This document shows positions 1-30,969 of a stretch of DNA of 30,969 bases, piece after piece. Positions within the stretch are counted from its first letter, which is position 1. Each line of letters begins with the position of its first letter. The DNA comes from Clostridia bacterium (GTDB lineage Bacteria > Bacillota > Clostridia > Christensenellales > Aristaeellaceae). The notes beneath the pieces were generated by a model, which was given only the letters and a program-made list of their open reading frames with translations, searched no databases and was not told the origin of the DNA. The stretch lies in NCBI GenBank assembly GCA_045599485.1, contig JAZRWA010000050.1, forward strand, positions 1-30,969, in the 5' to 3' direction. Position numbers and translations under genes: made by a program.

Positions 1-573
1 ATAATTGGTGCTGGCAACAGCCCCTTTTGCGATGGCGTATTCGGTAGGCTGCACGCGTACAATGCTGTTTTCGGTTTCACCATATGCCACGCCAAAGTAA
101 TCATTGGCTTCGGTTGAACTCAGCAGAAAGATACGGTCCTCCGTATCATTACCGCCTTTGGTTTTGTGAGTGGAAGAAGAAACCGCAGTAAAATCGAATA
201 ACTGTCCGGGACCGTTATCCACGGATGTGAGCAGGATGAGCTTCTGTTCTTCCTCCGTGAAGGCAGCGGCAAAGAAATCCTCATTCAGCCAGGTGCGCAG
301 CGTGCAGGTTTCCCATGTCTCATTGGCGTAACGGGACCGGCTGTTGTTGTATGGCGTGACATCCAGTCCCAAACGGCTGATGACAAGCGCCTTATCCTCC
401 CGGAGATCAAGTACGATCCATTCGATGGGGGTGCTGTCAGTACCATCCGCGGTTTGGGAATAGTGACCAAAGGTGAGGATACTGTCATCGGCGGCTTCGG
501 CTTGAACGGTACCGATGTTCAGCAGGCACAGGGCAAGCAGGGGAAGAAGAATGACCGAAAAGATTTTTTTCAT
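1..573 (-). CDS. secreted DUF6273-like protein (3' end runs off the window)
   Basis: ATG at 573..571. My own translation gives MKKIFSVILLPLLALCLLNIGTVQAEAADD (signal peptide), then FGHYSQTADGTDSTPIEWIVLD...TWETCTLRTWLNEDFF, which is the typical DUF6273 pattern. The frame stays open to position 1. It is absent from the ORF track because no stop lies in the window. Confidence 0.6.
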   Translation of the reverse strand, partial: MKKIFSVILLPLLALCLLNIGTVQAEAADDSILTFGHYSQTADGTDSTPIEWIVLDLREDKALVISRLGLDVTPYNNSRSRYANETWETCTLRTWLNEDFFAAAFTEEEQKLILLTSVDNGPGQLFDFTAVSSSTHKTKGGNDTEDRIFLLSSTEANDYFGVAYGETENSIVRVQPTEYAIAKGAVASTNY

Positions 574-594
574 GTGATGAGACCTTTCTGATCA

Positions 595-1422
595 TTATAA
601 ATTCAGCAGCACCAGCGCGGCGGCAATGATCGCCATGGCGCCCCACTGGCGGCGGCTGAGACGCTCACGGAAGACAAGCGCGCCGATGAGTGATGTCACG
701 GCGATGACACCGGCGCTGAAGCAGGGATAGGCAATGACCGCGGGCAGGCTGTTCAGTGAAGCCAGCAGGAAACGGGTACTGAAGTAATTGGGCACGGCGA
801 TGAGGATGCCGTCGATCACATCCCATTTGCTGATGGGACTGCGGCGCATAAGGCATACAAGCGCGCACAGGACGAGCGCGGAACCGAAGGTGATCAGCAG
901 AAACAGGCTGTTCAGCTCGGTATTGCCCAGCTGCTCATGCACCTTGGACATACCGTCCGCCATACCGCCGCCCACAAGGAGCAGCAGCAGCCCGGGCAGA
1001 CTCTGCACGGTCGTTTTTTGCTTGGATTGACCGTTCATCAGCAATACAGCGGCAACAGTGAGCACAAGTCCCGCGCCGCGGGAAAGATTCAGCACATCGC
1101 CGAAAAAGATCAGCGACAACAACGTGGGGACCAGTACGCCCAGCTTCATGAACGTGGAAGAAAGGATAACGCCGTTGTGCGTAACGTTCCACTGCAGCAG
1201 CATGAAAGCCCCCAGATACAGCGCGCCGTTGATAAGCCCCAGCGAGAGTGTGATGCCAAAGCCATCCGCAGGCGTGAAGGAGGTGAACAGCGCCGCCAGC
1301 ACGGTGCACATCATGTAGTTGCACAGCAGCATCGAAACACGTCCCTTGCCGTGGCGTTCGCTCAGCCGCATCAGGACGGAGATGAGGGTGCTCATCAGCA
1401 CCGCAACGATCAAGTTCAGCAT
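595..1422 (-). CDS. EamA/DMT-family membrane transporter
   Basis: Polytopic hydrophobic ORF. I chose the internal ATG at 1422 (MLNLIVAVLMS...) because GGAGGG lies about 8 nt upstream. TAA stop at 595..597. Confidence 0.7.
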   Translation of the reverse strand: MLNLIVAVLMSTLISVLMRLSERHGKGRVSMLLCNYMMCTVLAALFTSFTPADGFGITLSLGLINGALYLGAFMLLQWNVTHNGVILSSTFMKLGVLVPTLLSLIFFGDVLNLSRGAGLVLTVAAVLLMNGQSKQKTTVQSLPGLLLLLVGGGMADGMSKVHEQLGNTELNSLFLLITFGSALVLCALVCLMRRSPISKWDVIDGILIAVPNYFSTRFLLASLNSLPAVIAYPCFSAGVIAVTSLIGALVFRERLSRRQWGAMAIIAAALVLLNL

Positions 1423-1595
1423 GTACGTAAGCCCTCCGAATAAAGTGCGTAAAAATAATAACACCTTTGCACAAATGATGCAACATCTGTACAAAGGTGC
1501 CATGGGCAGCGATCAACGCGGCCCTTTTCCGAAGGAAGAACGGGAGAACCCCCTTCTCCGCTTGGAAAGGGAGGTTCCCCCGAAAAGAGAAACGA

Positions 1596-3506
1596 TTATT
1601 CAGCAGCCTGCTCCAGGCACAGGGCGACAGCGTCCATGATGCGGCCGGAGGTCAGGGTGGCAGAGGAATAGATATCCACATCGGGGCTGTTGGCAGCCAC
1701 GATATCCTGCGGGATCTTTTCAAGAGCAGTAGCGGCGATGACCATGGTCTCGTGGGCTTCCACGATCTCCACATTGGCGATCTTGCCTTCGGCGACAACG
1801 ACCTTCACGGTCATCTTGCCTTCCTGACCGCTGACGGTGGCGGTGTATTCGCCGTCCTTCAGGGCCTTGCTCATGTCGAAGCGGGCTTCGGAATCCGCTT
1901 CGGGCTTGGCAAACATTTCAGCGGTGATGGTGGTGGACTTTTCCTTGGCCACATAACCGGTAGCGGGTTCGTTGTTCATGGCAGCGCGGGCGGCCAGACG
2001 ACCGAACACGATGGGGCCCATGACGCCGGTACCGCCGGAGACGAACTTGCCCCAGATGCCGCCCACGCACTCGCCGGCAGCATACAGACCGGGAATGGCT
2101 TCGCCGGCGGTATCCAGCACCTGACCATCCACGTTGACGGTGACACCGCCCAGAGTCATGACGACCAAGGCCTTCAGGGCGATGGCATAGTACTTATCGC
2201 CTTCGATCTTGTTGATGGCAGCGCAGTAGGAGGGATTGTTCTTGATGGCGTCCTCGGTGTATTCACGGCCGAACTCATCGGGTTCGCCGGATTCCACATG
2301 GGCGTTGTAATCGGCAATGGTAGCCTTCAGGTTTTCAGCGGGGATGCCCAGCTTGTCAGCCAGCTCTTCGATGGAATCGGCAGAGATGACGGCATCGCTG
2401 TAGGTCTTGCCGGGGGCATAGTAGAAGTTCCAGAACACAGAGGAGCCCAGCGCTTCGGTATCGGCAATGATCTTATCGGTGAAGATATCATACTGCACGG
2501 CGTTGGTCTGCTCTTCCAGGGTCACTTCGCGGGCAACCACGTCAGCGTCGTTTTCGTTGGCGAAGCGGAAGCCTTCCTGATTGACGGAGATGGCGCCGGC
2601 CTTCCACATGTAGGAGGAAGCGATCACGCCGATGCCGGGGGCCGTTTCATGACCCATGGGGAAGGTGGGAATGTAGGTCATCGCGGTGGGATCGATGTAG
2701 GCGCCGGCTTCCTGCATCATGTAGATGCCGTAGCCGTCAGAGGCGGTGGCGCCGCCCAGCACATAGTTGGCGCCGTTCTTGGCGAAGGCGGACATCATGG
2801 TGGGGTTGCCGGAGTAGCCGCCGGTGGCCATGATAACGGCCTTCTTGGCGGTGTAGCGCACGGTATCGCCGTTGGCGTCGGTAGCGACCACGGTCAGCAC
2901 CTGGCCCTGCTCATTGGCTTCCAGAGCGGTGGCAGTGGTGTTGAAATCGATGGTTACGCCGGCGTAGGGTTCGGTCGCCAGCACGGCATCCAGGATCTCA
3001 TGGGCAGCGCTCTTGTAGTTGGCGCGGTCCTTGGCAGAGGGCTTGTAGGTACGGGCGATGGTGTACAGCTGATGTTCGGGAGCGAACACGGCGTGCACAG
3101 AGTACTCGCTCAGGCCGTTGTCCCACAGCCACTGGATGGTGTCGGTGTCTTCTTCCACGTAGGCACGGATCAGCTCTTCGTTGCCCAGCTGGGCGCCGTT
3201 GGCCAGAATATCCTGCACGTAGCATTCCTTGGTATCCACGATGCCGTCGAGCTCCTGAATGATGGTCTCGGCGCCGGACATGGAACCGGAGGTGAAGTTG
3301 AGGGAGCCGCCGGTGCGGCCGGTCTTTTCAAGGATGATGACGCTTTCGGCACCGTCGTTGATGGCTTCGATGGCAGCAGCCATACCGCCGCCGCCGGCAC
3401 CGACGATGATGATGTCGGCGGTCTTGACGGCGTCTTCAGCCAGAACAACGCCGCAGCAGGACAGCAGCATCGTCACGGTCAGCAGGATCGCGAGAAACTT
3501 TTTCAT
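1596..3506 (-). CDS. exported FAD-dependent reductase (fumarate/urocanate-reductase-like flavoprotein) with a C-terminal FMN_bind domain; probable lipoprotein
   Basis: Signal peptide with a Cys (MKKFLAILLTVTMLLSCCG). Dinucleotide-binding motif IIIVGAGGGGMAAA. The C-terminal ~90 aa match FMN_bind, with a flavinylation-type motif DVDIYSSATLTSG. RBS GGGAGGAAAA. TAA stop. Confidence 0.85.
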   Translation of the reverse strand: MKKFLAILLTVTMLLSCCGVVLAEDAVKTADIIIVGAGGGGMAAAIEAINDGAESVIILEKTGRTGGSLNFTSGSMSGAETIIQELDGIVDTKECYVQDILANGAQLGNEELIRAYVEEDTDTIQWLWDNGLSEYSVHAVFAPEHQLYTIARTYKPSAKDRANYKSAAHEILDAVLATEPYAGVTIDFNTTATALEANEQGQVLTVVATDANGDTVRYTAKKAVIMATGGYSGNPTMMSAFAKNGANYVLGGATASDGYGIYMMQEAGAYIDPTAMTYIPTFPMGHETAPGIGVIASSYMWKAGAISVNQEGFRFANENDADVVAREVTLEEQTNAVQYDIFTDKIIADTEALGSSVFWNFYYAPGKTYSDAVISADSIEELADKLGIPAENLKATIADYNAHVESGEPDEFGREYTEDAIKNNPSYCAAINKIEGDKYYAIALKALVVMTLGGVTVNVDGQVLDTAGEAIPGLYAAGECVGGIWGKFVSGGTGVMGPIVFGRLAARAAMNNEPATGYVAKEKSTTITAEMFAKPEADSEARFDMSKALKDGEYTATVSGQEGKMTVKVVVAEGKIANVEIVEAHETMVIAATALEKIPQDIVAANSPDVDIYSSATLTSGRIMDAVALCLEQAAE

Positions 3507-3559
3507 GGGTTTTCCTCCCTGATATGGATTTGTCCCAACGGGACATTAATACAGATATA

Positions 3560-3588
3560 ATTATATCGATAATGTTTTTTCATGTCAA
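3560..3588 (-). promoter_or_regulatory. sigma-A-type promoter for the 1596..3506 reductase gene
   Basis: On the minus strand: TTGACA (3588..3583), 17-nt spacer, TATAAT (3565..3560). Both hexamers match consensus. Confidence 0.55.
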
Positions 3589-3614
3589 GTACAAACAAAA
3601 AACATTACAACCTG

Positions 3615-3643
3615 TTGACAATGGTCAGATTTCGTGATTTAAT
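3615..3643 (+). promoter_or_regulatory. sigma-A-type promoter for the T-box leader
   Basis: TTGACA at 3615..3620, 17-nt spacer containing an extended -10 TG at 3635..3636, and TTTAAT at 3638..3643. Confidence 0.45.
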
Positions 3644-3649
3644 AACATC

Positions 3650-3932
3650 ACAAACCGATGAAGAAGACGAGTACATCCCTTAAACAATCCCAAAGAGAGC
3701 CGCGGATGGTGAAATCGCGGCGGATGGTACCGGATGGAATGGACTTCCGAGGGCGACCCGAACGAACGCCGGTTCAAGTAGGCAAGCCGGAGATGATCTC
3801 TCCGTTAACAACAGTCGGCATATGAAAGTATGTCTGAGGCGGACGCCGCAAGGCGTCAAGCGGGGTGGCACCGCAGGAAGATTACAGTGATCGATCCTGT
3901 CCCGGCAAGAAATTGTCCGGGACAGGTTTTTT
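3650..3932 (+). promoter_or_regulatory. T-box leader riboswitch, tryptophan (UGG) specifier
   Basis: GA/K-turn-like GATGAAGAAGACGAGTA. AG bay AGAGAG with a distal GGTGAAA loop. Stem I helix CATCC/GGATG brackets a specifier loop with GAA-TGG-A (UGG at 3740..3742). Stem III is GACGCC-GCAA-GGCGTC. T-box core is AAGCGGGGTGGCACCGCAGG (about 3859..3878). The antiterminator 3' strand CCTGTCCC overlaps the terminator stem. Confidence 0.85.
3896..3932 (+). terminator. intrinsic terminator of the T-box leader
   Basis: CCTGTCCCGG ... CCGGGACAGG perfect 10-bp stem, followed by TTTTTT. Confidence 0.8.
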
Positions 3933-4066
3933 ATATGCAGGAGGTCAAAAAGATGAAACAGAAGCGATGGCGCTGCCGCGCCGAATGATGATTGCGTGAA
4001 GATCCCTCATTCCTCTTGAACTCAGCAAAACAAACCATACTATGAATGAAAGAAAGGAAAATCACC

Positions 4067-5089
4067 ATGAAAAAGTTTTTTGCTCTTCTCGTCGCCGTTA
4101 TGATGCTCCTCTCCGCCGCTTCCTTCTCCGTTGCCGAAGAAAAGACCTTTAAGATCGGTATCTGCAATTACGTTTCCGACGCCTCCCTGAATCAGATTGT
4201 GGAAAACATCGAAGCCCAGCTGGCGGACATCACCGCCGCGACGGGCGTCAAGTTCGAAGTGATGTATGATAACTGCGAAGCCAACAGCGCCACCTTGCAG
4301 CTGATCGTCACCAAGTTCATCAGCGCCGGTGTGGACCTGATGATCGGTGTTGCCACCCCCGTGGCCATCGTGATGCAGGGTGCTACAGAAGATAACCAGA
4401 TCCCCGTGGTGTTCGCCGCCGTGTCCGACCCGCTGGGCTGCGGTCTGGTCGAGACCCTTGCAGCACCCGGCGCCAACGTAACCGGCACCTCCGACTATCT
4501 GGATACCAACGCCGTCATGAACCTGATCTTTGCCGCCGATCCCGAGGCCGATATGATCGCCCTGCTGTATGATGTGGGTCAGGATTCCTCCGCCGCCGCC
4601 ATCGCCGACGCCAAGGCTTACCTGACCGCCAAGGGCGTGCAGTACAAGGAATACACCGGCACCAACCCCTCCGAGGTCCTGCAGGCCGCCCAGGCCATTG
4701 CCGCCGATCAGTGCGACGCCGTCTTCACCCCCTCTGACAACACCGTCATGAACGCCGAACTGAGCATTTACGAAGTGCTGGCCGAAGCCGGCATTCCCCA
4801 CTACACCGGTGCTGACTCCTTCGCCCTGAACGGCGCTTTCCTGGGCTACGGCGTGGACTACGCCAACCTGGGCCGCTGCACCGCCGACCTGGCCGCCGAG
4901 ATCCTGGTGGAAGGCAAGGCCCCCGCTGAAGTGCCCGTCATGACCTTCGACAACGGCACCGCCACCATCAATACCGAGATCTGCGCCGAGCTGGGCATCG
5001 ATTTTGACACCGTGTCCGCCGCTTTTGCTCCCTACTGCACCGCCATCAAGACCATCGTGACCGCCGAAAGCTTCGGCGACGTGCAGTAA
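4067..5089 (+). CDS. ABC transporter substrate-binding protein, PF04392 (ABC_sub_bind) family; candidate tryptophan-binding protein
   Basis: Signal peptide MKKFFALLVAVMMLLSAASFSVA. Family-typical blocks VDLMIGVATPVA and VVFAAVSDPLGCGLV...GANVTGTSD. ATG at 4067 is preceded by AAAGGAAAA. It lies directly downstream of the Trp T-box. TAA stop. Confidence 0.8.
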   Translation: MKKFFALLVAVMMLLSAASFSVAEEKTFKIGICNYVSDASLNQIVENIEAQLADITAATGVKFEVMYDNCEANSATLQLIVTKFISAGVDLMIGVATPVAIVMQGATEDNQIPVVFAAVSDPLGCGLVETLAAPGANVTGTSDYLDTNAVMNLIFAADPEADMIALLYDVGQDSSAAAIADAKAYLTAKGVQYKEYTGTNPSEVLQAAQAIAADQCDAVFTPSDNTVMNAELSIYEVLAEAGIPHYTGADSFALNGAFLGYGVDYANLGRCTADLAAEILVEGKAPAEVPVMTFDNGTATINTEICAELGIDFDTVSAAFAPYCTAIKTIVTAESFGDVQ

Positions 5090-5167
5090 CTTACACGCGC
5101 TTTTCAAGGGCGTCGGGTCACCGGCGCCCTTCCCTTTCTGTAAAGACCCTGAAAAGGAGCCCGAACC

Positions 5168-6103
5168 ATGACGATCTCCGCGATCCTCTCTTTGGGACAG
5201 ACCTCGCTGGAGCTGGGGCTGATCGAAGCCCTGACCGTGTTGGCGCTGTTCCTCAGCTATTCCATGCTGAATGTATGTGACCTGTCGACCGATGGCTGCT
5301 TTACGCTGGGCGCCGCGGTGGGTGCCGTGGTGGCGGTGGCTGGGCATCCCTATCTGTCACTGCCCGCCGCCATGCTGGCCGGTGTGGTCAGCGGCTTTGT
5401 GACGGCGCTGCTGCAGACGCGCATGGGCATCAACTCCCTGCTCGCCGGCATCATCGTCAATACGGCGCTTTTTTCCATCAACATCGCGGTGATGGGCGGC
5501 GCCTCACTGGTCAACCTGAACAGGGCGGATACGGTGTTTTCCATTCTGAACAAGCTGACCAAGGGCACGGTATGGCATGACTATTACAAGCTGCTCATCG
5601 CAGGCGCGGCGGTCGTACTGGTGATCGTTTTCCTTCGTTTCTTTTTGCAGACCAAGCTGGGCCTTTCCATCCGCGCCACAGGTGACAACCCCGACATGGT
5701 GCGTTCCAGCTCCATCAATCCCGCGTTTACCACCATGGTAGGTCTGTGCATCTCCAACTCCTTCACGGCACTGAGCGGTTGCCTGCTGGCCCAGTACAAC
5801 AAAATGGCCAACATCGATATCGGCAGCGGCATTGTGACCATCGCGCTGGCCAGCCTGCTGATGGGCGGCGTCTTCCTGGGCCGCGGCGGCATCGTCAAGC
5901 GTGCCATCGGCGCGGTCTTGGGTTCGGTGCTCTTTCAGCTGGTCTACGCCATTGCCCTGCGCTTCAATATGCCCACCTTCATGCTCAAGGCCGTATCGGC
6001 GGTCATTATCATTCTGGCCATCGGCGGTCCCTACATGAAAAAGCAGCTTCCGCTGATGGTGCGCCGTCTGAACGCCATGAAGGGAGGCCGGAACCATGGC
6101 TGA
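5168..6103 (+). CDS. ABC transporter permease (BPD_transp_2-type)
   Basis: Polytopic membrane ORF with RBS AAAGGAG. It overlaps the downstream ATPase gene by 8 nt. TGA stop. Confidence 0.8.
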   Translation: MTISAILSLGQTSLELGLIEALTVLALFLSYSMLNVCDLSTDGCFTLGAAVGAVVAVAGHPYLSLPAAMLAGVVSGFVTALLQTRMGINSLLAGIIVNTALFSINIAVMGGASLVNLNRADTVFSILNKLTKGTVWHDYYKLLIAGAAVVLVIVFLRFFLQTKLGLSIRATGDNPDMVRSSSINPAFTTMVGLCISNSFTALSGCLLAQYNKMANIDIGSGIVTIALASLLMGGVFLGRGGIVKRAIGAVLGSVLFQLVYAIALRFNMPTFMLKAVSAVIIILAIGGPYMKKQLPLMVRRLNAMKGGRNHG

Positions 6104-6899
6104 CAGTCCCATCCTTACCTTAAAAGGCGTATGCAAGACCTTCAACCCCGGTACGGTCAATGCCAAACAGGTGTTTGACGGGCTCGACCTGGAAGTGAAC
6201 AAGGGCGATTTCATCACCATCATCGGCGCCAACGGCGCGGGAAAGTCAACGCTGTTCAACGCCATCTGCGGCAGCTTTTATGTGGATAAGGGCCGCATTG
6301 AGCTGGACGGCAGGGACATCACCTACATGCCCGATCATCAGCGTTCCAGAACGATCGGCAGGCTCTTTCAGGATCCCATGCGCGGCTCCGCCCCCGGCAT
6401 GACCATTGAGGAAAATATGGCGCTGGCGGCCGGCCGCGGCGGCTGGCTCAGCAGTGTCAGCCGCGCGGATAAGGAACTGTTCAGGCAGCGCCTGATGCTG
6501 CTGGACATGGGGCTGGAAAACCGCATGAAGCAGCCGGTCGGCCTGCTCAGCGGCGGTCAACGTCAGGCGCTGACGCTGCTGATGGCCACCTTCAACCCGC
6601 CAAAGCTTTTGCTGCTGGATGAGCACACCGCCGCCCTGGACCCCGGTACTGCCGAAAAGGTGCTGAACATCACCCGTCAGGTGGTGGAGGAAAACAACCT
6701 GACCTGCATGATGATCACCCACAACATGCAAAGCGCGCTGGAGCTGGGCACGCGTACGCTGATGATGCACAACGGACACATCATTCTGGATGTCCGCGGT
6801 GAGGAAAGAGCCCGCATGACGGTGGAAGACCTGCTGGAGCGTTTCCGCGAAAACGCCGGCCGCGCGCTGGACAATGACCGCATGCTGCTGAACACCTGA
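6096..6899 (+). CDS. ABC transporter ATP-binding protein
   Basis: Walker A GANGAGKST, signature LSGGQRQ, Walker B LLLLDEHTAALD. TGA stop. Confidence 0.9.
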   Translation: MADSPILTLKGVCKTFNPGTVNAKQVFDGLDLEVNKGDFITIIGANGAGKSTLFNAICGSFYVDKGRIELDGRDITYMPDHQRSRTIGRLFQDPMRGSAPGMTIEENMALAAGRGGWLSSVSRADKELFRQRLMLLDMGLENRMKQPVGLLSGGQRQALTLLMATFNPPKLLLLDEHTAALDPGTAEKVLNITRQVVEENNLTCMMITHNMQSALELGTRTLMMHNGHIILDVRGEERARMTVEDLLERFRENAGRALDNDRMLLNT

Positions 6900-6970
6900 G
6901 CAAAAAATGTTTGCGACTCCGATAAAAATATGATATGATAATAGAACCAAAAACAAGGAGGACTTTTCTT

Positions 6971-7663
6971 ATGAAGAAAGCAGTATCTATGGTACTCGCC
7001 CTCGTTCTGATGCTGTCCCTGTGCGCCGCGGCTTCCGCTGCCGGCAAGCTGGTGGTGAGCAGCGAGAACATGGTGGTTGTAGAATCCTACAGCTATTACT
7101 ACGCCTACGTCTTCGCTGAAGTGACCAACACCGGTGACAAGCCCGTGCAGTACAACGCCTGCCTGATGGAAGTGCTGGATGAAAACGGTGAAGTGCTGGG
7201 CAACCGTGACTACGGCAACTGCTATCCCAAGTATCTGAATCCCGGTGAATCGGGCTACCTGGTCGTCTACGACTCCACCGATGACAAGAGCGTTGTTCCC
7301 GCGGATTACACCCTGACCGTGACCGGCAAGTCTGCTTCCGAAAACCCCATCAAGCGTCTGCCCGCCACTGTGCAGGTGGTCGATGTTCCCCGCGGCTACG
7401 GCAACTATGTGGACAAGGTGGCCATCATCACCGTGACCAATGATACCGACGCGGCTGTGCTGGATTACACCGTGGTGTATATCGCCCGTGATGCCGAAGG
7501 CAACATCATCTGCGTGACCGATGGTTACACCGGCAACAGCGGCATCCTGGCCGGCGGCAGCATCCTCAACAAGCTGGATCTCCGCTATGAAAACACCCTG
7601 AGCGCCGCGATGGAATCCGGCGTCGAATTCACCATCGAAGCCATCGCCTTCATCAATAACTGA
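6971..7663 (+). CDS. hypothetical exported protein with two similar beta-rich halves
   Basis: ATG at 6971 after AAGGAGGA. Signal peptide MKKAVSMVLALVLMLSLCAAASAAG. I do not recognise a family. TGA stop. Confidence 0.6.
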   Translation: MKKAVSMVLALVLMLSLCAAASAAGKLVVSSENMVVVESYSYYYAYVFAEVTNTGDKPVQYNACLMEVLDENGEVLGNRDYGNCYPKYLNPGESGYLVVYDSTDDKSVVPADYTLTVTGKSASENPIKRLPATVQVVDVPRGYGNYVDKVAIITVTNDTDAAVLDYTVVYIARDAEGNIICVTDGYTGNSGILAGGSILNKLDLRYENTLSAAMESGVEFTIEAIAFINN

Positions 7664-7760
7664 CAATTTTCCAAAGGCTTCGGCCTTTCGGAAGAATCCT
7701 GAACATACGCCCCTGCAGTGCATGAAACCTCATGTGTGCAGGGGCGTTATGCTGCCTGTA

Positions 7761-7813
7761 AATAAAAACGGAGGAGAGCCTTGCTGCCTGAAAGGCACTG
7801 CCCGGCTCTCCCC
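7761..7813 (-). terminator. intrinsic terminator for the 7830..8576 gene
   Basis: On the minus strand, a GGGGAGAGCC...GGCTCTCCTC stem is followed by CGTTTTTATTT. Confidence 0.6.
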
Positions 7814-7829
7814 GATGGAAAGAACGATA

Positions 7830-8576
7830 TTACTTGACGATGGTGATGGCGTTGATCTGCTTCATACCCAGATCAAACAGTTCTTCGGTGGGCATGTACA
7901 CGTCCTCGCTGTCGCCGACCACGTTGATGGAGATCAGCACGCTGCTGTTGCTGAAGCGGCAGGGCACATACATGACCGCGCTCTGATAATACTTGACAGC
8001 GCCCGTCTCGGTATCGGTGTTGCTGTAGGCGTAGTTGAACCAGTAACCGGTGCCGCTGGGAGCAGTGAAGCTCTCGATCTCGGAAACGGTGCCGTTTTCG
8101 CCCGCGTAGTTCAGCATGGTGGGACGAACATATTCAGCCATCTCCTTGGGGCTGCGGGCCGCCACGGGAGAAACATAGATCATATCGATGGGGCTGTTTT
8201 CATCGGTGGGGATGAATGTAAAATCGGTCTTGATGTTTGCACCGTTCACGCTGGTGGTCAGCGGTCCGTTGTATTTGAAGCCTTCGATCGCCTCAACATC
8301 AGCCAGATGATAATACTTGCTGTTCTTGCCCGGGGTGCGCTCGGCGATGAGCCAGTTATCCGCCTTGCCCACGACCGCGCCGTTGCGGACCACCAGGGAT
8401 CCGTCATCATAGAAACCGTAATAGCCCACGACCAGCAGTACGATCACAGCCACAAGGGCCATGCCCGTCACCATCAGGGTGCGGCGGGTACGCTCGGTCT
8501 GGTCCTTCCACCATTCAGTAAAGGTGCGCTCCCTGGGTTTTACATACTTCGGCTTACGGCGATAATGCTTTGCCAT
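7830..8576 (-). CDS. hypothetical single-pass membrane-anchored protein
   Basis: Basic N-terminus (MAKHYRRKPKYVKPRERT), one TM segment (MVTGMALVAVIVLLVVGYY), then a soluble domain. TAA stop. Confidence 0.6.
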   Translation of the reverse strand: MAKHYRRKPKYVKPRERTFTEWWKDQTERTRRTLMVTGMALVAVIVLLVVGYYGFYDDGSLVVRNGAVVGKADNWLIAERTPGKNSKYYHLADVEAIEGFKYNGPLTTSVNGANIKTDFTFIPTDENSPIDMIYVSPVAARSPKEMAEYVRPTMLNYAGENGTVSEIESFTAPSGTGYWFNYAYSNTDTETGAVKYYQSAVMYVPCRFSNSSVLISINVVGDSEDVYMPTEELFDLGMKQINAITIVK

Positions 8577-8747
8577 TTTTCTTTTCCATCCTTTTTCTTT
8601 TTTACGACTGCATTATAACACAGCAGCAGGAAAAATACAACGACAGATGCGTTTTGCGCGCGTTTGCATCCGCAAAAGAATACAAAAAATACCGCCCGTC
8701 CCGGCAGGAAAAAGGGCTTCCGTGTCTAAATAATATAAGGCAAATAC

Positions 8748-8823
8748 GGCGCGTTCGTCTAGTGGTCCAGGACAGCGGTCTCTAAAATCGCGAACATGGG
8801 TTCGAGCCCCATACGCGCTGCCA
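8748..8823 (+). tRNA. tRNA with anticodon CUA (decodes UAG); Glu-type architecture, not Pyl-type
   Basis: Hand-folded 76-nt cloverleaf: GGCGCGT|TC|GTCT|AGTGGTCCA|GGAC|A|GCGGT|CTCTAAA|ATCGC|GAAC|ATGGG|TTCGAGC|CCCAT|ACGCGCT|G|CCA. The acceptor stem has 7 bp (G1.U72 wobble) and the anticodon stem has 5 bp. U33 is present, the anticodon is C34-U35-A36 (8782..8784), and A37 follows. The T-loop is TTCGAGC, the variable loop has 4 nt, and the CCA end is encoded. Confidence 0.85.
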
Positions 8824-8825
8824 GC

Positions 8826-8872
8826 AGGGAAAATCAGTGATTTCAAGAAATTTCTGATTTTCCCTTATTTTA
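8826..8872 (+). terminator. intrinsic terminator after the tRNA gene
   Basis: 12-bp stem AGGGAAAATCAG ... CTGATTTTCCCT (8826..8865), followed by TATTTTAT. Confidence 0.6.
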
Positions 8873-8888
8873 TCGTCTTTTTTGCAGA

Positions 8889-9584
8889 TTATCCCTTCAT
8901 ACCATCACAAAAGGTATATCCCTTCCCCCACTCCATCACAATATAACACGGATCGGCAGGGTCTGTTTCGATCTTCTGCCTGAGATTGTGGATATGCACC
9001 AGCACCGTACGCGAGTCCCCGCCGCTGGGCATGTCCCACACGCGCCGGTACAATTCCCTCGGCGTAAAATATTTTCCCCTGTGCTGCACCAGAAAAAACA
9101 GGAGTCTGAACTCCGTCGTGCTCAGATGCACGATCTTGCCATTATTTTCTACCGTGCGGTCAACTGCGTGCAAAGTCAGCCCGCCGCACTTCAAGGAGGT
9201 ATTGTCCTCCGGCGAGAATGCACTCTCACACCGCCGCAGGTTCGCCTCGATGCGCGCCGTCAGCACCTTGTTGTTGAACGGCTTTGTCACAAAATCATCC
9301 CCGCCCGCTTCCAGCGCTTTGATGATCGTATCGCTGTCATCCAGGCAGCTGATGAATATGATGGGACAGGTATACCATTTGCGCATGTGCCGGCACAGAT
9401 CGATGCCATTCGCATCGGGCAGCAGGATGTCCATCAGCATCACATCAAAATGCTCATGCGCCAGCGCCAGGGCTTCCCCCGCCGTCTGCACACAGACCAC
9501 TTCGTATATTTCGGCTTCCTTCAGGTAGTACTCCAGTACCCCTGCAATCATATTATCGTCTTCGACGATCAGCACACGGGTCAT
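8889..9584 (-). CDS. OmpR/PhoB-family response regulator
   Basis: Receiver domain (VLIVEDD...MDILLPD...KPF) plus a winged-helix Trans_reg_C domain (LTLHAVDRTV...LSTTEFRLLFFL...GKGY). RBS AGGAGG. TAA stop. Confidence 0.9.
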   Translation of the reverse strand: MTRVLIVEDDNMIAGVLEYYLKEAEIYEVVCVQTAGEALALAHEHFDVMLMDILLPDANGIDLCRHMRKWYTCPIIFISCLDDSDTIIKALEAGGDDFVTKPFNNKVLTARIEANLRRCESAFSPEDNTSLKCGGLTLHAVDRTVENNGKIVHLSTTEFRLLFFLVQHRGKYFTPRELYRRVWDMPSGGDSRTVLVHIHNLRQKIETDPADPCYIVMEWGKGYTFCDGMKG

Positions 9585-9606
9585 CCTTTTGCCTCCTGTA
9601 TTCCGC

Positions 9607-9634
9607 TTGACACCGTAATTAAAGGCTATATAAT
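9607..9634 (+). promoter_or_regulatory. sigma-A-type promoter for the histidine kinase gene
   Basis: TTGACA at 9607..9612, 16-nt spacer, TATAAT at 9629..9634. A second TATAAT lies at 9645..9650. Confidence 0.5.
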
Positions 9635-9682
9635 AAATAAAAAGTATAATGCTGTCTTTGTGTCATGTCAAGGAGGAATCCC

Positions 9683-11524
9683 ATGCGGCTGCTTCGGCAT
9701 CGCCTCTTCGCGCCTGTCTGCCTTTTTTTGTTTATCTTTCTCCTCACCATTCTGAGTGCCCGGAGCCTCATCCTCTCGACGCCCTCCATCGCCCGAATGG
9801 AACAGGAGCCCCATCATGCGCTCTATTGCATCAGCAGCTTTGATCACGATGCATACGGCGCCTGCACGGCAACACTTCGTCCGGGAAATAATCAAATGCA
9901 GGGGATGCGTATCCTGATCCTCTCCCGCGAACAGATATCCCTTCGCATCAACGGCCGGGATGCCGTGCCTGAAGCCGGTTCGGTGACGGGTCTCATCCGC
10001 TCCTATACGCTGCCCGAGGAATACAACGATGTGCTTCTTTTGACTTTTTCCTCCGCACCGGGGGCGGCCGCTGTCTGCACAGACAAGACGGCGGCCACGC
10101 TGCTGAGCGGTCTGAACTTCGGCCTGCCCGTCTTCTATGGTATTCTGCTGGCACTCATCATCAGCAGCTTTACGATGCTCATGATTCGCCCCATCGCCAT
10201 GCTGCAGGTCTTTACAGCGTACCTGGTCTGTGTCTTCCTCTGGGGCGTGCGCAACTACCTGGGGAACATGATGGACCTGTATCCTCTGCTTGGCATCATC
10301 TCGGAATTCTGTTTTGATTTTGCCGTGGTCCTGGGCGCGGCAACCTGCCTGTTCTTCAGCAAGCGGAATGAGGCCTTGATGCCCATCACCTCTGCGCAAA
10401 TGGCCAAACTGCTGGCGGTCTGCATCCTTTTCACCATCCTCTCACAGCTGTTACCATAGGACGTGACGGGGTGGCTCAGATTTCTCAGCTATACTGTCAG
10501 CGGCATCATCCTCCTCTATTCCGTATGGAAGGGCGGCTCTACCCCCTGGTGTGTCCTGATCGGGCTTGCAATCACGCAGGGTGCCCGTTTTTCCATCATG
10601 CTGTTCGACCTCCTCGGCATGCCCGCGTGCTTTCTCCTGCCCTATCTTCGCGGGCCCCACATCTTCATGATGCCCTTCATCATCGGCTGCCAGCTGCACA
10701 TCAATTCTGTCTACGACAAAAAGTTTTGCGAAGCCGAGCAGCTGGCGGCAAAACTGAGTTAGAGCAACCGCCTGCTGGACAAAAAGGTGGAGGAGCGCAC
10801 CAGGGAGCTGCGCGACCAGGAGCAGATCCGCACCAACCTGATGACCAACATCTTCCATGATCTCCGCTCACCGCTGCTCATCATGCAGGGCTGCATGGAG
10901 CACTTAAACCGCGGAGAAAATGATCCAAAGTATCTGGAAGTGCTCACCGGCAGGCTCTCCTTCATCACAAAGCTGACGGAGGATCTGTTCAATGTCGTCA
11001 AACTCGAAGACAACACCATGCTCATGGAAACGGAGCCTGTGCCGATTAAGCCCCTGCTCGAACAGACCATCACAGGCTGCATGCCCATGCTGTAGGAAAA
11101 GCAGATCGGCCTCAACACGGAACTGGCGGATGGTATGCTGGCCTGGGGCGATGAGATCTGGCTGCAGCGCGCGCTGCAGAACCTCATCGTAAACGCTATC
11201 TACTATTCCCCGCGCGGCAGCGCGCCCATCGCGGTGCGGTTGTGGCGCGAGGACCAATGGATCGCCATCTCGGTATCCGACTCGGGCAGAGGCATCTCCG
11301 AGGAGGACCAAGCGCAGATTTTTGAAAGATACTACCGCGTAAGTGCTTCCGCGAAGCATTCATCGAGCGGCCTGGGGCTCTCCATTGCGCACAGGATCGC
11401 AGAGCAGCACCGGGGAGAGCTTACCGTGCAGAGTGAACTGGGTGCAGGCTCCTGTTTTACCATGCGCCTGCCGCTGTGGAGCACCGAGGTGGATTCGATC
11501 GTTCCTGCCGAAAACACCGATTAA
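9683..11524 (+). CDS. multi-TM sensor histidine kinase; single reading frame containing three in-frame TAG codons
   Basis: Track ORFs 9665.., 10463.., 10787.. and 11135.. all share one frame. They are separated only by TAG at 10457..10459, 10760..10762 and 11093..11095. ATG at 9683 sits 6 nt after AAGGAGG. H-box FHDLRSPL, N-box LQNLIVNAIYYS, G-boxes DSGRGI and GLGLSI. TAA stop. Confidence 0.8.
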
Positions 11525-11765
11525 GAAGTTATTAAGATTATATCGTATCGTTATCCTTTATTCTTAACTTTCAGTATCGAATATCGTCCAAAAATGGACA
11601 AAAAGTCCACTTTTCAGCCTCATGCTGCTTTTACGCCGCAGCGTGGGGCTTATTTGTTGTGCCAAATCTTAATAACCGTTTAACTCTCTGCCGCCCGAAG
11701 CCTGCTATACTTGATTTTGTAAAATTCCGGACGAACCGGAAAACAACAGAAAGAAGGCTCTGATT

Positions 11766-12686
11766 ATGAAAGCGTTGAAACGTTTTGCCGGTGCTGCCTG
11801 CGCGCTGATGCTGGCTGTATCCGGCACAGCCCTGGCCGATTACAAGCCCGGCACGTACGAGGAAGTCGTGCGCGGCATGGGCGGTAAGGTATACTTTGAG
11901 ATCACTTTTGATGAGACCTCTCTGGTCGACATCAAGATCACCAAGCACCACGAGACCGAGGGCTTCGGCGACCGCGCCATCGAAAACGTGATCCCCGCGA
12001 TCATTGCCGCCCAGTCCACCGAAGTCGACAACTGGTCAGGCGCAACCATTACGTCCGAAGCCATCAAGAAGGCCGTTACCCAGGCCATGGAAGAGGCTTA
12101 TGTAGAAGGCGAAGCCGCTCCCGCAGGGGCTGCCTTCGTGCCCGGCACGTATGAAGAAGTCGTGCGCGGCATGGGCGGAAAGGTGTACTTTGAGATCACT
12201 TTTGACGAGAACTCTCTTGTCGACATCAAGATCACCAAGCATCACGAGACCGAAGGCTTCGGCGACCGCGCCATTGAGAACGTGATCCCCGCGATCATTG
12301 CCGCCCAGTCCACCGAGGTCGATAACTGGAGCGGTGCCACGATCACGTCCGAAGCCATTAAAAAGGCCGTCACCCTCGCCATGGAAGCGGCGGCTGTGCC
12401 TGCTGCCGCGGAAGCCATCTACAAGCCCGGCACGTATGAGGAAGTCGTCCGCGGCATGGGCGGAAAGGTGTACTTCGAGATCACCTTTGATGAGACTTCT
12501 CTTGTCGATATCAAGATCACCAAGCATCACGAGACCGAAGGCTTCGGCGACCGCGCCATCGAGAACGTGATTCCCGCAATCCTTGCCGCCCAATCCACCG
12601 AGGTCGACAACTGGTCCGGTGCCACCATCACGAGCGAAGCCATTAAGAAAGCCGTCACCCAGGCCATGGCAGAGGCTGCCAATTAA
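11766..12686 (+). CDS. exported protein made of three tandem FMN_bind domains (predicted ApbE flavinylation substrate)
   Basis: Sec signal peptide MKALKRFAGAACALMLAVSGTALA. Three ~95-aa units each contain GGKVYFEITFD...ETEGFGDRAIE...VDNWSGATITSEAIKKAV (FMN_bind pattern with the Dxx[ST]GAT motif). TAA stop. Confidence 0.85.
   Translation: MKALKRFAGAACALMLAVSGTALADYKPGTYEEVVRGMGGKVYFEITFDETSLVDIKITKHHETEGFGDRAIENVIPAIIAAQSTEVDNWSGATITSEAIKKAVTQAMEEAYVEGEAAPAGAAFVPGTYEEVVRGMGGKVYFEITFDENSLVDIKITKHHETEGFGDRAIENVIPAIIAAQSTEVDNWSGATITSEAIKKAVTLAMEAAAVPAAAEAIYKPGTYEEVVRGMGGKVYFEITFDETSLVDIKITKHHETEGFGDRAIENVIPAILAAQSTEVDNWSGATITSEAIKKAVTQAMAEAAN
11841..12683 (+). repeat. three tandem near-identical coding repeats (units start at 11841, 12135 and 12420)
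   Basis: The same ~250-nt block recurs with periods of 294 and 285 nt. The protein units are almost identical and differ mainly by synonymous or linker changes. Confidence 0.85.
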
Positions 12687-12763
12687 TCAATATTTTCCGG
12701 ATCCCCCCTGCGCTTTCGCGCGGGTGCGTATAGATCACAAGATCAAACAGGAGGTTACAACAA

Positions 12764-14341
12764 ATGAAGGACATTTCCAGAAGACAATTCCTCAAGGGCG
12801 CCGCGGCCGGTACCGTCGCCGCTGCCAGCGTCGGCATGCTGGGCACTTCCGCCATGGCGGCTGCTGTCAAGTCCACCGATGTGAAGTGGGATGCTGAATA
12901 CGATGTGGTCATCGTCGGTTACGGCGCTGCCGGCGCTACCGCCGCCATCACCGCTGCTGACAAGGGTGTCAAGGTTCTGCTGACCGAAAAGTGCCCCGAA
13001 GGCCAGGAGGGCGGCAACACCAAGTACTCCGGTCAGGGTCTGCAGTGCTTCGAAGGCAAGGAAAACGCCATCACCTACTACAAGAGCCTGCGCGGCTTCT
13101 TCAACACTCCCTCCGATGCCGTCATTGAAGCCTATGCCGATAAGGTCGCCGAAATGCGTGAGTGGCTGATCTCCCTGGGCGCTGACCCCGTAAAGCTGGA
13201 CGACTACAAGGGCACCGGCGAGCCCTGGCGCTCCAAGGGTGAATATCCCGAACTGGTTGGCGCCGGTCACATGCTCTACTACTGCGTCTCCGGCAACAGC
13301 TTTGACGGCGCTTTCTACAACCTGCTGCAGGACAACGTGGATGACCGCAGCGACAAGATCGATGTCTGGTTCGAAGCTCCTGCCCAGCACCTGGTGCAGG
13401 ATCCCGAGACCAAAGAGATCCTGGGCGTTCAGATCTGCAAGGAAGGCACTGTGATGAACGTACGCGCCAAGAATGGCGTCATCCTGACCACCGGCGGCTT
13501 CGAGAACAACCCCCAGATGGTGCAGGACTACCTGCAGCAGCCCTATGTGCAGCCCTACGGCTCCCTGTACAACACCGGTGACGGCATCAAGATGGCTCAG
13601 GAAGTCAATGCCGACCTGTGGCACATGAGCAACGCCGCCGGCTTCCTGTGGTGCTACCAGCCCCCGAAGGCCTCCCGTGCCATGCCCATCCGCACCGCCG
13701 CCAAGGGCATCTTTGTCGGCCCCTCCGGTGAGCGCTACATGGATGAGACCCAGTCCACCCGTCATGGCCGCATCTACTTCGCCGGTCGTTACATCCAGAT
13801 GCCCTCCCCCCTGCCCGCTTTCATGATCATGGACTCCGACGCGATCAAGTCCGGTAAGCTGTTCAGCTCCTTCTCCGCCAACAACGAGCAGGAGATCGCC
13901 GACGGCTACTTCATCACCGCCGACACCGTGGAAGAACTGGCTGACAAGATCGCTGCCCAGCTGCCCGAAGCTGTCCATCGTCCCTATGCTGCCACCACCT
14001 TCCAGCAGAACCTGGTGAGCACCATTGAAAAGTGGAACGCTTCCTGCGACGCCGGCAAGGACGAGCGCTACGAGCGTCCCGCCAACACCCTGACCCCCAT
14101 CAAGAACGGCCCGTTCTATGCTGTGGAGATCGGTATCGAAATGTACAATACGCAGGGCGGCCCCGTCCGCAACGAAAAGGGTCAGGTCATCGACCTGGAC
14201 GGCAACCCCATTCCCCACCTGTTCTCTGCCGGCGAGCTGGGCGCCATCTGGTCCGACTCCTACAACGGCGGCGGCAACCTGGGTGAATGCGTGGCCTTCG
14301 GCCGCATCTCCGGCGAGAACGCCGCGAATGGCCTGGTCTGA
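12764..14341 (+). CDS. Tat-exported FAD-dependent oxidoreductase (fumarate-reductase / 3-ketosteroid-dehydrogenase-like flavoprotein)
   Basis: Twin-arginine signal SRRQFLKGAAAGTVAAASVG. FAD motif DVVIVGYGAAGATAA. C-terminal LFSAGELG... block typical of FAD_binding_2 proteins. TGA stop. Confidence 0.85.
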   Translation: MKDISRRQFLKGAAAGTVAAASVGMLGTSAMAAAVKSTDVKWDAEYDVVIVGYGAAGATAAITAADKGVKVLLTEKCPEGQEGGNTKYSGQGLQCFEGKENAITYYKSLRGFFNTPSDAVIEAYADKVAEMREWLISLGADPVKLDDYKGTGEPWRSKGEYPELVGAGHMLYYCVSGNSFDGAFYNLLQDNVDDRSDKIDVWFEAPAQHLVQDPETKEILGVQICKEGTVMNVRAKNGVILTTGGFENNPQMVQDYLQQPYVQPYGSLYNTGDGIKMAQEVNADLWHMSNAAGFLWCYQPPKASRAMPIRTAAKGIFVGPSGERYMDETQSTRHGRIYFAGRYIQMPSPLPAFMIMDSDAIKSGKLFSSFSANNEQEIADGYFITADTVEELADKIAAQLPEAVHRPYAATTFQQNLVSTIEKWNASCDAGKDERYERPANTLTPIKNGPFYAVEIGIEMYNTQGGPVRNEKGQVIDLDGNPIPHLFSAGELGAIWSDSYNGGGNLGECVAFGRISGENAANGLV

Positions 14342-14377
14342 CAAGCCCGTATAGCCTTTATCTGAATAACAATTCAA

Positions 14378-14413
14378 CAGAGCCCGCAACTAAGCGGGCT
14401 CTGCCTTTTCTTT
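14378..14413 (+). terminator. intrinsic terminator after the flavoprotein gene
   Basis: CAGAGCCCGC-AACTAA-GCGGGCTCTG stem-loop, followed by CCTTTTCTTT. Confidence 0.7.
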
Positions 14414-14500
14414 ATCCGCACAAATGGATCCCTGATTGTCACAGGTTCCTCTGCAAGCAAACCGAAAGCCGATCTGTTTCCGTCGTTTACACGTGCGGGA

Positions 14501-15508
14501 TTAATCCTTACTCTTCTTTGCAAAGTTCCACGCGCTTTCGCACATATCCTCCAGCGTATGGATGGCTTCCCAGCCCAGCAGCGTTTTTGCCTTTGATGCA
14601 TCGGCCCAGAAGGCGGGCAGATCGCCGGCTCTGCGAGGACCGAAATTGTAAGACAATTTGATACCGTTCACCCGTTCAAACGTATCCACCAGCTCCTGTA
14701 CCGATACACCGTGTCCCGTGCCCAGGTTGACGGCCTCCGCACCGTGATGGTTTTCCGCGTATTCCAACGCCTTCAGGTGACCCACAGCCAGGTCCACCAC
14801 GTGCAGGTAATCGCGCAGACATGTGCCGTCCGGCGTCGGATAATCGTTGCCGAAGATCGTCAGCTTTTTCAGCTTGCCCATTGCCACCTGATTGATATAG
14901 GGCATGATGTTGTTGGGGATGCCGTTCGGATCGTCGCCCAGCAGCCCGGAGCCATGCGCGCCGATCGGGTTGAAATAGCGCAGCAGCACCGCACAGAAAT
15001 CCGGATGCACGGCTGCGTAATCCGTCAGAATGCGTTCGATCATCACCTTGGTCCAGCCATAGGGACTGGTCGAGCAGATGGCCGGCATGTCTTCCTTGTA
15101 GGGGTACGGATTGTTCGGGCCATACACTGTCGCGGAGGAGGAGAAAATAAACCGTTTGCAGCCGAACTCTTCCATGACCTCCAATAGTGTCATGGTGCTG
15201 TCCAGATTGTTGCGGTAATACGCAAGAGGCTCTTCCACGCTTCTGCCGACCGCCTTGAAGCCCGCAAAATGAATGACAGCATCCACAGGCGATTCGGAAA
15301 ACGCTTGCCGCAAACCGCCACGGTCCGCGCAATCCACCTGAAAGAAAGCAGGCCTTGTCCCCGTGATCTGCTCGATACGATCGATCACATCCGCCTTGGC
15401 ATTGGACAGATCATCCACAACAGTCACCTGATACCCGGCGTTTTGCAACTCCACCATCGTATGGCTGCCGATGTACCCGGCGCCGCCTGTTACCAATACA
15501 TTCATCAA
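14501..15508 (-). CDS. galE: UDP-glucose 4-epimerase
   Basis: MMNVLVTGGAGYIGSH Rossmann motif, YGWTK catalytic motif, full length of 335 aa. RBS GGAGGA. TAA stop. Confidence 0.9.
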   Translation of the reverse strand: MMNVLVTGGAGYIGSHTMVELQNAGYQVTVVDDLSNAKADVIDRIEQITGTRPAFFQVDCADRGGLRQAFSESPVDAVIHFAGFKAVGRSVEEPLAYYRNNLDSTMTLLEVMEEFGCKRFIFSSSATVYGPNNPYPYKEDMPAICSTSPYGWTKVMIERILTDYAAVHPDFCAVLLRYFNPIGAHGSGLLGDDPNGIPNNIMPYINQVAMGKLKKLTIFGNDYPTPDGTCLRDYLHVVDLAVGHLKALEYAENHHGAEAVNLGTGHGVSVQELVDTFERVNGIKLSYNFGPRRAGDLPAFWADASKAKTLLGWEAIHTLEDMCESAWNFAKKSKD

Positions 15509-16998
15509 AGGTCCTCCGTATTGACGCTCTCGATGAAACGCTCAAAGGCCGCCCGGCCTTCGGCATTCCGTTTGTATACGCCCGCGTGCTCCAGCACCAT
15601 GGCAAACACCTTGCCCACTTCGACACGCAGGATCTTTCCAGTGTTTTCTTTCGTAAAGGAATACTGCTACTTCAGTTCCGCTGCCCAGGACGCGTGCTTT
15701 TCCAGTGTGTCCGTCAGCGGAAGGTCATGGATCAGCGCGTTTTCCAAATCGGCCAGTTCCCGCTTAAGCCGGGCAGGCAGTACCGCCAGGCCCATGACCT
15801 CGATCAGACCGATGTTTTCTTTCTTGATGTGATGCAGCTCTGCATGCGGATGATAAACGCCCAGCGGATGCTCTTCATTCGTGATGTTGTTGCGCAGCAC
15901 CAGATCAAGCTCGTAATCCTCACCCCTGCGCCGAGCGATGGGCGTAATGGTATTATGCGGCACACCGTCTGTTTCGGCAAAAATGAACGCGGAAGCGTCC
16001 GTGTAAAACCGCCAATGTTCAAGGATACGATCCGCAAGCGCTGTCAGCCGCTCCGGATCGCTGCCTGTCAGGCGCAACACACTGAGCGGCCACTTCACAA
16101 TGCATGCGCGGATATCTTCAAACCCCATAAAGGACACCGTTTTTTCGGCGGGTGCCTTTTCCATGGGGAAAGTAAAGTGTCCGCCCTGAAAATGCTCATG
16201 GCTCAGAATACTGCCGCCCACAATGGGCAGATCCGCGTTGCTGCCCACAAAGTAGTGCGGGAAGGCCGTCACAAAATCCAGCAACTTGCGAAAAACTGAA
16301 CGATCGATGACCATCGGCGTATGCTGACAGTTGAAGACGATACAGTGTTCGTTGTAGTACACATAAGGACTGTACTGCAAAAACCACTGTTCGCCCGCCA
16401 CGCTGACGGGAATCACGCGATGATTCTGCCGCGGCGGCTGTTTTATGCTGCCGGCATAACCCTCGTTTTCGGCACACAGCTGACATTTGGGGTAGCCGGA
16501 AGGCTTTGCGCTGCGGCTCGCCGCAATGGCTTTGGGATCCTTTTCCGGCTTACTCAGGTTGACGGTGATCACCAGGTCGCCGTACTCAGTCGCCACTTCC
16601 CAGCGCAGGTCTTTGGCGATGCGGTAGCGGCGAATGTAGTCCGTATCCTGCGAAAATGTATAGTACCAGTCGGTGGCTTCTTTGGGCGATTGTGCATACA
16701 GATCGGCAAAGCGGCACCGCACCTCATGAGGGCGGGGCGTCAGAATGCCCATCAGGCGGGTATCCAGCAGATCACGGCTTGTCACATCGTCCGGGCATAC
16801 TCCGCGCCGGACGGCGTCATCCAGCAAACCTTTCAGTATTTCCTCCAGCGGCATATCCACGCCCTCGGATGCTGAATACGCATCCAGGGACAATGCGTCC
16901 AGCAGTTGATTTACAATGAAGGTGCTGTCGCATGCCTCGATAAGCCCGTGCCGGATGCCGTAACGGATCAAAGAACTCAGGAATTCGTCGTTGCTCAA
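15505..16998 (-). CDS. galT: galactose-1-phosphate uridylyltransferase (type 2, Firmicutes-like) with one in-frame TAG
   Basis: TTG start at 16998 after AAGGAGGAAGAAC. The track ORF stops at TAG 15667..15669, but the frame continues for 53 more codons (QYSFTKENTGKILRVEVGKVFAMVLEHAGVYKRNAEGRAAFERFIESVNTEDL) to TGA 15505..15507. That TGA overlaps the galE ATG in an ATGA arrangement. Confidence 0.8.
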
Positions 16999-18143
16999 AG
17001 TTCTTCCTCCTTCATTGATACGATCGAACCACCGGTCGAAGTAATGGAAAGCACCCTGCAGTGATCCTCACCCAGAACACGATCCATGCCTTGCTTGAAG
17101 TCATTCACCCTGTCGAGGGGCACAAATGCTTGGATCGTACCTGCAAATCCGCCGCCGTGCACGCGGCAGGCACCGTGACCCTCCAGCAAGCTTTCTGCCA
17201 AGGCCAAAGCCAGAGCGACTTCCTGATGACCCTTTTGCGCTGCCGGGATCACATTTTGCAGGTAACGCCATGAGGAGATGCCCGACGCCTTCACATCGGA
17301 AAGGAACGCGGCGAAATTGCCTTCCTGCAATGCCTGTTTCTGGCGCAGCACACGCTTGTTTTCTTCAAAAACATGCATGGCCCGCAGCACCGCCCGATCG
17401 CCGACCGCCGCGCGTAGCTCTTTTAATTGCCCCCAAAATGCCGTTTCCGGCACATCCCTCAAATATGTTTTTTCGAAGAAAGCACATACCGCTTTTAGTT
17501 CCTGCGTAATGGCCGTGTATTCATCCGTCAGATCCGCATGATCGGCACCGGTATCAATAATACACAGAGCATATCCCGCATGGGCAAAATCAAAATCGAT
17601 CTTTTCCACGACCGGTGTTTCCGGGCAATGAAAATCGATGAATACCATGCCGCCCACACTGCACGCGATCTGATCCATCAAGCCGCAAGGCTTGCCAAAG
17701 TACACATTTTCAGCATACTGACCGATTTTTGCGATCTCGACCGCGTCCAGCTGACTGTGAAAGAACAAAGTGTTCAGAATGTTGCCCATCAGCACTTCAA
17801 AGGACGCGGACGAGCTAAGCCCGCTGCCGGGCAATACAGTGGAGGAAACCTTCGCCTCAAATCCTCCCAGCTGTGCACCCCGATCCCGAAAGGCAGAGGC
17901 AATGCCACGCACCAGGGCCGCGGTGGTATTCTTTTCCTCCCCGCGCACAGCAAGATCGTGGATATCCACACTCACGCACGGATACCCCTCGGACGCGATC
18001 CGCATGACAGAAGTGGCATTGGGGATGACTTCCGCCACTGTTGCCAGCTCGATCGACGCAGCCAGTACACAGCCGTGCTGATGATCGGTGTGATTTCCGC
18101 TGATCTCGGTGCGACCGGGAGCCGAAAAAACCATTTTCTTCAT
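16995..18143 (-). CDS. galK: galactokinase
   Basis: GHMP kinase motifs (APGRTEISGNHTDHQHG; PGSGLSSSASF). ATG at 18143 after AAAGGAAAA. TGA stop overlaps the galT start. Confidence 0.9.
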   Translation of the reverse strand: MKKMVFSAPGRTEISGNHTDHQHGCVLAASIELATVAEVIPNATSVMRIASEGYPCVSVDIHDLAVRGEEKNTTAALVRGIASAFRDRGAQLGGFEAKVSSTVLPGSGLSSSASFEVLMGNILNTLFFHSQLDAVEIAKIGQYAENVYFGKPCGLMDQIACSVGGMVFIDFHCPETPVVEKIDFDFAHAGYALCIIDTGADHADLTDEYTAITQELKAVCAFFEKTYLRDVPETAFWGQLKELRAAVGDRAVLRAMHVFEENKRVLRQKQALQEGNFAAFLSDVKASGISSWRYLQNVIPAAQKGHQEVALALALAESLLEGHGACRVHGGGFAGTIQAFVPLDRVNDFKQGMDRVLGEDHCRVLSITSTGGSIVSMKEEEL

Positions 18144-18229
18144 TGTGTTTTCCTTTGATATCACAGTGTCAAAGCCCGCTTCGTTCCTACAGAAACTTCA
18201 TGCGCAACTGGCTTGATAAATCCAAACAC

Positions 18230-19204
18230 TTACCTTACGCGAAGAACAACTTTGCCGATGTTTTCGCCATTCTGAAGGATCGCATGGGCCGCCGCCGCCT
18301 GTGCCATCGGCAGTACTTTGTAAATGGTCGGACGAATTTCGCCACTTTCCAACTTAGGCCAGACATCACGAACCAAAGCATTAAGCAACTCTGCTTTTTC
18401 TTCTACACTGCGTTTGCGGAGCATGCTTCCCTTGAATACAATGCCACGGGTCAAAACAGCCCGGAGCGGAATATTTGCAGTTGTTCCGGCCAAAGTAGAA
18501 ATCAAGACCCAGCGGCAACCTTCATTGACATAAGGGAAGCATTGTCCGATTGTGTCTCCCGCCAGACAGTCGATGGCAACATCCACGGGATGACCCTTCT
18601 CTGCTTCCCGTTTCAGTACATCAGCTGTATCCTATGCGGATGTATCGATCACAACGTCCGCATGCAGATGCGAGATTTTTTCTTTAATATCAGCATTCAG
18701 TACGGATGTAATGACAAAGGCTCCAAAAGCCTTCGCCATCGGAATGCCTACGGAGGCCAGACCACTGGCGCCAGCTGGGAAGAATAACGTCTCGCCCGGC
18801 TTGAAGGCACCTTCTCCGAACAGGTTCAGATAACAGGTAGCATATGCTTCGGGAAGAGACGCCGCTTCTTCAAAGGACAAACCTTTCGGAATGGGCATCA
18901 CCATATTCTGCGGAACAGCCGCATATTCCGCATACCCACCGCCGCCCAGCAAGGCACATACCGGATCGCCGACTTTCCACCGGGTCACGCCTTCGCCCAC
19001 TGCGCTGACAACACCTGCCACCTCCAGACCCATCCATTCAGGCCAGCCTTTGGGAGAAGGATAGGTGCCTGCACGCTGAAGCAAATCTGCTCTGTTCAGT
19101 GCCGCCGCATGCACCTCAATTACGACTTTGCCAGCTTCGGCTGCGGCATCCGGCACTTCACTCCAAACGAGATTCCGTTCCTTGTCAATCAACATGGCAT
19201 ACAT
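18230..19204 (-). CDS. NAD(P)H:quinone oxidoreductase / zinc-type alcohol dehydrogenase superfamily protein with one in-frame TAG
   Basis: Track ORFs 18632..19249 and 18230..18586 share a frame and are joined across TAG 18632..18634. MDR-family pattern (AAALNRADLLQRAGTYP...; AGASGLASVGIPMAKAFGA; C-terminal GKVVL). ATG at 19204 after GGAGG. TAA stop. Confidence 0.8.
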
Positions 19205-19220
19205 CGGTTTCAGCCTCCGT

Positions 19221-20288
19221 TTATTCGTTTTGATACATGATTTCACCATTCAGCAATGTCAGCGTGCATTTATATCCCCGGTCGATCTGGAATGCTTTCC
19301 CGTCTTCTGCAGCAAGGGAAAAATCAATATTCCTCTCATCCAGAACCGCAATGTCAGCTGGTCCGTTCAGGCAAAGTCTCCCCCACTCGGGCTGGTTCAA
19401 CGTATCTGCAGCAGAAGTGGTCACAGCACGAAGCACTGCCTCTTCCGACATTCCAAGAGCACGGAACAGACTCATGCAGGCGGTCAAACCGTATATACCA
19501 CCCCTGTTATAAGCGTTCAGCCTTGTAAGATCGGTACTGATGGTAGTTGGCCATATAGATTGAGCTGCTGCAGCCAACAGTACGTCACGATCGGTATGAA
19601 CATACCCCGCATGACCGGTATCCAGAATGATTCCCTTTTTCTGCGCCGATTTCAGACATTCAAATTTTTCAGTCATGGCATTATGCACTCCGCCATGATA
19701 GATATGCGTAAGGATATCCCCTGCGGATAATGTATCCACGATTTCCGACATCGGCACCGGAGAATGAGAACAGTGAACGGTCACCTTCAGGTTCCGTTTT
19801 CGTGCAAAGTCACACACTTCTTTCAACGAGGTTATCGATTGTACTTCTGAAATGGTTGTGTCGAAATAGATCTTGACACCTGCCGCCCTGTTTCCGAATG
19901 CCTCCAGAAGTCTTTCTGTCTCCGCAAAGCTGGCGTGATCATTGTGAATCTGAGTACATACGAATACCACGCTTTTTACCCGGAACAGTTCCAGAAGATG
20001 CCGGTCTCCTTTTTCCGCACCGCATTCGGCAGTGGCGGTCACTCCGAAAGGCAGACAGCCCAGTTCCGCCGGCGTACCGAACCGATCGGTGGAAATTCCA
20101 TTCAGATGCGTATGGATATCCACCAAACCCGCCGATACGATTCGACCCTTGGCATCATACACATATTCCGCTTCAAAGCCGTCTGTATTTCCAAGGTCTG
20201 CAATTTTGCCATTCTGGATGGCGATGTTCCCCTAGAAAAAACGTTCACCATCCCATATCCGGCCGTTTCTGATCAAGATTCTTTCCAT
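19221..20288 (-). CDS. amidohydrolase-family metallohydrolase (deacetylase/dihydroorotase-like) with one in-frame TAG at codon 19
   Basis: ATG at 20288: MERILIRNGRIWDGERFF-TAG-GNIAIQNGKIADLG...GLVDIHTHL. The N-terminal beta-strand motif and the metal-binding HxH lie on opposite sides of TAG 20232..20234, in one frame. TAA stop. Confidence 0.75.
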
Positions 20289-20309
20289 GTGTTTTCTGCC
20301 TGATTGTGT

Positions 20310-22070
20310 TTACTGATATCTTCCGTCAGGGTTGATGGTCAGATTGCGGAAACGTTCCACATCCACCTTGGGCTTACGGTCAGGGGTCAGAATACCGTTC
20401 TGTTCCTGCTATACATCTGTCAGCTGCGTATATACATATCCCTGACAATACGGGATGGCGCGTGCTGCATCCGTCAGTGATTTATACCGCTCAAAGAACG
20501 CCTCTTCTCCGGCGACCTTATCATGATATCCCCATGAGCCGTTGTCTTTATCGTCAAACGCGATCCCGCCGTATTCCGTCAGAAGGAAGGCTTCCTTTCC
20601 GCTCCATTCCTTGCCATCACAGTAAGCCATGCGGTGATCGCAGGCATGCTCTGTAATTTCTTCCCGGCTTGCAAAATGCTTAGCGAGTACATCACCCGTT
20701 GCGGCATAGTCATGCAGACCGAAAATATCGCTTTGAACGCATTCCCAACCATCATTGGTGGAGACCATTCTCGTTCCATCCAATGCTTTTACCTGGTAGT
20801 ACAGCATGTTTGCAGTAGCCTGCATCTGCTTGTTGGCGTACATTCGATCCAAGCCCCAGCTTTCATTCACAGGAACCCAGGTAATAACCGATGGATGATT
20901 GAAATCACGCTCGATTCCACCCGTCAGCGTTTCGCTGGTATTGACCGCTGCTTCATCCGTAAATTCGTACGCGCTCGGAATCTCCTCCCATACGAGCAAG
21001 CCCAACTTGTCCGCCCAGTAGTAATAACGCGGGTCTTCCAGCTTCTGATGCTTTCTTGCGCCGTTATAGCCCAGTTTCAGCGTCCACTCGATATCTGCTT
21101 TGATGGCTTCGTCGCTAGGCGGTGTAATCAACGATTCCGACCAATAGCCCTGATCCAGTACCAAGCGCTGGTAGATGGGCTTGTTGTTCAACAGCACACG
21201 GCCATCCGCAACATGTGCCTTGCGCATGCCAAAGTAAGTGCTGACTTCATCGCCGGTATCCAGTTCCAGCTTCACATCGTACAATTTCGGGGTCTTTGGT
21301 GTCCATCGCACAAGCTGGTGCAGCGTACTGCCGTCCACCATGTCCACCACCATGCGCTGCGTGCGCTGATCCATCACCATGGTCTGTTCCCGCACAGTCG
21401 TTCCTTCCATGGAGACTGTTATCTTCACGCGTACGGGACTTTGCGGTATTTCATTCAGCGTGACCTGAATTGAAGCCGTACCCAGATCCACATCTGGGGT
21501 GACATGGGCGGTTTTCACATACACTCTGCCCGCTTCTTCCAGATATACAGTTTGCCAGATGCCGCTCGTGGGCGTATACCAGCAACCAAACCACTGATCC
21601 TTCCACAGCTGCTTGCCACGCGGCTGGGTACAATCTCTGGCGTCCTCCACACGGACGCACAGATCGTTCTCCCCCTCCCGGAGATACGGCGTAATGTCAA
21701 ACGCGAAAGGGGTGTATCCTCCCTTATGGGTACCCACACATTGGCCATTCACATAGACCATCGCCGCAAAATCCACTGCTCCGAAACGAAGCAGCAGCTT
21801 ATTTCCGGAGGCGATCGCCGGCTTTTCAAAAGTACGCCGGTACCACAACACCGGATGATGGGTTGCATCGTGGATGCCGCTCAGCTCGCACTGATAACAG
21901 AAAGGCACCATGATCTTCTTATCCAGCGTCACATCGGGATTGAACCATTTTTCGGCAAGACCTTTGTTTTCGTCATCATAACCAAACTGCCATTCACCAT
22001 TCAGGTTGACCCAATGAGGGCGGATAAAGTCGGGACGCGGGTGTTCGGGACGCGGAATCATAGTGCTCAT
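20310..22070 (-). CDS. glycoside hydrolase family 2 enzyme with one in-frame TAG near the C-terminus
   Basis: N-terminal RPEHPRPDFIRPHWVNLNGEWQF GH2 pattern with TIM-barrel region. The track ORF ends at TAG 20409..20411, but the frame continues QEQNGILTPDRKPKVDVERFRNLTINPDGRYQ to TAA 20310..20312. RBS GGGAGGAA. Confidence 0.8.
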
Positions 22071-22099
22071 TTGGTGTTCCTCCCATTATCGATGTTTCG

Positions 22100-23116
22100 T
22101 TATTCTCTCAGCAAAGACCAGTCAAATACATTGGCCAATGGCATTCTTTGCTCCGTACACAGACGCTTATACAACAAACCACAGTCCTTTGGCGATGCCA
22201 CTTCATGGATCATGGGGCGGACCATCATCTTGCCATTTTCCAGAAAACCAAGAATCATCCGGAAATCATCATGTCGAGTCCAATATCCTTCTCTCGAGTC
22301 ACCTGTCGGACGGACAAAATTGTGAGCACCAATGAGTTGAATACCGGGACGATGTACCTCGCTGTAAAAATCGATAGGGCAGTCGGATACACGGGTACAA
22401 CCGGTCAGGGAAATTCTTCCCATGAAAGCCGCAACCGAGAGCGCTTGCTTAAGGGCACGGGAAGAACCGGTTACTTCTACATTGGCATTGATCATTCGAT
22501 CACCTGTCAGTTTGCGCACTTTCTCCCGAAAGTCGGAGTCCGCCGGACTCAACGTATAATCTGCACCGAGTTTGGATGCAATTTCACAGCGTTCCTCATC
22601 AAAATCCACGCCAATCACCGGCAGTCCACCGCTGAGTCTGGCTGCCTGCACCGCAAACATGCCCAAAATTCCCAATCCGGTCACCATTGCCGTTTCGCCC
22701 ATTTGCAAGCGGGTTTTTCGGAGTCCCTGAACTCCCATGCTACCCACGATAACCATTGCGGCTTCCATCTGGTCGACATTCTGGGTAAAGGGATAATAGC
22801 CGTCTCCGTTCTTTGTAAAGGCAGCCTTAACATACTGGCTATGTCCCAGATGATCCGTCAATACCCGATCTCCAATTTGAACATCGGTAACATTTTTGCC
22901 CACCTCAACCACATGACCTGCACCGGAATACCCAAGCAGTTTGGGGAATTTCTGTGCGACATTGGGCGTATTGATCAGATTTGCTTTTTCCGTTCCGGCG
23001 CTGACGGCAGTATAGTCATTCTGAATCAATACTTCATCATCACGCAGTTCGCCCAGTTCGACTTCAACAAGCTCCGCTTTCTCAACGTCCGTAAACAATA
23101 TCTGTTTTGTTTTCAT
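22100..23116 (-). CDS. zinc-dependent alcohol/polyol dehydrogenase (MDR family)
   Basis: Track ORF with ATG at 23116 after GGAGA. Contains GHSQY..., the GLGILGMFAVQAARLSG Rossmann motif, and other MDR-like blocks. TAA stop. Confidence 0.8.
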   Translation of the reverse strand: MKTKQILFTDVEKAELVEVELGELRDDEVLIQNDYTAVSAGTEKANLINTPNVAQKFPKLLGYSGAGHVVEVGKNVTDVQIGDRVLTDHLGHSQYVKAAFTKNGDGYYPFTQNVDQMEAAMVIVGSMGVQGLRKTRLQMGETAMVTGLGILGMFAVQAARLSGGLPVIGVDFDEERCEIASKLGADYTLSPADSDFREKVRKLTGDRMINANVEVTGSSRALKQALSVAAFMGRISLTGCTRVSDCPIDFYSEVHRPGIQLIGAHNFVRPTGDSREGYWTRHDDFRMILGFLENGKMMVRPMIHEVASPKDCGLLYKRLCTEQRMPLANVFDWSLLRE

Positions 23117-23151
23117 TGTTTTATCTCCGTAATTTTTTTCGAATGAAGGGC

Positions 23152-24150
23152 TCAAAGAATGCCGCAGGCCTGCAGCGTAGCACGCTGCAAGGCGATCTCA
23201 TAATCATATGTGAAAGGATTCTCTTTTTCTCCGCGAATATAGGCTGCAAAGTCCTTGACCTGCTCGTCATAGCGGCCAACCTGTGTTTTGAACCCCGTCA
23301 AATATTGCTTCGAATCATGATAGGTAGGCGGGTTGTCTTTGCTGAAAGACACCGAAATCATGGAAGGGCCTTCCAACGGCTTGACTTCCACTGTGCCTTT
23401 CGTGCCGCAAATGACCAGTTGGCGTCTGCCAAAGCCATTGACTTCACGAGAGGTCGTGCGTACAGTGCAGCTGGCATTGGGATAAGTGACCACTGCCAAC
23501 GCGTTATCCTGCAACGCCACATCCTGCGGAATCGTTCGTTTGATAAAAGGAACGACCGATTCGGGATTGGGACCCAGGATTTGAAAGATCATGTCAAACA
23601 GGTGACAGCCGAAGATATACATGGTTCCGCATTTGAACGACTTGCTGAGCCATTGGCGGTACGGTTCGCCATGAGCCGTGCTCATCTGTGTATCGATTTC
23701 GAAAATCTCCCCCAGTGCACCGCTCTTTGCAATGGCAATGGCCTCCTGAATGACCGGGTTATAGCGGTACATATATCCCATCTGAACAACCAGATGCTTT
23801 TCGCGTGCCGTGTTCATGACCTCAGCAAACTCATTGATATCTTCGCCACCGGGTTTATCCATATGAATATGATAGCCCTTCCGAAGACATTTCAAAGCTG
23901 CCTGATCCAGGTCTGGCACGTCCGTTTCCACAGAAATAGCCTCCAGATCCGGGATGGCAAACAATTCCTATTCACTCAATCTGGGGAGTCCAATATAACC
24001 TGGCAGATTACCGCGCTTTTCCCACCAGGATTCATCGGGTTCGCAAACACCTACCACATCAAAAATTTCCGGGAAGCGACGAAAGCATTTCATTTTTTCT
24101 TCGCCATGGTTGTGCCCCAGTCCGTACTGCGCGATTTTGATCTTATTCAT
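23152..24150 (-). CDS. Gfo/Idh/MocA-family oxidoreductase with one in-frame TAG
   Basis: ATG at 24150 after GGAGGA. The N-terminal Rossmann segment MNKIKIAQYGLGHNHG...VVGVCEPDE is joined in frame across TAG 23968..23970 (LSE-TAG-ELFAIPDLEAISVETDV) to the remainder of the protein. TGA stop. Confidence 0.8.
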
Positions 24151-24244
24151 ATTGCATCCTCCTGCCTGCGATTTGCCCATCTTGAGCTGTTTTCCAAGTC
24201 AGTATAACCCTCGTCACCGTTCCGGGACAATTTGCTTTGCGTCA

Positions 24245-26458
24245 TCAGGCATTTGTCTTTCGGCTTTGACGATACTCACTGGGAGTCATTCCCTCCTGAA
24301 GTTTGAATTTGCGTAAAAAAGATGGAACATCATTATAACCAACAGCATGGACAAGCGTTTGAACAGTATCTGATCCGGAAATAAGCCTCCGTTTGAACTC
24401 TTCCATGCGAAGGTATGCAATATACTGAACAAAAAGCATGCCTACATCCTGCCGCAGGATGTCATTGATCTGAGACGGGCGCATCTATATCTGTTGAGAA
24501 ACAATGTGAATGGACATTTCATAATCGGTAAAATGGCTATGAATGTATTCCATAACACGGCGCTTGTTAGAAAACTGTCGTTCCTCCTCTAACTCCGATT
24601 TCTTCATACAGGCAAATTGAATCATTTCACAGCCATGTAGAATCAGAGTATCTGTCGTAGGTGATTGAATCATTTTTTCAATCATATCATCCGGGATCGC
24701 AATTCCTTCTTCTTTCATTTGCATAACCAAGGATTGCACCAAGGCATTCACCCTGAACTGAAACATCAGCACAGAAGCAGCAGAGGAAGAAAGAGTGACG
24801 ATTAATTCCTTCCAATATACAAACGCCTGATCTGTCTGAATTCTTTGAATGGATTCCATCAGAAGCGAGCATATCTGAGTTTCCTCCCATCCATTGCTTT
24901 TAGGCGGAGTCATAAAGCATATAGCTTCCGTTCCCGGTCTGCGCAGGCGAATTGCAGCAGCTGCATGATTGAAGCTTTCGGACAAAGCAAGCGGGTCGTC
25001 AATTACAGATCCCACACCGATCACTGCACGATGATATCCTCTTTGACGTATGGTACCGAGCCATTTTTCTGCCAATGATTTCATTGTCTCGTGTTTCTAT
25101 CCCGCCGCATCGCTAAAATTAACTATAACAGCCAATGCATGTTCATTGGGCAGTTCTCCCGGCAGCATACGGATTCCTTTGGGTTCCTGCAAAAAAATCG
25201 CTGATACATTGGATACTGTCATCTCCGCCTTTTCACCGGGAAGTATGTAAAACACGCAGAAATGGACATGTGGAAAATGAACGTCAGAACAGGTGAGCAA
25301 ATAGTCAAGCGCATCTTTGGACTTGATCTTTCCGAAAACCAATTGCTGTACCAGGTGGCTTGCCGCATATAGATGAATCTGCCCCAACTTCAACGTCAGG
25401 ATTTCATTCTCTGTTGTTAACTGTTCATGGTACATTTTTAGAAACGCAAGCTCATTTTCATTTGTTAACAGTTTTCGTCCGCCGGAGAGCTATGTAACAT
25501 ACTTGCGGATTGGAAGAGCATTCGTAAAACTGATGAAGAGCGACAACACCATAAGAAGACCCGCAATTGCAGCAAACAGGATGCTTTGGGATGTGCGAAC
25601 GCTACGGATACTTTCAAAGAAGTTTTCCTATGTATCCAGCAGACAGAAACTGAGTGACCGAACACTGTTCAGAATTCTCAGCATTTCATAGCGTGTCCCG
25701 CTCTCCGCAAAAGAGAGCACACCTGTTCCGGTATGTTTAAGTATTACATTTTGATTGACCGGACTTTCTCCGGATGCATAAAACAGTCCCATAGCTTTGG
25801 TCGGATAGATGAGGACCGTACCGTTTGTTTCTCCCAAATAACTGCTGAACAAATCCTGGAGATATTCAGACGGCATCATATACAAAATCACTATGCTGCT
25901 CTCATGGTCTGGCGTAATAGAAAAAGGCACCAGATACACCAATTGATCACGTAAAGTCGCTTCCTGCGTTTTCAATCGAAGCAACGTGGAAGAGCGGCAA
26001 CTCATGATGGTCTTGTACAACTGACTCTGATCCGGATCATATTCTTTGGATAGATATTGCTGAAAAGCAGAATAGCTCTCACGTCCTTCACAACTATAAA
26101 TACTTTTATCGCCCCGGATATACACATAAATGCCGACTCGGTTATCAATCTTGGTTTTCATGGATTCCAGGATTGCTTTCAAAGCTGATTCATAAGCTAT
26201 ATTCACGATACGATTTTCACTCATCGTGAAGCACTGGCTGAGGGTATAATTACTTTCCAACATGAAATCAAAACGGTCAAGGAGTGTATCAAATTCGCTT
26301 ACTGCACTTTTAAACGAATCCAGCCGGGATGATGCTGTATACTGGATTGAAGACTGAACATTGCCGTTCACGATGATTGCGATAAAAATGAGCACAAAAA
26401 TAGAAGCCAAAAATGTAATCGTCAAATTTTGCAGGAGCATACTGCCTTTTTGTTTCAT
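24245..26458 (-). CDS. membrane-anchored AraC-family sensor/transcription regulator with four in-frame TAG codons
   Basis: A single frame runs from ATG 26458 (RBS GGGAGA) to TGA 24245..24247. It encodes TM1 (LTITFLASIFVLIFIAIIV), an extracytoplasmic domain, TM2 (ILFAAIAGLLMVLSLFISF, in the segment between two TAGs), a cytoplasmic region, and a C-terminal AraC HTH (GYNDVPSFLRKFKLQEGMTPSEYR). The TAGs are at 25628..25630, 25490..25492, 25097..25099 and 24485..24487. Confidence 0.75.
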
Positions 26459-26622
26459 TTTCTTTTTTCTCCCGACAGATATTAAATCCATTTTGTTCAT
26501 TATACCAACAGGTTTCTTTCTTTTCAACGGACCATTCAAGCTGTTTGTGCAAAACAAATCGAAAATGACGGAAAACAAATCAAAACTTACAAAACAGCAA
26601 AGGCAGTAATTTGCACAACAAA

Positions 26623-26651
26623 TTGTTATTTGCGTCTCATCTTCCTATAAT
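26623..26651 (+). promoter_or_regulatory. candidate sigma-A promoter of the sugar ABC operon
   Basis: TTGTTA at 26623..26628, 17-nt spacer, TATAAT at 26646..26651. A small AACAA-A-TTGTT palindrome overlaps the -35 element. Confidence 0.4.
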
Positions 26652-26734
26652 GGAATCAGAAAACCAACGAGCGCAATGCGCTACAGTTCTCACCTCCAAT
26701 AAAAAAAGATGAAACCAAGGAGCAATGGATCTAT

Positions 26735-27682
26735 ATGACAAATATCAGGCAGACCTTACCTCCGGCAAAACGAAGCTTCTGGCAAAGGCTGAAAACCGAC
26801 TTTCGGAAACACTGGATGGTATATGCAATGCTTCTGCCGATTCTCGCCTATTACTTGATTTTCAAGTACGGATCCATGGGATATCTTGCAATTGCTTTTG
26901 AGGATTTCAAACCGGTCAAAGGCATACTGGGAAGTAAATGGGTCGGATTCAAGAACTTCATCAAATTTTTCAGCATGGATACCAGTTCAAGGCTTATTCG
27001 CAACACGTTCTTGCTGAATTTTTATGATATCTTGTTCAGTTTTCCCGCCCCCATCCTGCTGGCTTTGATGATCAATTAGCTAACGCTGAAGCGGACAAAG
27101 AAGCTAATCCAAACTGTAAGCTATGTCCCCCATTTTATTTCCATGGTCGTCATTTGCGGCATGCTCAGAGAATTCTGCTCATCTGATGGTCTATTCAACC
27201 AGGTTCGCATGATGTTGGGACTTGAAGGCTACAACCTGCTGACAAATCCGCGCCTGTATCGTACGATTCATATCGGCAGCGGTATTTGGCAAAGTGTTGG
27301 CTGGAGCAGCATCATCTATCTGGCCACGCTGTCCGGTGTAGATACCCAGCTGTACGAAGCAGCTTATATTGACGGTGCTAACAAAATGCAGCGTATCATC
27401 CATGTTACGCTTCCGGCACTGGTGCCCATCATTACAGTTCAGTTCATCATGAGAATCGGACATATCATGTCAGTTGGCCATGAAAAGATTATTCTGTTGT
27501 ATAACGAGATGATTTTCGAAACAGCCGATGTAATCTCCACATATCTGTATCGTTACGCATTGCTGACCGGTAAATACAGTCTGGGTACCGCTGTTGGTCT
27601 GTTTAACTCTGTTATCAATATCATCATTCTCGTGATTGTCAACAGAACCTTCTCCAAGTTGACCGAGAACAGTCTGTGGTAA
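26735..27682 (+). CDS. LplB-type (COG4209-like) sugar ABC transporter permease with one in-frame TAG
   Basis: Track ORFs 26735..27079 and 27143..27682 share a frame. Across TAG 27077..27079 the sequence reads PAPILLALMIN-TAG-LTLKRTKKLIQTVSYVPHFISMVVICGML, a contiguous conserved block of this permease family. TAA stop. Confidence 0.8.
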
Positions 27683-27699
27683 AGGAGGACGTAGATACA

Positions 27700-28584
27700 A
27701 TGGCGATTGTAGAAAGCAAGAACCGCGGTGAAAAAATCTTCAATGCAGTTAATCTCAGCGTTCTCCTCCTGTTGACACTCGTTTTCTTCTATCCATTGTG
27801 GCATTGTTTGATGGCATCCTTCAGTGATCCTGCCAAGTTAATGCGGCATGTGGGCGGCCTTCTGTGGCCGGATGGTTTCAGTCTGAAAGGTTATGAAGCA
27901 GTACTAAAAAATCGTAACATCGGCATCGGTTACATGAACACCCTGTTCTATGTAGGCGTCGGCACCAGTCTTTCTATGCTTCTGACGATCATCGGCGCAT
28001 ATGCGTTGACCAGACAGGGCTTGATGCTGAAAAAGCCAATTATGGTGCTGATCGTGCTGACCATGTATCTTGGCGGCGGAATGATTCCGGATTTCCTAAT
28101 TATCCGTGATCTTGGTCTGTATGACAGCAGATGGTCTGTGATTCTCCTGACATCGATTACTACCTATAATTTGATGGTCATGCGCACCGCATTTTTGCAG
28201 ATTCCTCATTCTTTGGAAGAATCGGCCATGTTAGACGGTGCAAATGACTTCGTGATTCTGTTCAGAATCCTGCTGCCTGTTACAAAAGCTACCATCGCGG
28301 TTGTAACTCTCTTCTATGCAGTCGGACGTTGGAACGCTTGGTTTAACGCATCCATTTTCCTTCGCGATCGTGAAAAATATCCGCTGCAGCTGTTCCTGCG
28401 TGAAATTCTGATTTCGAGCACCGTGACCGGCGATGAAGGCTCTGCAGAAGACGGCGTCTACTATCTGTCTGAGTTGCTTAAGTATTGCACCATCATCGTA
28501 TCTACCGTTCCGATCCTGTGCATTTATCCATTTGTCCAGAAATATTTTGTTACCGGTGTAATGTTGGGCTCTGTGAAAGGATGA
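27700..28584 (+). CDS. LplC-type sugar ABC transporter permease
   Basis: Six-TM BPD_transp_1-type ORF containing the EESAMLDGAND EAA-loop motif. ATG at 27700 is downstream of AGGAGG. An earlier GTG at 27676 is a less likely start. TGA stop. Confidence 0.8.
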   Translation: MAIVESKNRGEKIFNAVNLSVLLLLTLVFFYPLWHCLMASFSDPAKLMRHVGGLLWPDGFSLKGYEAVLKNRNIGIGYMNTLFYVGVGTSLSMLLTIIGAYALTRQGLMLKKPIMVLIVLTMYLGGGMIPDFLIIRDLGLYDSRWSVILLTSITTYNLMVMRTAFLQIPHSLEESAMLDGANDFVILFRILLPVTKATIAVVTLFYAVGRWNAWFNASIFLRDREKYPLQLFLREILISSTVTGDEGSAEDGVYYLSELLKYCTIIVSTVPILCIYPFVQKYFVTGVMLGSVKG

Positions 28585-28589
28585 TTTGA

Positions 28590-29339
28590 ATGAGGTTATC
28601 AAAAATTGCCCTAGTCAGCGGTGGCGGCGGTTCCATCGGCAGAGCAATCTGTGAAGTCCTTGCCGAAGACGGCTATACCGTCGCGGTAGCAGATATTTCA
28701 AAGGAAAATGCCGAAAAAACAGCAAAAGCCATCCGGGAAAAAGGCGGAAATGCCCTGAGTCTGGAGATGAATGTTCTGGAGGGGCAATCTGTAGAGCAAA
28801 CATTTACAGAACTGACAGCAAAAAAAGGTTCACTGGATTTGCTCGTGAATGTTGCCGGAGGCAGCGCAAGAAGCCGCTGCAAGCCCCTGTCTGAGCAGGA
28901 TATCTCCGTCATTGACGAAATGCTGGATATCAATCTCAGAGGATCTATGCTTTGCATGCGATCCGCCGCTCGTCAAATGCGAAAGCAGCAAAGCGGTGTC
29001 ATCATCAATATCGCATCTGTCGTCGCTCTTCAAGGAAGGTCACGTTTAACCGACTATGCAGCGGCAAAGGGCGGCATTATCTCAGTCACCAGATCGTTAG
29101 CTTTGGAAATGGGCAAATATCATGTCCGTGTTAACAGTGTTTCACCCGGATCCGTTCCCCGTCCCGGAGATGACACCACCGGGTGGGAGAACACAAATAT
29201 TCTTCACGCTGTCTGCTCCGTTTATGATATTGCCTATGCTGTATCTTTCCTCGCATCCGATAAAGCTTCGTTCATCACAGGCCAGAATCTCTGCGTCGAT
29301 GGCGGGCGATCACTCGGACTGATGGGTGAAAAAGAATGA
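28590..29339 (+). CDS. short-chain dehydrogenase/reductase (SDR)
   Basis: SGGGGSIG cofactor motif, NVAG, and catalytic YAAAKGG (YxxxK). TGA stop. Confidence 0.85.
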   Translation: MRLSKIALVSGGGGSIGRAICEVLAEDGYTVAVADISKENAEKTAKAIREKGGNALSLEMNVLEGQSVEQTFTELTAKKGSLDLLVNVAGGSARSRCKPLSEQDISVIDEMLDINLRGSMLCMRSAARQMRKQQSGVIINIASVVALQGRSRLTDYAAAKGGIISVTRSLALEMGKYHVRVNSVSPGSVPRPGDDTTGWENTNILHAVCSVYDIAYAVSFLASDKASFITGQNLCVDGGRSLGLMGEKE

Positions 29340-29385
29340 TTGAGCTCAAACCGGAAAGGTTTGAAATATAGAAAGGAGATTCCCC

Positions 29386-30969
29386 ATGAAGAAAGTCATT
29401 TCTCTGTTCCTCGCAATCGCATTGCTGCTCAGCTGCAGTTCTGCACTCGCCGTTGAAAAGCTTGAAGGGCTTTATGTCGGTGATCACATTGCCGACGGAC
29501 AGTACCCGGTTGACGGCGATGTAAAACTCACCTACTGGATGCCGATCAACAAGAGTGCGGTTGCTTTCATCAGTAATTATGATGAAAATCCGGCCTATGA
29601 CACCATGCAGAAGACCACCGGTGTGGATGTCACCTTCATTCATCCCGCTGTCGGCGAAGCAAAACAGGATTTCCAACTGCTGACCGTGTCCGGTAAGCTC
29701 CCGGATGTGCTGCAGCTTGACGCTGCCACCTGGTATGACGGCGGACTGGAAGCCATGTACGAGGATGAACTGATTATCGATCTGACTCCCTATCTGGAAG
29801 AGTATGCTCCTCAGTATCTGAAGGTTATCAACGACAATGACGATGTCAAACGTCAGGTATACCTCGGAGAAGATGGTCAGGTGTTGGGTTTCTACCGCAT
29901 CAGCTACGGTGATGTGCTTCCCTGGTGCCGTATTGATATCCGCAAGGATTGGCTTGACGAAGCCGGCATGACTGAACCGAAGACCATTGCCGATTATGAG
30001 GCATGGTTTGAGTGGGTGCTGGCCAACAAGCCCGGTGTCGCTCCTTTCTATATGGACTTCACCAACGCGGATCAGCTCAACAATCTGCTGGGTGCCTTTG
30101 ATCTTCTGCCCACTTGGTACGTGACTGAAGACGGTTCCGTGCACTACTATGCCAATGAAGCTGCTTTCAAGGATTTCCTGGCGTTGATGAACAGTTGGTA
30201 TGAGAAGGGCTACATTTCCCGCGACTTTGTTTCTCTGACCGGCACCGAAGCTGATGCCCTTTTCGATTCCGATCGTCTTGCCAGTTACGCCGGCAGCAAC
30301 AACTGCTATGCTCGTACACTGAATCTCCCCCTGAGTATCTCTGTAGCTCAGTATATGCGTAAGGAAGAGGATTCCAAACTGCATAACCAGATTGCCGACA
30401 ATCCCGTTGGCGGTTATATCTCCGTTGTCACCACCGCCTGCTCCAATCCCGAAGCTGCCGTTGCCATGCTGAACTATGCATACACTTTCGAAGGTTCCAT
30501 CGTATACAACTGGGGCACTGAGGGTATTACCTATGAGTGGGGCGAGGATGGCCGTCCTCATTACACTGATTACGTTATCAAGAACCCCGATGGCAAAACT
30601 ACCGGCAACATCTCCTACTGCGACCGTATCCACCTGGGCAGCAAGCTGACCTGGTCCGATAACGTTACCGGCCCCGGCATGACCACCAACCCCGGTCAGA
30701 AGGCATGGCGCGAATTGTGGCTGGATGACGCCAACGTGGATAGTGCTTACCGTCTGCCGCCCATCTCCATGACCGCTGATGAAACCAGCGACCGCAACGA
30801 GATCATGGCCGAAGTCAACACAGCTGTGAACGAGTTCATGCTCAAGTGCATTACCGGCGTTGAGTCTATTGACAACTTTGATGCTTATGTCCAGCGCATC
30901 AACAAAATGGGTCTGAATGACGCCATTTCCATCACTCAGGACGCATACAACCGCTACATGGGTCAGTAA
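29386..30969 (+). CDS. LplA-type extracellular solute-binding lipoprotein of the sugar ABC transporter
   Basis: RBS AAAGGAG. Lipoprotein signal MKKVISLFLAIALLLSCSS. About 527 aa, which is typical of the large family-1 polysaccharide/oligosaccharide binding proteins. TAA stop at the window end. Confidence 0.8.
   Translation: MKKVISLFLAIALLLSCSSALAVEKLEGLYVGDHIADGQYPVDGDVKLTYWMPINKSAVAFISNYDENPAYDTMQKTTGVDVTFIHPAVGEAKQDFQLLTVSGKLPDVLQLDAATWYDGGLEAMYEDELIIDLTPYLEEYAPQYLKVINDNDDVKRQVYLGEDGQVLGFYRISYGDVLPWCRIDIRKDWLDEAGMTEPKTIADYEAWFEWVLANKPGVAPFYMDFTNADQLNNLLGAFDLLPTWYVTEDGSVHYYANEAAFKDFLALMNSWYEKGYISRDFVSLTGTEADALFDSDRLASYAGSNNCYARTLNLPLSISVAQYMRKEEDSKLHNQIADNPVGGYISVVTTACSNPEAAVAMLNYAYTFEGSIVYNWGTEGITYEWGEDGRPHYTDYVIKNPDGKTTGNISYCDRIHLGSKLTWSDNVTGPGMTTNPGQKAWRELWLDDANVDSAYRLPPISMTADETSDRNEIMAEVNTAVNEFMLKCITGVESIDNFDAYVQRINKMGLNDAISITQDAYNRYMGQ

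Follow-up and report, generated by a model that had tools for sequence, protein, structure and literature searches.

UAG is probably a sense codon in this Clostridia bacterium, most likely specifying glutamate and read by a dedicated tRNA(CUA) of tRNA-Glu origin, with termination confined to UAA and UGA. The window, the whole 30,969-nucleotide stretch of DNA that was analysed (contig JAZRWA010000050.1; GC 0.53), yielded 24 rebuilt gene models with complete 3' ends, amounting to 9347 sense codons. Fourteen of these genes terminate in TAA, ten in TGA and none in TAG. TAG is found in frame at 13 positions spread over 8 of the 24 genes (1.4 per 1000 codons), and no in-frame TAA or TGA occurs among the 9347 codons. 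The preliminary description of this DNA had reported the absence of TAG from 24 terminators and the presence of 13 internal TAGs; the rebuilt models reproduced its lists of TAA and TGA genes exactly, and the recount gave the same number of internal sites.

Pfam matches support 22 of the 24 genes, the two others being hypothetical open reading frames without a Pfam match (6935–7663, plus strand, stop TGA at 7661–7663; and 7830–8576, minus strand, stop TAA at 7830–7832). TAA also ends the genes for an EamA transporter (595–1503, minus strand; stop at 595–597), a FAD_binding_2 and FMN_bind reductase (1596–3506, minus; stop at 1596–1598), a PF04392 ABC substrate-binding protein (4046–5089, plus; stop at 5087–5089), an OmpR-type response regulator (8889–9584, minus; stop at 8889–8891), a protein with three FMN_bind domains (11766–12686, plus), GalE (14501–15508, minus; stop at 14501–14503), a Zn-dependent dehydrogenase (22100–23155, minus) and an LplA-type solute-binding protein (29386–30969, plus; stop at 30967–30969). 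TGA ends those for an ABC permease (5168–6103, plus; stop at 6101–6103), an ABC ATPase (6096–6899, plus; stop at 6897–6899), a Tat-signal flavoprotein (12764–14341, plus), GalK (16995–18164, minus; stop at 16995–16997), an LplC-type permease (27676–28584, plus) and an SDR oxidoreductase (28590–29339, plus). The remaining genes carry in-frame TAG; five of them end in TAA and three in TGA.

Two genes contain several TAGs. The sensor histidine kinase gene (9665–11524, plus strand, stop TAA) has three, at 10457–10459 (codon 265), 10760–10762 (codon 366) and 11093–11095 (codon 477), with HisKA and HATPase_c domains downstream of them. The AraC-family sensor/regulator gene (24245–26500, minus, stop TGA at 24245–24247) has four, at 25628–25630 (codon 291), 25490–25492 (codon 337), 25097–25099 (codon 468) and 24485–24487 (codon 672); an HTH_18 domain follows the last of these, and homologs of 741–746 amino acids align over the whole length. 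Deep homolog searches with these two proteins returned few close homologs. In the quinone oxidoreductase gene qor (18230–19204, minus, stop TAA), the TAG (18632–18634, codon 191) lies within the ADH_zinc_N domain; in the Gfo/Idh/MocA oxidoreductase gene (23152–24150, minus, stop TGA at 23152–23154) it lies inside the Rossmann domain (23968–23970, codon 61); and in the LplB-type ABC permease gene (26735–27682, plus, stop TAA) within BPD_transp_1 (27077–27079, codon 115). The amidohydrolase gene (19221–20288, minus, stop TAA) has its TAG at codon 19 (20232–20234), upstream of the Amidohydro domains, so that at this one site domain evidence exists only downstream; Pfam domains or homology run on past the 12 other TAGs. 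Only two TAGs are near a C-terminus, codon 444 of 497 in galT (15667–15669; gene 15505–16998, minus, stop TGA at 15505–15507) and codon 554 of 586 in the GH2 glycosidase gene (20409–20411; gene 20310–22070, minus, stop TAA). GalT aligns through to the C-terminus with three relatives of 64–68% identity, and GH2 codon 554 is spanned by 120 homologs, nearly all of full length (586 amino acids in the closest). The count of terminators is therefore not circular, as the sequence that follows these two TAGs is homologous to full-length relatives.

Among the public gene calls of the source contig are TAG-truncated fragments, one of them a 443-amino-acid GalT; the deposited sequence thus contains the TAGs and was annotated on the assumption of the standard code. 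Such fragments, and the fact that a single contig represents the organism, would fit TAGs that are not decoded at all, arising in pseudogenes or through sequencing or assembly errors. We consider this very improbable and rejected it. All 13 internal stops are TAG (p ~6e-7 under random nonsense mutation), there are no frameshifts, conservation over the full length reaches 80–88% with relatives, and a matching tRNA(CUA) is present; moreover, at three sites two base changes would be needed to derive TAG from the GAA of relatives. The base 3' of the TAG showed no significant pattern across the 13 sites (G six times, C four, A three, T never).

The tRNA gene with anticodon CUA, which reads UAG, was identified by ARAGORN at 8748–8823 on the plus strand; it scores 55.5 bits against the Rfam tRNA model (E 1.5e-9) and folds as a cloverleaf. 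It has a tRNA-Glu-type body with a G1.U72 pair, G73, the anticodon loop CUCUAAA and an encoded CCA. Its D-arm (TCGTCTAGnGGnCCAGGAC) is identical to that of a gut tRNA-Glu(CUC), and alignment showed a Glu-type D-loop and a 4-nt variable loop common to tRNA(CUA) and E. coli gltT, unlike the E. coli tRNA-Gln species glnV and glnW. U11-A24, U13.G22, the enlarged D-loop and the 4-nt variable loop lacking position 47 also occur in both gltT and the gut tRNA-Glu(CUC); these features of the D-arm, D-loop and variable loop make up the GluRS identity set of E. coli. Of 13 annotated phage matches that tRNA(CUA) gave in blastn, 10 were tRNA-Glu. Aligned with glnV, glnW and the Gln-like Sup1 of phage Phass-1, it showed no tRNA-Gln features. 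Judged by its sequence, the body of tRNA(CUA) is of tRNA-Glu type, neither tRNA-Gln nor tRNA-Pyl. One hallmark of tRNA-Glu, the YUC anticodon with C36, is absent, the CUA anticodon having A36 instead. In E. coli, GluRS uses C36 as an identity element, and CUA-anticodon tRNAs are readily mischarged by GlnRS; with A36 in place of C36, efficient charging with glutamate is not guaranteed.

Directly 3' of the tRNA, a hairpin with a U-rich tail (8826–8874, plus strand) folds with −19.7 kcal/mol (z = −4.67), and none of 200 shuffled sequences folded equally well. This element is a probable intrinsic terminator as far as folding predicts, in which case the tRNA would form its own transcription unit. 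A simple terminator scanner missed the hairpin. A sigma-70 promoter scan gave no plus-strand match upstream of the tRNA. The tRNA(CUA) pattern had zero matches among 2.9 million viral contigs and a single one in metagenome contigs, on an unrelated 1.6-kb environmental contig (L023), so that there is no lineage-level replication of this tRNA.

Use of TAG as a terminator was examined in related loci. In 15 related loci of Clostridia and Erysipelotrichaceae, 28 of 194 open reading frames (14%) end in TAG, and in the six closest loci 6 of 80 (7.5%). Two loci, L031 and L033, share the gene order of the window and use the standard code; the protein identities of this pair to the window are 80% for LplA, 82% for SDR, 88% for LplC, 80% for LplB, 86% and 84% for Gfo, 85% for qor and 81% for GH2. 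They contain no in-frame TAG, have sense codons at the TAG sites of the window, and terminate 2 of 14 genes with TAG. The Gfo ortholog in L031 and the AraC ortholog in L033 terminate with TAG at the position that TGA occupies in the window. As relatives at 80–88% protein identity still stop at UAG, the change of code would be of recent origin. L034, a contig of another sample with 90.7% DNA identity, terminates 10 genes in TAA or TGA, and its sole apparent TAG stop is located between two open reading frames of the same frame. This candidate TAG-split gene had no Pfam or NCBIfam match, and with a chance of about 15% that the open continuation is accidental it is suggestive only. A GalK scan of species-representative genomes found only relatives of at most 65% identity, none with a CUA tRNA. 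The relatives derive from gut or faecal samples. We also considered the relatives identified through GH2 (L016–L022, L024, L025 and L028) as a TAG-free clade, in which TAG stops had numbered 0 of 46. Genes flanking these GH2 genes are only 35–63% identical, and one GH2 gene adjoins a recombinase-like gene; GH2-based relatives are poor proxies for phylogeny, and the idea was dropped on this ground. L024 and L025 do terminate genes with TAG.

From the TAG-stop rates of related loci, the probability of finding 0 of 24 TAG stops by chance is about 0.02–0.15. The absence of TAG terminators fits reassignment, as had been proposed from the sequence at the outset, but the weight first given to it was overstated: TAG is only a minority stop (7–14%) in related loci, and 0 of 24 taken alone is modest evidence. 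The same range of probabilities is compatible with an ambiguous intermediate, or strong natural suppressor, in which RF1 is kept, RF1 and tRNA(CUA) both act on UAG so that TAG-containing genes yield full-length along with truncated protein, and chance accounts in part for the missing TAG stops. The rarity of TAG in coding sequence and the TAG stops still used by close relatives, indicative of a recent change, also suit such a state. Nevertheless it appears unlikely. Four readthroughs would be required in AraC and three in the histidine kinase, and inefficient readthrough of several TAGs per gene would leave almost no full-length protein. One third of the genes are affected, galT included; TAG terminators are absent both from the 24 genes of the window and from 10 other genes in L034 (91% identical); and at two gene ends the window has TGA where an ortholog stops with TAG. 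The preference of the preliminary description for reassignment over leaky suppression is supported, by the tRNA(CUA) in the window, which its remarks on the stops had not mentioned, the genes with multiple TAGs, the homology past 12 of 13 TAGs and the stops of syntenic relatives, more than by the terminator count. UAG as pyrrolysine was also rejected, being hardly credible: its one argument is the ARAGORN label 'tRNA-Pyl', which is applied to any CUA anticodon. The tRNA is a canonical cloverleaf that scores well on the general tRNA model and has a Glu-type D-arm, neither pyl genes nor methylamine methyltransferases were found within the window, and the residues aligned to TAG are E or Q, not K.

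Which amino acid is inserted was approached through homologs, since new TAGs should mostly arise by synonymous change and the residue of neighbours should therefore reflect the meaning of TAG. Six TAG sites have a nearest ortholog of 72% identity or more, and its residue is Glu at five of them and Gln at one. GAA (E) is present in the syntenic relatives at qor codon 191 (85% L031 ortholog), Gfo codon 61 (L031, 86%, and L033, 84%) and LplB codon 115 (80% L031 ortholog). E also occupies the qor position in three of three PDB quinone oxidoreductases, and codons 265 and 366 of the histidine kinase in the 72% homolog P0126. In the LplB column, 123 of 148 family representatives have E and 5 have Q. 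A crude log10 likelihood ratio of E over Q, computed before L031 was included, was +2.1 to +2.6. Other columns point to glutamine, the meaning that TAG has in gut phages with 'code 15'. At GH2 codon 554, where the relatives have CAG, homologs of at least 73% identity have Q in seven of eight cases and K in one (Q 61, M 37 and E 17 in the whole column); the histidine kinase codon 366 column has Q 8 versus E 2; and AraC codons 337 and 672 are Q in a 52% homolog, codon 672 being, with the two preceding sites, one of the columns that lean to Gln. At GalT codon 444 the three relatives have Q, E and V. Glutamine could be inserted by either of two routes, GlnRS recognising the CUA tRNA via U35, G73 and the weak 1-72 pair, or a non-discriminating GluRS charging glutamate that GatCAB then amidates. 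G73 and the weak G1.U72 pair of tRNA(CUA) suit the former, the code-15 phage Phass-1 has a CUA tRNA whose 5' half is similarly Glu-like, and E. coli amber suppressors made from tRNA-Glu insert largely Gln. Even so, we regard glutamine as an improbable meaning of TAG: across the 13 sites of the window Q is clear only at GH2 codon 554, with E at most of the high-identity sites; the LplB column is 83% E versus 3% Q; and the tRNA body is free of any tRNA-Gln feature. The Glu-type tRNA body, the five of six ortholog sites and the LplB column together suggest that TAG most likely encodes glutamate.

We propose that UAG has ceased to be a terminator in this bacterium and is read as an amino acid. The tRNA(CUA), transcribed from 8748–8823, would derive from tRNA-Glu, in the simplest case from a tRNA-Glu(CUC) by a C36 to A change. 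GluRS would charge it by way of the D-arm and variable loop, whose Glu-type architecture has been kept, and in the A site of the ribosome the tRNA would pair with UAG and insert, most likely, glutamate. Only UAA and UGA, both readable by RF2, would terminate translation, TGA or TAA having taken over from ancestral TAG terminators. The window itself contains no release-factor gene. Charging with glutamate, loss or inactivation of RF1 and the genome-wide validity of the code are the parts of this scheme that we infer.

Several known systems resemble the proposed one. In code-15 gut phages (TAG to Gln; crAss-like phages, Lak phages and the 'Caudoviricetes code 15 clade', Phass-1 for example), a genome-encoded tRNA(CUA) likewise makes UAG a sense codon, gene calling with the standard code splits genes, and the habitat is also the gut; one Phass-1 suppressor shares the similar Glu-like 5' half. 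In contrast to these phages, the recoded genes of the window are cellular (a gal operon, ABC transporters and a two-component system) on a contig with no phage genes, the tRNA is fully of Glu type, and the residues at aligned positions point to Glu rather than Gln. Reading of UAG as glutamate is known from eukaryotic nuclear codes, those of peritrich ciliates (NCBI table 30) and Blastocrithidia (table 31), which show the same change of codon meaning as favoured here. Those eukaryotes terminate through eRF1 and have reassigned UAA too, whereas UAA is the commonest stop of the window (14 of 24). Pyrrolysine, in Methanosarcinaceae and some Desulfitobacterium and Acetohalobium, was the sole natural sense reading of UAG previously known in prokaryotic chromosomes and also relies on a tRNA(CUA), but that system has the atypical tRNA-Pyl, PylS and PylBCD, and its UAG codons are concentrated in methylamine methyltransferases, features that the window does not share.

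For bacteria, two papers (PMC13462651, PMC8629427) list changes of UGA only. The codes concerned are code 4, with UGA to Trp in Mycoplasmatales, insect endosymbionts and Eggerthellaceae MAGs, and code 25, with UGA to Gly in Absconditabacteria/Gracilibacteria. As in these codes, a mutated or duplicated cognate tRNA would have taken over a stop codon of a bacterial chromosome, leaving the other two stops to terminate. The situation is otherwise a mirror image, RF2 being lost there and loss of RF1 being expected here; the codon (UAG, not UGA), the release factor and the amino acid all differ, and the window is not AT-rich, unlike most code-4 genomes, which are small and AT-rich. The proposed end state, with no RF1, a CUA tRNA reading UAG and termination at UAA and UGA, matches in mechanism that of RF1-deleted, recoded E. 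coli and of laboratory amber suppressors (Mukai et al. 2010, PMC3001078; for genomically recoded organisms PMC11903333, PMC6207430). Those strains are engineered; the present case would be natural, with TAG already in one third of the genes.

In the literature to August 2026 we found no report of UAG to Glu in any natural bacterium; the stop-codon reassignments described there for bacteria involve UGA only, and UAG has a sense meaning only for pyrrolysine and in phages. On balance, we lean slightly towards this uncultured, Clostridia/Oscillospiraceae-like gut organism being the first natural bacterium in which UAG means glutamate, through a tRNA-Glu-derived tRNA(CUA), with RF1 dispensable or lost and the change recent. 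If true, nature would have arrived at a counterpart of the recoded E. coli strains that lack RF1, and a new translation table would be justified. Genomes of this kind would be misjudged by standard annotation and completeness tools, as the public calls split or truncate 8 of the 24 window genes, and the natural tRNA(CUA)/synthetase pair would be of interest to genetic-code engineering. Because relatives that share the gene order but use the standard code are available, this very recent case would be usable for testing codon-capture against ambiguous-intermediate models. It also bears on the conflict of codes between phage and host, incoming TAG-terminated genes being read through. If a bacterium of free-living type and normal GC content has captured UAG for a standard amino acid, the amber codon too would prove evolvable in cells.

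Gene models were rebuilt from the sequence and then checked with Pfam, yielding 24 genes with a complete 3' end and 9347 sense codons in all. Fourteen of these genes end in TAA and ten in TGA, gene for gene as listed in the preliminary description, and none in TAG. The 13 internal TAGs reported there were recovered as in-frame codons in eight of the 24 genes: three in the sensor histidine kinase (HK), four in the AraC-type regulator and one each in GalT, the quinone oxidoreductase (qor), the amidohydrolase, GH2, the Gfo/Idh/MocA oxidoreductase (Gfo) and the ABC permease LplB. No in-frame TAA or TGA was found inside any of the 24 genes. Internal stops are therefore all TAG (13/13; p ~6e-7 under random nonsense mutation), which is far stronger evidence than the terminator count (0/24). 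The same simple ORF caller gave TAG as the terminator for 28 of 194 ORFs (14%) across 15 related Clostridia/Erysipelotrichaceae loci; for the six closest the figure was 6 of 80 (7.5%), and in two syntenic relatives, the standard-code contigs L031 and L033, TAG closes 2 of 14 genes. Because TAG ends only 7.5–14% of the relatives' ORFs, the probability of 0/24 is about 0.02–0.15. The direction of the earlier inference from missing TAG stops is supported, but the count is weaker than was implied: it is suggestive of reassignment, short of decisive.

As judged from the alignments, the terminator count is free of circularity, since just two of the TAGs are close to a C-terminus. In GalT the TAG is codon 444 of 497, and three relatives (64–68% identity) align to the last residues of the protein. 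In GH2 it is codon 554 of 586; among the 120 matches listed, homologs align across the TAG and the following 32 residues and are nearly all full length, the closest being 85% identical and likewise 586 aa long. For most remaining TAGs a Pfam domain spans or follows the site, and the alignment with PDB quinone oxidoreductases runs through the qor TAG; the sole support for the amidohydrolase TAG (codon 19) is a domain starting downstream. In-frame UAG is found at conserved positions in a third of the window genes. Since the yield of full-length protein drops as a power of suppression efficiency, the genes with three (HK) and four (AraC) TAGs argue for efficient decoding. The preference for reassignment over leaky suppression, already expressed from the sequence alone, is thus supported by evidence independent of, and stronger than, the terminator count. 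TAG is used at 1.4 per 1000 codons in the window genes, compared with 39 for GAA, 22 for GAG and 23 for CAG, and this rarity fits a recent change. GC content drops from about 0.60 to 0.42 across positions 12000–28000; every TAG falls in a gene with a GC content of at most 0.57, and the low-GC AraC gene (0.42) by itself holds 4 of the 13.

Among species-representative genomes, GalK identity was no higher than 65% (Oscillospiraceae/Clostridia MAGs). Contig L031 (16 kb, from another sample) is collinear in gene order with the window's right half, with protein identities of 80% for the solute-binding protein LplA, 82% for the SDR oxidoreductase, 88% for the permease LplC, 80% for LplB, 86% for Gfo, 85% for qor, 81% for GH2 and 46% for AraC. 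None of these L031 genes contains an in-frame TAG. At the window TAG sites the L031 codon is GAA (Glu) in qor, Gfo and LplB and CAG (Gln) in GH2; its four AraC sites read CAG, GAG, GAC and GGG. L033 Gfo (84% identical to that of the window) also has GAA. The closest standard-code relatives stop at TAG in two genes where the window uses TGA: Gfo ends in ...LQACGII-TAG in L031 and ...LQACGIL-TGA in the window, at equal length (332 aa), and the L033 AraC ortholog ends in TAG, so that two gene ends of ancestral type correspond to TGA in the window. The recoding is confined to a narrow, recent lineage. TAG also serves as a true terminator in two other GH2-bearing contigs, L024 and L025.

A contig from yet another sample (L034; ENA ERZ27247129 k141_859705) is 90.7% identical in DNA to window positions 602–6976, and of its 11 called genes, 10 stop at TAA or TGA. 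The TAG-ending gene (132..974) shares one frame with the next (981..1217). Taken together (L034:132-1217), the two would encode a single membrane protein that contains a Pro/Thr linker and ends in a Cys-rich module, and for which no family was matched. This TAG may be that of a further split gene, suggestive of readthrough in a second organism. The closest GH2 (85%) adjoins a tyrosine-recombinase-like ORF (L028:2126-3223). Its neighbours vary between contigs, so this GH2 seems to move horizontally and to say little about relatedness. A solute-binding protein gene that is intact in one GH2-bearing contig (L016:3742-5311; 519 aa) is split into 75 + 411 aa in another (L017:3095-4654); the upstream piece ends in TGA, so that the split reflects a frameshift or nonsense change and has nothing to do with TAG.

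The only tRNA found in the window by ARAGORN has the anticodon CUA (8748–8823, + strand). It scores 55.5 bits against the Rfam general tRNA model (gathering score 29), folds as a cloverleaf and has an encoded CCA end. Directly 3' of it come a strong hairpin (-19.7 kcal/mol, z = -4.7; none of 200 shuffled sequences was equally stable) and a U-rich tract, which together resemble a dedicated terminator. The ARAGORN label 'tRNA-Pyl' was rejected: it is set by the anticodon only, the tRNA is canonical and the window contains no pyl or methyltransferase genes. In a blastn search of 50,697 phage records, 10 of 13 annotated matches were tRNA-Glu, and a 'tRNA-Sup-CTA' of the code-15 phage Phass-1 was matched as well; the best unannotated match, from a human faecal sample, was a tRNA-Glu(CUC) with an identical D-arm. 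The window tRNA was aligned with annotated E. coli tRNA genes and this gut tRNA-Glu. It shares with E. coli gltT (tRNA-Glu) and the gut tRNA the D-arm TCGTCTAGnGGnCCAGGAC, a D-loop 2 bases longer than that of tRNA-Gln, and a 4-nt variable loop; none of the tRNA-Gln hallmarks (5' UGGGG, GCCAAGCGG-TAAGGC, 5-nt variable loop) was present in the alignment. The structural identity set of E. coli GluRS consists of U11-A24, U13.G22 and a missing position 47, all present in the window tRNA, which differs from a normal tRNA-Glu by its anticodon (A36 for C36), A38 and a G1.U72 wobble pair. A tRNA pattern scan of 241 million metagenome records gave a single match, a further Glu-type tRNA that has the anticodon CUA but is unrelated to the first (L023:1476-1551; JGI Ga0114945_10105293, 1590 bp), on a GC-rich (0.59) environmental contig where another partial tRNA adjoins it. 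Two tRNA-Sup-CTA genes, of separate ancestries, are present in Phass-1 (L026:1422-1590; OQ749652.1, 'Caudoviricetes code 15 clade'): Sup1 is Gln-like (5' UGGGG), and Sup2 is Glu-like in its 5' half, has A1-U72/G73 and carries an insertion of 17 nt in its variable region.

After reassignment, new TAGs should arise mostly by synonymous change, and the residue at the same site in close relatives should then indicate what TAG means. The nearest orthologs have Glu at LplB 115 (80–81% identity), Gfo 61 (86% and 84%), qor 191 (85%), HK 265 and HK 366 (72% each), and Gln at GH2 554 (85%). Residues are Q, E and V at GalT 444 (68%, 65% and 64%); in AraC (52% and 46%) they are K and Q at 291, Q and E at 337, D and D at 468, and Q and G at 672. 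In the columns at the TAG sites, E occupies 123 of 148 LplB family representatives (Q, 5) and 3 of 3 PDB homologs of qor; for GH2 the 120 matches listed include Q 61, M 37 and E 17. A crude column-frequency log10 likelihood ratio (E/Q), calculated without the L031/L033 data, is +2.1 to +2.6. UAG may instead be read as Gln, as 13 TAG sites is a small sample and CUA-anticodon tRNAs are open to mischarging by GlnRS or to amidation by GatCAB; against this, Glu outnumbers Gln five to one at sites with orthologs at least 72% identical, in agreement with the Glu-type body of the tRNA. UAG is probably read as Glu.

Other features of the window were noted. An FMN_bind protein (11841–12676) is built of a 285-nt unit repeated 2.9 times in tandem; the DNA copies are only 86% matched and the three ~95-aa protein repeats almost identical, which suggests selection for identical modules. 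The 539-nt gap 5' of the PF04392/ABC transporter operon (3507–4045) contains no convincing ORF and no Rfam family at threshold. The 4-nt overlaps of galK/galT/galE (15505–15508 and 16995–16998), in which the stops are TGA, suggest translational coupling.

In the proposed mechanism, tRNA(CUA) would be charged with Glu by GluRS, and RF1 would be lost or disabled, leaving RF2 alone to terminate at UAA and UGA, as in RF1-deleted recoded E. coli. Bacterial UGA codes and eukaryotic UAG-to-Glu codes are near analogues, as is the pyrrolysine system, to which the window does not belong. Nor does it belong with the code-15 gut phages, also close, as its tRNA is of another type than tRNA-Gln and Glu is the residue favoured at the TAG sites. 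Our literature search found UAG sense decoding only in code-15 phages, ciliates, pyrrolysine users and engineered E. coli. According to the Codetta screen of >250,000 genomes, every known bacterial code change reassigns UGA (PMC8629427), and in a report of a new UGA-to-Trp lineage the stop-codon reassignments described for bacteria are of UGA only (Microbial Genomics, August 2026; PMC13462651). Public protein fragments of the source contig are cut at the TAGs (GH2 553 aa, GalT 443, qor 190, LplB 114, C-terminal parts of Gfo 270 and HK 129), meaning that the standard code was assumed in the gene calls; all but that of GH2 are singletons. The recoding appears to have been overlooked in the public record so far. 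Extrapolated from this 31-kb window, the UAG-as-sense code would hold throughout the genome; if so, it would be the first natural case in bacteria of UAG being reassigned to a standard amino acid.

Follow-up and report, generated by a model that had tools for sequence, protein, structure and literature searches.

What is a tRNA with the anticodon CUA, cognate to the stop codon UAG, doing in a bacterial chromosome, and which amino acid does it bring to the ribosome? The question is raised by a contig of a Clostridia bacterium, of which we analyzed a stretch of 30,969 bases (the window) and in which ARAGORN calls a single tRNA gene, 76 nt long, at 8748..8823 of the forward strand. That no second tRNA is called in the window agrees with the preliminary description of this DNA, according to which the gene stands alone, outside any cluster. 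The explanation that we consider likely is that the gene encodes a functional elongator tRNA derived from a tRNA-Glu and that UAG is a rare sense codon in this lineage, most probably one for Glu.

The preliminary description had recognized a canonical cloverleaf with CUA at 8782..8784, and ARAGORN, Rfam and the minimum free energy (MFE) fold, which is itself a cloverleaf, agree on this point. The anticodon CTA (tRNA positions 34-36) is given by ARAGORN (cta at sequence position 35) and by direct reading, in a gene with a glutamate-type body and an encoded CCA. The match to RF00005 (8748-8820; 55.5 bits, E=1.5e-9) covers model positions 1-71 of 71, as befits a canonical elongator tRNA, and its score lies above the gathering score of 29, whereas a sub-threshold score had been named beforehand as one of the results that would count against the gene. 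The acceptor stem (GGCGCGU/ACGCGCU) has G1.U72 as its first pair and leads at its 3′ end to the discriminator G73 and the CCA; a spacer of two bases separates it from the D-stem. The D-arm, GUCU-AGUGGUCCA-GGAC, supplies U11-A24 and U13.G22, and its 9-nt loop contains G18G19 together with the extra 20a/20b bases that are typical of tRNA-Glu. The anticodon arm (GCGGU-CUCUAAA-AUCGC) has a 5-bp stem and presents C34, U35 and A36, the variable loop is GAAC, with 4 nt and position 47 absent, and the T-arm is AUGGG-UUCGAGC-CCCAU. Every anatomical detail noted earlier, including G1.U72, U11-A24, U13.G22 and GAAC, was found in its place. The gene had also been credited with a terminator of its own, and here too the evidence is favorable: a 40-nt hairpin at 8826..8865 (+) folds at -19.7 kcal/mol as against -9.0 +/- 2.2 in shuffles (z=-4.8) and is followed by a U-rich tract (8866-8883), and its stem is kept in two related contigs, L002 and L028, through compensatory changes from A-U to G-C.

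From which kind of tRNA did this gene arise? A tRNA-Glu-like body had been proposed in the preliminary description, and three lines of evidence concur. The augmented D-helix set of tRNA-Glu (U11-A24, U13-G22:A46, residue 47 absent), part of the Glu identity set listed in PMC9976931, is present in the tRNA, hereafter tRNA(CUA). A blastn search of 5,426 E. coli genomes with the 76-nt sequence matched tRNA-Glu only, and its annotated matches in phage genomes were labeled tRNA-Glu (10), OTHER (2) and TERM (1), with no other isotype among them. A single substitution separates the anticodon CUA from CUC, an anticodon of tRNA-Glu. A tRNA-Glu that reads GAR has an anticodon YUC with U34 and C36 as well as a G1-C72 pair; with CUA and a first pair G1.U72, tRNA(CUA) is therefore not a GAR-reading tRNA-Glu. 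Neither does it have the tRNA-Gln or supE-type set, since G1.U72, C3-G70 and A38 stand in place of U1-A72, G3-C70 and U38; G2-C71, G10 and G73, which belong to that set, are present. The amber-suppressor literature on E. coli has it that mischarging by GlnRS is favored by G73, by weak pairing of 1-72 and by the anticodon CUA. [quoted passage not shown]

ARAGORN prints the label tRNA-Pyl for the gene, from the anticodon alone. A tRNA-Pyl is characterized by a short D-loop without G18G19, a 3-nt variable loop, an elongated anticodon stem and the lack of a TpsiC consensus. The 9-nt D-loop with GG, the 4-nt variable loop, the 5-bp anticodon stem and the TTCGAGC T-loop of tRNA(CUA) are at odds with each of these traits, and on this anatomy we rejected a tRNA-Pyl identity.

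Is UAG used as a sense codon in the genes of the same chromosome? In a curated set of 24 complete window genes (9,318 codons), for which only TAA and TGA were taken as stops, we counted 13 in-frame TAG codons in 10 genes (eight are named below) and no in-frame TAA or TGA; the stops of the 24 genes are TAA in 14 cases and TGA in 10, with TAG at none. The gene fragments that result from the standard code fuse into full-length proteins once TAG is read through, and homology extends past the TAG at every site where this could be checked. The histidine kinase gene (9665..11524, +) has three TAGs (10457-10459, 10760-10762 and 11093-11095) in a single frame that runs from a membrane N-terminus through the H-box FHDLRSPL to an HATPase_c domain at residues 495-604. 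In galT (15505..16998, -) the TAG at 15667-15669 is residue 444, and homologues align beyond it, to residue about 490 of 497; 45 of the 53 residues that follow the TAG are identical in the related contig L027. An ATGA overlap is the usual junction for translational coupling, and it is only with read-through of the TAG that the TGA stop of galT forms such an overlap with the ATG of galE (15503-15507), as is likewise seen in L027. The Pfam domain ADH_zinc_N spans the TAG (18632-18634) of a quinone oxidoreductase gene (QOR; 18230..19204, -), and the N-terminal motif MERILIRNGRIWDGERFF*GNIAIQNGKI of an amidohydrolase (19221..20288, -; TAG at 20232-20234) aligns with PDB amidohydrolases across the TAG. 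For the glycoside hydrolase family 2 protein (GH2; 20310..22070, -; TAG at 20409-20411) the alignment with PDB 7xyr crosses the TAG and reaches the C-terminus, and relatives possess intact orthologues of 586 aa. Four TAGs (25628-25630, 25490-25492, 25097-25099 and 24485-24487) lie in the gene of an AraC-type regulator (24245..26500, -), which aligns end to end with a full-length 746-aa orthologue in the related contig L004 and whose HTH_18 domain spans the last of them. A Gfo/Idh/MocA oxidoreductase gene (23152..24150, -; TAG at 23968-23970) has homologues in relatives, and an ABC sugar permease gene (26735..27682, +; TAG at 27077-27079) was compared with 120 homologues.

The surroundings of these genes are those of an ordinary chromosome, with ABC transporters, a two-component system, flavin reductases, galK-galT-galE, glycosidases and sugar permeases, in a genome of about 55% GC; the release factor genes prfA and prfB are not among the genes of the window. 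The public NCBI record of the window's contig (31,395 bp) stores the recoded genes as truncated fragments; those at 9665-11524, 18230-19204, 20310-22070, 24245-26500 and 26735-27682 appear in the public protein collection as separate truncated products (P0421, P0422, P0433, P0434 and P0435 are examples). Because recoded genes have been deposited in this form, database entries for the lineage are systematically wrong, and the case exposes a mis-annotation of a systematic kind.

Do relatives share the tRNA and the in-frame TAGs? The material that bears on this amounts to about 31 kb of the window and about 50 kb from relatives, all of it metagenome assemblies. A scan of one genome per GTDB species with a degenerate pattern for Glu-like CUA tRNAs recovered an identical tRNA(CUA) in L002, a contig of a horse-faeces MAG named ‘Clostridia bacterium’, which is syntenic with the window left of the tRNA; the 8 kb of L002 that were read contain no in-frame TAG. 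The same 76 nt, 100% identical, occur in L028 (a Logan contig), with flanks that diverge as they do in L002. In the preliminary description it had been remarked that identical suppressor tRNAs in relatives free of in-frame TAGs would make the gene less novel; the 13 TAGs of the window, and the further ones in contigs of the same lineage, speak for the stronger reading. Two ENA contigs, L027 and L029, have about 89% DNA identity to the window over the gal operon. In L027, L028 and L029, genes for CotH, a GH4 glycosidase, an AraC-like regulator and a membrane protein are split by TAG only and rejoin when it is read through, and the 32 other genes called there end in TAA or TGA, so that none of the 32 has a genuine TAG stop. 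The TAG sites differ from relative to relative; at the galT site of the window, for example, L027 has Lys. The galT gene of L027 (L027:11044-12638) is itself broken by a frameshift and not by a TAG, which reflects a fault of the assembly or else a genuine pseudogene.

The nearest point of comparison with the standard code is L004, a syntenic contig with 80-87% protein identity over nine shared genes, in which every TAG-bearing gene that it covers is intact (6-8 genes) and in which the Gfo gene ends in TAG. In-frame TAGs are absent from L004 and from the other syntenic relatives L007, L013, L015 and L030 (65-87% identity). The distribution is thus phylogenetically coherent, with TAGs in the window, L027/L029 and L028 and with none in these five. 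In the standard-code relatives TAG ends 4 of 56 genes; its rarity as a stop thus predates the change, as one would expect of a codon-capture route. The same figure makes the absence of TAG stops the weaker part of the evidence, because with 7% expected it is only weakly significant over about 56 lineage genes (P about 0.02).

At the 3′ side of the tRNA the synteny with both contigs that carry the identical gene stops exactly (window 8824-9584 compared with L002:1-5835 and L028:4392-9708): a two-component system follows in the window, and a PLD-DEAD-DUF3427 helicase and an alpha-glucosidase in L002 and L028. This break makes the flank of the tRNA a variable region, possibly an integration site.

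If UAG is a sense codon, then which amino acid does it specify? The call is based on a dozen sites. All of the 120 permease homologues compared (55-87% identity) have Glu in the column of the TAG, the QOR column is Glu in L004, L007, L015, PDB 4dup and PDB 2oby, and the Gfo column is Glu in L004, L007, L015 and L030. Other columns are less uniform. That of GH2 is variable, with 61 Q, 37 M and 17 E among 120 homologues; it is Gln in most close relatives and Glu in L030 (79% identity) and in four PDB homologues. The four AraC sites correspond to Q, E, D and G in the L004 orthologue, which is 46% identical. The GalT column is variable as well, GalT gave no PDB match, and PDB alignments at the GH4, amidohydrolase and Gfo sites show variable or poorly aligned columns. 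Over all sites ancestral E outnumbers Q, and a likelihood ranking places Glu first and Gln second, with a log10 likelihood ratio of 0.94 when only the nearest relatives are used and of 5.3 under a column frequency model. Judged from such alignments, the residue inserted at UAG would quite probably be Glu, and we would be surprised, if not astonished, to see it turn out to be Gln.

How could Gln nevertheless come to be inserted by tRNA(CUA)? Two routes are conceivable, namely GlnRS recognizing CUA, G73 and the weak G1.U72 pair, or charging with Glu followed by amidation. Gln is what most close relatives have in the GH2 column and what L004 has at the first AraC site, TAG is a single transition away from CAG, and the tRNA possesses G73, G2-C71, G10 and a weak 1-72 pair, while its C34 and A36 suit E. 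coli GluRS poorly (PMC9976931). Moreover, the known TAG reassignments in phages and in many eukaryotes go to Gln (PMC9523058, PMC8629427). Had UAG been assigned to Gln, however, most TAG sites would descend from CAG by silent transition, and it is ancestral E that dominates at them. The TAG of the permease occupies an invariant Glu position (120/120), all relatives have Glu at the QOR and Gfo sites, the likelihood favors E, and tRNA(CUA) is without U1-A72, G3-C70 and U38 and has a D-loop of the tRNA-Glu kind, which GatCAB rejects. We accordingly regard a sense codon for Gln as unlikely, though as an alternative that deserves to be kept in mind.

Three further explanations would remove UAG from the set of ordinary sense codons altogether. 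The code could be standard and the tRNA a plain nonsense suppressor, with partial read-through and with TAG-bearing genes that are pseudogenes or are rescued at a low level. Suppressor tRNAs do exist among bacteria with the standard code, in about 0.3% of genomes (PMC13092985), and in L003, from the Anaerolineae, a Glu-like tRNA(CUA) is next to fliS and flagellin genes whose stop is TAG; but a suppressor in our window would mean that 10 of 24 genes are pseudogenes, including galT in an intact galK-galT-galE operon, that TAG accounts for every lesion, to the exclusion of TAA, TGA and frameshifts, that sequence after the TAG is still conserved as protein, that different relatives have their TAGs at differing sites, and that there are 0 genuine TAG stops in about 56 lineage genes. 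With all 13 lesions being TAG and the downstream sequence conserved, the pseudogene reading was rejected, and plain suppression seems to us improbable. Could the tRNA instead belong to a prophage or mobile element with a TAG-recoded code, without relation to translation in the host? Glu-like CUA tRNAs were found in dense, phage-like tRNA clusters from metagenomes (L018, L020, L021, L025 and L026), and the right flank of our gene varies among relatives. Against this, the window has neither phage genes nor a match to phage DNA, and its TAGs are spread over 17 kb of chromosomal metabolic and regulatory genes; when the window and the tRNA region were compared with 50,697 phage records by megablast and blastn, no relevant match emerged, and the tRNA pattern had 0 matches in 2.9 million viral contigs. 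Gene content, the empty scan of viral contigs and the lack of a relevant phage record led us to reject a phage origin, which we hold to be very improbable. That the tRNA is a pyrrolysine tRNA and TAG means Pyl is the least credible proposal: it has the label printed by ARAGORN in its favor, but that label reflects only the anticodon and is contradicted by G18G19, the TTCGA T-loop, the 5-bp anticodon stem, the two-base spacer between acceptor and D stems and the 9-nt D-loop, pyl and methylamine methyltransferase genes are absent from the window, and in alignments of ordinary enzymes the TAG sites correspond to Glu.

Some of the contigs encountered in this comparison merit description for their own sake. 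L003 is the Anaerolineae MAG contig DAOTVV010000020.1; its tRNA(CUA), at 4380-4455, is a different Glu-like one, with G1-C72 and A73, and is adjoined by the fliS and flagellin genes with TAG stops (L003:596-4118). Since TAG ends those genes, we rejected the idea that L003 shares the recoding, and its tRNA has the look of an amber suppressor that arose naturally, in a genome where TAG continues to terminate genes. L018 has a tmRNA in addition, and in L026 ARAGORN calls a tRNA with the 4-base anticodon ‘ccaa’ at 9207-9290.

Returning to the reading that we prefer, UAG as a sense codon for Glu, by what steps might it have come about? Several marks of a genome-wide reassignment were found: a tRNA cognate to the codon that used to be a stop, TAG in frame in many genes with homology across it, and, in a small sample, TAG not serving as a terminator (0/24 window genes, 0/32 in relatives). 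A duplicate of a tRNA-Glu would have had its anticodon mutated to CUA and would now read UAG as an elongator. UAG itself would be without a role in termination in this uncultured lineage of gut Clostridia and would be a rare sense codon, as which it makes up 13 of 9,318 window codons. [quoted passage not shown] Release factor 1 (RF1) would be lost or disabled. The change may have been eased by the earlier rarity of TAG as a stop in the family, to judge from the 4 of 56 genes that it ends in standard-code relatives, and its origin would be recent, in one family-level clade of Clostridia from herbivore and human guts whose sisters keep TAG as a stop. The complete scenario, in which UAG is fully reassigned to Glu, RF1 is gone, a duplicated and CUA-mutated tRNA-Glu is charged by the host GluRS, and all of this is recent in one family-level clade, is one that we consider probable on balance, with less assurance than the sense reading of UAG as such.

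How does this compare with the recodings already known? In bacteria, code 4 assigns UGA to Trp in Mycoplasmatales and some endosymbionts, and code 25 assigns UGA to Gly in Gracilibacteria and Absconditabacteria. As in those codes, we have a genome-wide change from stop to sense, a cognate tRNA derived from a tRNA of the new amino acid, and in-frame ‘stops’ that are scattered over ordinary genes. Unlike them, the codon is UAG and the amino acid Glu (or Gln), and the genome, at about 55% GC and rich in carbohydrate metabolism, is not of the AT-rich, reduced kind; the codon being UAG and not UGA, it is RF1 and not RF2 that is expected to be lost. The gut phages that use code 15 (crAss-like and Lak phages among others) resemble our case in that a CUA tRNA reads UAG in the animal gut and that genes look split. 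In those phages, however, the tRNA and the recoded genes, often late genes, are in the phage genomes, TAG goes to Gln and the host code is standard, whereas here the genes are chromosomal housekeeping and regulatory ones, the tRNA body is of the Glu type and the pattern is absent from viral contigs. The peritrich ciliates (code 30) and Blastocrithidia (code 31) likewise turned a stop into Glu with tRNAs derived from tRNA-Glu, but their codes are eukaryotic and nuclear, with UAA and UAG changing together and eRF1 altered; in our window UAG alone changes and UAA is the commonest stop (14/24). Laboratory amber suppressors and the genomically recoded E. coli C321.deltaA share with it the decoding of UAG by a CUA tRNA and the use of a freed UAG as sense, although both were engineered, C321.deltaA with all TAG removed and RF1 deleted, while the present case would be natural, with TAG re-populating genes. 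Pyrrolysine decoding, too, relies on a CUA tRNA that reads UAG, in anaerobic Firmicutes and archaea; its non-canonical tRNA fold, its dedicated PylRS and its confinement mostly to methylamine methyltransferases do not apply here.

According to a Codetta screen of 2021 all known bacterial stop-codon changes involve UGA (PMC8629427), no reassignment of TAG in bacteria is listed in a survey from 2026 that covered about 2.7 million assemblies (bioRxiv 10.64898/2026.04.02.715157), and a study of UGA in Actinomycetota, also from 2026, agrees that the changes are in UGA only (PMC13462651). Pyrrolysine apart, no published bacterial reassignment of UAG was found in the literature that we searched. The mechanism is a stop-to-sense reassignment by way of a cognate tRNA; what sets it apart from all these cases is the domain, the codon and the amino acid taken together.

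If our explanation is correct, no cellular prokaryote before this one would have been seen to reassign UAG to a standard amino acid, UAG recoding having been known so far from phages, eukaryotes and the special case of pyrrolysine, and a new translation table would be needed. It would also mean that RF1-dependent termination can be abandoned in nature, here by a free-living gut bacterium of balanced GC content, providing a counterpart to the engineered RF1-free E. coli. A young case, phylogenetically bracketed by a standard-code sister at about 80-87% protein identity, offers material for deciding between codon-capture and ambiguous-intermediate models, and it matters for infection by phages with a recoded TAG and for the barriers that horizontal gene transfer meets. 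Finally, tRNA(CUA) and its cognate synthetase may serve as a candidate natural amber decoder for genetic-code engineering.

Three regions of the window drew our attention on other grounds. Between the genes for a flavin reductase and an ABC substrate-binding protein lies a stretch of roughly 540 nt (3507-4045) with no convincing ORF and, at gathering thresholds, no Rfam match. Over the AraC and permease genes (window 24000-28000) the GC content dips from about 55-60% to 39-46%; this low-GC region holds 5 of the 13 in-frame TAGs, and the AraC regulator is just 46% identical to its L004 orthologue whereas its neighbors are at 80-87%. The gene at 11766-12686 (+) encodes a secreted protein that is made up of three near-identical copies of an FMN-binding domain, each of about 95 aa, and it sits upstream of the gene for a FAD-dependent reductase with a TAT signal (12764-14341).

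Follow-up and report, generated by a model that had tools for sequence, protein, structure and literature searches.

The analysis covers the window, that is, the whole stretch of 30,969 nucleotides (∼31 kb) of contig JAZRWA010000050.1 (assembly GCA_045599485.1), together with ∼45 kb of sister contigs. The window contains 25 genes, and in eight of these, the otherwise intact reading frame is interrupted by TAG codons, 13 in total, with one gene carrying four. A tRNA gene with the anticodon CUA, hereafter tRNA(CUA), is located 1.63 kb ahead of the first TAG and is directly followed by a terminator-like hairpin (Table 1). The stops were recomputed in all 25 window genes, and the 13 TAGs reported in the initial sequence-only reading of this DNA were reproduced with all their coordinates and flanking peptides, as was the tRNA(CUA) that was noted there 1.6 kb upstream of the first TAG.

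Table 1. Interrupted genes, tRNA(CUA) and adjacent hairpin in the window
Feature	Coordinates	Strand	In-frame TAGs or other details
tRNA gene, anticodon CUA, tRNA-Glu type	8748..8823	+	CCA end encoded; ARAGORN, Rfam tRNA model
Terminator-like hairpin, then T-rich tract	8826..8865	+	directly 3' of the tRNA; 19-nt inverted repeat
Sensor histidine kinase	9665..11524	+	3: 10457-10459, 10760-10762, 11093-11095
galT	15505..16998	-	1: 15667-15669
Quinone oxidoreductase (QOR)	18230..19249	-	1: 18632-18634
Amidohydrolase	19221..20288	-	1 (codon 19): 20232-20234
GH2 glycosidase	20310..22070	-	1: 20409-20411
Gfo/Idh/MocA oxidoreductase	23152..24180	-	1: 23968-23970
AraC-type membrane sensor/regulator	24245..26500	-	4: 25628-25630, 25490-25492, 25097-25099, 24485-24487
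LplB-type ABC permease	26735..27682	+	1: 27077-27079

The interruptions are all of one kind. Among the 9,569 sense codons of the 25 window genes, neither in-frame TAA or TGA codons nor frameshifts occur, as originally claimed, and UAG accounts for about 0.14% of the codons. The probability of (1/3)^13 that had been attached to the TAG-only spectrum is naive; under a null model based on the codon usage of the window, in which 47% of the single-base nonsense paths lead to TAG, the probability that all 13 are TAG is 5e-5, a value that is nevertheless decisive. No common sequence motif was found around the 13 TAGs. In the stop-to-stop frame of the AraC-type gene, two additional TAGs precede the probable translation start and are left out of the count.

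The domains recognized in the interrupted genes continue past the TAGs, as the first reading had it. The Pfam domains ADH_zinc_N in QOR, GFO_IDH_MocA (the Rossmann domain) in the Gfo/Idh/MocA oxidoreductase, BPD_transp_1 in the LplB-type permease and HTH_18 in the AraC-type gene each span a TAG (in the latter case, the last of the four), and the HisKA and HATPase_c domains of the histidine kinase are located downstream of the TAGs. The 119 homologues of GalT, 493-524 amino acids in length, extend beyond the TAG column, the alignment of the GH2 homologues reaches the C-terminus, and the AraC-type gene has full-length homologues (P0001 and P0002). In the public annotation, GalT is truncated to 443 amino acids (P0126) and the amidohydrolase to 300 amino acids (P0246); the presence of these truncated proteins in the public collection, which derives from NCBI, implies that the TAGs belong to the deposited assembly. 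The segments downstream of the TAGs are conserved in homologues, with identity comparable to that upstream (0.85 versus 0.71 for LplB, 0.87 versus 0.85 for Gfo/Idh/MocA and 0.83 versus 0.86 for QOR), and comparison of the interrupted genes with their orthologues in the relatives L084 and L085 yields dN values of 0.08-0.13, with dS saturated. Judging from these comparisons, the interrupted genes are not pseudogenes but evolve under purifying selection, upstream as well as downstream of the TAGs.

The sequence of tRNA(CUA) fits the Rfam tRNA model over its full length (55.5 bits) and folds into a cloverleaf. Its D-arm (positions 8-25) matches the one in a tRNA-Glu(CUC) from L087 at every position, and among its BLAST matches, all named tRNA annotations are tRNA-Glu, with a few weaker, partial matches that are labeled tRNA-OTHER or tRNA-TERM (suppressor) or are unannotated. 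The major determinants recognized by GluRS are the augmented D-helix (U11-A24 and U13-G22..A46) and the lack of residue 47, and further tRNA-Glu determinants include U34, U35, C36, A37 and the pairs G1-C72 and U2-A71, with C36 being a strong determinant for the Escherichia coli enzyme (PMC9976931). In the cmscan alignment, tRNA(CUA) has U11-A24, U13-G22..A46, U35 and A37 and no residue 47, and departs from the tRNA-Glu set by C34 (as does the CUC isoacceptor), A36, G1.U72 and G2-C71. The presence of A36 should impair charging with glutamate unless GluRS is relaxed in this organism, and because A36 stands in place of a determinant that is strong in E. coli, glutamate charging is something that we can only infer.

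Four sister contigs (L089-L092) from three other datasets show 88-91% nucleotide identity to the window. In the two contigs that cover the tRNA(CUA) site (L091 and L092), the tRNA gene is syntenic and identical in all 76 of its 76 positions, and the intergenic flanks are 64% and 60% identical, respectively; synteny ends just past the hairpin, which folds in all three genomes and shows compensatory A-U to G-C changes. This pattern of conservation indicates that tRNA(CUA) is a dedicated tRNA under strong selection in the lineage. Extra intragenic TAGs are present in three of the four sister contigs (L089, L090 and L091); three of these TAGs fall within single Pfam domains (AraC_binding, Glyco_hydro_4C and CotH), and in L090, one TAG is followed by an ORF in the same frame. 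The evidence from the L089 TAGs is weaker because, in this contig, galT is also frameshifted and a permease gene has an in-frame TAA, so that some of its lesions are errors or signs of decay. Between the tRNA and the intragenic TAGs, the trait is common to a coherent clade, which appears to be narrow, roughly at the genus level, given the 88-91% DNA identity among its members and the persistence of TAG stops in relatives with 80-88% protein identity.

If UAG is a sense codon, the amino acid can be sought in the homologous positions. In the closest homologues, the TAG column is occupied by glutamate in two columns of the histidine kinase (the first two TAGs, in the orthologue P0006, 72% identity), in QOR (L084, 84% identity, and also three PDB homologues), in Gfo/Idh/MocA (both L084 and L085) and in LplB, where all seven family homologues, with identities of 32-80%, have glutamate; the exceptions are glutamine in GH2 and lysine in GalT. 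Altogether, glutamate is found in five of the seven TAG columns for which close homologues (at least 72% identity) exist. The amidohydrolase column is variable, with aspartate or glutamate being the commonest residues. The GH2, GalT and AraC columns lean towards glutamine or are uninformative: the GH2 column contains glutamine, glutamate or methionine, and it is glutamine in L084, the closest homologue, as well as in 14 of the 18 nearest relatives recovered by the genome search; glutamine ranks second among the residues of the GalT column overall and is seen in three of the four AraC columns. The column log-odds, a profile-style score summed over only 13 columns, are 13.2 bits for glutamate and 11.6 bits for glutamine, a gap of 1.6 bits. 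From these alignments, glutamate is the most likely inserted amino acid, being favored over glutamine because the closest-homologue columns are mostly glutamate, including the family-invariant one in LplB.

Insertion of glutamine by the same tRNA, either via a non-discriminating GluRS followed by GatCAB or directly by GlnRS, comparable to the TAG-to-Gln codes of phages, is unlikely but has several points in its favor: glutamine is the commonest natural outcome of UAG reassignment, the columns just listed and the narrow gap in the scores leave room for it, and the first pair of tRNA(CUA), G1.U72, differs from the canonical G1-C72 of tRNA-Glu. Apart from the prevalence of glutamate in the close-homologue columns, this alternative is at odds with the tRNA itself, the body of which is of the tRNA-Glu type, whereas the tRNA-Gln of the clade has the U1-A72 pair and a shorter D-loop. 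Amidotransferases require the U1-A72 pair (PMC9976931), and tRNA(CUA) does not have it.

None of the genes seen in this lineage ends in TAG. The 24 complete window genes terminate in TAA (14) or TGA (10), and on the sister contigs L089-L092, the called genes that 'end' in TAG are all interrupted genes; TAG terminators are found in 0 of ∼45 non-orthologous genes (24 from the window and ∼21 from the sister contigs). In standard-code relatives, TAG accounts for ∼8-15% of the stops; accordingly, the absence of TAG stops is weak evidence for the 24 window genes alone (p ∼0.1) and reaches p ∼0.01 with the 21 sister genes. Relatives at 80-88% protein identity retain TAG stops in orthologous genes: the Gfo/Idh/MocA orthologue in L084 and the AraC orthologue in L085 both stop at TAG, and the respective window genes at TGA. 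In the relative L012, TAG serves as a true stop three times.

These data bear on a quite improbable alternative, namely, partial suppression, with RF1 retained, TAG functioning as a stop elsewhere, and context-dependent, perhaps regulatory, read-through that reduces the output of the interrupted genes. The moderate significance of the lack of TAG terminators is compatible with this possibility, and so is the concentration of 7 of the 13 TAGs in two sensor/regulator genes that account for 17% of the codons (p = 0.002). However, about a third of the window genes (8 of 25) would be affected, one of them at four positions and some at conserved core residues, and competition with RF1 would leave little full-length product; furthermore, where orthologues in relatives stop at TAG, the window genes have switched to TGA.

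That the TAGs arose by nonsense mutation in genes undergoing decay, or through faulty sequencing or assembly, and that the tRNA is incidental, is very improbable and, indeed, close to refuted. Such lesions do occur among the related sequences, as in the case of L089 and in the GH2 gene of L012, which contains one TAG nonsense codon although TAG is a normal stop there. Against this view stand the finding that 13 lesions of 13 are TAG and none is of any other kind, the equal purifying selection on either side of the TAGs, the lack of a shared motif at these sites, the truncated proteins in the public collection, which place the TAGs in the deposited assembly, and the perfect conservation of the tRNA in three assemblies.

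Hardly credible at all is the notion that the residue inserted at UAG is pyrrolysine or some other non-canonical amino acid, or that the contig stems from a phage with a TAG-recoded genome or from contaminating eukaryotic DNA: ARAGORN names every CUA tRNA 'tRNA-Pyl' and gut samples are rich in TAG-recoded phages, but tRNA(CUA) has a GG-containing D-loop, a GGTTCGA T-loop, a 5-bp anticodon stem and a 4-nt variable loop, unlike tRNA-Pyl, with its short D-loop without GG, 3-nt variable loop, 6-bp anticodon stem and atypical T-loop, no pyl or phage genes were detected among the 25 window genes, TAA is used as a stop, the gene order is bacterial, and so are the relatives at 80-98% protein identity. 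As for a phage origin, all genes in the window are cellular, with metabolic, transport or regulatory functions. A megablast search of the window against phage and plasmid records showed no meaningful similarity, and the Glu-type CUA tRNA pattern had no match in IMG/VR.

The best explanation, which we consider likely, is that a narrow, uncultured lineage of Clostridia employs UAG as a rare sense codon, translated as glutamate by a paralogue of tRNA-Glu, with the TAG stops having been replaced. In such a scenario, the anticodon of a tRNA-Glu(CUC) paralogue would have changed to CUA (C36 to A36), allowing it to read UAG by Watson-Crick pairing; GluRS would charge this tRNA with glutamate thanks to the retention of the structural tRNA-Glu identity set, and lacking the U1-A72 pair, the tRNA would evade the Gln amidotransferase. 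The old TAG terminators would have turned into TAA or TGA, both readable by RF2, and TAG would have re-entered genes through single-base changes of GAG or, less often, CAG or AAG. The comparative data place TAG inside conserved genes under selection; glutamate charging of tRNA(CUA), the loss or disabling of RF1 and the genome-wide reach of the change are the presumed parts of this scenario. With respect to its full extent, we lean slightly towards a genome-wide code in which UAG stands for glutamate, shared by gut Clostridia that form a clade of roughly genus rank, employ the tRNA-Glu paralogue and have lost or disabled RF1. The original proposal of UAG translation by a canonical tRNA(CUA) that is not of the Pyl type gains support from the selection on the interrupted genes, the tRNA-Glu cloverleaf, the conservation of the tRNA in the sister contigs and the TAGs in those contigs, and its suggestion that no such bacterial chromosomal code had been described holds in that the publications searched, up to 2026, list no natural UAG reassignment on a bacterial chromosome. 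If true, this would be the first natural reassignment of the amber codon on a bacterial chromosome and the first prokaryotic stop-to-glutamate code, caught at an early stage, with TAG still rare (∼0.1% of codons) and TAG stops persisting in the relatives that share 80-88% protein identity. Possibly, the combination of a rare codon and a single tRNA provides bldA-like control of the TAG-enriched sensor/regulator genes.

The proposed code can be compared with several known systems. The bacterial stop reassignments listed in the publications covered, up to 2026, all involve UGA. The UGA-to-Trp and UGA-to-Gly codes (tables 4 and 25; Mycoplasmatales, Absconditabacteria/Gracilibacteria and some Patescibacteria) are likewise chromosome-wide bacterial stop-to-sense changes that employ a cognate tRNA, and a parallel would be expected in the loss of the corresponding release factor, but there the codon is UGA and RF2 is lost, whereas here the codon is UAG and the loss of RF1 is predicted. 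In gut phages with code 15 (crAss-like phages, Phass-1 and others), UAG is similarly decoded by a suppressor tRNA(CUA) that the genome itself encodes, in the same gut setting; however, these are phage genomes that insert glutamine in standard-code hosts, in contrast to the chromosomal metabolic and regulatory genes of a bacterium and the tRNA-Glu type of tRNA described here. Reassignment of a stop to glutamate occurs in peritrich ciliates and Blastocrithidia (tables 30 and 31), where UAR is read by cognate tRNAs of the tRNA-Glu type, but these are eukaryotic nuclear codes that involve both UAA and UAG along with altered eRF1, as opposed to a bacterium in which only UAG is affected and UAA is the commonest stop. 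Pyrrolysine-encoding bacteria and archaea, including the archaeal code in which all TAGs specify pyrrolysine, share the codon and read-through by a tRNA(CUA); that system, however, depends on tRNA-Pyl, PylRS and pylBCD, and its TAG columns are lysine-like, whereas the window contains a canonical Glu-like tRNA and no pyl genes, and its TAG columns contain glutamate, glutamine or aspartate. Finally, in laboratory amber suppressors (supE), one anticodon change suffices to produce a CUA suppressor, and in the RF1-deleted, recoded E. coli strain C321.deltaA, removal of the TAG terminators made RF1 dispensable and freed UAG, but those strains were engineered or arose spontaneously in the laboratory, whereas here, in a natural lineage, TAG has already spread into roughly one in three of the genes seen.

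The window is ordinary bacterial chromosome. From left to right, it encodes an EamA transporter, a flavoprotein reductase and an ABC transporter, then two proteins of unknown function, followed by a tRNA gene with the CUA anticodon, a response regulator-histidine kinase (HK) pair, an FMN-binding protein and a flavoprotein, galE-galT-galK and, at the right end, a sugar-utilisation block that consists of a quinone oxidoreductase (QOR), an amidohydrolase, GH2, ADH, Gfo/Idh/MocA (Gfo), an AraC-type sensor, two ABC permeases (including LplB), an SDR and a solute-binding protein. Phage, plasmid and pyl genes are absent from the window, and megablast of the window against phage and plasmid records yields no meaningful match. 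The G+C content drops steadily from ∼0.58-0.59 (1-15 kb) to ∼0.42 (25-27 kb), and GC3 from ∼0.8 to ∼0.45 along the same left-right gradient; the high-GC left part matches contigs from sister genomes, and the low-GC sugar-utilisation block, with its closest homologues in a Logan contig (L084) from a relative that uses TAG as a stop, may have been horizontally acquired. The FMN-binding protein gene, with its internal tandem repeats (Table), adjoins a TAT-signal flavoprotein reductase gene.

Recomputation of in-frame stops for all 25 window genes gives 13 in-frame TAGs, with coordinates and flanking peptides exactly as reported in the sequence-only reading, and no in-frame TAA, in-frame TGA or frameshift in 9,569 sense codons, again as that reading had it. 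Among the 24 complete genes, 14 terminate in TAA and 10 in TGA. The claim that recognizable domains continue past the TAGs is borne out by Pfam domains that span a TAG (ADH_zinc_N, GFO_IDH_MocA, HTH_18, BPD_transp_1) or lie downstream of TAGs (HisKA, HATPase_c). The original estimate of 6e-7 for all 13 random lesions being TAG is too extreme because, with the codon usage of the window itself, TAG is the endpoint of 47% of the single-base nonsense paths; the resulting probability, 5e-5, is less striking but still decisive. Systematic base-calling error is disfavoured as the source of the TAGs because no sequence motif common to the surroundings of the 13 codons was found. The TAGs are unevenly distributed: 7 of the 13 reside in the HK and AraC-type sensor genes, which account for 17% of the codons (binomial p = 0.002), and the first nine genes contain none although they comprise 29% of the codons (p = 0.011). 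The AraC regulator of a sister contig (L089), which is not orthologous to that of the window, also bears a TAG. This enrichment in sensor and regulator genes could stem from selection being weak on genes with low expression, or from rare-codon regulation of the bldA type.

Judging from sequence conservation, the TAG-interrupted genes are not pseudogenes. The right half of the window shares its synteny with the L084 contig, which shows 80-88% protein identity and contains no internal stops, and a second contig from such a relative (L085) spans the AraC and Gfo genes. Between the window genes and these orthologues, dN is 0.08-0.13 and dS is saturated. Had the segments downstream of the TAGs lost conservation, the sequence-only reading would have failed, but they are about as similar to the orthologues as the upstream segments, or more so: 0.85 downstream against 0.71 upstream in LplB, 0.87 against 0.85 in Gfo and 0.83 against 0.86 in QOR. 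Without translation, a tail would have decayed at this divergence. In the deposited annotation, the TAGs are taken as stops, yielding a GalT of 443 aa (P0126) and an amidohydrolase of 300 aa (P0246), both from one 31,395-nt contig sourced from NCBI, so that the TAGs are present in the public assembly.

The tRNA(CUA) scores 55.5 bits over the full length of the Rfam tRNA model and folds into a cloverleaf, in which the D-loop contains GG, the T-loop reads GGTTCGA, the anticodon stem comprises 5 bp and the variable loop 4 nt; 3' of the CCA end, there is a 19-nt inverted repeat and then a T-rich tract. The 'tRNA-Pyl' label produced by ARAGORN reflects the anticodon alone, and the initial view that this is a non-Pyl tRNA agrees with the canonical cloverleaf and Glu-type body. 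All BLAST matches with a named tRNA annotation are tRNA-Glu (from Escherichia coli and several phages), and a few weaker, partial matches are annotated as tRNA-OTHER or tRNA-TERM (suppressor), or not annotated. Positions 8-25 are identical to those of a tRNA-Glu(CUC) from a human-faecal scaffold (L087), whereas the tRNA-Gln of a related Clostridia MAG (L048) differs in its U1-A72 pair, in its D-arm and in its D-loop, which is shorter. The major structural determinants of tRNA-Glu for GluRS are U11-A24, U13-G22..A46 and the lack of residue 47, and the Glu-to-Gln amidotransferase relies on the U1-A72 pair (PMC9976931). Checked against this identity set through its alignment to the Rfam model, the tRNA(CUA) retains all three determinants, along with U35 and A37, and departs from the set in having A36 instead of C36 and G1.U72 instead of G1-C72 as the first pair; U1-A72 is absent.

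The same tRNA is found in closely related genomes. A search of 90%-identity clusters with ten window proteins identified near-identical members of GalK, GalE and the ABC ATPase elsewhere, and retrieval of the respective contigs yielded four loci (L089-L092; Table). In both L091 and L092, the tRNA(CUA) occupies the syntenic site and is identical to the window copy in 76 of 76 positions, and the surrounding intergenic DNA is only 64% identical upstream and 60% downstream; the terminator hairpin is kept via compensatory changes, and synteny with the window stops just past it. In-frame TAGs also recur in the sister contigs, namely, within the AraC_binding domain of the L089 regulator, within Glyco_hydro_4C in an L089 gene annotated as two, within a CotH domain in L091, and between two protein halves in L090, where the same-frame ORF restarts 6 nt past the TAG. 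Wherever a gene call in the sister contigs 'ends' in TAG, the gene is one of those just listed as interrupted, and the remaining genes end in TAA or TGA. The L089 contig also carries a frameshift and an in-frame TAA that represent either mistakes in assembly or genuine decay of genes, so that its TAG evidence comes from a contig containing some such lesions.

Coordinates of the tRNA genes, other features and matching segments discussed in the text
Sequence	Positions	Feature	Details
Window	8748-8823 (+)	tRNA(CUA)	tRNA-Glu type
Window	8826-8875	Synteny breakpoint at tRNA(CUA)	Left flank conserved with sisters; response regulator and HK to the right
L091	∼3140-3410	Same breakpoint	DEAD/PLD-type helicase to the right
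L092	∼4985-5250	Same breakpoint	DEAD/PLD-type helicase to the right
Window	9665-11524	HK	
Window	11841-12676	FMN-binding protein gene	285-bp unit x2.9 in tandem (86% matches), giving three FMN_bind domains
Window	24245-26500	AraC-type sensor	
Window	14493-18129	Match to L089 (ENA ERZ27247129)	89% nucleotide identity
Window	602-6976	Match to L090 (ENA ERZ27247129)	91% nucleotide identity
Window	5692-8875	Match to L091 (Logan SRR27361835)	88% nucleotide identity
Window	3826-8875	Match to L092 (NCBI GCA_024404275.1, 'MAG: Clostridia bacterium')	90% nucleotide identity
L089	11146-12638	Frameshift	Splits galT
L089	15532-15534	In-frame TAA	Tyr position close to the beginning of an LplB-like permease
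L012	10001-11746	GH2 gene	TAG at ∼11630, at an otherwise invariant Gln
L081 (Ga0114945_10105293)	1476-1551	tRNA-Glu-type gene, CUA anticodon	GC-rich (59%) unrelated contig
L082	537-611	CUA-anticodon tRNA, Glu/Gln-like D-arm	In tRNA array; very AT-rich (35% G+C)
L083	50-124	CUA-anticodon tRNA, Glu/Gln-like D-arm	In tRNA array; very AT-rich (17% G+C)
L086 (Phage Phass-1, OQ749652.1)	222-390	Two adjacent suppressor tRNA(CUA) genes	Gut phage of the 'code 15 clade'

Across ∼76 kb covered by the window and the sister contigs, none of the ∼45 non-orthologous genes terminates in TAG, compared with a TAG share of ∼10% in standard-code relatives (p ∼0.01), where the counts are 3 of ∼16 in a human-gut MAG (HGM11580; L012), 2 of 13 in L084 and L085 combined, and 8 of 98 in GTDB loci. 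The L084 Gfo and L085 AraC genes end in TAG where their window orthologues end in TGA. The human-gut MAG, a more distant relative than L084 and L085, was considered as a second recoded genome and rejected because TAG is the true stop of its larE, larC and livH genes; it served as a standard-code control, and the single TAG in its GH2 gene is an ordinary nonsense mutation or an error. Scanning GTDB representatives with GH2 produced no match above 70% identity, and the best matches came from Christensenellales- or Oscillospirales-type Clostridia MAGs; the species of the window appears not to be among the representatives scanned. Given these low identities and the TAG stops in L084, L085 and L012, the trait looks limited to a narrow clade, roughly at the genus level judging from the identities.

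The residues aligned with the TAGs point primarily to glutamate. Glu occupies the HK-265 and HK-366 columns in P0006 (72% identity), a protein that apparently comes from a sister species because its NCBI assembly contains an ATPase identical to one in the ERZ27247129 sample, as well as the QOR column in L084 (84%) and three PDB homologues, the Gfo column in L084 and L085 (84-86%), and the LplB column in L084 (80%) and the other six LplB-family sequences, the most divergent of them at 32% identity. The GH2 column has Gln in L084 (81%), Glu in L001 (70%), L010, L011, L013 and three PDB entries, and Met in more distant relatives. The GalT column, with Lys in L089 and P0127, is variable overall (Thr, Gln, Lys), as are HK-477 and the amidohydrolase column, where Asp/Glu are commonest. 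The four AraC columns (Lys/Gln, Gln/Glu, Asp/Asp and Gln/Gly) weigh little because the search returned only two usable homologues (52% and 46% identity). The PDB alignments held nothing informative for the TAG columns of Gfo, amidohydrolase and GH4, and no PDB relative of GalT was found. A profile-style sum over the 13 columns amounts to 13.2 bits for Glu, 11.6 for Gln and 6.9 for Asp. The ancestral residues seen, Glu, Gln and Lys, are those specified by the three NAG codons that a single step separates from TAG; these codons are used about equally in the window (GAG 211, CAG 220, AAG 268), and yet, the ratio of Glu:Gln:Lys in the close-homologue columns is 5:1:1, an excess expected from a synonymous GAG-to-TAG route. 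Weighing the columns together with the tRNA-Glu body, UAG most probably encodes Glu; Gln seems rather unlikely, and any other residue very improbable.

Thus, UAG occurs within selected genes, a Glu-type tRNA(CUA) is conserved in the lineage, and TAG terminators are unseen. Under the proposed mechanism, the tRNA(CUA) would have been derived from tRNA-Glu(CUC) via a C36A change and would be charged by GluRS. Such Clostridia may be without GlnRS, using a non-discriminating GluRS to which a purine at position 36 is already acceptable. The charged tRNA would escape amidation, and RF1 would be lost or inactive, so that RF2 would recognise the UAA and UGA stops that remain.

A metagenome scan with a Glu-type CUA tRNA pattern detected three contigs (L081, L082 and L083), none related to the window. 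The L081 tRNA may be an independent Glu-type amber suppressor, and no interpretable TAG-bearing gene was found on this 1.6-kb contig; L082 and L083 probably come from a recoded phage or an organelle-like genome. The second tRNA(CUA) of phage Phass-1 is 91 nt long and has a Glu-like D-arm start as in the window tRNA (83% identical over 42 nt).

If UAG is indeed read as Glu in this bacterium, a new genetic code table would be added, and with standard-code relatives close by, the order of the codon-capture events, namely, duplication of the tRNA and alteration of its anticodon, elimination of TAG stops, and what became of RF1, would be directly testable. When these MAGs are annotated under table 11, about one third of the genes seen come out truncated or split, which harms protein databases and estimates of completeness and may exclude such genomes from reference sets. 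A natural tRNA-Glu(CUA)/GluRS pair, in a host possibly lacking RF1, would also be relevant to genetic code engineering and to phage-host code conflicts.

The sequence-only reading knew of no described bacterial chromosomal code of this kind, and none was found in the literature searched, up to 2026. According to the Codetta screen, every stop change known in bacteria involves UGA. A k-mer screen from 2026, covering ∼2.7 million assemblies, names UGA, CGG/CGA and AGG as the only known or suspected bacterial changes, reports new candidates in ACA and another CGG change, and regards TAA/TAG sense calls as contamination, and a 2026 translation-table predictor mentions only the UAG-to-Pyl code of archaea. 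Other literature searches found no system closer to UAG reassignment on a bacterial chromosome. The class of mechanism, stop-codon capture by a mutated tRNA, is already known, but the combination of codon, amino acid and host would be new: the only known settings of UAG reassignment are phages, Pyl users and eukaryotes, whereas the described stop reassignments on bacterial chromosomes all involve UGA.

Follow-up and report, generated by a model that had tools for sequence, protein, structure and literature searches.

Codon UAG most likely encodes glutamate in a horse-gut Clostridia bacterium

What does UAG mean in a bacterium where this normal stop codon lies, in frame, within conserved genes? 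The question arose from an LplB-type ABC permease of a horse-gut Clostridia bacterium, encoded within the window studied here (the whole stretch of DNA analysed, 30,969 nucleotides). The first-pass annotation proposed glutamate, with glutamine as the alternative, based on homologs of the permease and on the body of a tRNA. Comparison with related proteins and the shape of the dedicated tRNA support this proposal, with four corrections given below. We estimate the probability that UAG encodes Glu at about 0.85; a Gln route through GlnRS cannot be excluded from this window. Our literature searches found no bacterial UAG-to-Glu code.

UAG is read through in eight genes

The window has 13 in-frame TAGs in 8 otherwise intact genes (Table 1). 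The permease codon lies in the context PAPILLALMIN-X-LTLKRTKKLIQTVSYVPHFIS, and full-length homologs align on both sides of it. Three further sites cited in the first-pass annotation as compatible with an acidic or amide residue are also real, namely LSE-X-ELF in Gfo/Idh/MocA, ML-X-EKQI in the histidine kinase (aa477) and TDV-X-QEQNG in GH2. No in-frame TAA or TGA occurs in the 25 mapped genes (9,589 codons), and none of the 24 visible gene ends is TAG (14 TAA, 10 TGA). If these were random nonsense mutations, and if the three stop codons were about equally likely (our assumption), 13 of 13 being TAG would have a probability of about (1/3)^13. Pseudogenes can be rejected, because all 13 interruptions are TAG and there are no frameshifts or other stops. 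The absence of TAG stops is weak evidence on its own, as relatives use TAG for only 3 of 54 stops, giving P of about 0.25 for 0 of 24.

Table 1. Coordinates of the tRNA, the genes and the in-frame TAG codons, with the residues found in homologs
Position	Strand	Feature	Domains and homologs
27077-27079	+	In-frame TAG, codon 115 of the LplB-type permease	E in 120/120 homologs (55-87% identical), including the nearest (P0001/L031, 87%); GAA/GAG in seven fetched loci (62.9-80% aa identity); CAG (Q) in four 43-44% paralogs
26735-27682	+	LplB-type ABC sugar permease gene, 315 codons, ending in TAA	Pfam BPD_transp_1 matches residues 104-302, across the TAG; full-length homologs reach 87% identity
8748-8823	+	tRNA with anticodon CUA (reads UAG), a Glu-type body and an encoded CCA end	Found by ARAGORN; Rfam tRNA score 55.5 bits; folds as a cloverleaf
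9665-11524	+	Sensor histidine kinase gene with TAGs at 10457-10459 (aa265), 10760-10762 (aa366) and 11093-11095 (aa477)	HisKA and HATPase_c lie downstream of the TAGs; closest ortholog P0241 (72%) has E at aa265 and aa366; at aa477 distant kinases give A51 D19 E16 N13 Q5
15667-15669	-	In-frame TAG, codon 444 of GalT (gene 15505-16998)	Homologs of about 500 aa align past the TAG; column variable (E14 N12 K12 Q11 A11 ...) and uninformative
18632-18634	-	In-frame TAG, codon 206 of the quinone oxidoreductase (gene 18230-19249)	ADH_zinc_N spans the site; E (GAA/GAG) in 5/5 related loci at 52-84% identity; E in the closest solved structure, 4dup
20232-20234	-	In-frame TAG, codon 19 of the amidohydrolase (gene 19221-20288)	No ortholog recovered; site not scored
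20409-20411	-	In-frame TAG, codon 554 of the GH2 glycosidase (gene 20310-22070)	Q61 M37 E17 K2 H1 A1 I1 across 120 homologs; Q in the six closest (73-85%); CAG in six fetched loci (80-83%)
23968-23970	-	In-frame TAG, codon 71 of the Gfo/Idh/MocA oxidoreductase (gene 23152-24180)	NAD-binding domain (residues 20-136) spans the site; E (GAA/GAG) in 5/5 related loci
24245-26578	-	AraC-type regulator gene with TAGs at 25628-25630 (aa317), 25490-25492 (aa363), 25097-25099 (aa494) and 24485-24487 (aa698)	HTH_18 (residues 695-771) spans aa698; the only ortholog (L001, 46%) has Q, E, D and G at the four sites in that order

The residue at UAG

At the 10 TAG sites with a usable close ortholog, that ortholog has Glu at 6, Gln at 2, Asp at 1 and Gly at 1. 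The Glu proposed for the permease in the first-pass annotation is correct, although its replacement by Gln in distant paralogs makes this site less absolute than an invariant column would suggest. The sum of column log-odds over 12 columns puts Glu first under four pseudocount and weighting settings, 7-15 nats above Gln. Every other residue scores at least 12 nats below Glu. The sample is small, as there are only 13 sites, three of which have no informative ortholog, and the AraC ortholog is distant. The main piece of counter-evidence is the GH2 site, which the first-pass annotation regarded as merely compatible with an acidic or amide residue but which is Gln in all of the closest orthologs.

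Other attempts to gain or discriminate sites were less informative. When E or Q (and K or G) was substituted at the four sites covered by Pfam profiles, the scores for E and Q differed by 0.5 bit or less, because the superfamily profiles are too broad. A chimeric query joining histidine kinase, amidohydrolase and AraC segments was dominated by kinases, and so gave the kinase columns but nothing for the amidohydrolase or AraC. Look-ups of the exact GalK, SDR and FAD flavoprotein sequences, made to extend the contig, found none on record, and a metagenome scan with GalK returned only 44-53% relatives without useful synteny. The contigs of the nearest LplB and GH2 relatives (L024, L025, L026-28 and L031) yielded neither same-code relatives nor amidohydrolase orthologs, and L031 uses TAG as a stop.

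A CUA tRNA with a Glu-type body

The tRNA is 71% identical to E. coli tRNA-Glu and 53-55% identical to tRNA-Gln. Its best BLAST hits in three collections (E. coli genomes, plasmids and phages) are all tRNA-Glu, with anticodon UUC or CUC. The D-arm GTCTAGTGGTCCAGGAC is identical to two tRNA-Glu genes and differs from that of E. coli tRNA-Glu(UUC) at only one position. Under Sprinzl numbering, the tRNA carries the augmented D-helix elements recognized by GluRS (U11-A24, the U13.G22:A46 triple and no nucleotide 47), together with U35 and A37 (PMC9976931). All of these features had been listed correctly in the first-pass annotation. D-loop bases 20a/20b and G73 are likewise shared with E. coli tRNA-Glu. 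However, the anticodon lacks two strong E. coli GluRS determinants, as U34 and C36 are C34 and A36 here, which reading UAG requires. The acceptor stem has G1.U72 and G2-C71 in place of the weak determinants G1-C72 and U2-A71. A 76/76 identical copy of the tRNA lies in a sister-species MAG (Horse_feces223), at a locus where the flanking DNA is only 87-92% identical, consistent with selection on the tRNA gene.

The first-pass annotation kept open a route in which a non-discriminating GluRS charges the tRNA and GatCAB then converts Glu to Gln. This route is disfavoured, because the tRNA has G1 rather than U1, the major determinant, and its 9-nt D-loop (with U20, C20a and C20b) carries supernumerary bases 20a/20b and is two bases longer than in E. 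coli tRNA-Gln. Both features block bacterial GatCAB (PMC2811023, PMC1635274), although a G1.U72 pair was not among the variants tested in those papers. We infer that the cell's GluRS charges the tRNA with Glu and that GatCAB does not amidate it. Once UAG had become free, most new UAG codons may have come from GAG by a synonymous G-to-T change, and a minority from CAG by a C-to-T change giving a conservative Gln-to-Glu replacement at tolerant sites. The rarity of UAG as a stop in relatives fits this order of events.

Alternative meanings and known codes

The strongest alternative, which we nevertheless consider unlikely, is that UAG encodes glutamine, as in TAG-recoded phages. Arguing for this are the Gln residues at the GH2 site, at AraC aa317 and in the distant LplB paralogs, and the second rank of Gln in every scoring variant. 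Direct charging by GlnRS, a route not considered in the first-pass annotation, stays open: G73, a weak G1.U72 pair, G2-C71, G10 and U35 are features that make amber suppressors Gln-inserting in E. coli when GlnRS is present (PMC9976931). Counter to this, the GlnRS determinants G3-C70 (here C3-G70), G36 and U38 are absent, and the tRNA body is Glu-type, not Gln-type. Under a Gln code, we infer, CAG-to-TAG would be a synonymous and mutationally favoured transition that should dominate, yet six of the eight sites whose ortholog has E or Q have E. This code would also require E-to-Q replacement at the three columns (permease, quinone oxidoreductase and Gfo/Idh/MocA) that are E in every ortholog seen.

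Decoding could instead be ambiguous, through partial mischarging, partial amidation, or an RF1 that still terminates at some UAGs, but this seems improbable. The tRNA does combine GluRS-type core elements with GlnRS-friendly acceptor features, the TAG sites include both E-type and Q-type columns, and the lack of TAG stops is not significant on its own. However, TAGs sit upstream of indispensable parts of the proteins (HisKA and HATPase_c in the kinase, the HTH in AraC and most of the LplB permease), where termination would destroy the proteins, so readthrough must be efficient. The mixture of columns is also what a pure Glu code with some Q-to-E substitutions predicts. Pyrrolysine, suggested by the ARAGORN label tRNA-Pyl, is effectively refuted, as the tRNA is a canonical cloverleaf with G18G19, a 5-bp anticodon stem and a TTCGA T-loop, where tRNA-Pyl would be expected to show a short D-loop without G18G19 and a 6-bp anticodon stem, and none of the 25 translated genes looks like pylS/B/C/D (only the eight TAG-containing proteins were profiled against Pfam).

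Reassignment of UAG (and UAA) to glutamate is known from eukaryotic nuclear codes, as in Blastocrithidia nonstop (UAR = Glu, PMC12153298) and probably the ciliate of PMC10553269, in which UAA and UAG have different meanings. There, too, a cognate tRNA-Glu-derived tRNA reads UAG, but termination is eRF1-based and several of these codes reassign UAA as well. Here only UAG is reassigned, in a bacterium where RF1 and RF2 share termination, and UAA and UGA remain stops. In gut bacteriophages using genetic code 15 (crAss-like and Lak phages), UAG is read by a suppressor tRNA-CUA as Gln, as verified by metaproteomics (PMC9523058; see also PMC10879173). Our genes instead lie in a cellular chromosome, with a gal operon, ABC transporters and two-component systems, and the Glu-type CUA tRNA pattern found no match in IMG/VR viral contigs. 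A PHROGs scan of the ORFs of locus L007, made to ask whether its phage-like TAG code is E or Q, gave no family hits. The bacterial reassignments of UGA to Trp (code 4) and to Gly (code 25) are likewise carried by a cognate tRNA and preceded by rarity of the reassigned stop (PMC8629427, PMC13462651, PMC13092985), but they involve a different codon, a different amino acid and, by implication, RF2 rather than RF1. The 2021 Codetta paper states that all known bacterial stop-codon changes involve UGA, and in the papers we could search UAG recoding is confined to phages (Gln), to pyrrolysine and to eukaryotes.

It is likely, although less certain than the identity of the residue, that a genus-level lineage of horse-gut Clostridia, comprising the organism of this window and Horse_feces223, has reassigned UAG to glutamate throughout its genome, presumably with loss or restriction of RF1. 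This would be the first cellular bacterial code in which UAG specifies a canonical amino acid, and the first prokaryotic UAG = Glu. Standard-code gene callers truncate or split 8 of the roughly 25 genes in this window, so such genomes are mis-annotated in public databases, and knowing the amino acid is what allows their proteins to be translated correctly. A natural tRNA-Glu(CUA)/GluRS pair would also be of interest for genetic-code engineering. A free-living gut bacterium that reads UAG as Glu would add a new natural genetic code and show that RF1-dependent termination at UAG can be given up in a normal-sized, moderate-to-high-GC Clostridia genome. Such a code should act as a barrier, in both directions, to gene exchange and phage infection.

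UAG as a sense codon in the window

The TAG in the LplB permease lies within a 315-codon ORF that ends in TAA. Its translated context, PAPILLALMIN-X-LTLKRTKKLIQTVSYVPHFIS, is exactly as the first-pass annotation gave it. The Pfam domain BPD_transp_1 matches residues 104-302 and so crosses the TAG. A search of 5.8 billion proteins returned full-length homologs of 246-398 aa, up to 87% identical, that align on both sides of this position. In a MAFFT alignment of the best 120, the TAG column is Glu in 120 of 120. The conserved 'N-E' that the first-pass annotation gave for these homologs was therefore correct. In two human-gut contigs (L026 and L027) the LplB ortholog is called as two overlapping pieces (71-74 aa plus 246 aa), a pattern that fits a frameshift or an assembly error rather than a TAG.

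To place this codon in a wider context, we re-read the window with only TAA and TGA as stops. This gave 25 plausible genes (9,589 codons), with 13 in-frame TAGs in 8 of them. There is no in-frame TAA or TGA and no frameshift. Pfam domains span the TAGs or lie downstream of them: HisKA and HATPase_c follow all three histidine kinase TAGs, HTH_18 spans AraC aa698, and ADH_zinc_N and the GFO NAD-binding domain span the sites in their respective genes. Pseudogenisation is excluded, because all 13 interruptions are the same codon. Long ORFs of 300-690 codons lie antisense to real genes in the GC-rich half of the window. Their translations are low-complexity and rich in G, A, V, D and H. They are composition artefacts, not genes, and would inflate a naive ORF or TAG count.

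The 24 visible gene ends comprise 14 TAA, 10 TGA and 0 TAG. Alone, the missing TAG stops are weak evidence, as standard-code relatives (contigs L001, L003, L011, L015 and L025) use TAG for only 3 of 54 stops, against 29 TAA and 22 TGA, so that P(0 of 24) is about 0.25. That rarity does fit a codon that was easy to capture.

GC content falls from 0.55-0.60 over most of the first 17 kb to 0.42-0.44 over the AraC-LplB-LplC region. The AraC gene there has the highest TAG density (4 in 777 codons), and its best ortholog is only 46% identical. Elsewhere, a secreted protein is made of three nearly identical repeats of about 90 aa (YKPGTYEEVVRGMGGKVYFEITFDE...SGATITSEAIKKAVT), which look like an FMN-binding domain. 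It sits next to an FAD flavoprotein, and a similar flavoprotein with a C-terminal domain of the same kind is also present.

Features of the window and of the contigs compared with it, with in-frame TAG codons where present
Feature	Sequence	Position	Strand	In-frame TAG codons
LplB permease	window	26735-27682	+	aa115
TAG codon of the LplB permease	window	27077-27079	+	aa115
Histidine kinase	window			aa265, aa366, aa477
GalT	window			aa444
Quinone oxidoreductase (QOR)	window			aa206
Amidohydrolase	window			aa19
GH2 glycosidase	window			aa554
Gfo/Idh/MocA oxidoreductase	window			aa71
AraC-type regulator	window			aa317, aa363, aa494, aa698
tRNA, anticodon CUA	window	8748-8823	+	
Block shared with L009	window	6645-8875		
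Secreted repeat protein	window	11766-12686	+	
FAD flavoprotein	window	12764-14341		
Similar flavoprotein	window	1596-3506	-	
Artefactual long ORFs (strands opposite to, or overlapping, the real genes)	window	1497-3560, 4022-5347, 6677-7723, 7722-8618, 12755-14389, 23107-24207		
Region of lowered GC	window	24000-28000		
Block shared with the window	L009 (JAKSQG010000048.1, MAG Clostridia bacterium Horse_feces223)	5784-8000		
Low-GC stretch with tRNA cluster	L007 (JAZUQL010000089.1, Lachnospiraceae MAG contig)	507-1952		
ORF in the low-GC stretch	L007	507-1496		4
Glu-like tRNA, anticodon CUA	L010 (DAOTVV010000020.1, Anaerolineae MAG)	4380-4455		
LplB ortholog called in two pieces	L026 (human-gut contig)	7560-8494		
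LplB ortholog called in two pieces	L027 (human-gut contig)	7560-8493		

A conserved tRNA with anticodon CUA

The window holds one tRNA gene. Its anticodon is CUA and its CCA end is encoded. It is found by ARAGORN, scores 55.5 bits against Rfam and folds as a normal cloverleaf. We take the 'Pyl' label assigned by ARAGORN to come only from the anticodon, because every CUA tRNA scanned here was given the same label. The molecule has G18G19, a TTCGA T-loop, a 9-nt D-loop and a 5-bp anticodon stem, so it is not a tRNA-Pyl.

A scan of one genome per GTDB species for a Glu-type D-arm plus CUA found an identical 76/76 copy in the horse-feces MAG contig L009, a sister species, where it lies next to the same two genes as in the window (a lipoprotein gene and a 'MAKHY...' membrane-protein gene). 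The flanking DNA is only 87-92% identical. The tRNA is therefore under strong purifying selection, and the trait is shared by at least two species. Synteny ends exactly at the tRNA. L009 continues with a 966-codon ORF that looks, judged by eye from its translation, like a helicase or restriction enzyme, and with an alpha-glucosidase, whereas the window continues with a response-regulator/kinase pair. The tRNA therefore sits at a rearrangement or insertion boundary. The nearest relatives that could be fetched by protein use the standard code: the Gfo gene of L001 (a syntenic contig) and a gene of L031 (among the contigs fetched for the nearest LplB and GH2 relatives) end in TAG.

Two further CUA tRNAs differ from this one. 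The Lachnospiraceae contig L007 has a low-GC (0.29) stretch with a tRNA cluster Met-Asn-CUA and the TAG-containing ORF, and looks like a TAG-recoded phage or prophage; there were no PHROGs hits. Its CUA tRNA is a different molecule, but it also has a Glu-type D-arm, G1.U72 and G73. The Anaerolineae contig L010 carries a third Glu-like tRNA, 70% identical to the tRNA of the window, with G1-C72 and A73. It lies in a GC-rich genome where TAG looks like an ordinary stop, as the fliS-like, flagellin and TPR genes appear to end at TAG. It may be an isolated natural suppressor or an anticodon variant of tRNA-Glu(CUC).

The amino acid encoded by UAG

To ask which amino acid UAG specifies, we obtained alignment columns for 12 of the 13 sites; no ortholog was recovered for the amidohydrolase. 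Close orthologs came from syntenic contigs (L001, L003-5, L011-15). QOR aa206 is E in 5/5 loci (GAA/GAG, 52-84% identity), Gfo aa71 is E in 5/5 loci, and the LplB site is E (GAA/GAG) in seven loci at 63-80% identity. In contrast, GH2 aa554 is Q (CAG) in 6/6 loci. The AraC ortholog (46% identity) has Q, E, D and G at aa317, 363, 494 and 698. The closest kinase ortholog (protein P0241, 72% identity) has E at aa265 and aa366. Deep alignments gave Q61 M37 E17 K2 H1 A1 I1 for the GH2 column, with Q in the six closest homologs, and A51 D19 E16 N13 Q5 for kinase aa477. GalT aa444 showed no preference (E14 N12 K12 Q11 A11 and others). The closest solved QOR structure (4dup) has E at the corresponding site.

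The closest-ortholog tally is thus E 6, Q 2, D 1 and G 1. We summed log(P(aa|column)/background) over the 12 columns under four pseudocount and down-weighting schemes. Glu ranked first each time (+9.5 to +10.9 nats), Gln was second (-4.1 to +2.4), and every other residue was at or below -1.9. We infer that an evolutionary argument points the same way. If UAG meant Gln, the synonymous route CAG-to-TAG, a C-to-T transition from an abundant codon (220 CAG), should dominate, and E-to-Q replacements at columns that are E in every ortholog should be rare. Six E-origin sites against two Q-origin sites is the reverse of that pattern. It is what UAG = Glu predicts, with synonymous GAG-to-TAG changes plus some tolerated Q-to-E changes; E does occur in 14% of GH2 homologs. 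Counter to this, the GH2 site is Q-type, LplB paralogs at 43-44% identity carry Q at the 'invariant' E, and the sample is small.

The tRNA itself provides a second line of evidence. Under Sprinzl numbering it has G1.U72, G2-C71, C3-G70 and G73 in the acceptor; G10-C25, U11-A24, C12-G23 and U13.G22 in the D-stem; the D-loop A14 G15 U16 G18 G19 U20 C20a C20b A21; A46, with no nucleotide 47; and C32 U33 C34 U35 A36 A37 A38 in the anticodon loop. It is 71% identical to E. coli tRNA-Glu and 53-55% identical to E. coli tRNA-Gln. Its best BLAST hits are all tRNA-Glu: tRNA-Glu in E. coli genomes, tRNA-Glu(UUC) on a Methylibium plasmid and tRNA-Glu(CUC) in a human-gut phage scaffold. Two of these share an identical D-arm with it. 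The tRNA has the E. coli GluRS structural determinants (U11-A24, U13.G22:A46, no 47) plus U35 and A37. It lacks U34 and C36, as it must to read UAG, and it lacks the weak determinants G1-C72 and U2-A71 (PMC9976931).

Taken together, these data confirm the observation and support the interpretation in the first-pass annotation, which proposed Glu with Gln as the alternative. We estimate a probability of about 0.85 for Glu; the limits are the small number of sites (13), one clearly Q-type site, and the absence of the synthetase, amidotransferase and release-factor genes from the window. Gln is unlikely but is the strongest alternative. The first-pass annotation did not raise the possibility of charging by GlnRS: G73, a weak 1-72 pair, G2-C71, G10 and U35 are GlnRS-friendly, and E. 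coli amber suppressors with destabilised 1-72 pairs insert Gln (PMC9976931). If this organism has a GlnRS, some Gln charging is conceivable. Thus, the tRNA alone is suggestive rather than decisive, and the alignments carry the verdict. For the transamidation scenario that the first-pass annotation kept open, bacterial GatCAB needs U1(-A72) and is blocked by G1-C72 and by a supernumerary D-loop base (PMC2811023, PMC1635274). This tRNA has G1 and two extra D-loop bases, so amidation is predicted to be poor, although G1.U72 itself has not been tested. Ambiguous decoding is very doubtful, and any other meaning is remote.

Relation to known codes and inferred mechanism

The same codon-to-amino-acid change is known in eukaryotic nuclear codes (Blastocrithidia; some ciliates), and UAG-to-Gln is known in gut phages. 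In bacteria, the literature that we searched reports only UGA reassignments and arginine-codon changes. The Codetta paper states that all known bacterial stop changes involve UGA, and papers from 2026 still describe only UGA cases. We found no report of a bacterial UAG-to-Glu change, although most subscription-journal papers fell outside the search and an existing report cannot be excluded. What appears to differ here is the occurrence in a bacterium of a change already known from eukaryotes.

UAG is translated in this organism, a conserved cognate tRNA exists, the UAG columns are mostly Glu, and the tRNA is a tRNA-Glu derivative. We infer that GluRS charges the tRNA, that a non-discriminating GluRS would already tolerate variation at base 36, that GatCAB ignores the tRNA, and that RF1 is lost or no longer competes. 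A rare stop, as TAG already is in the relatives, is the starting condition that a codon-capture route to reassignment would need. We further infer that UAG codons arose mainly from GAG after capture of this already rare stop codon.
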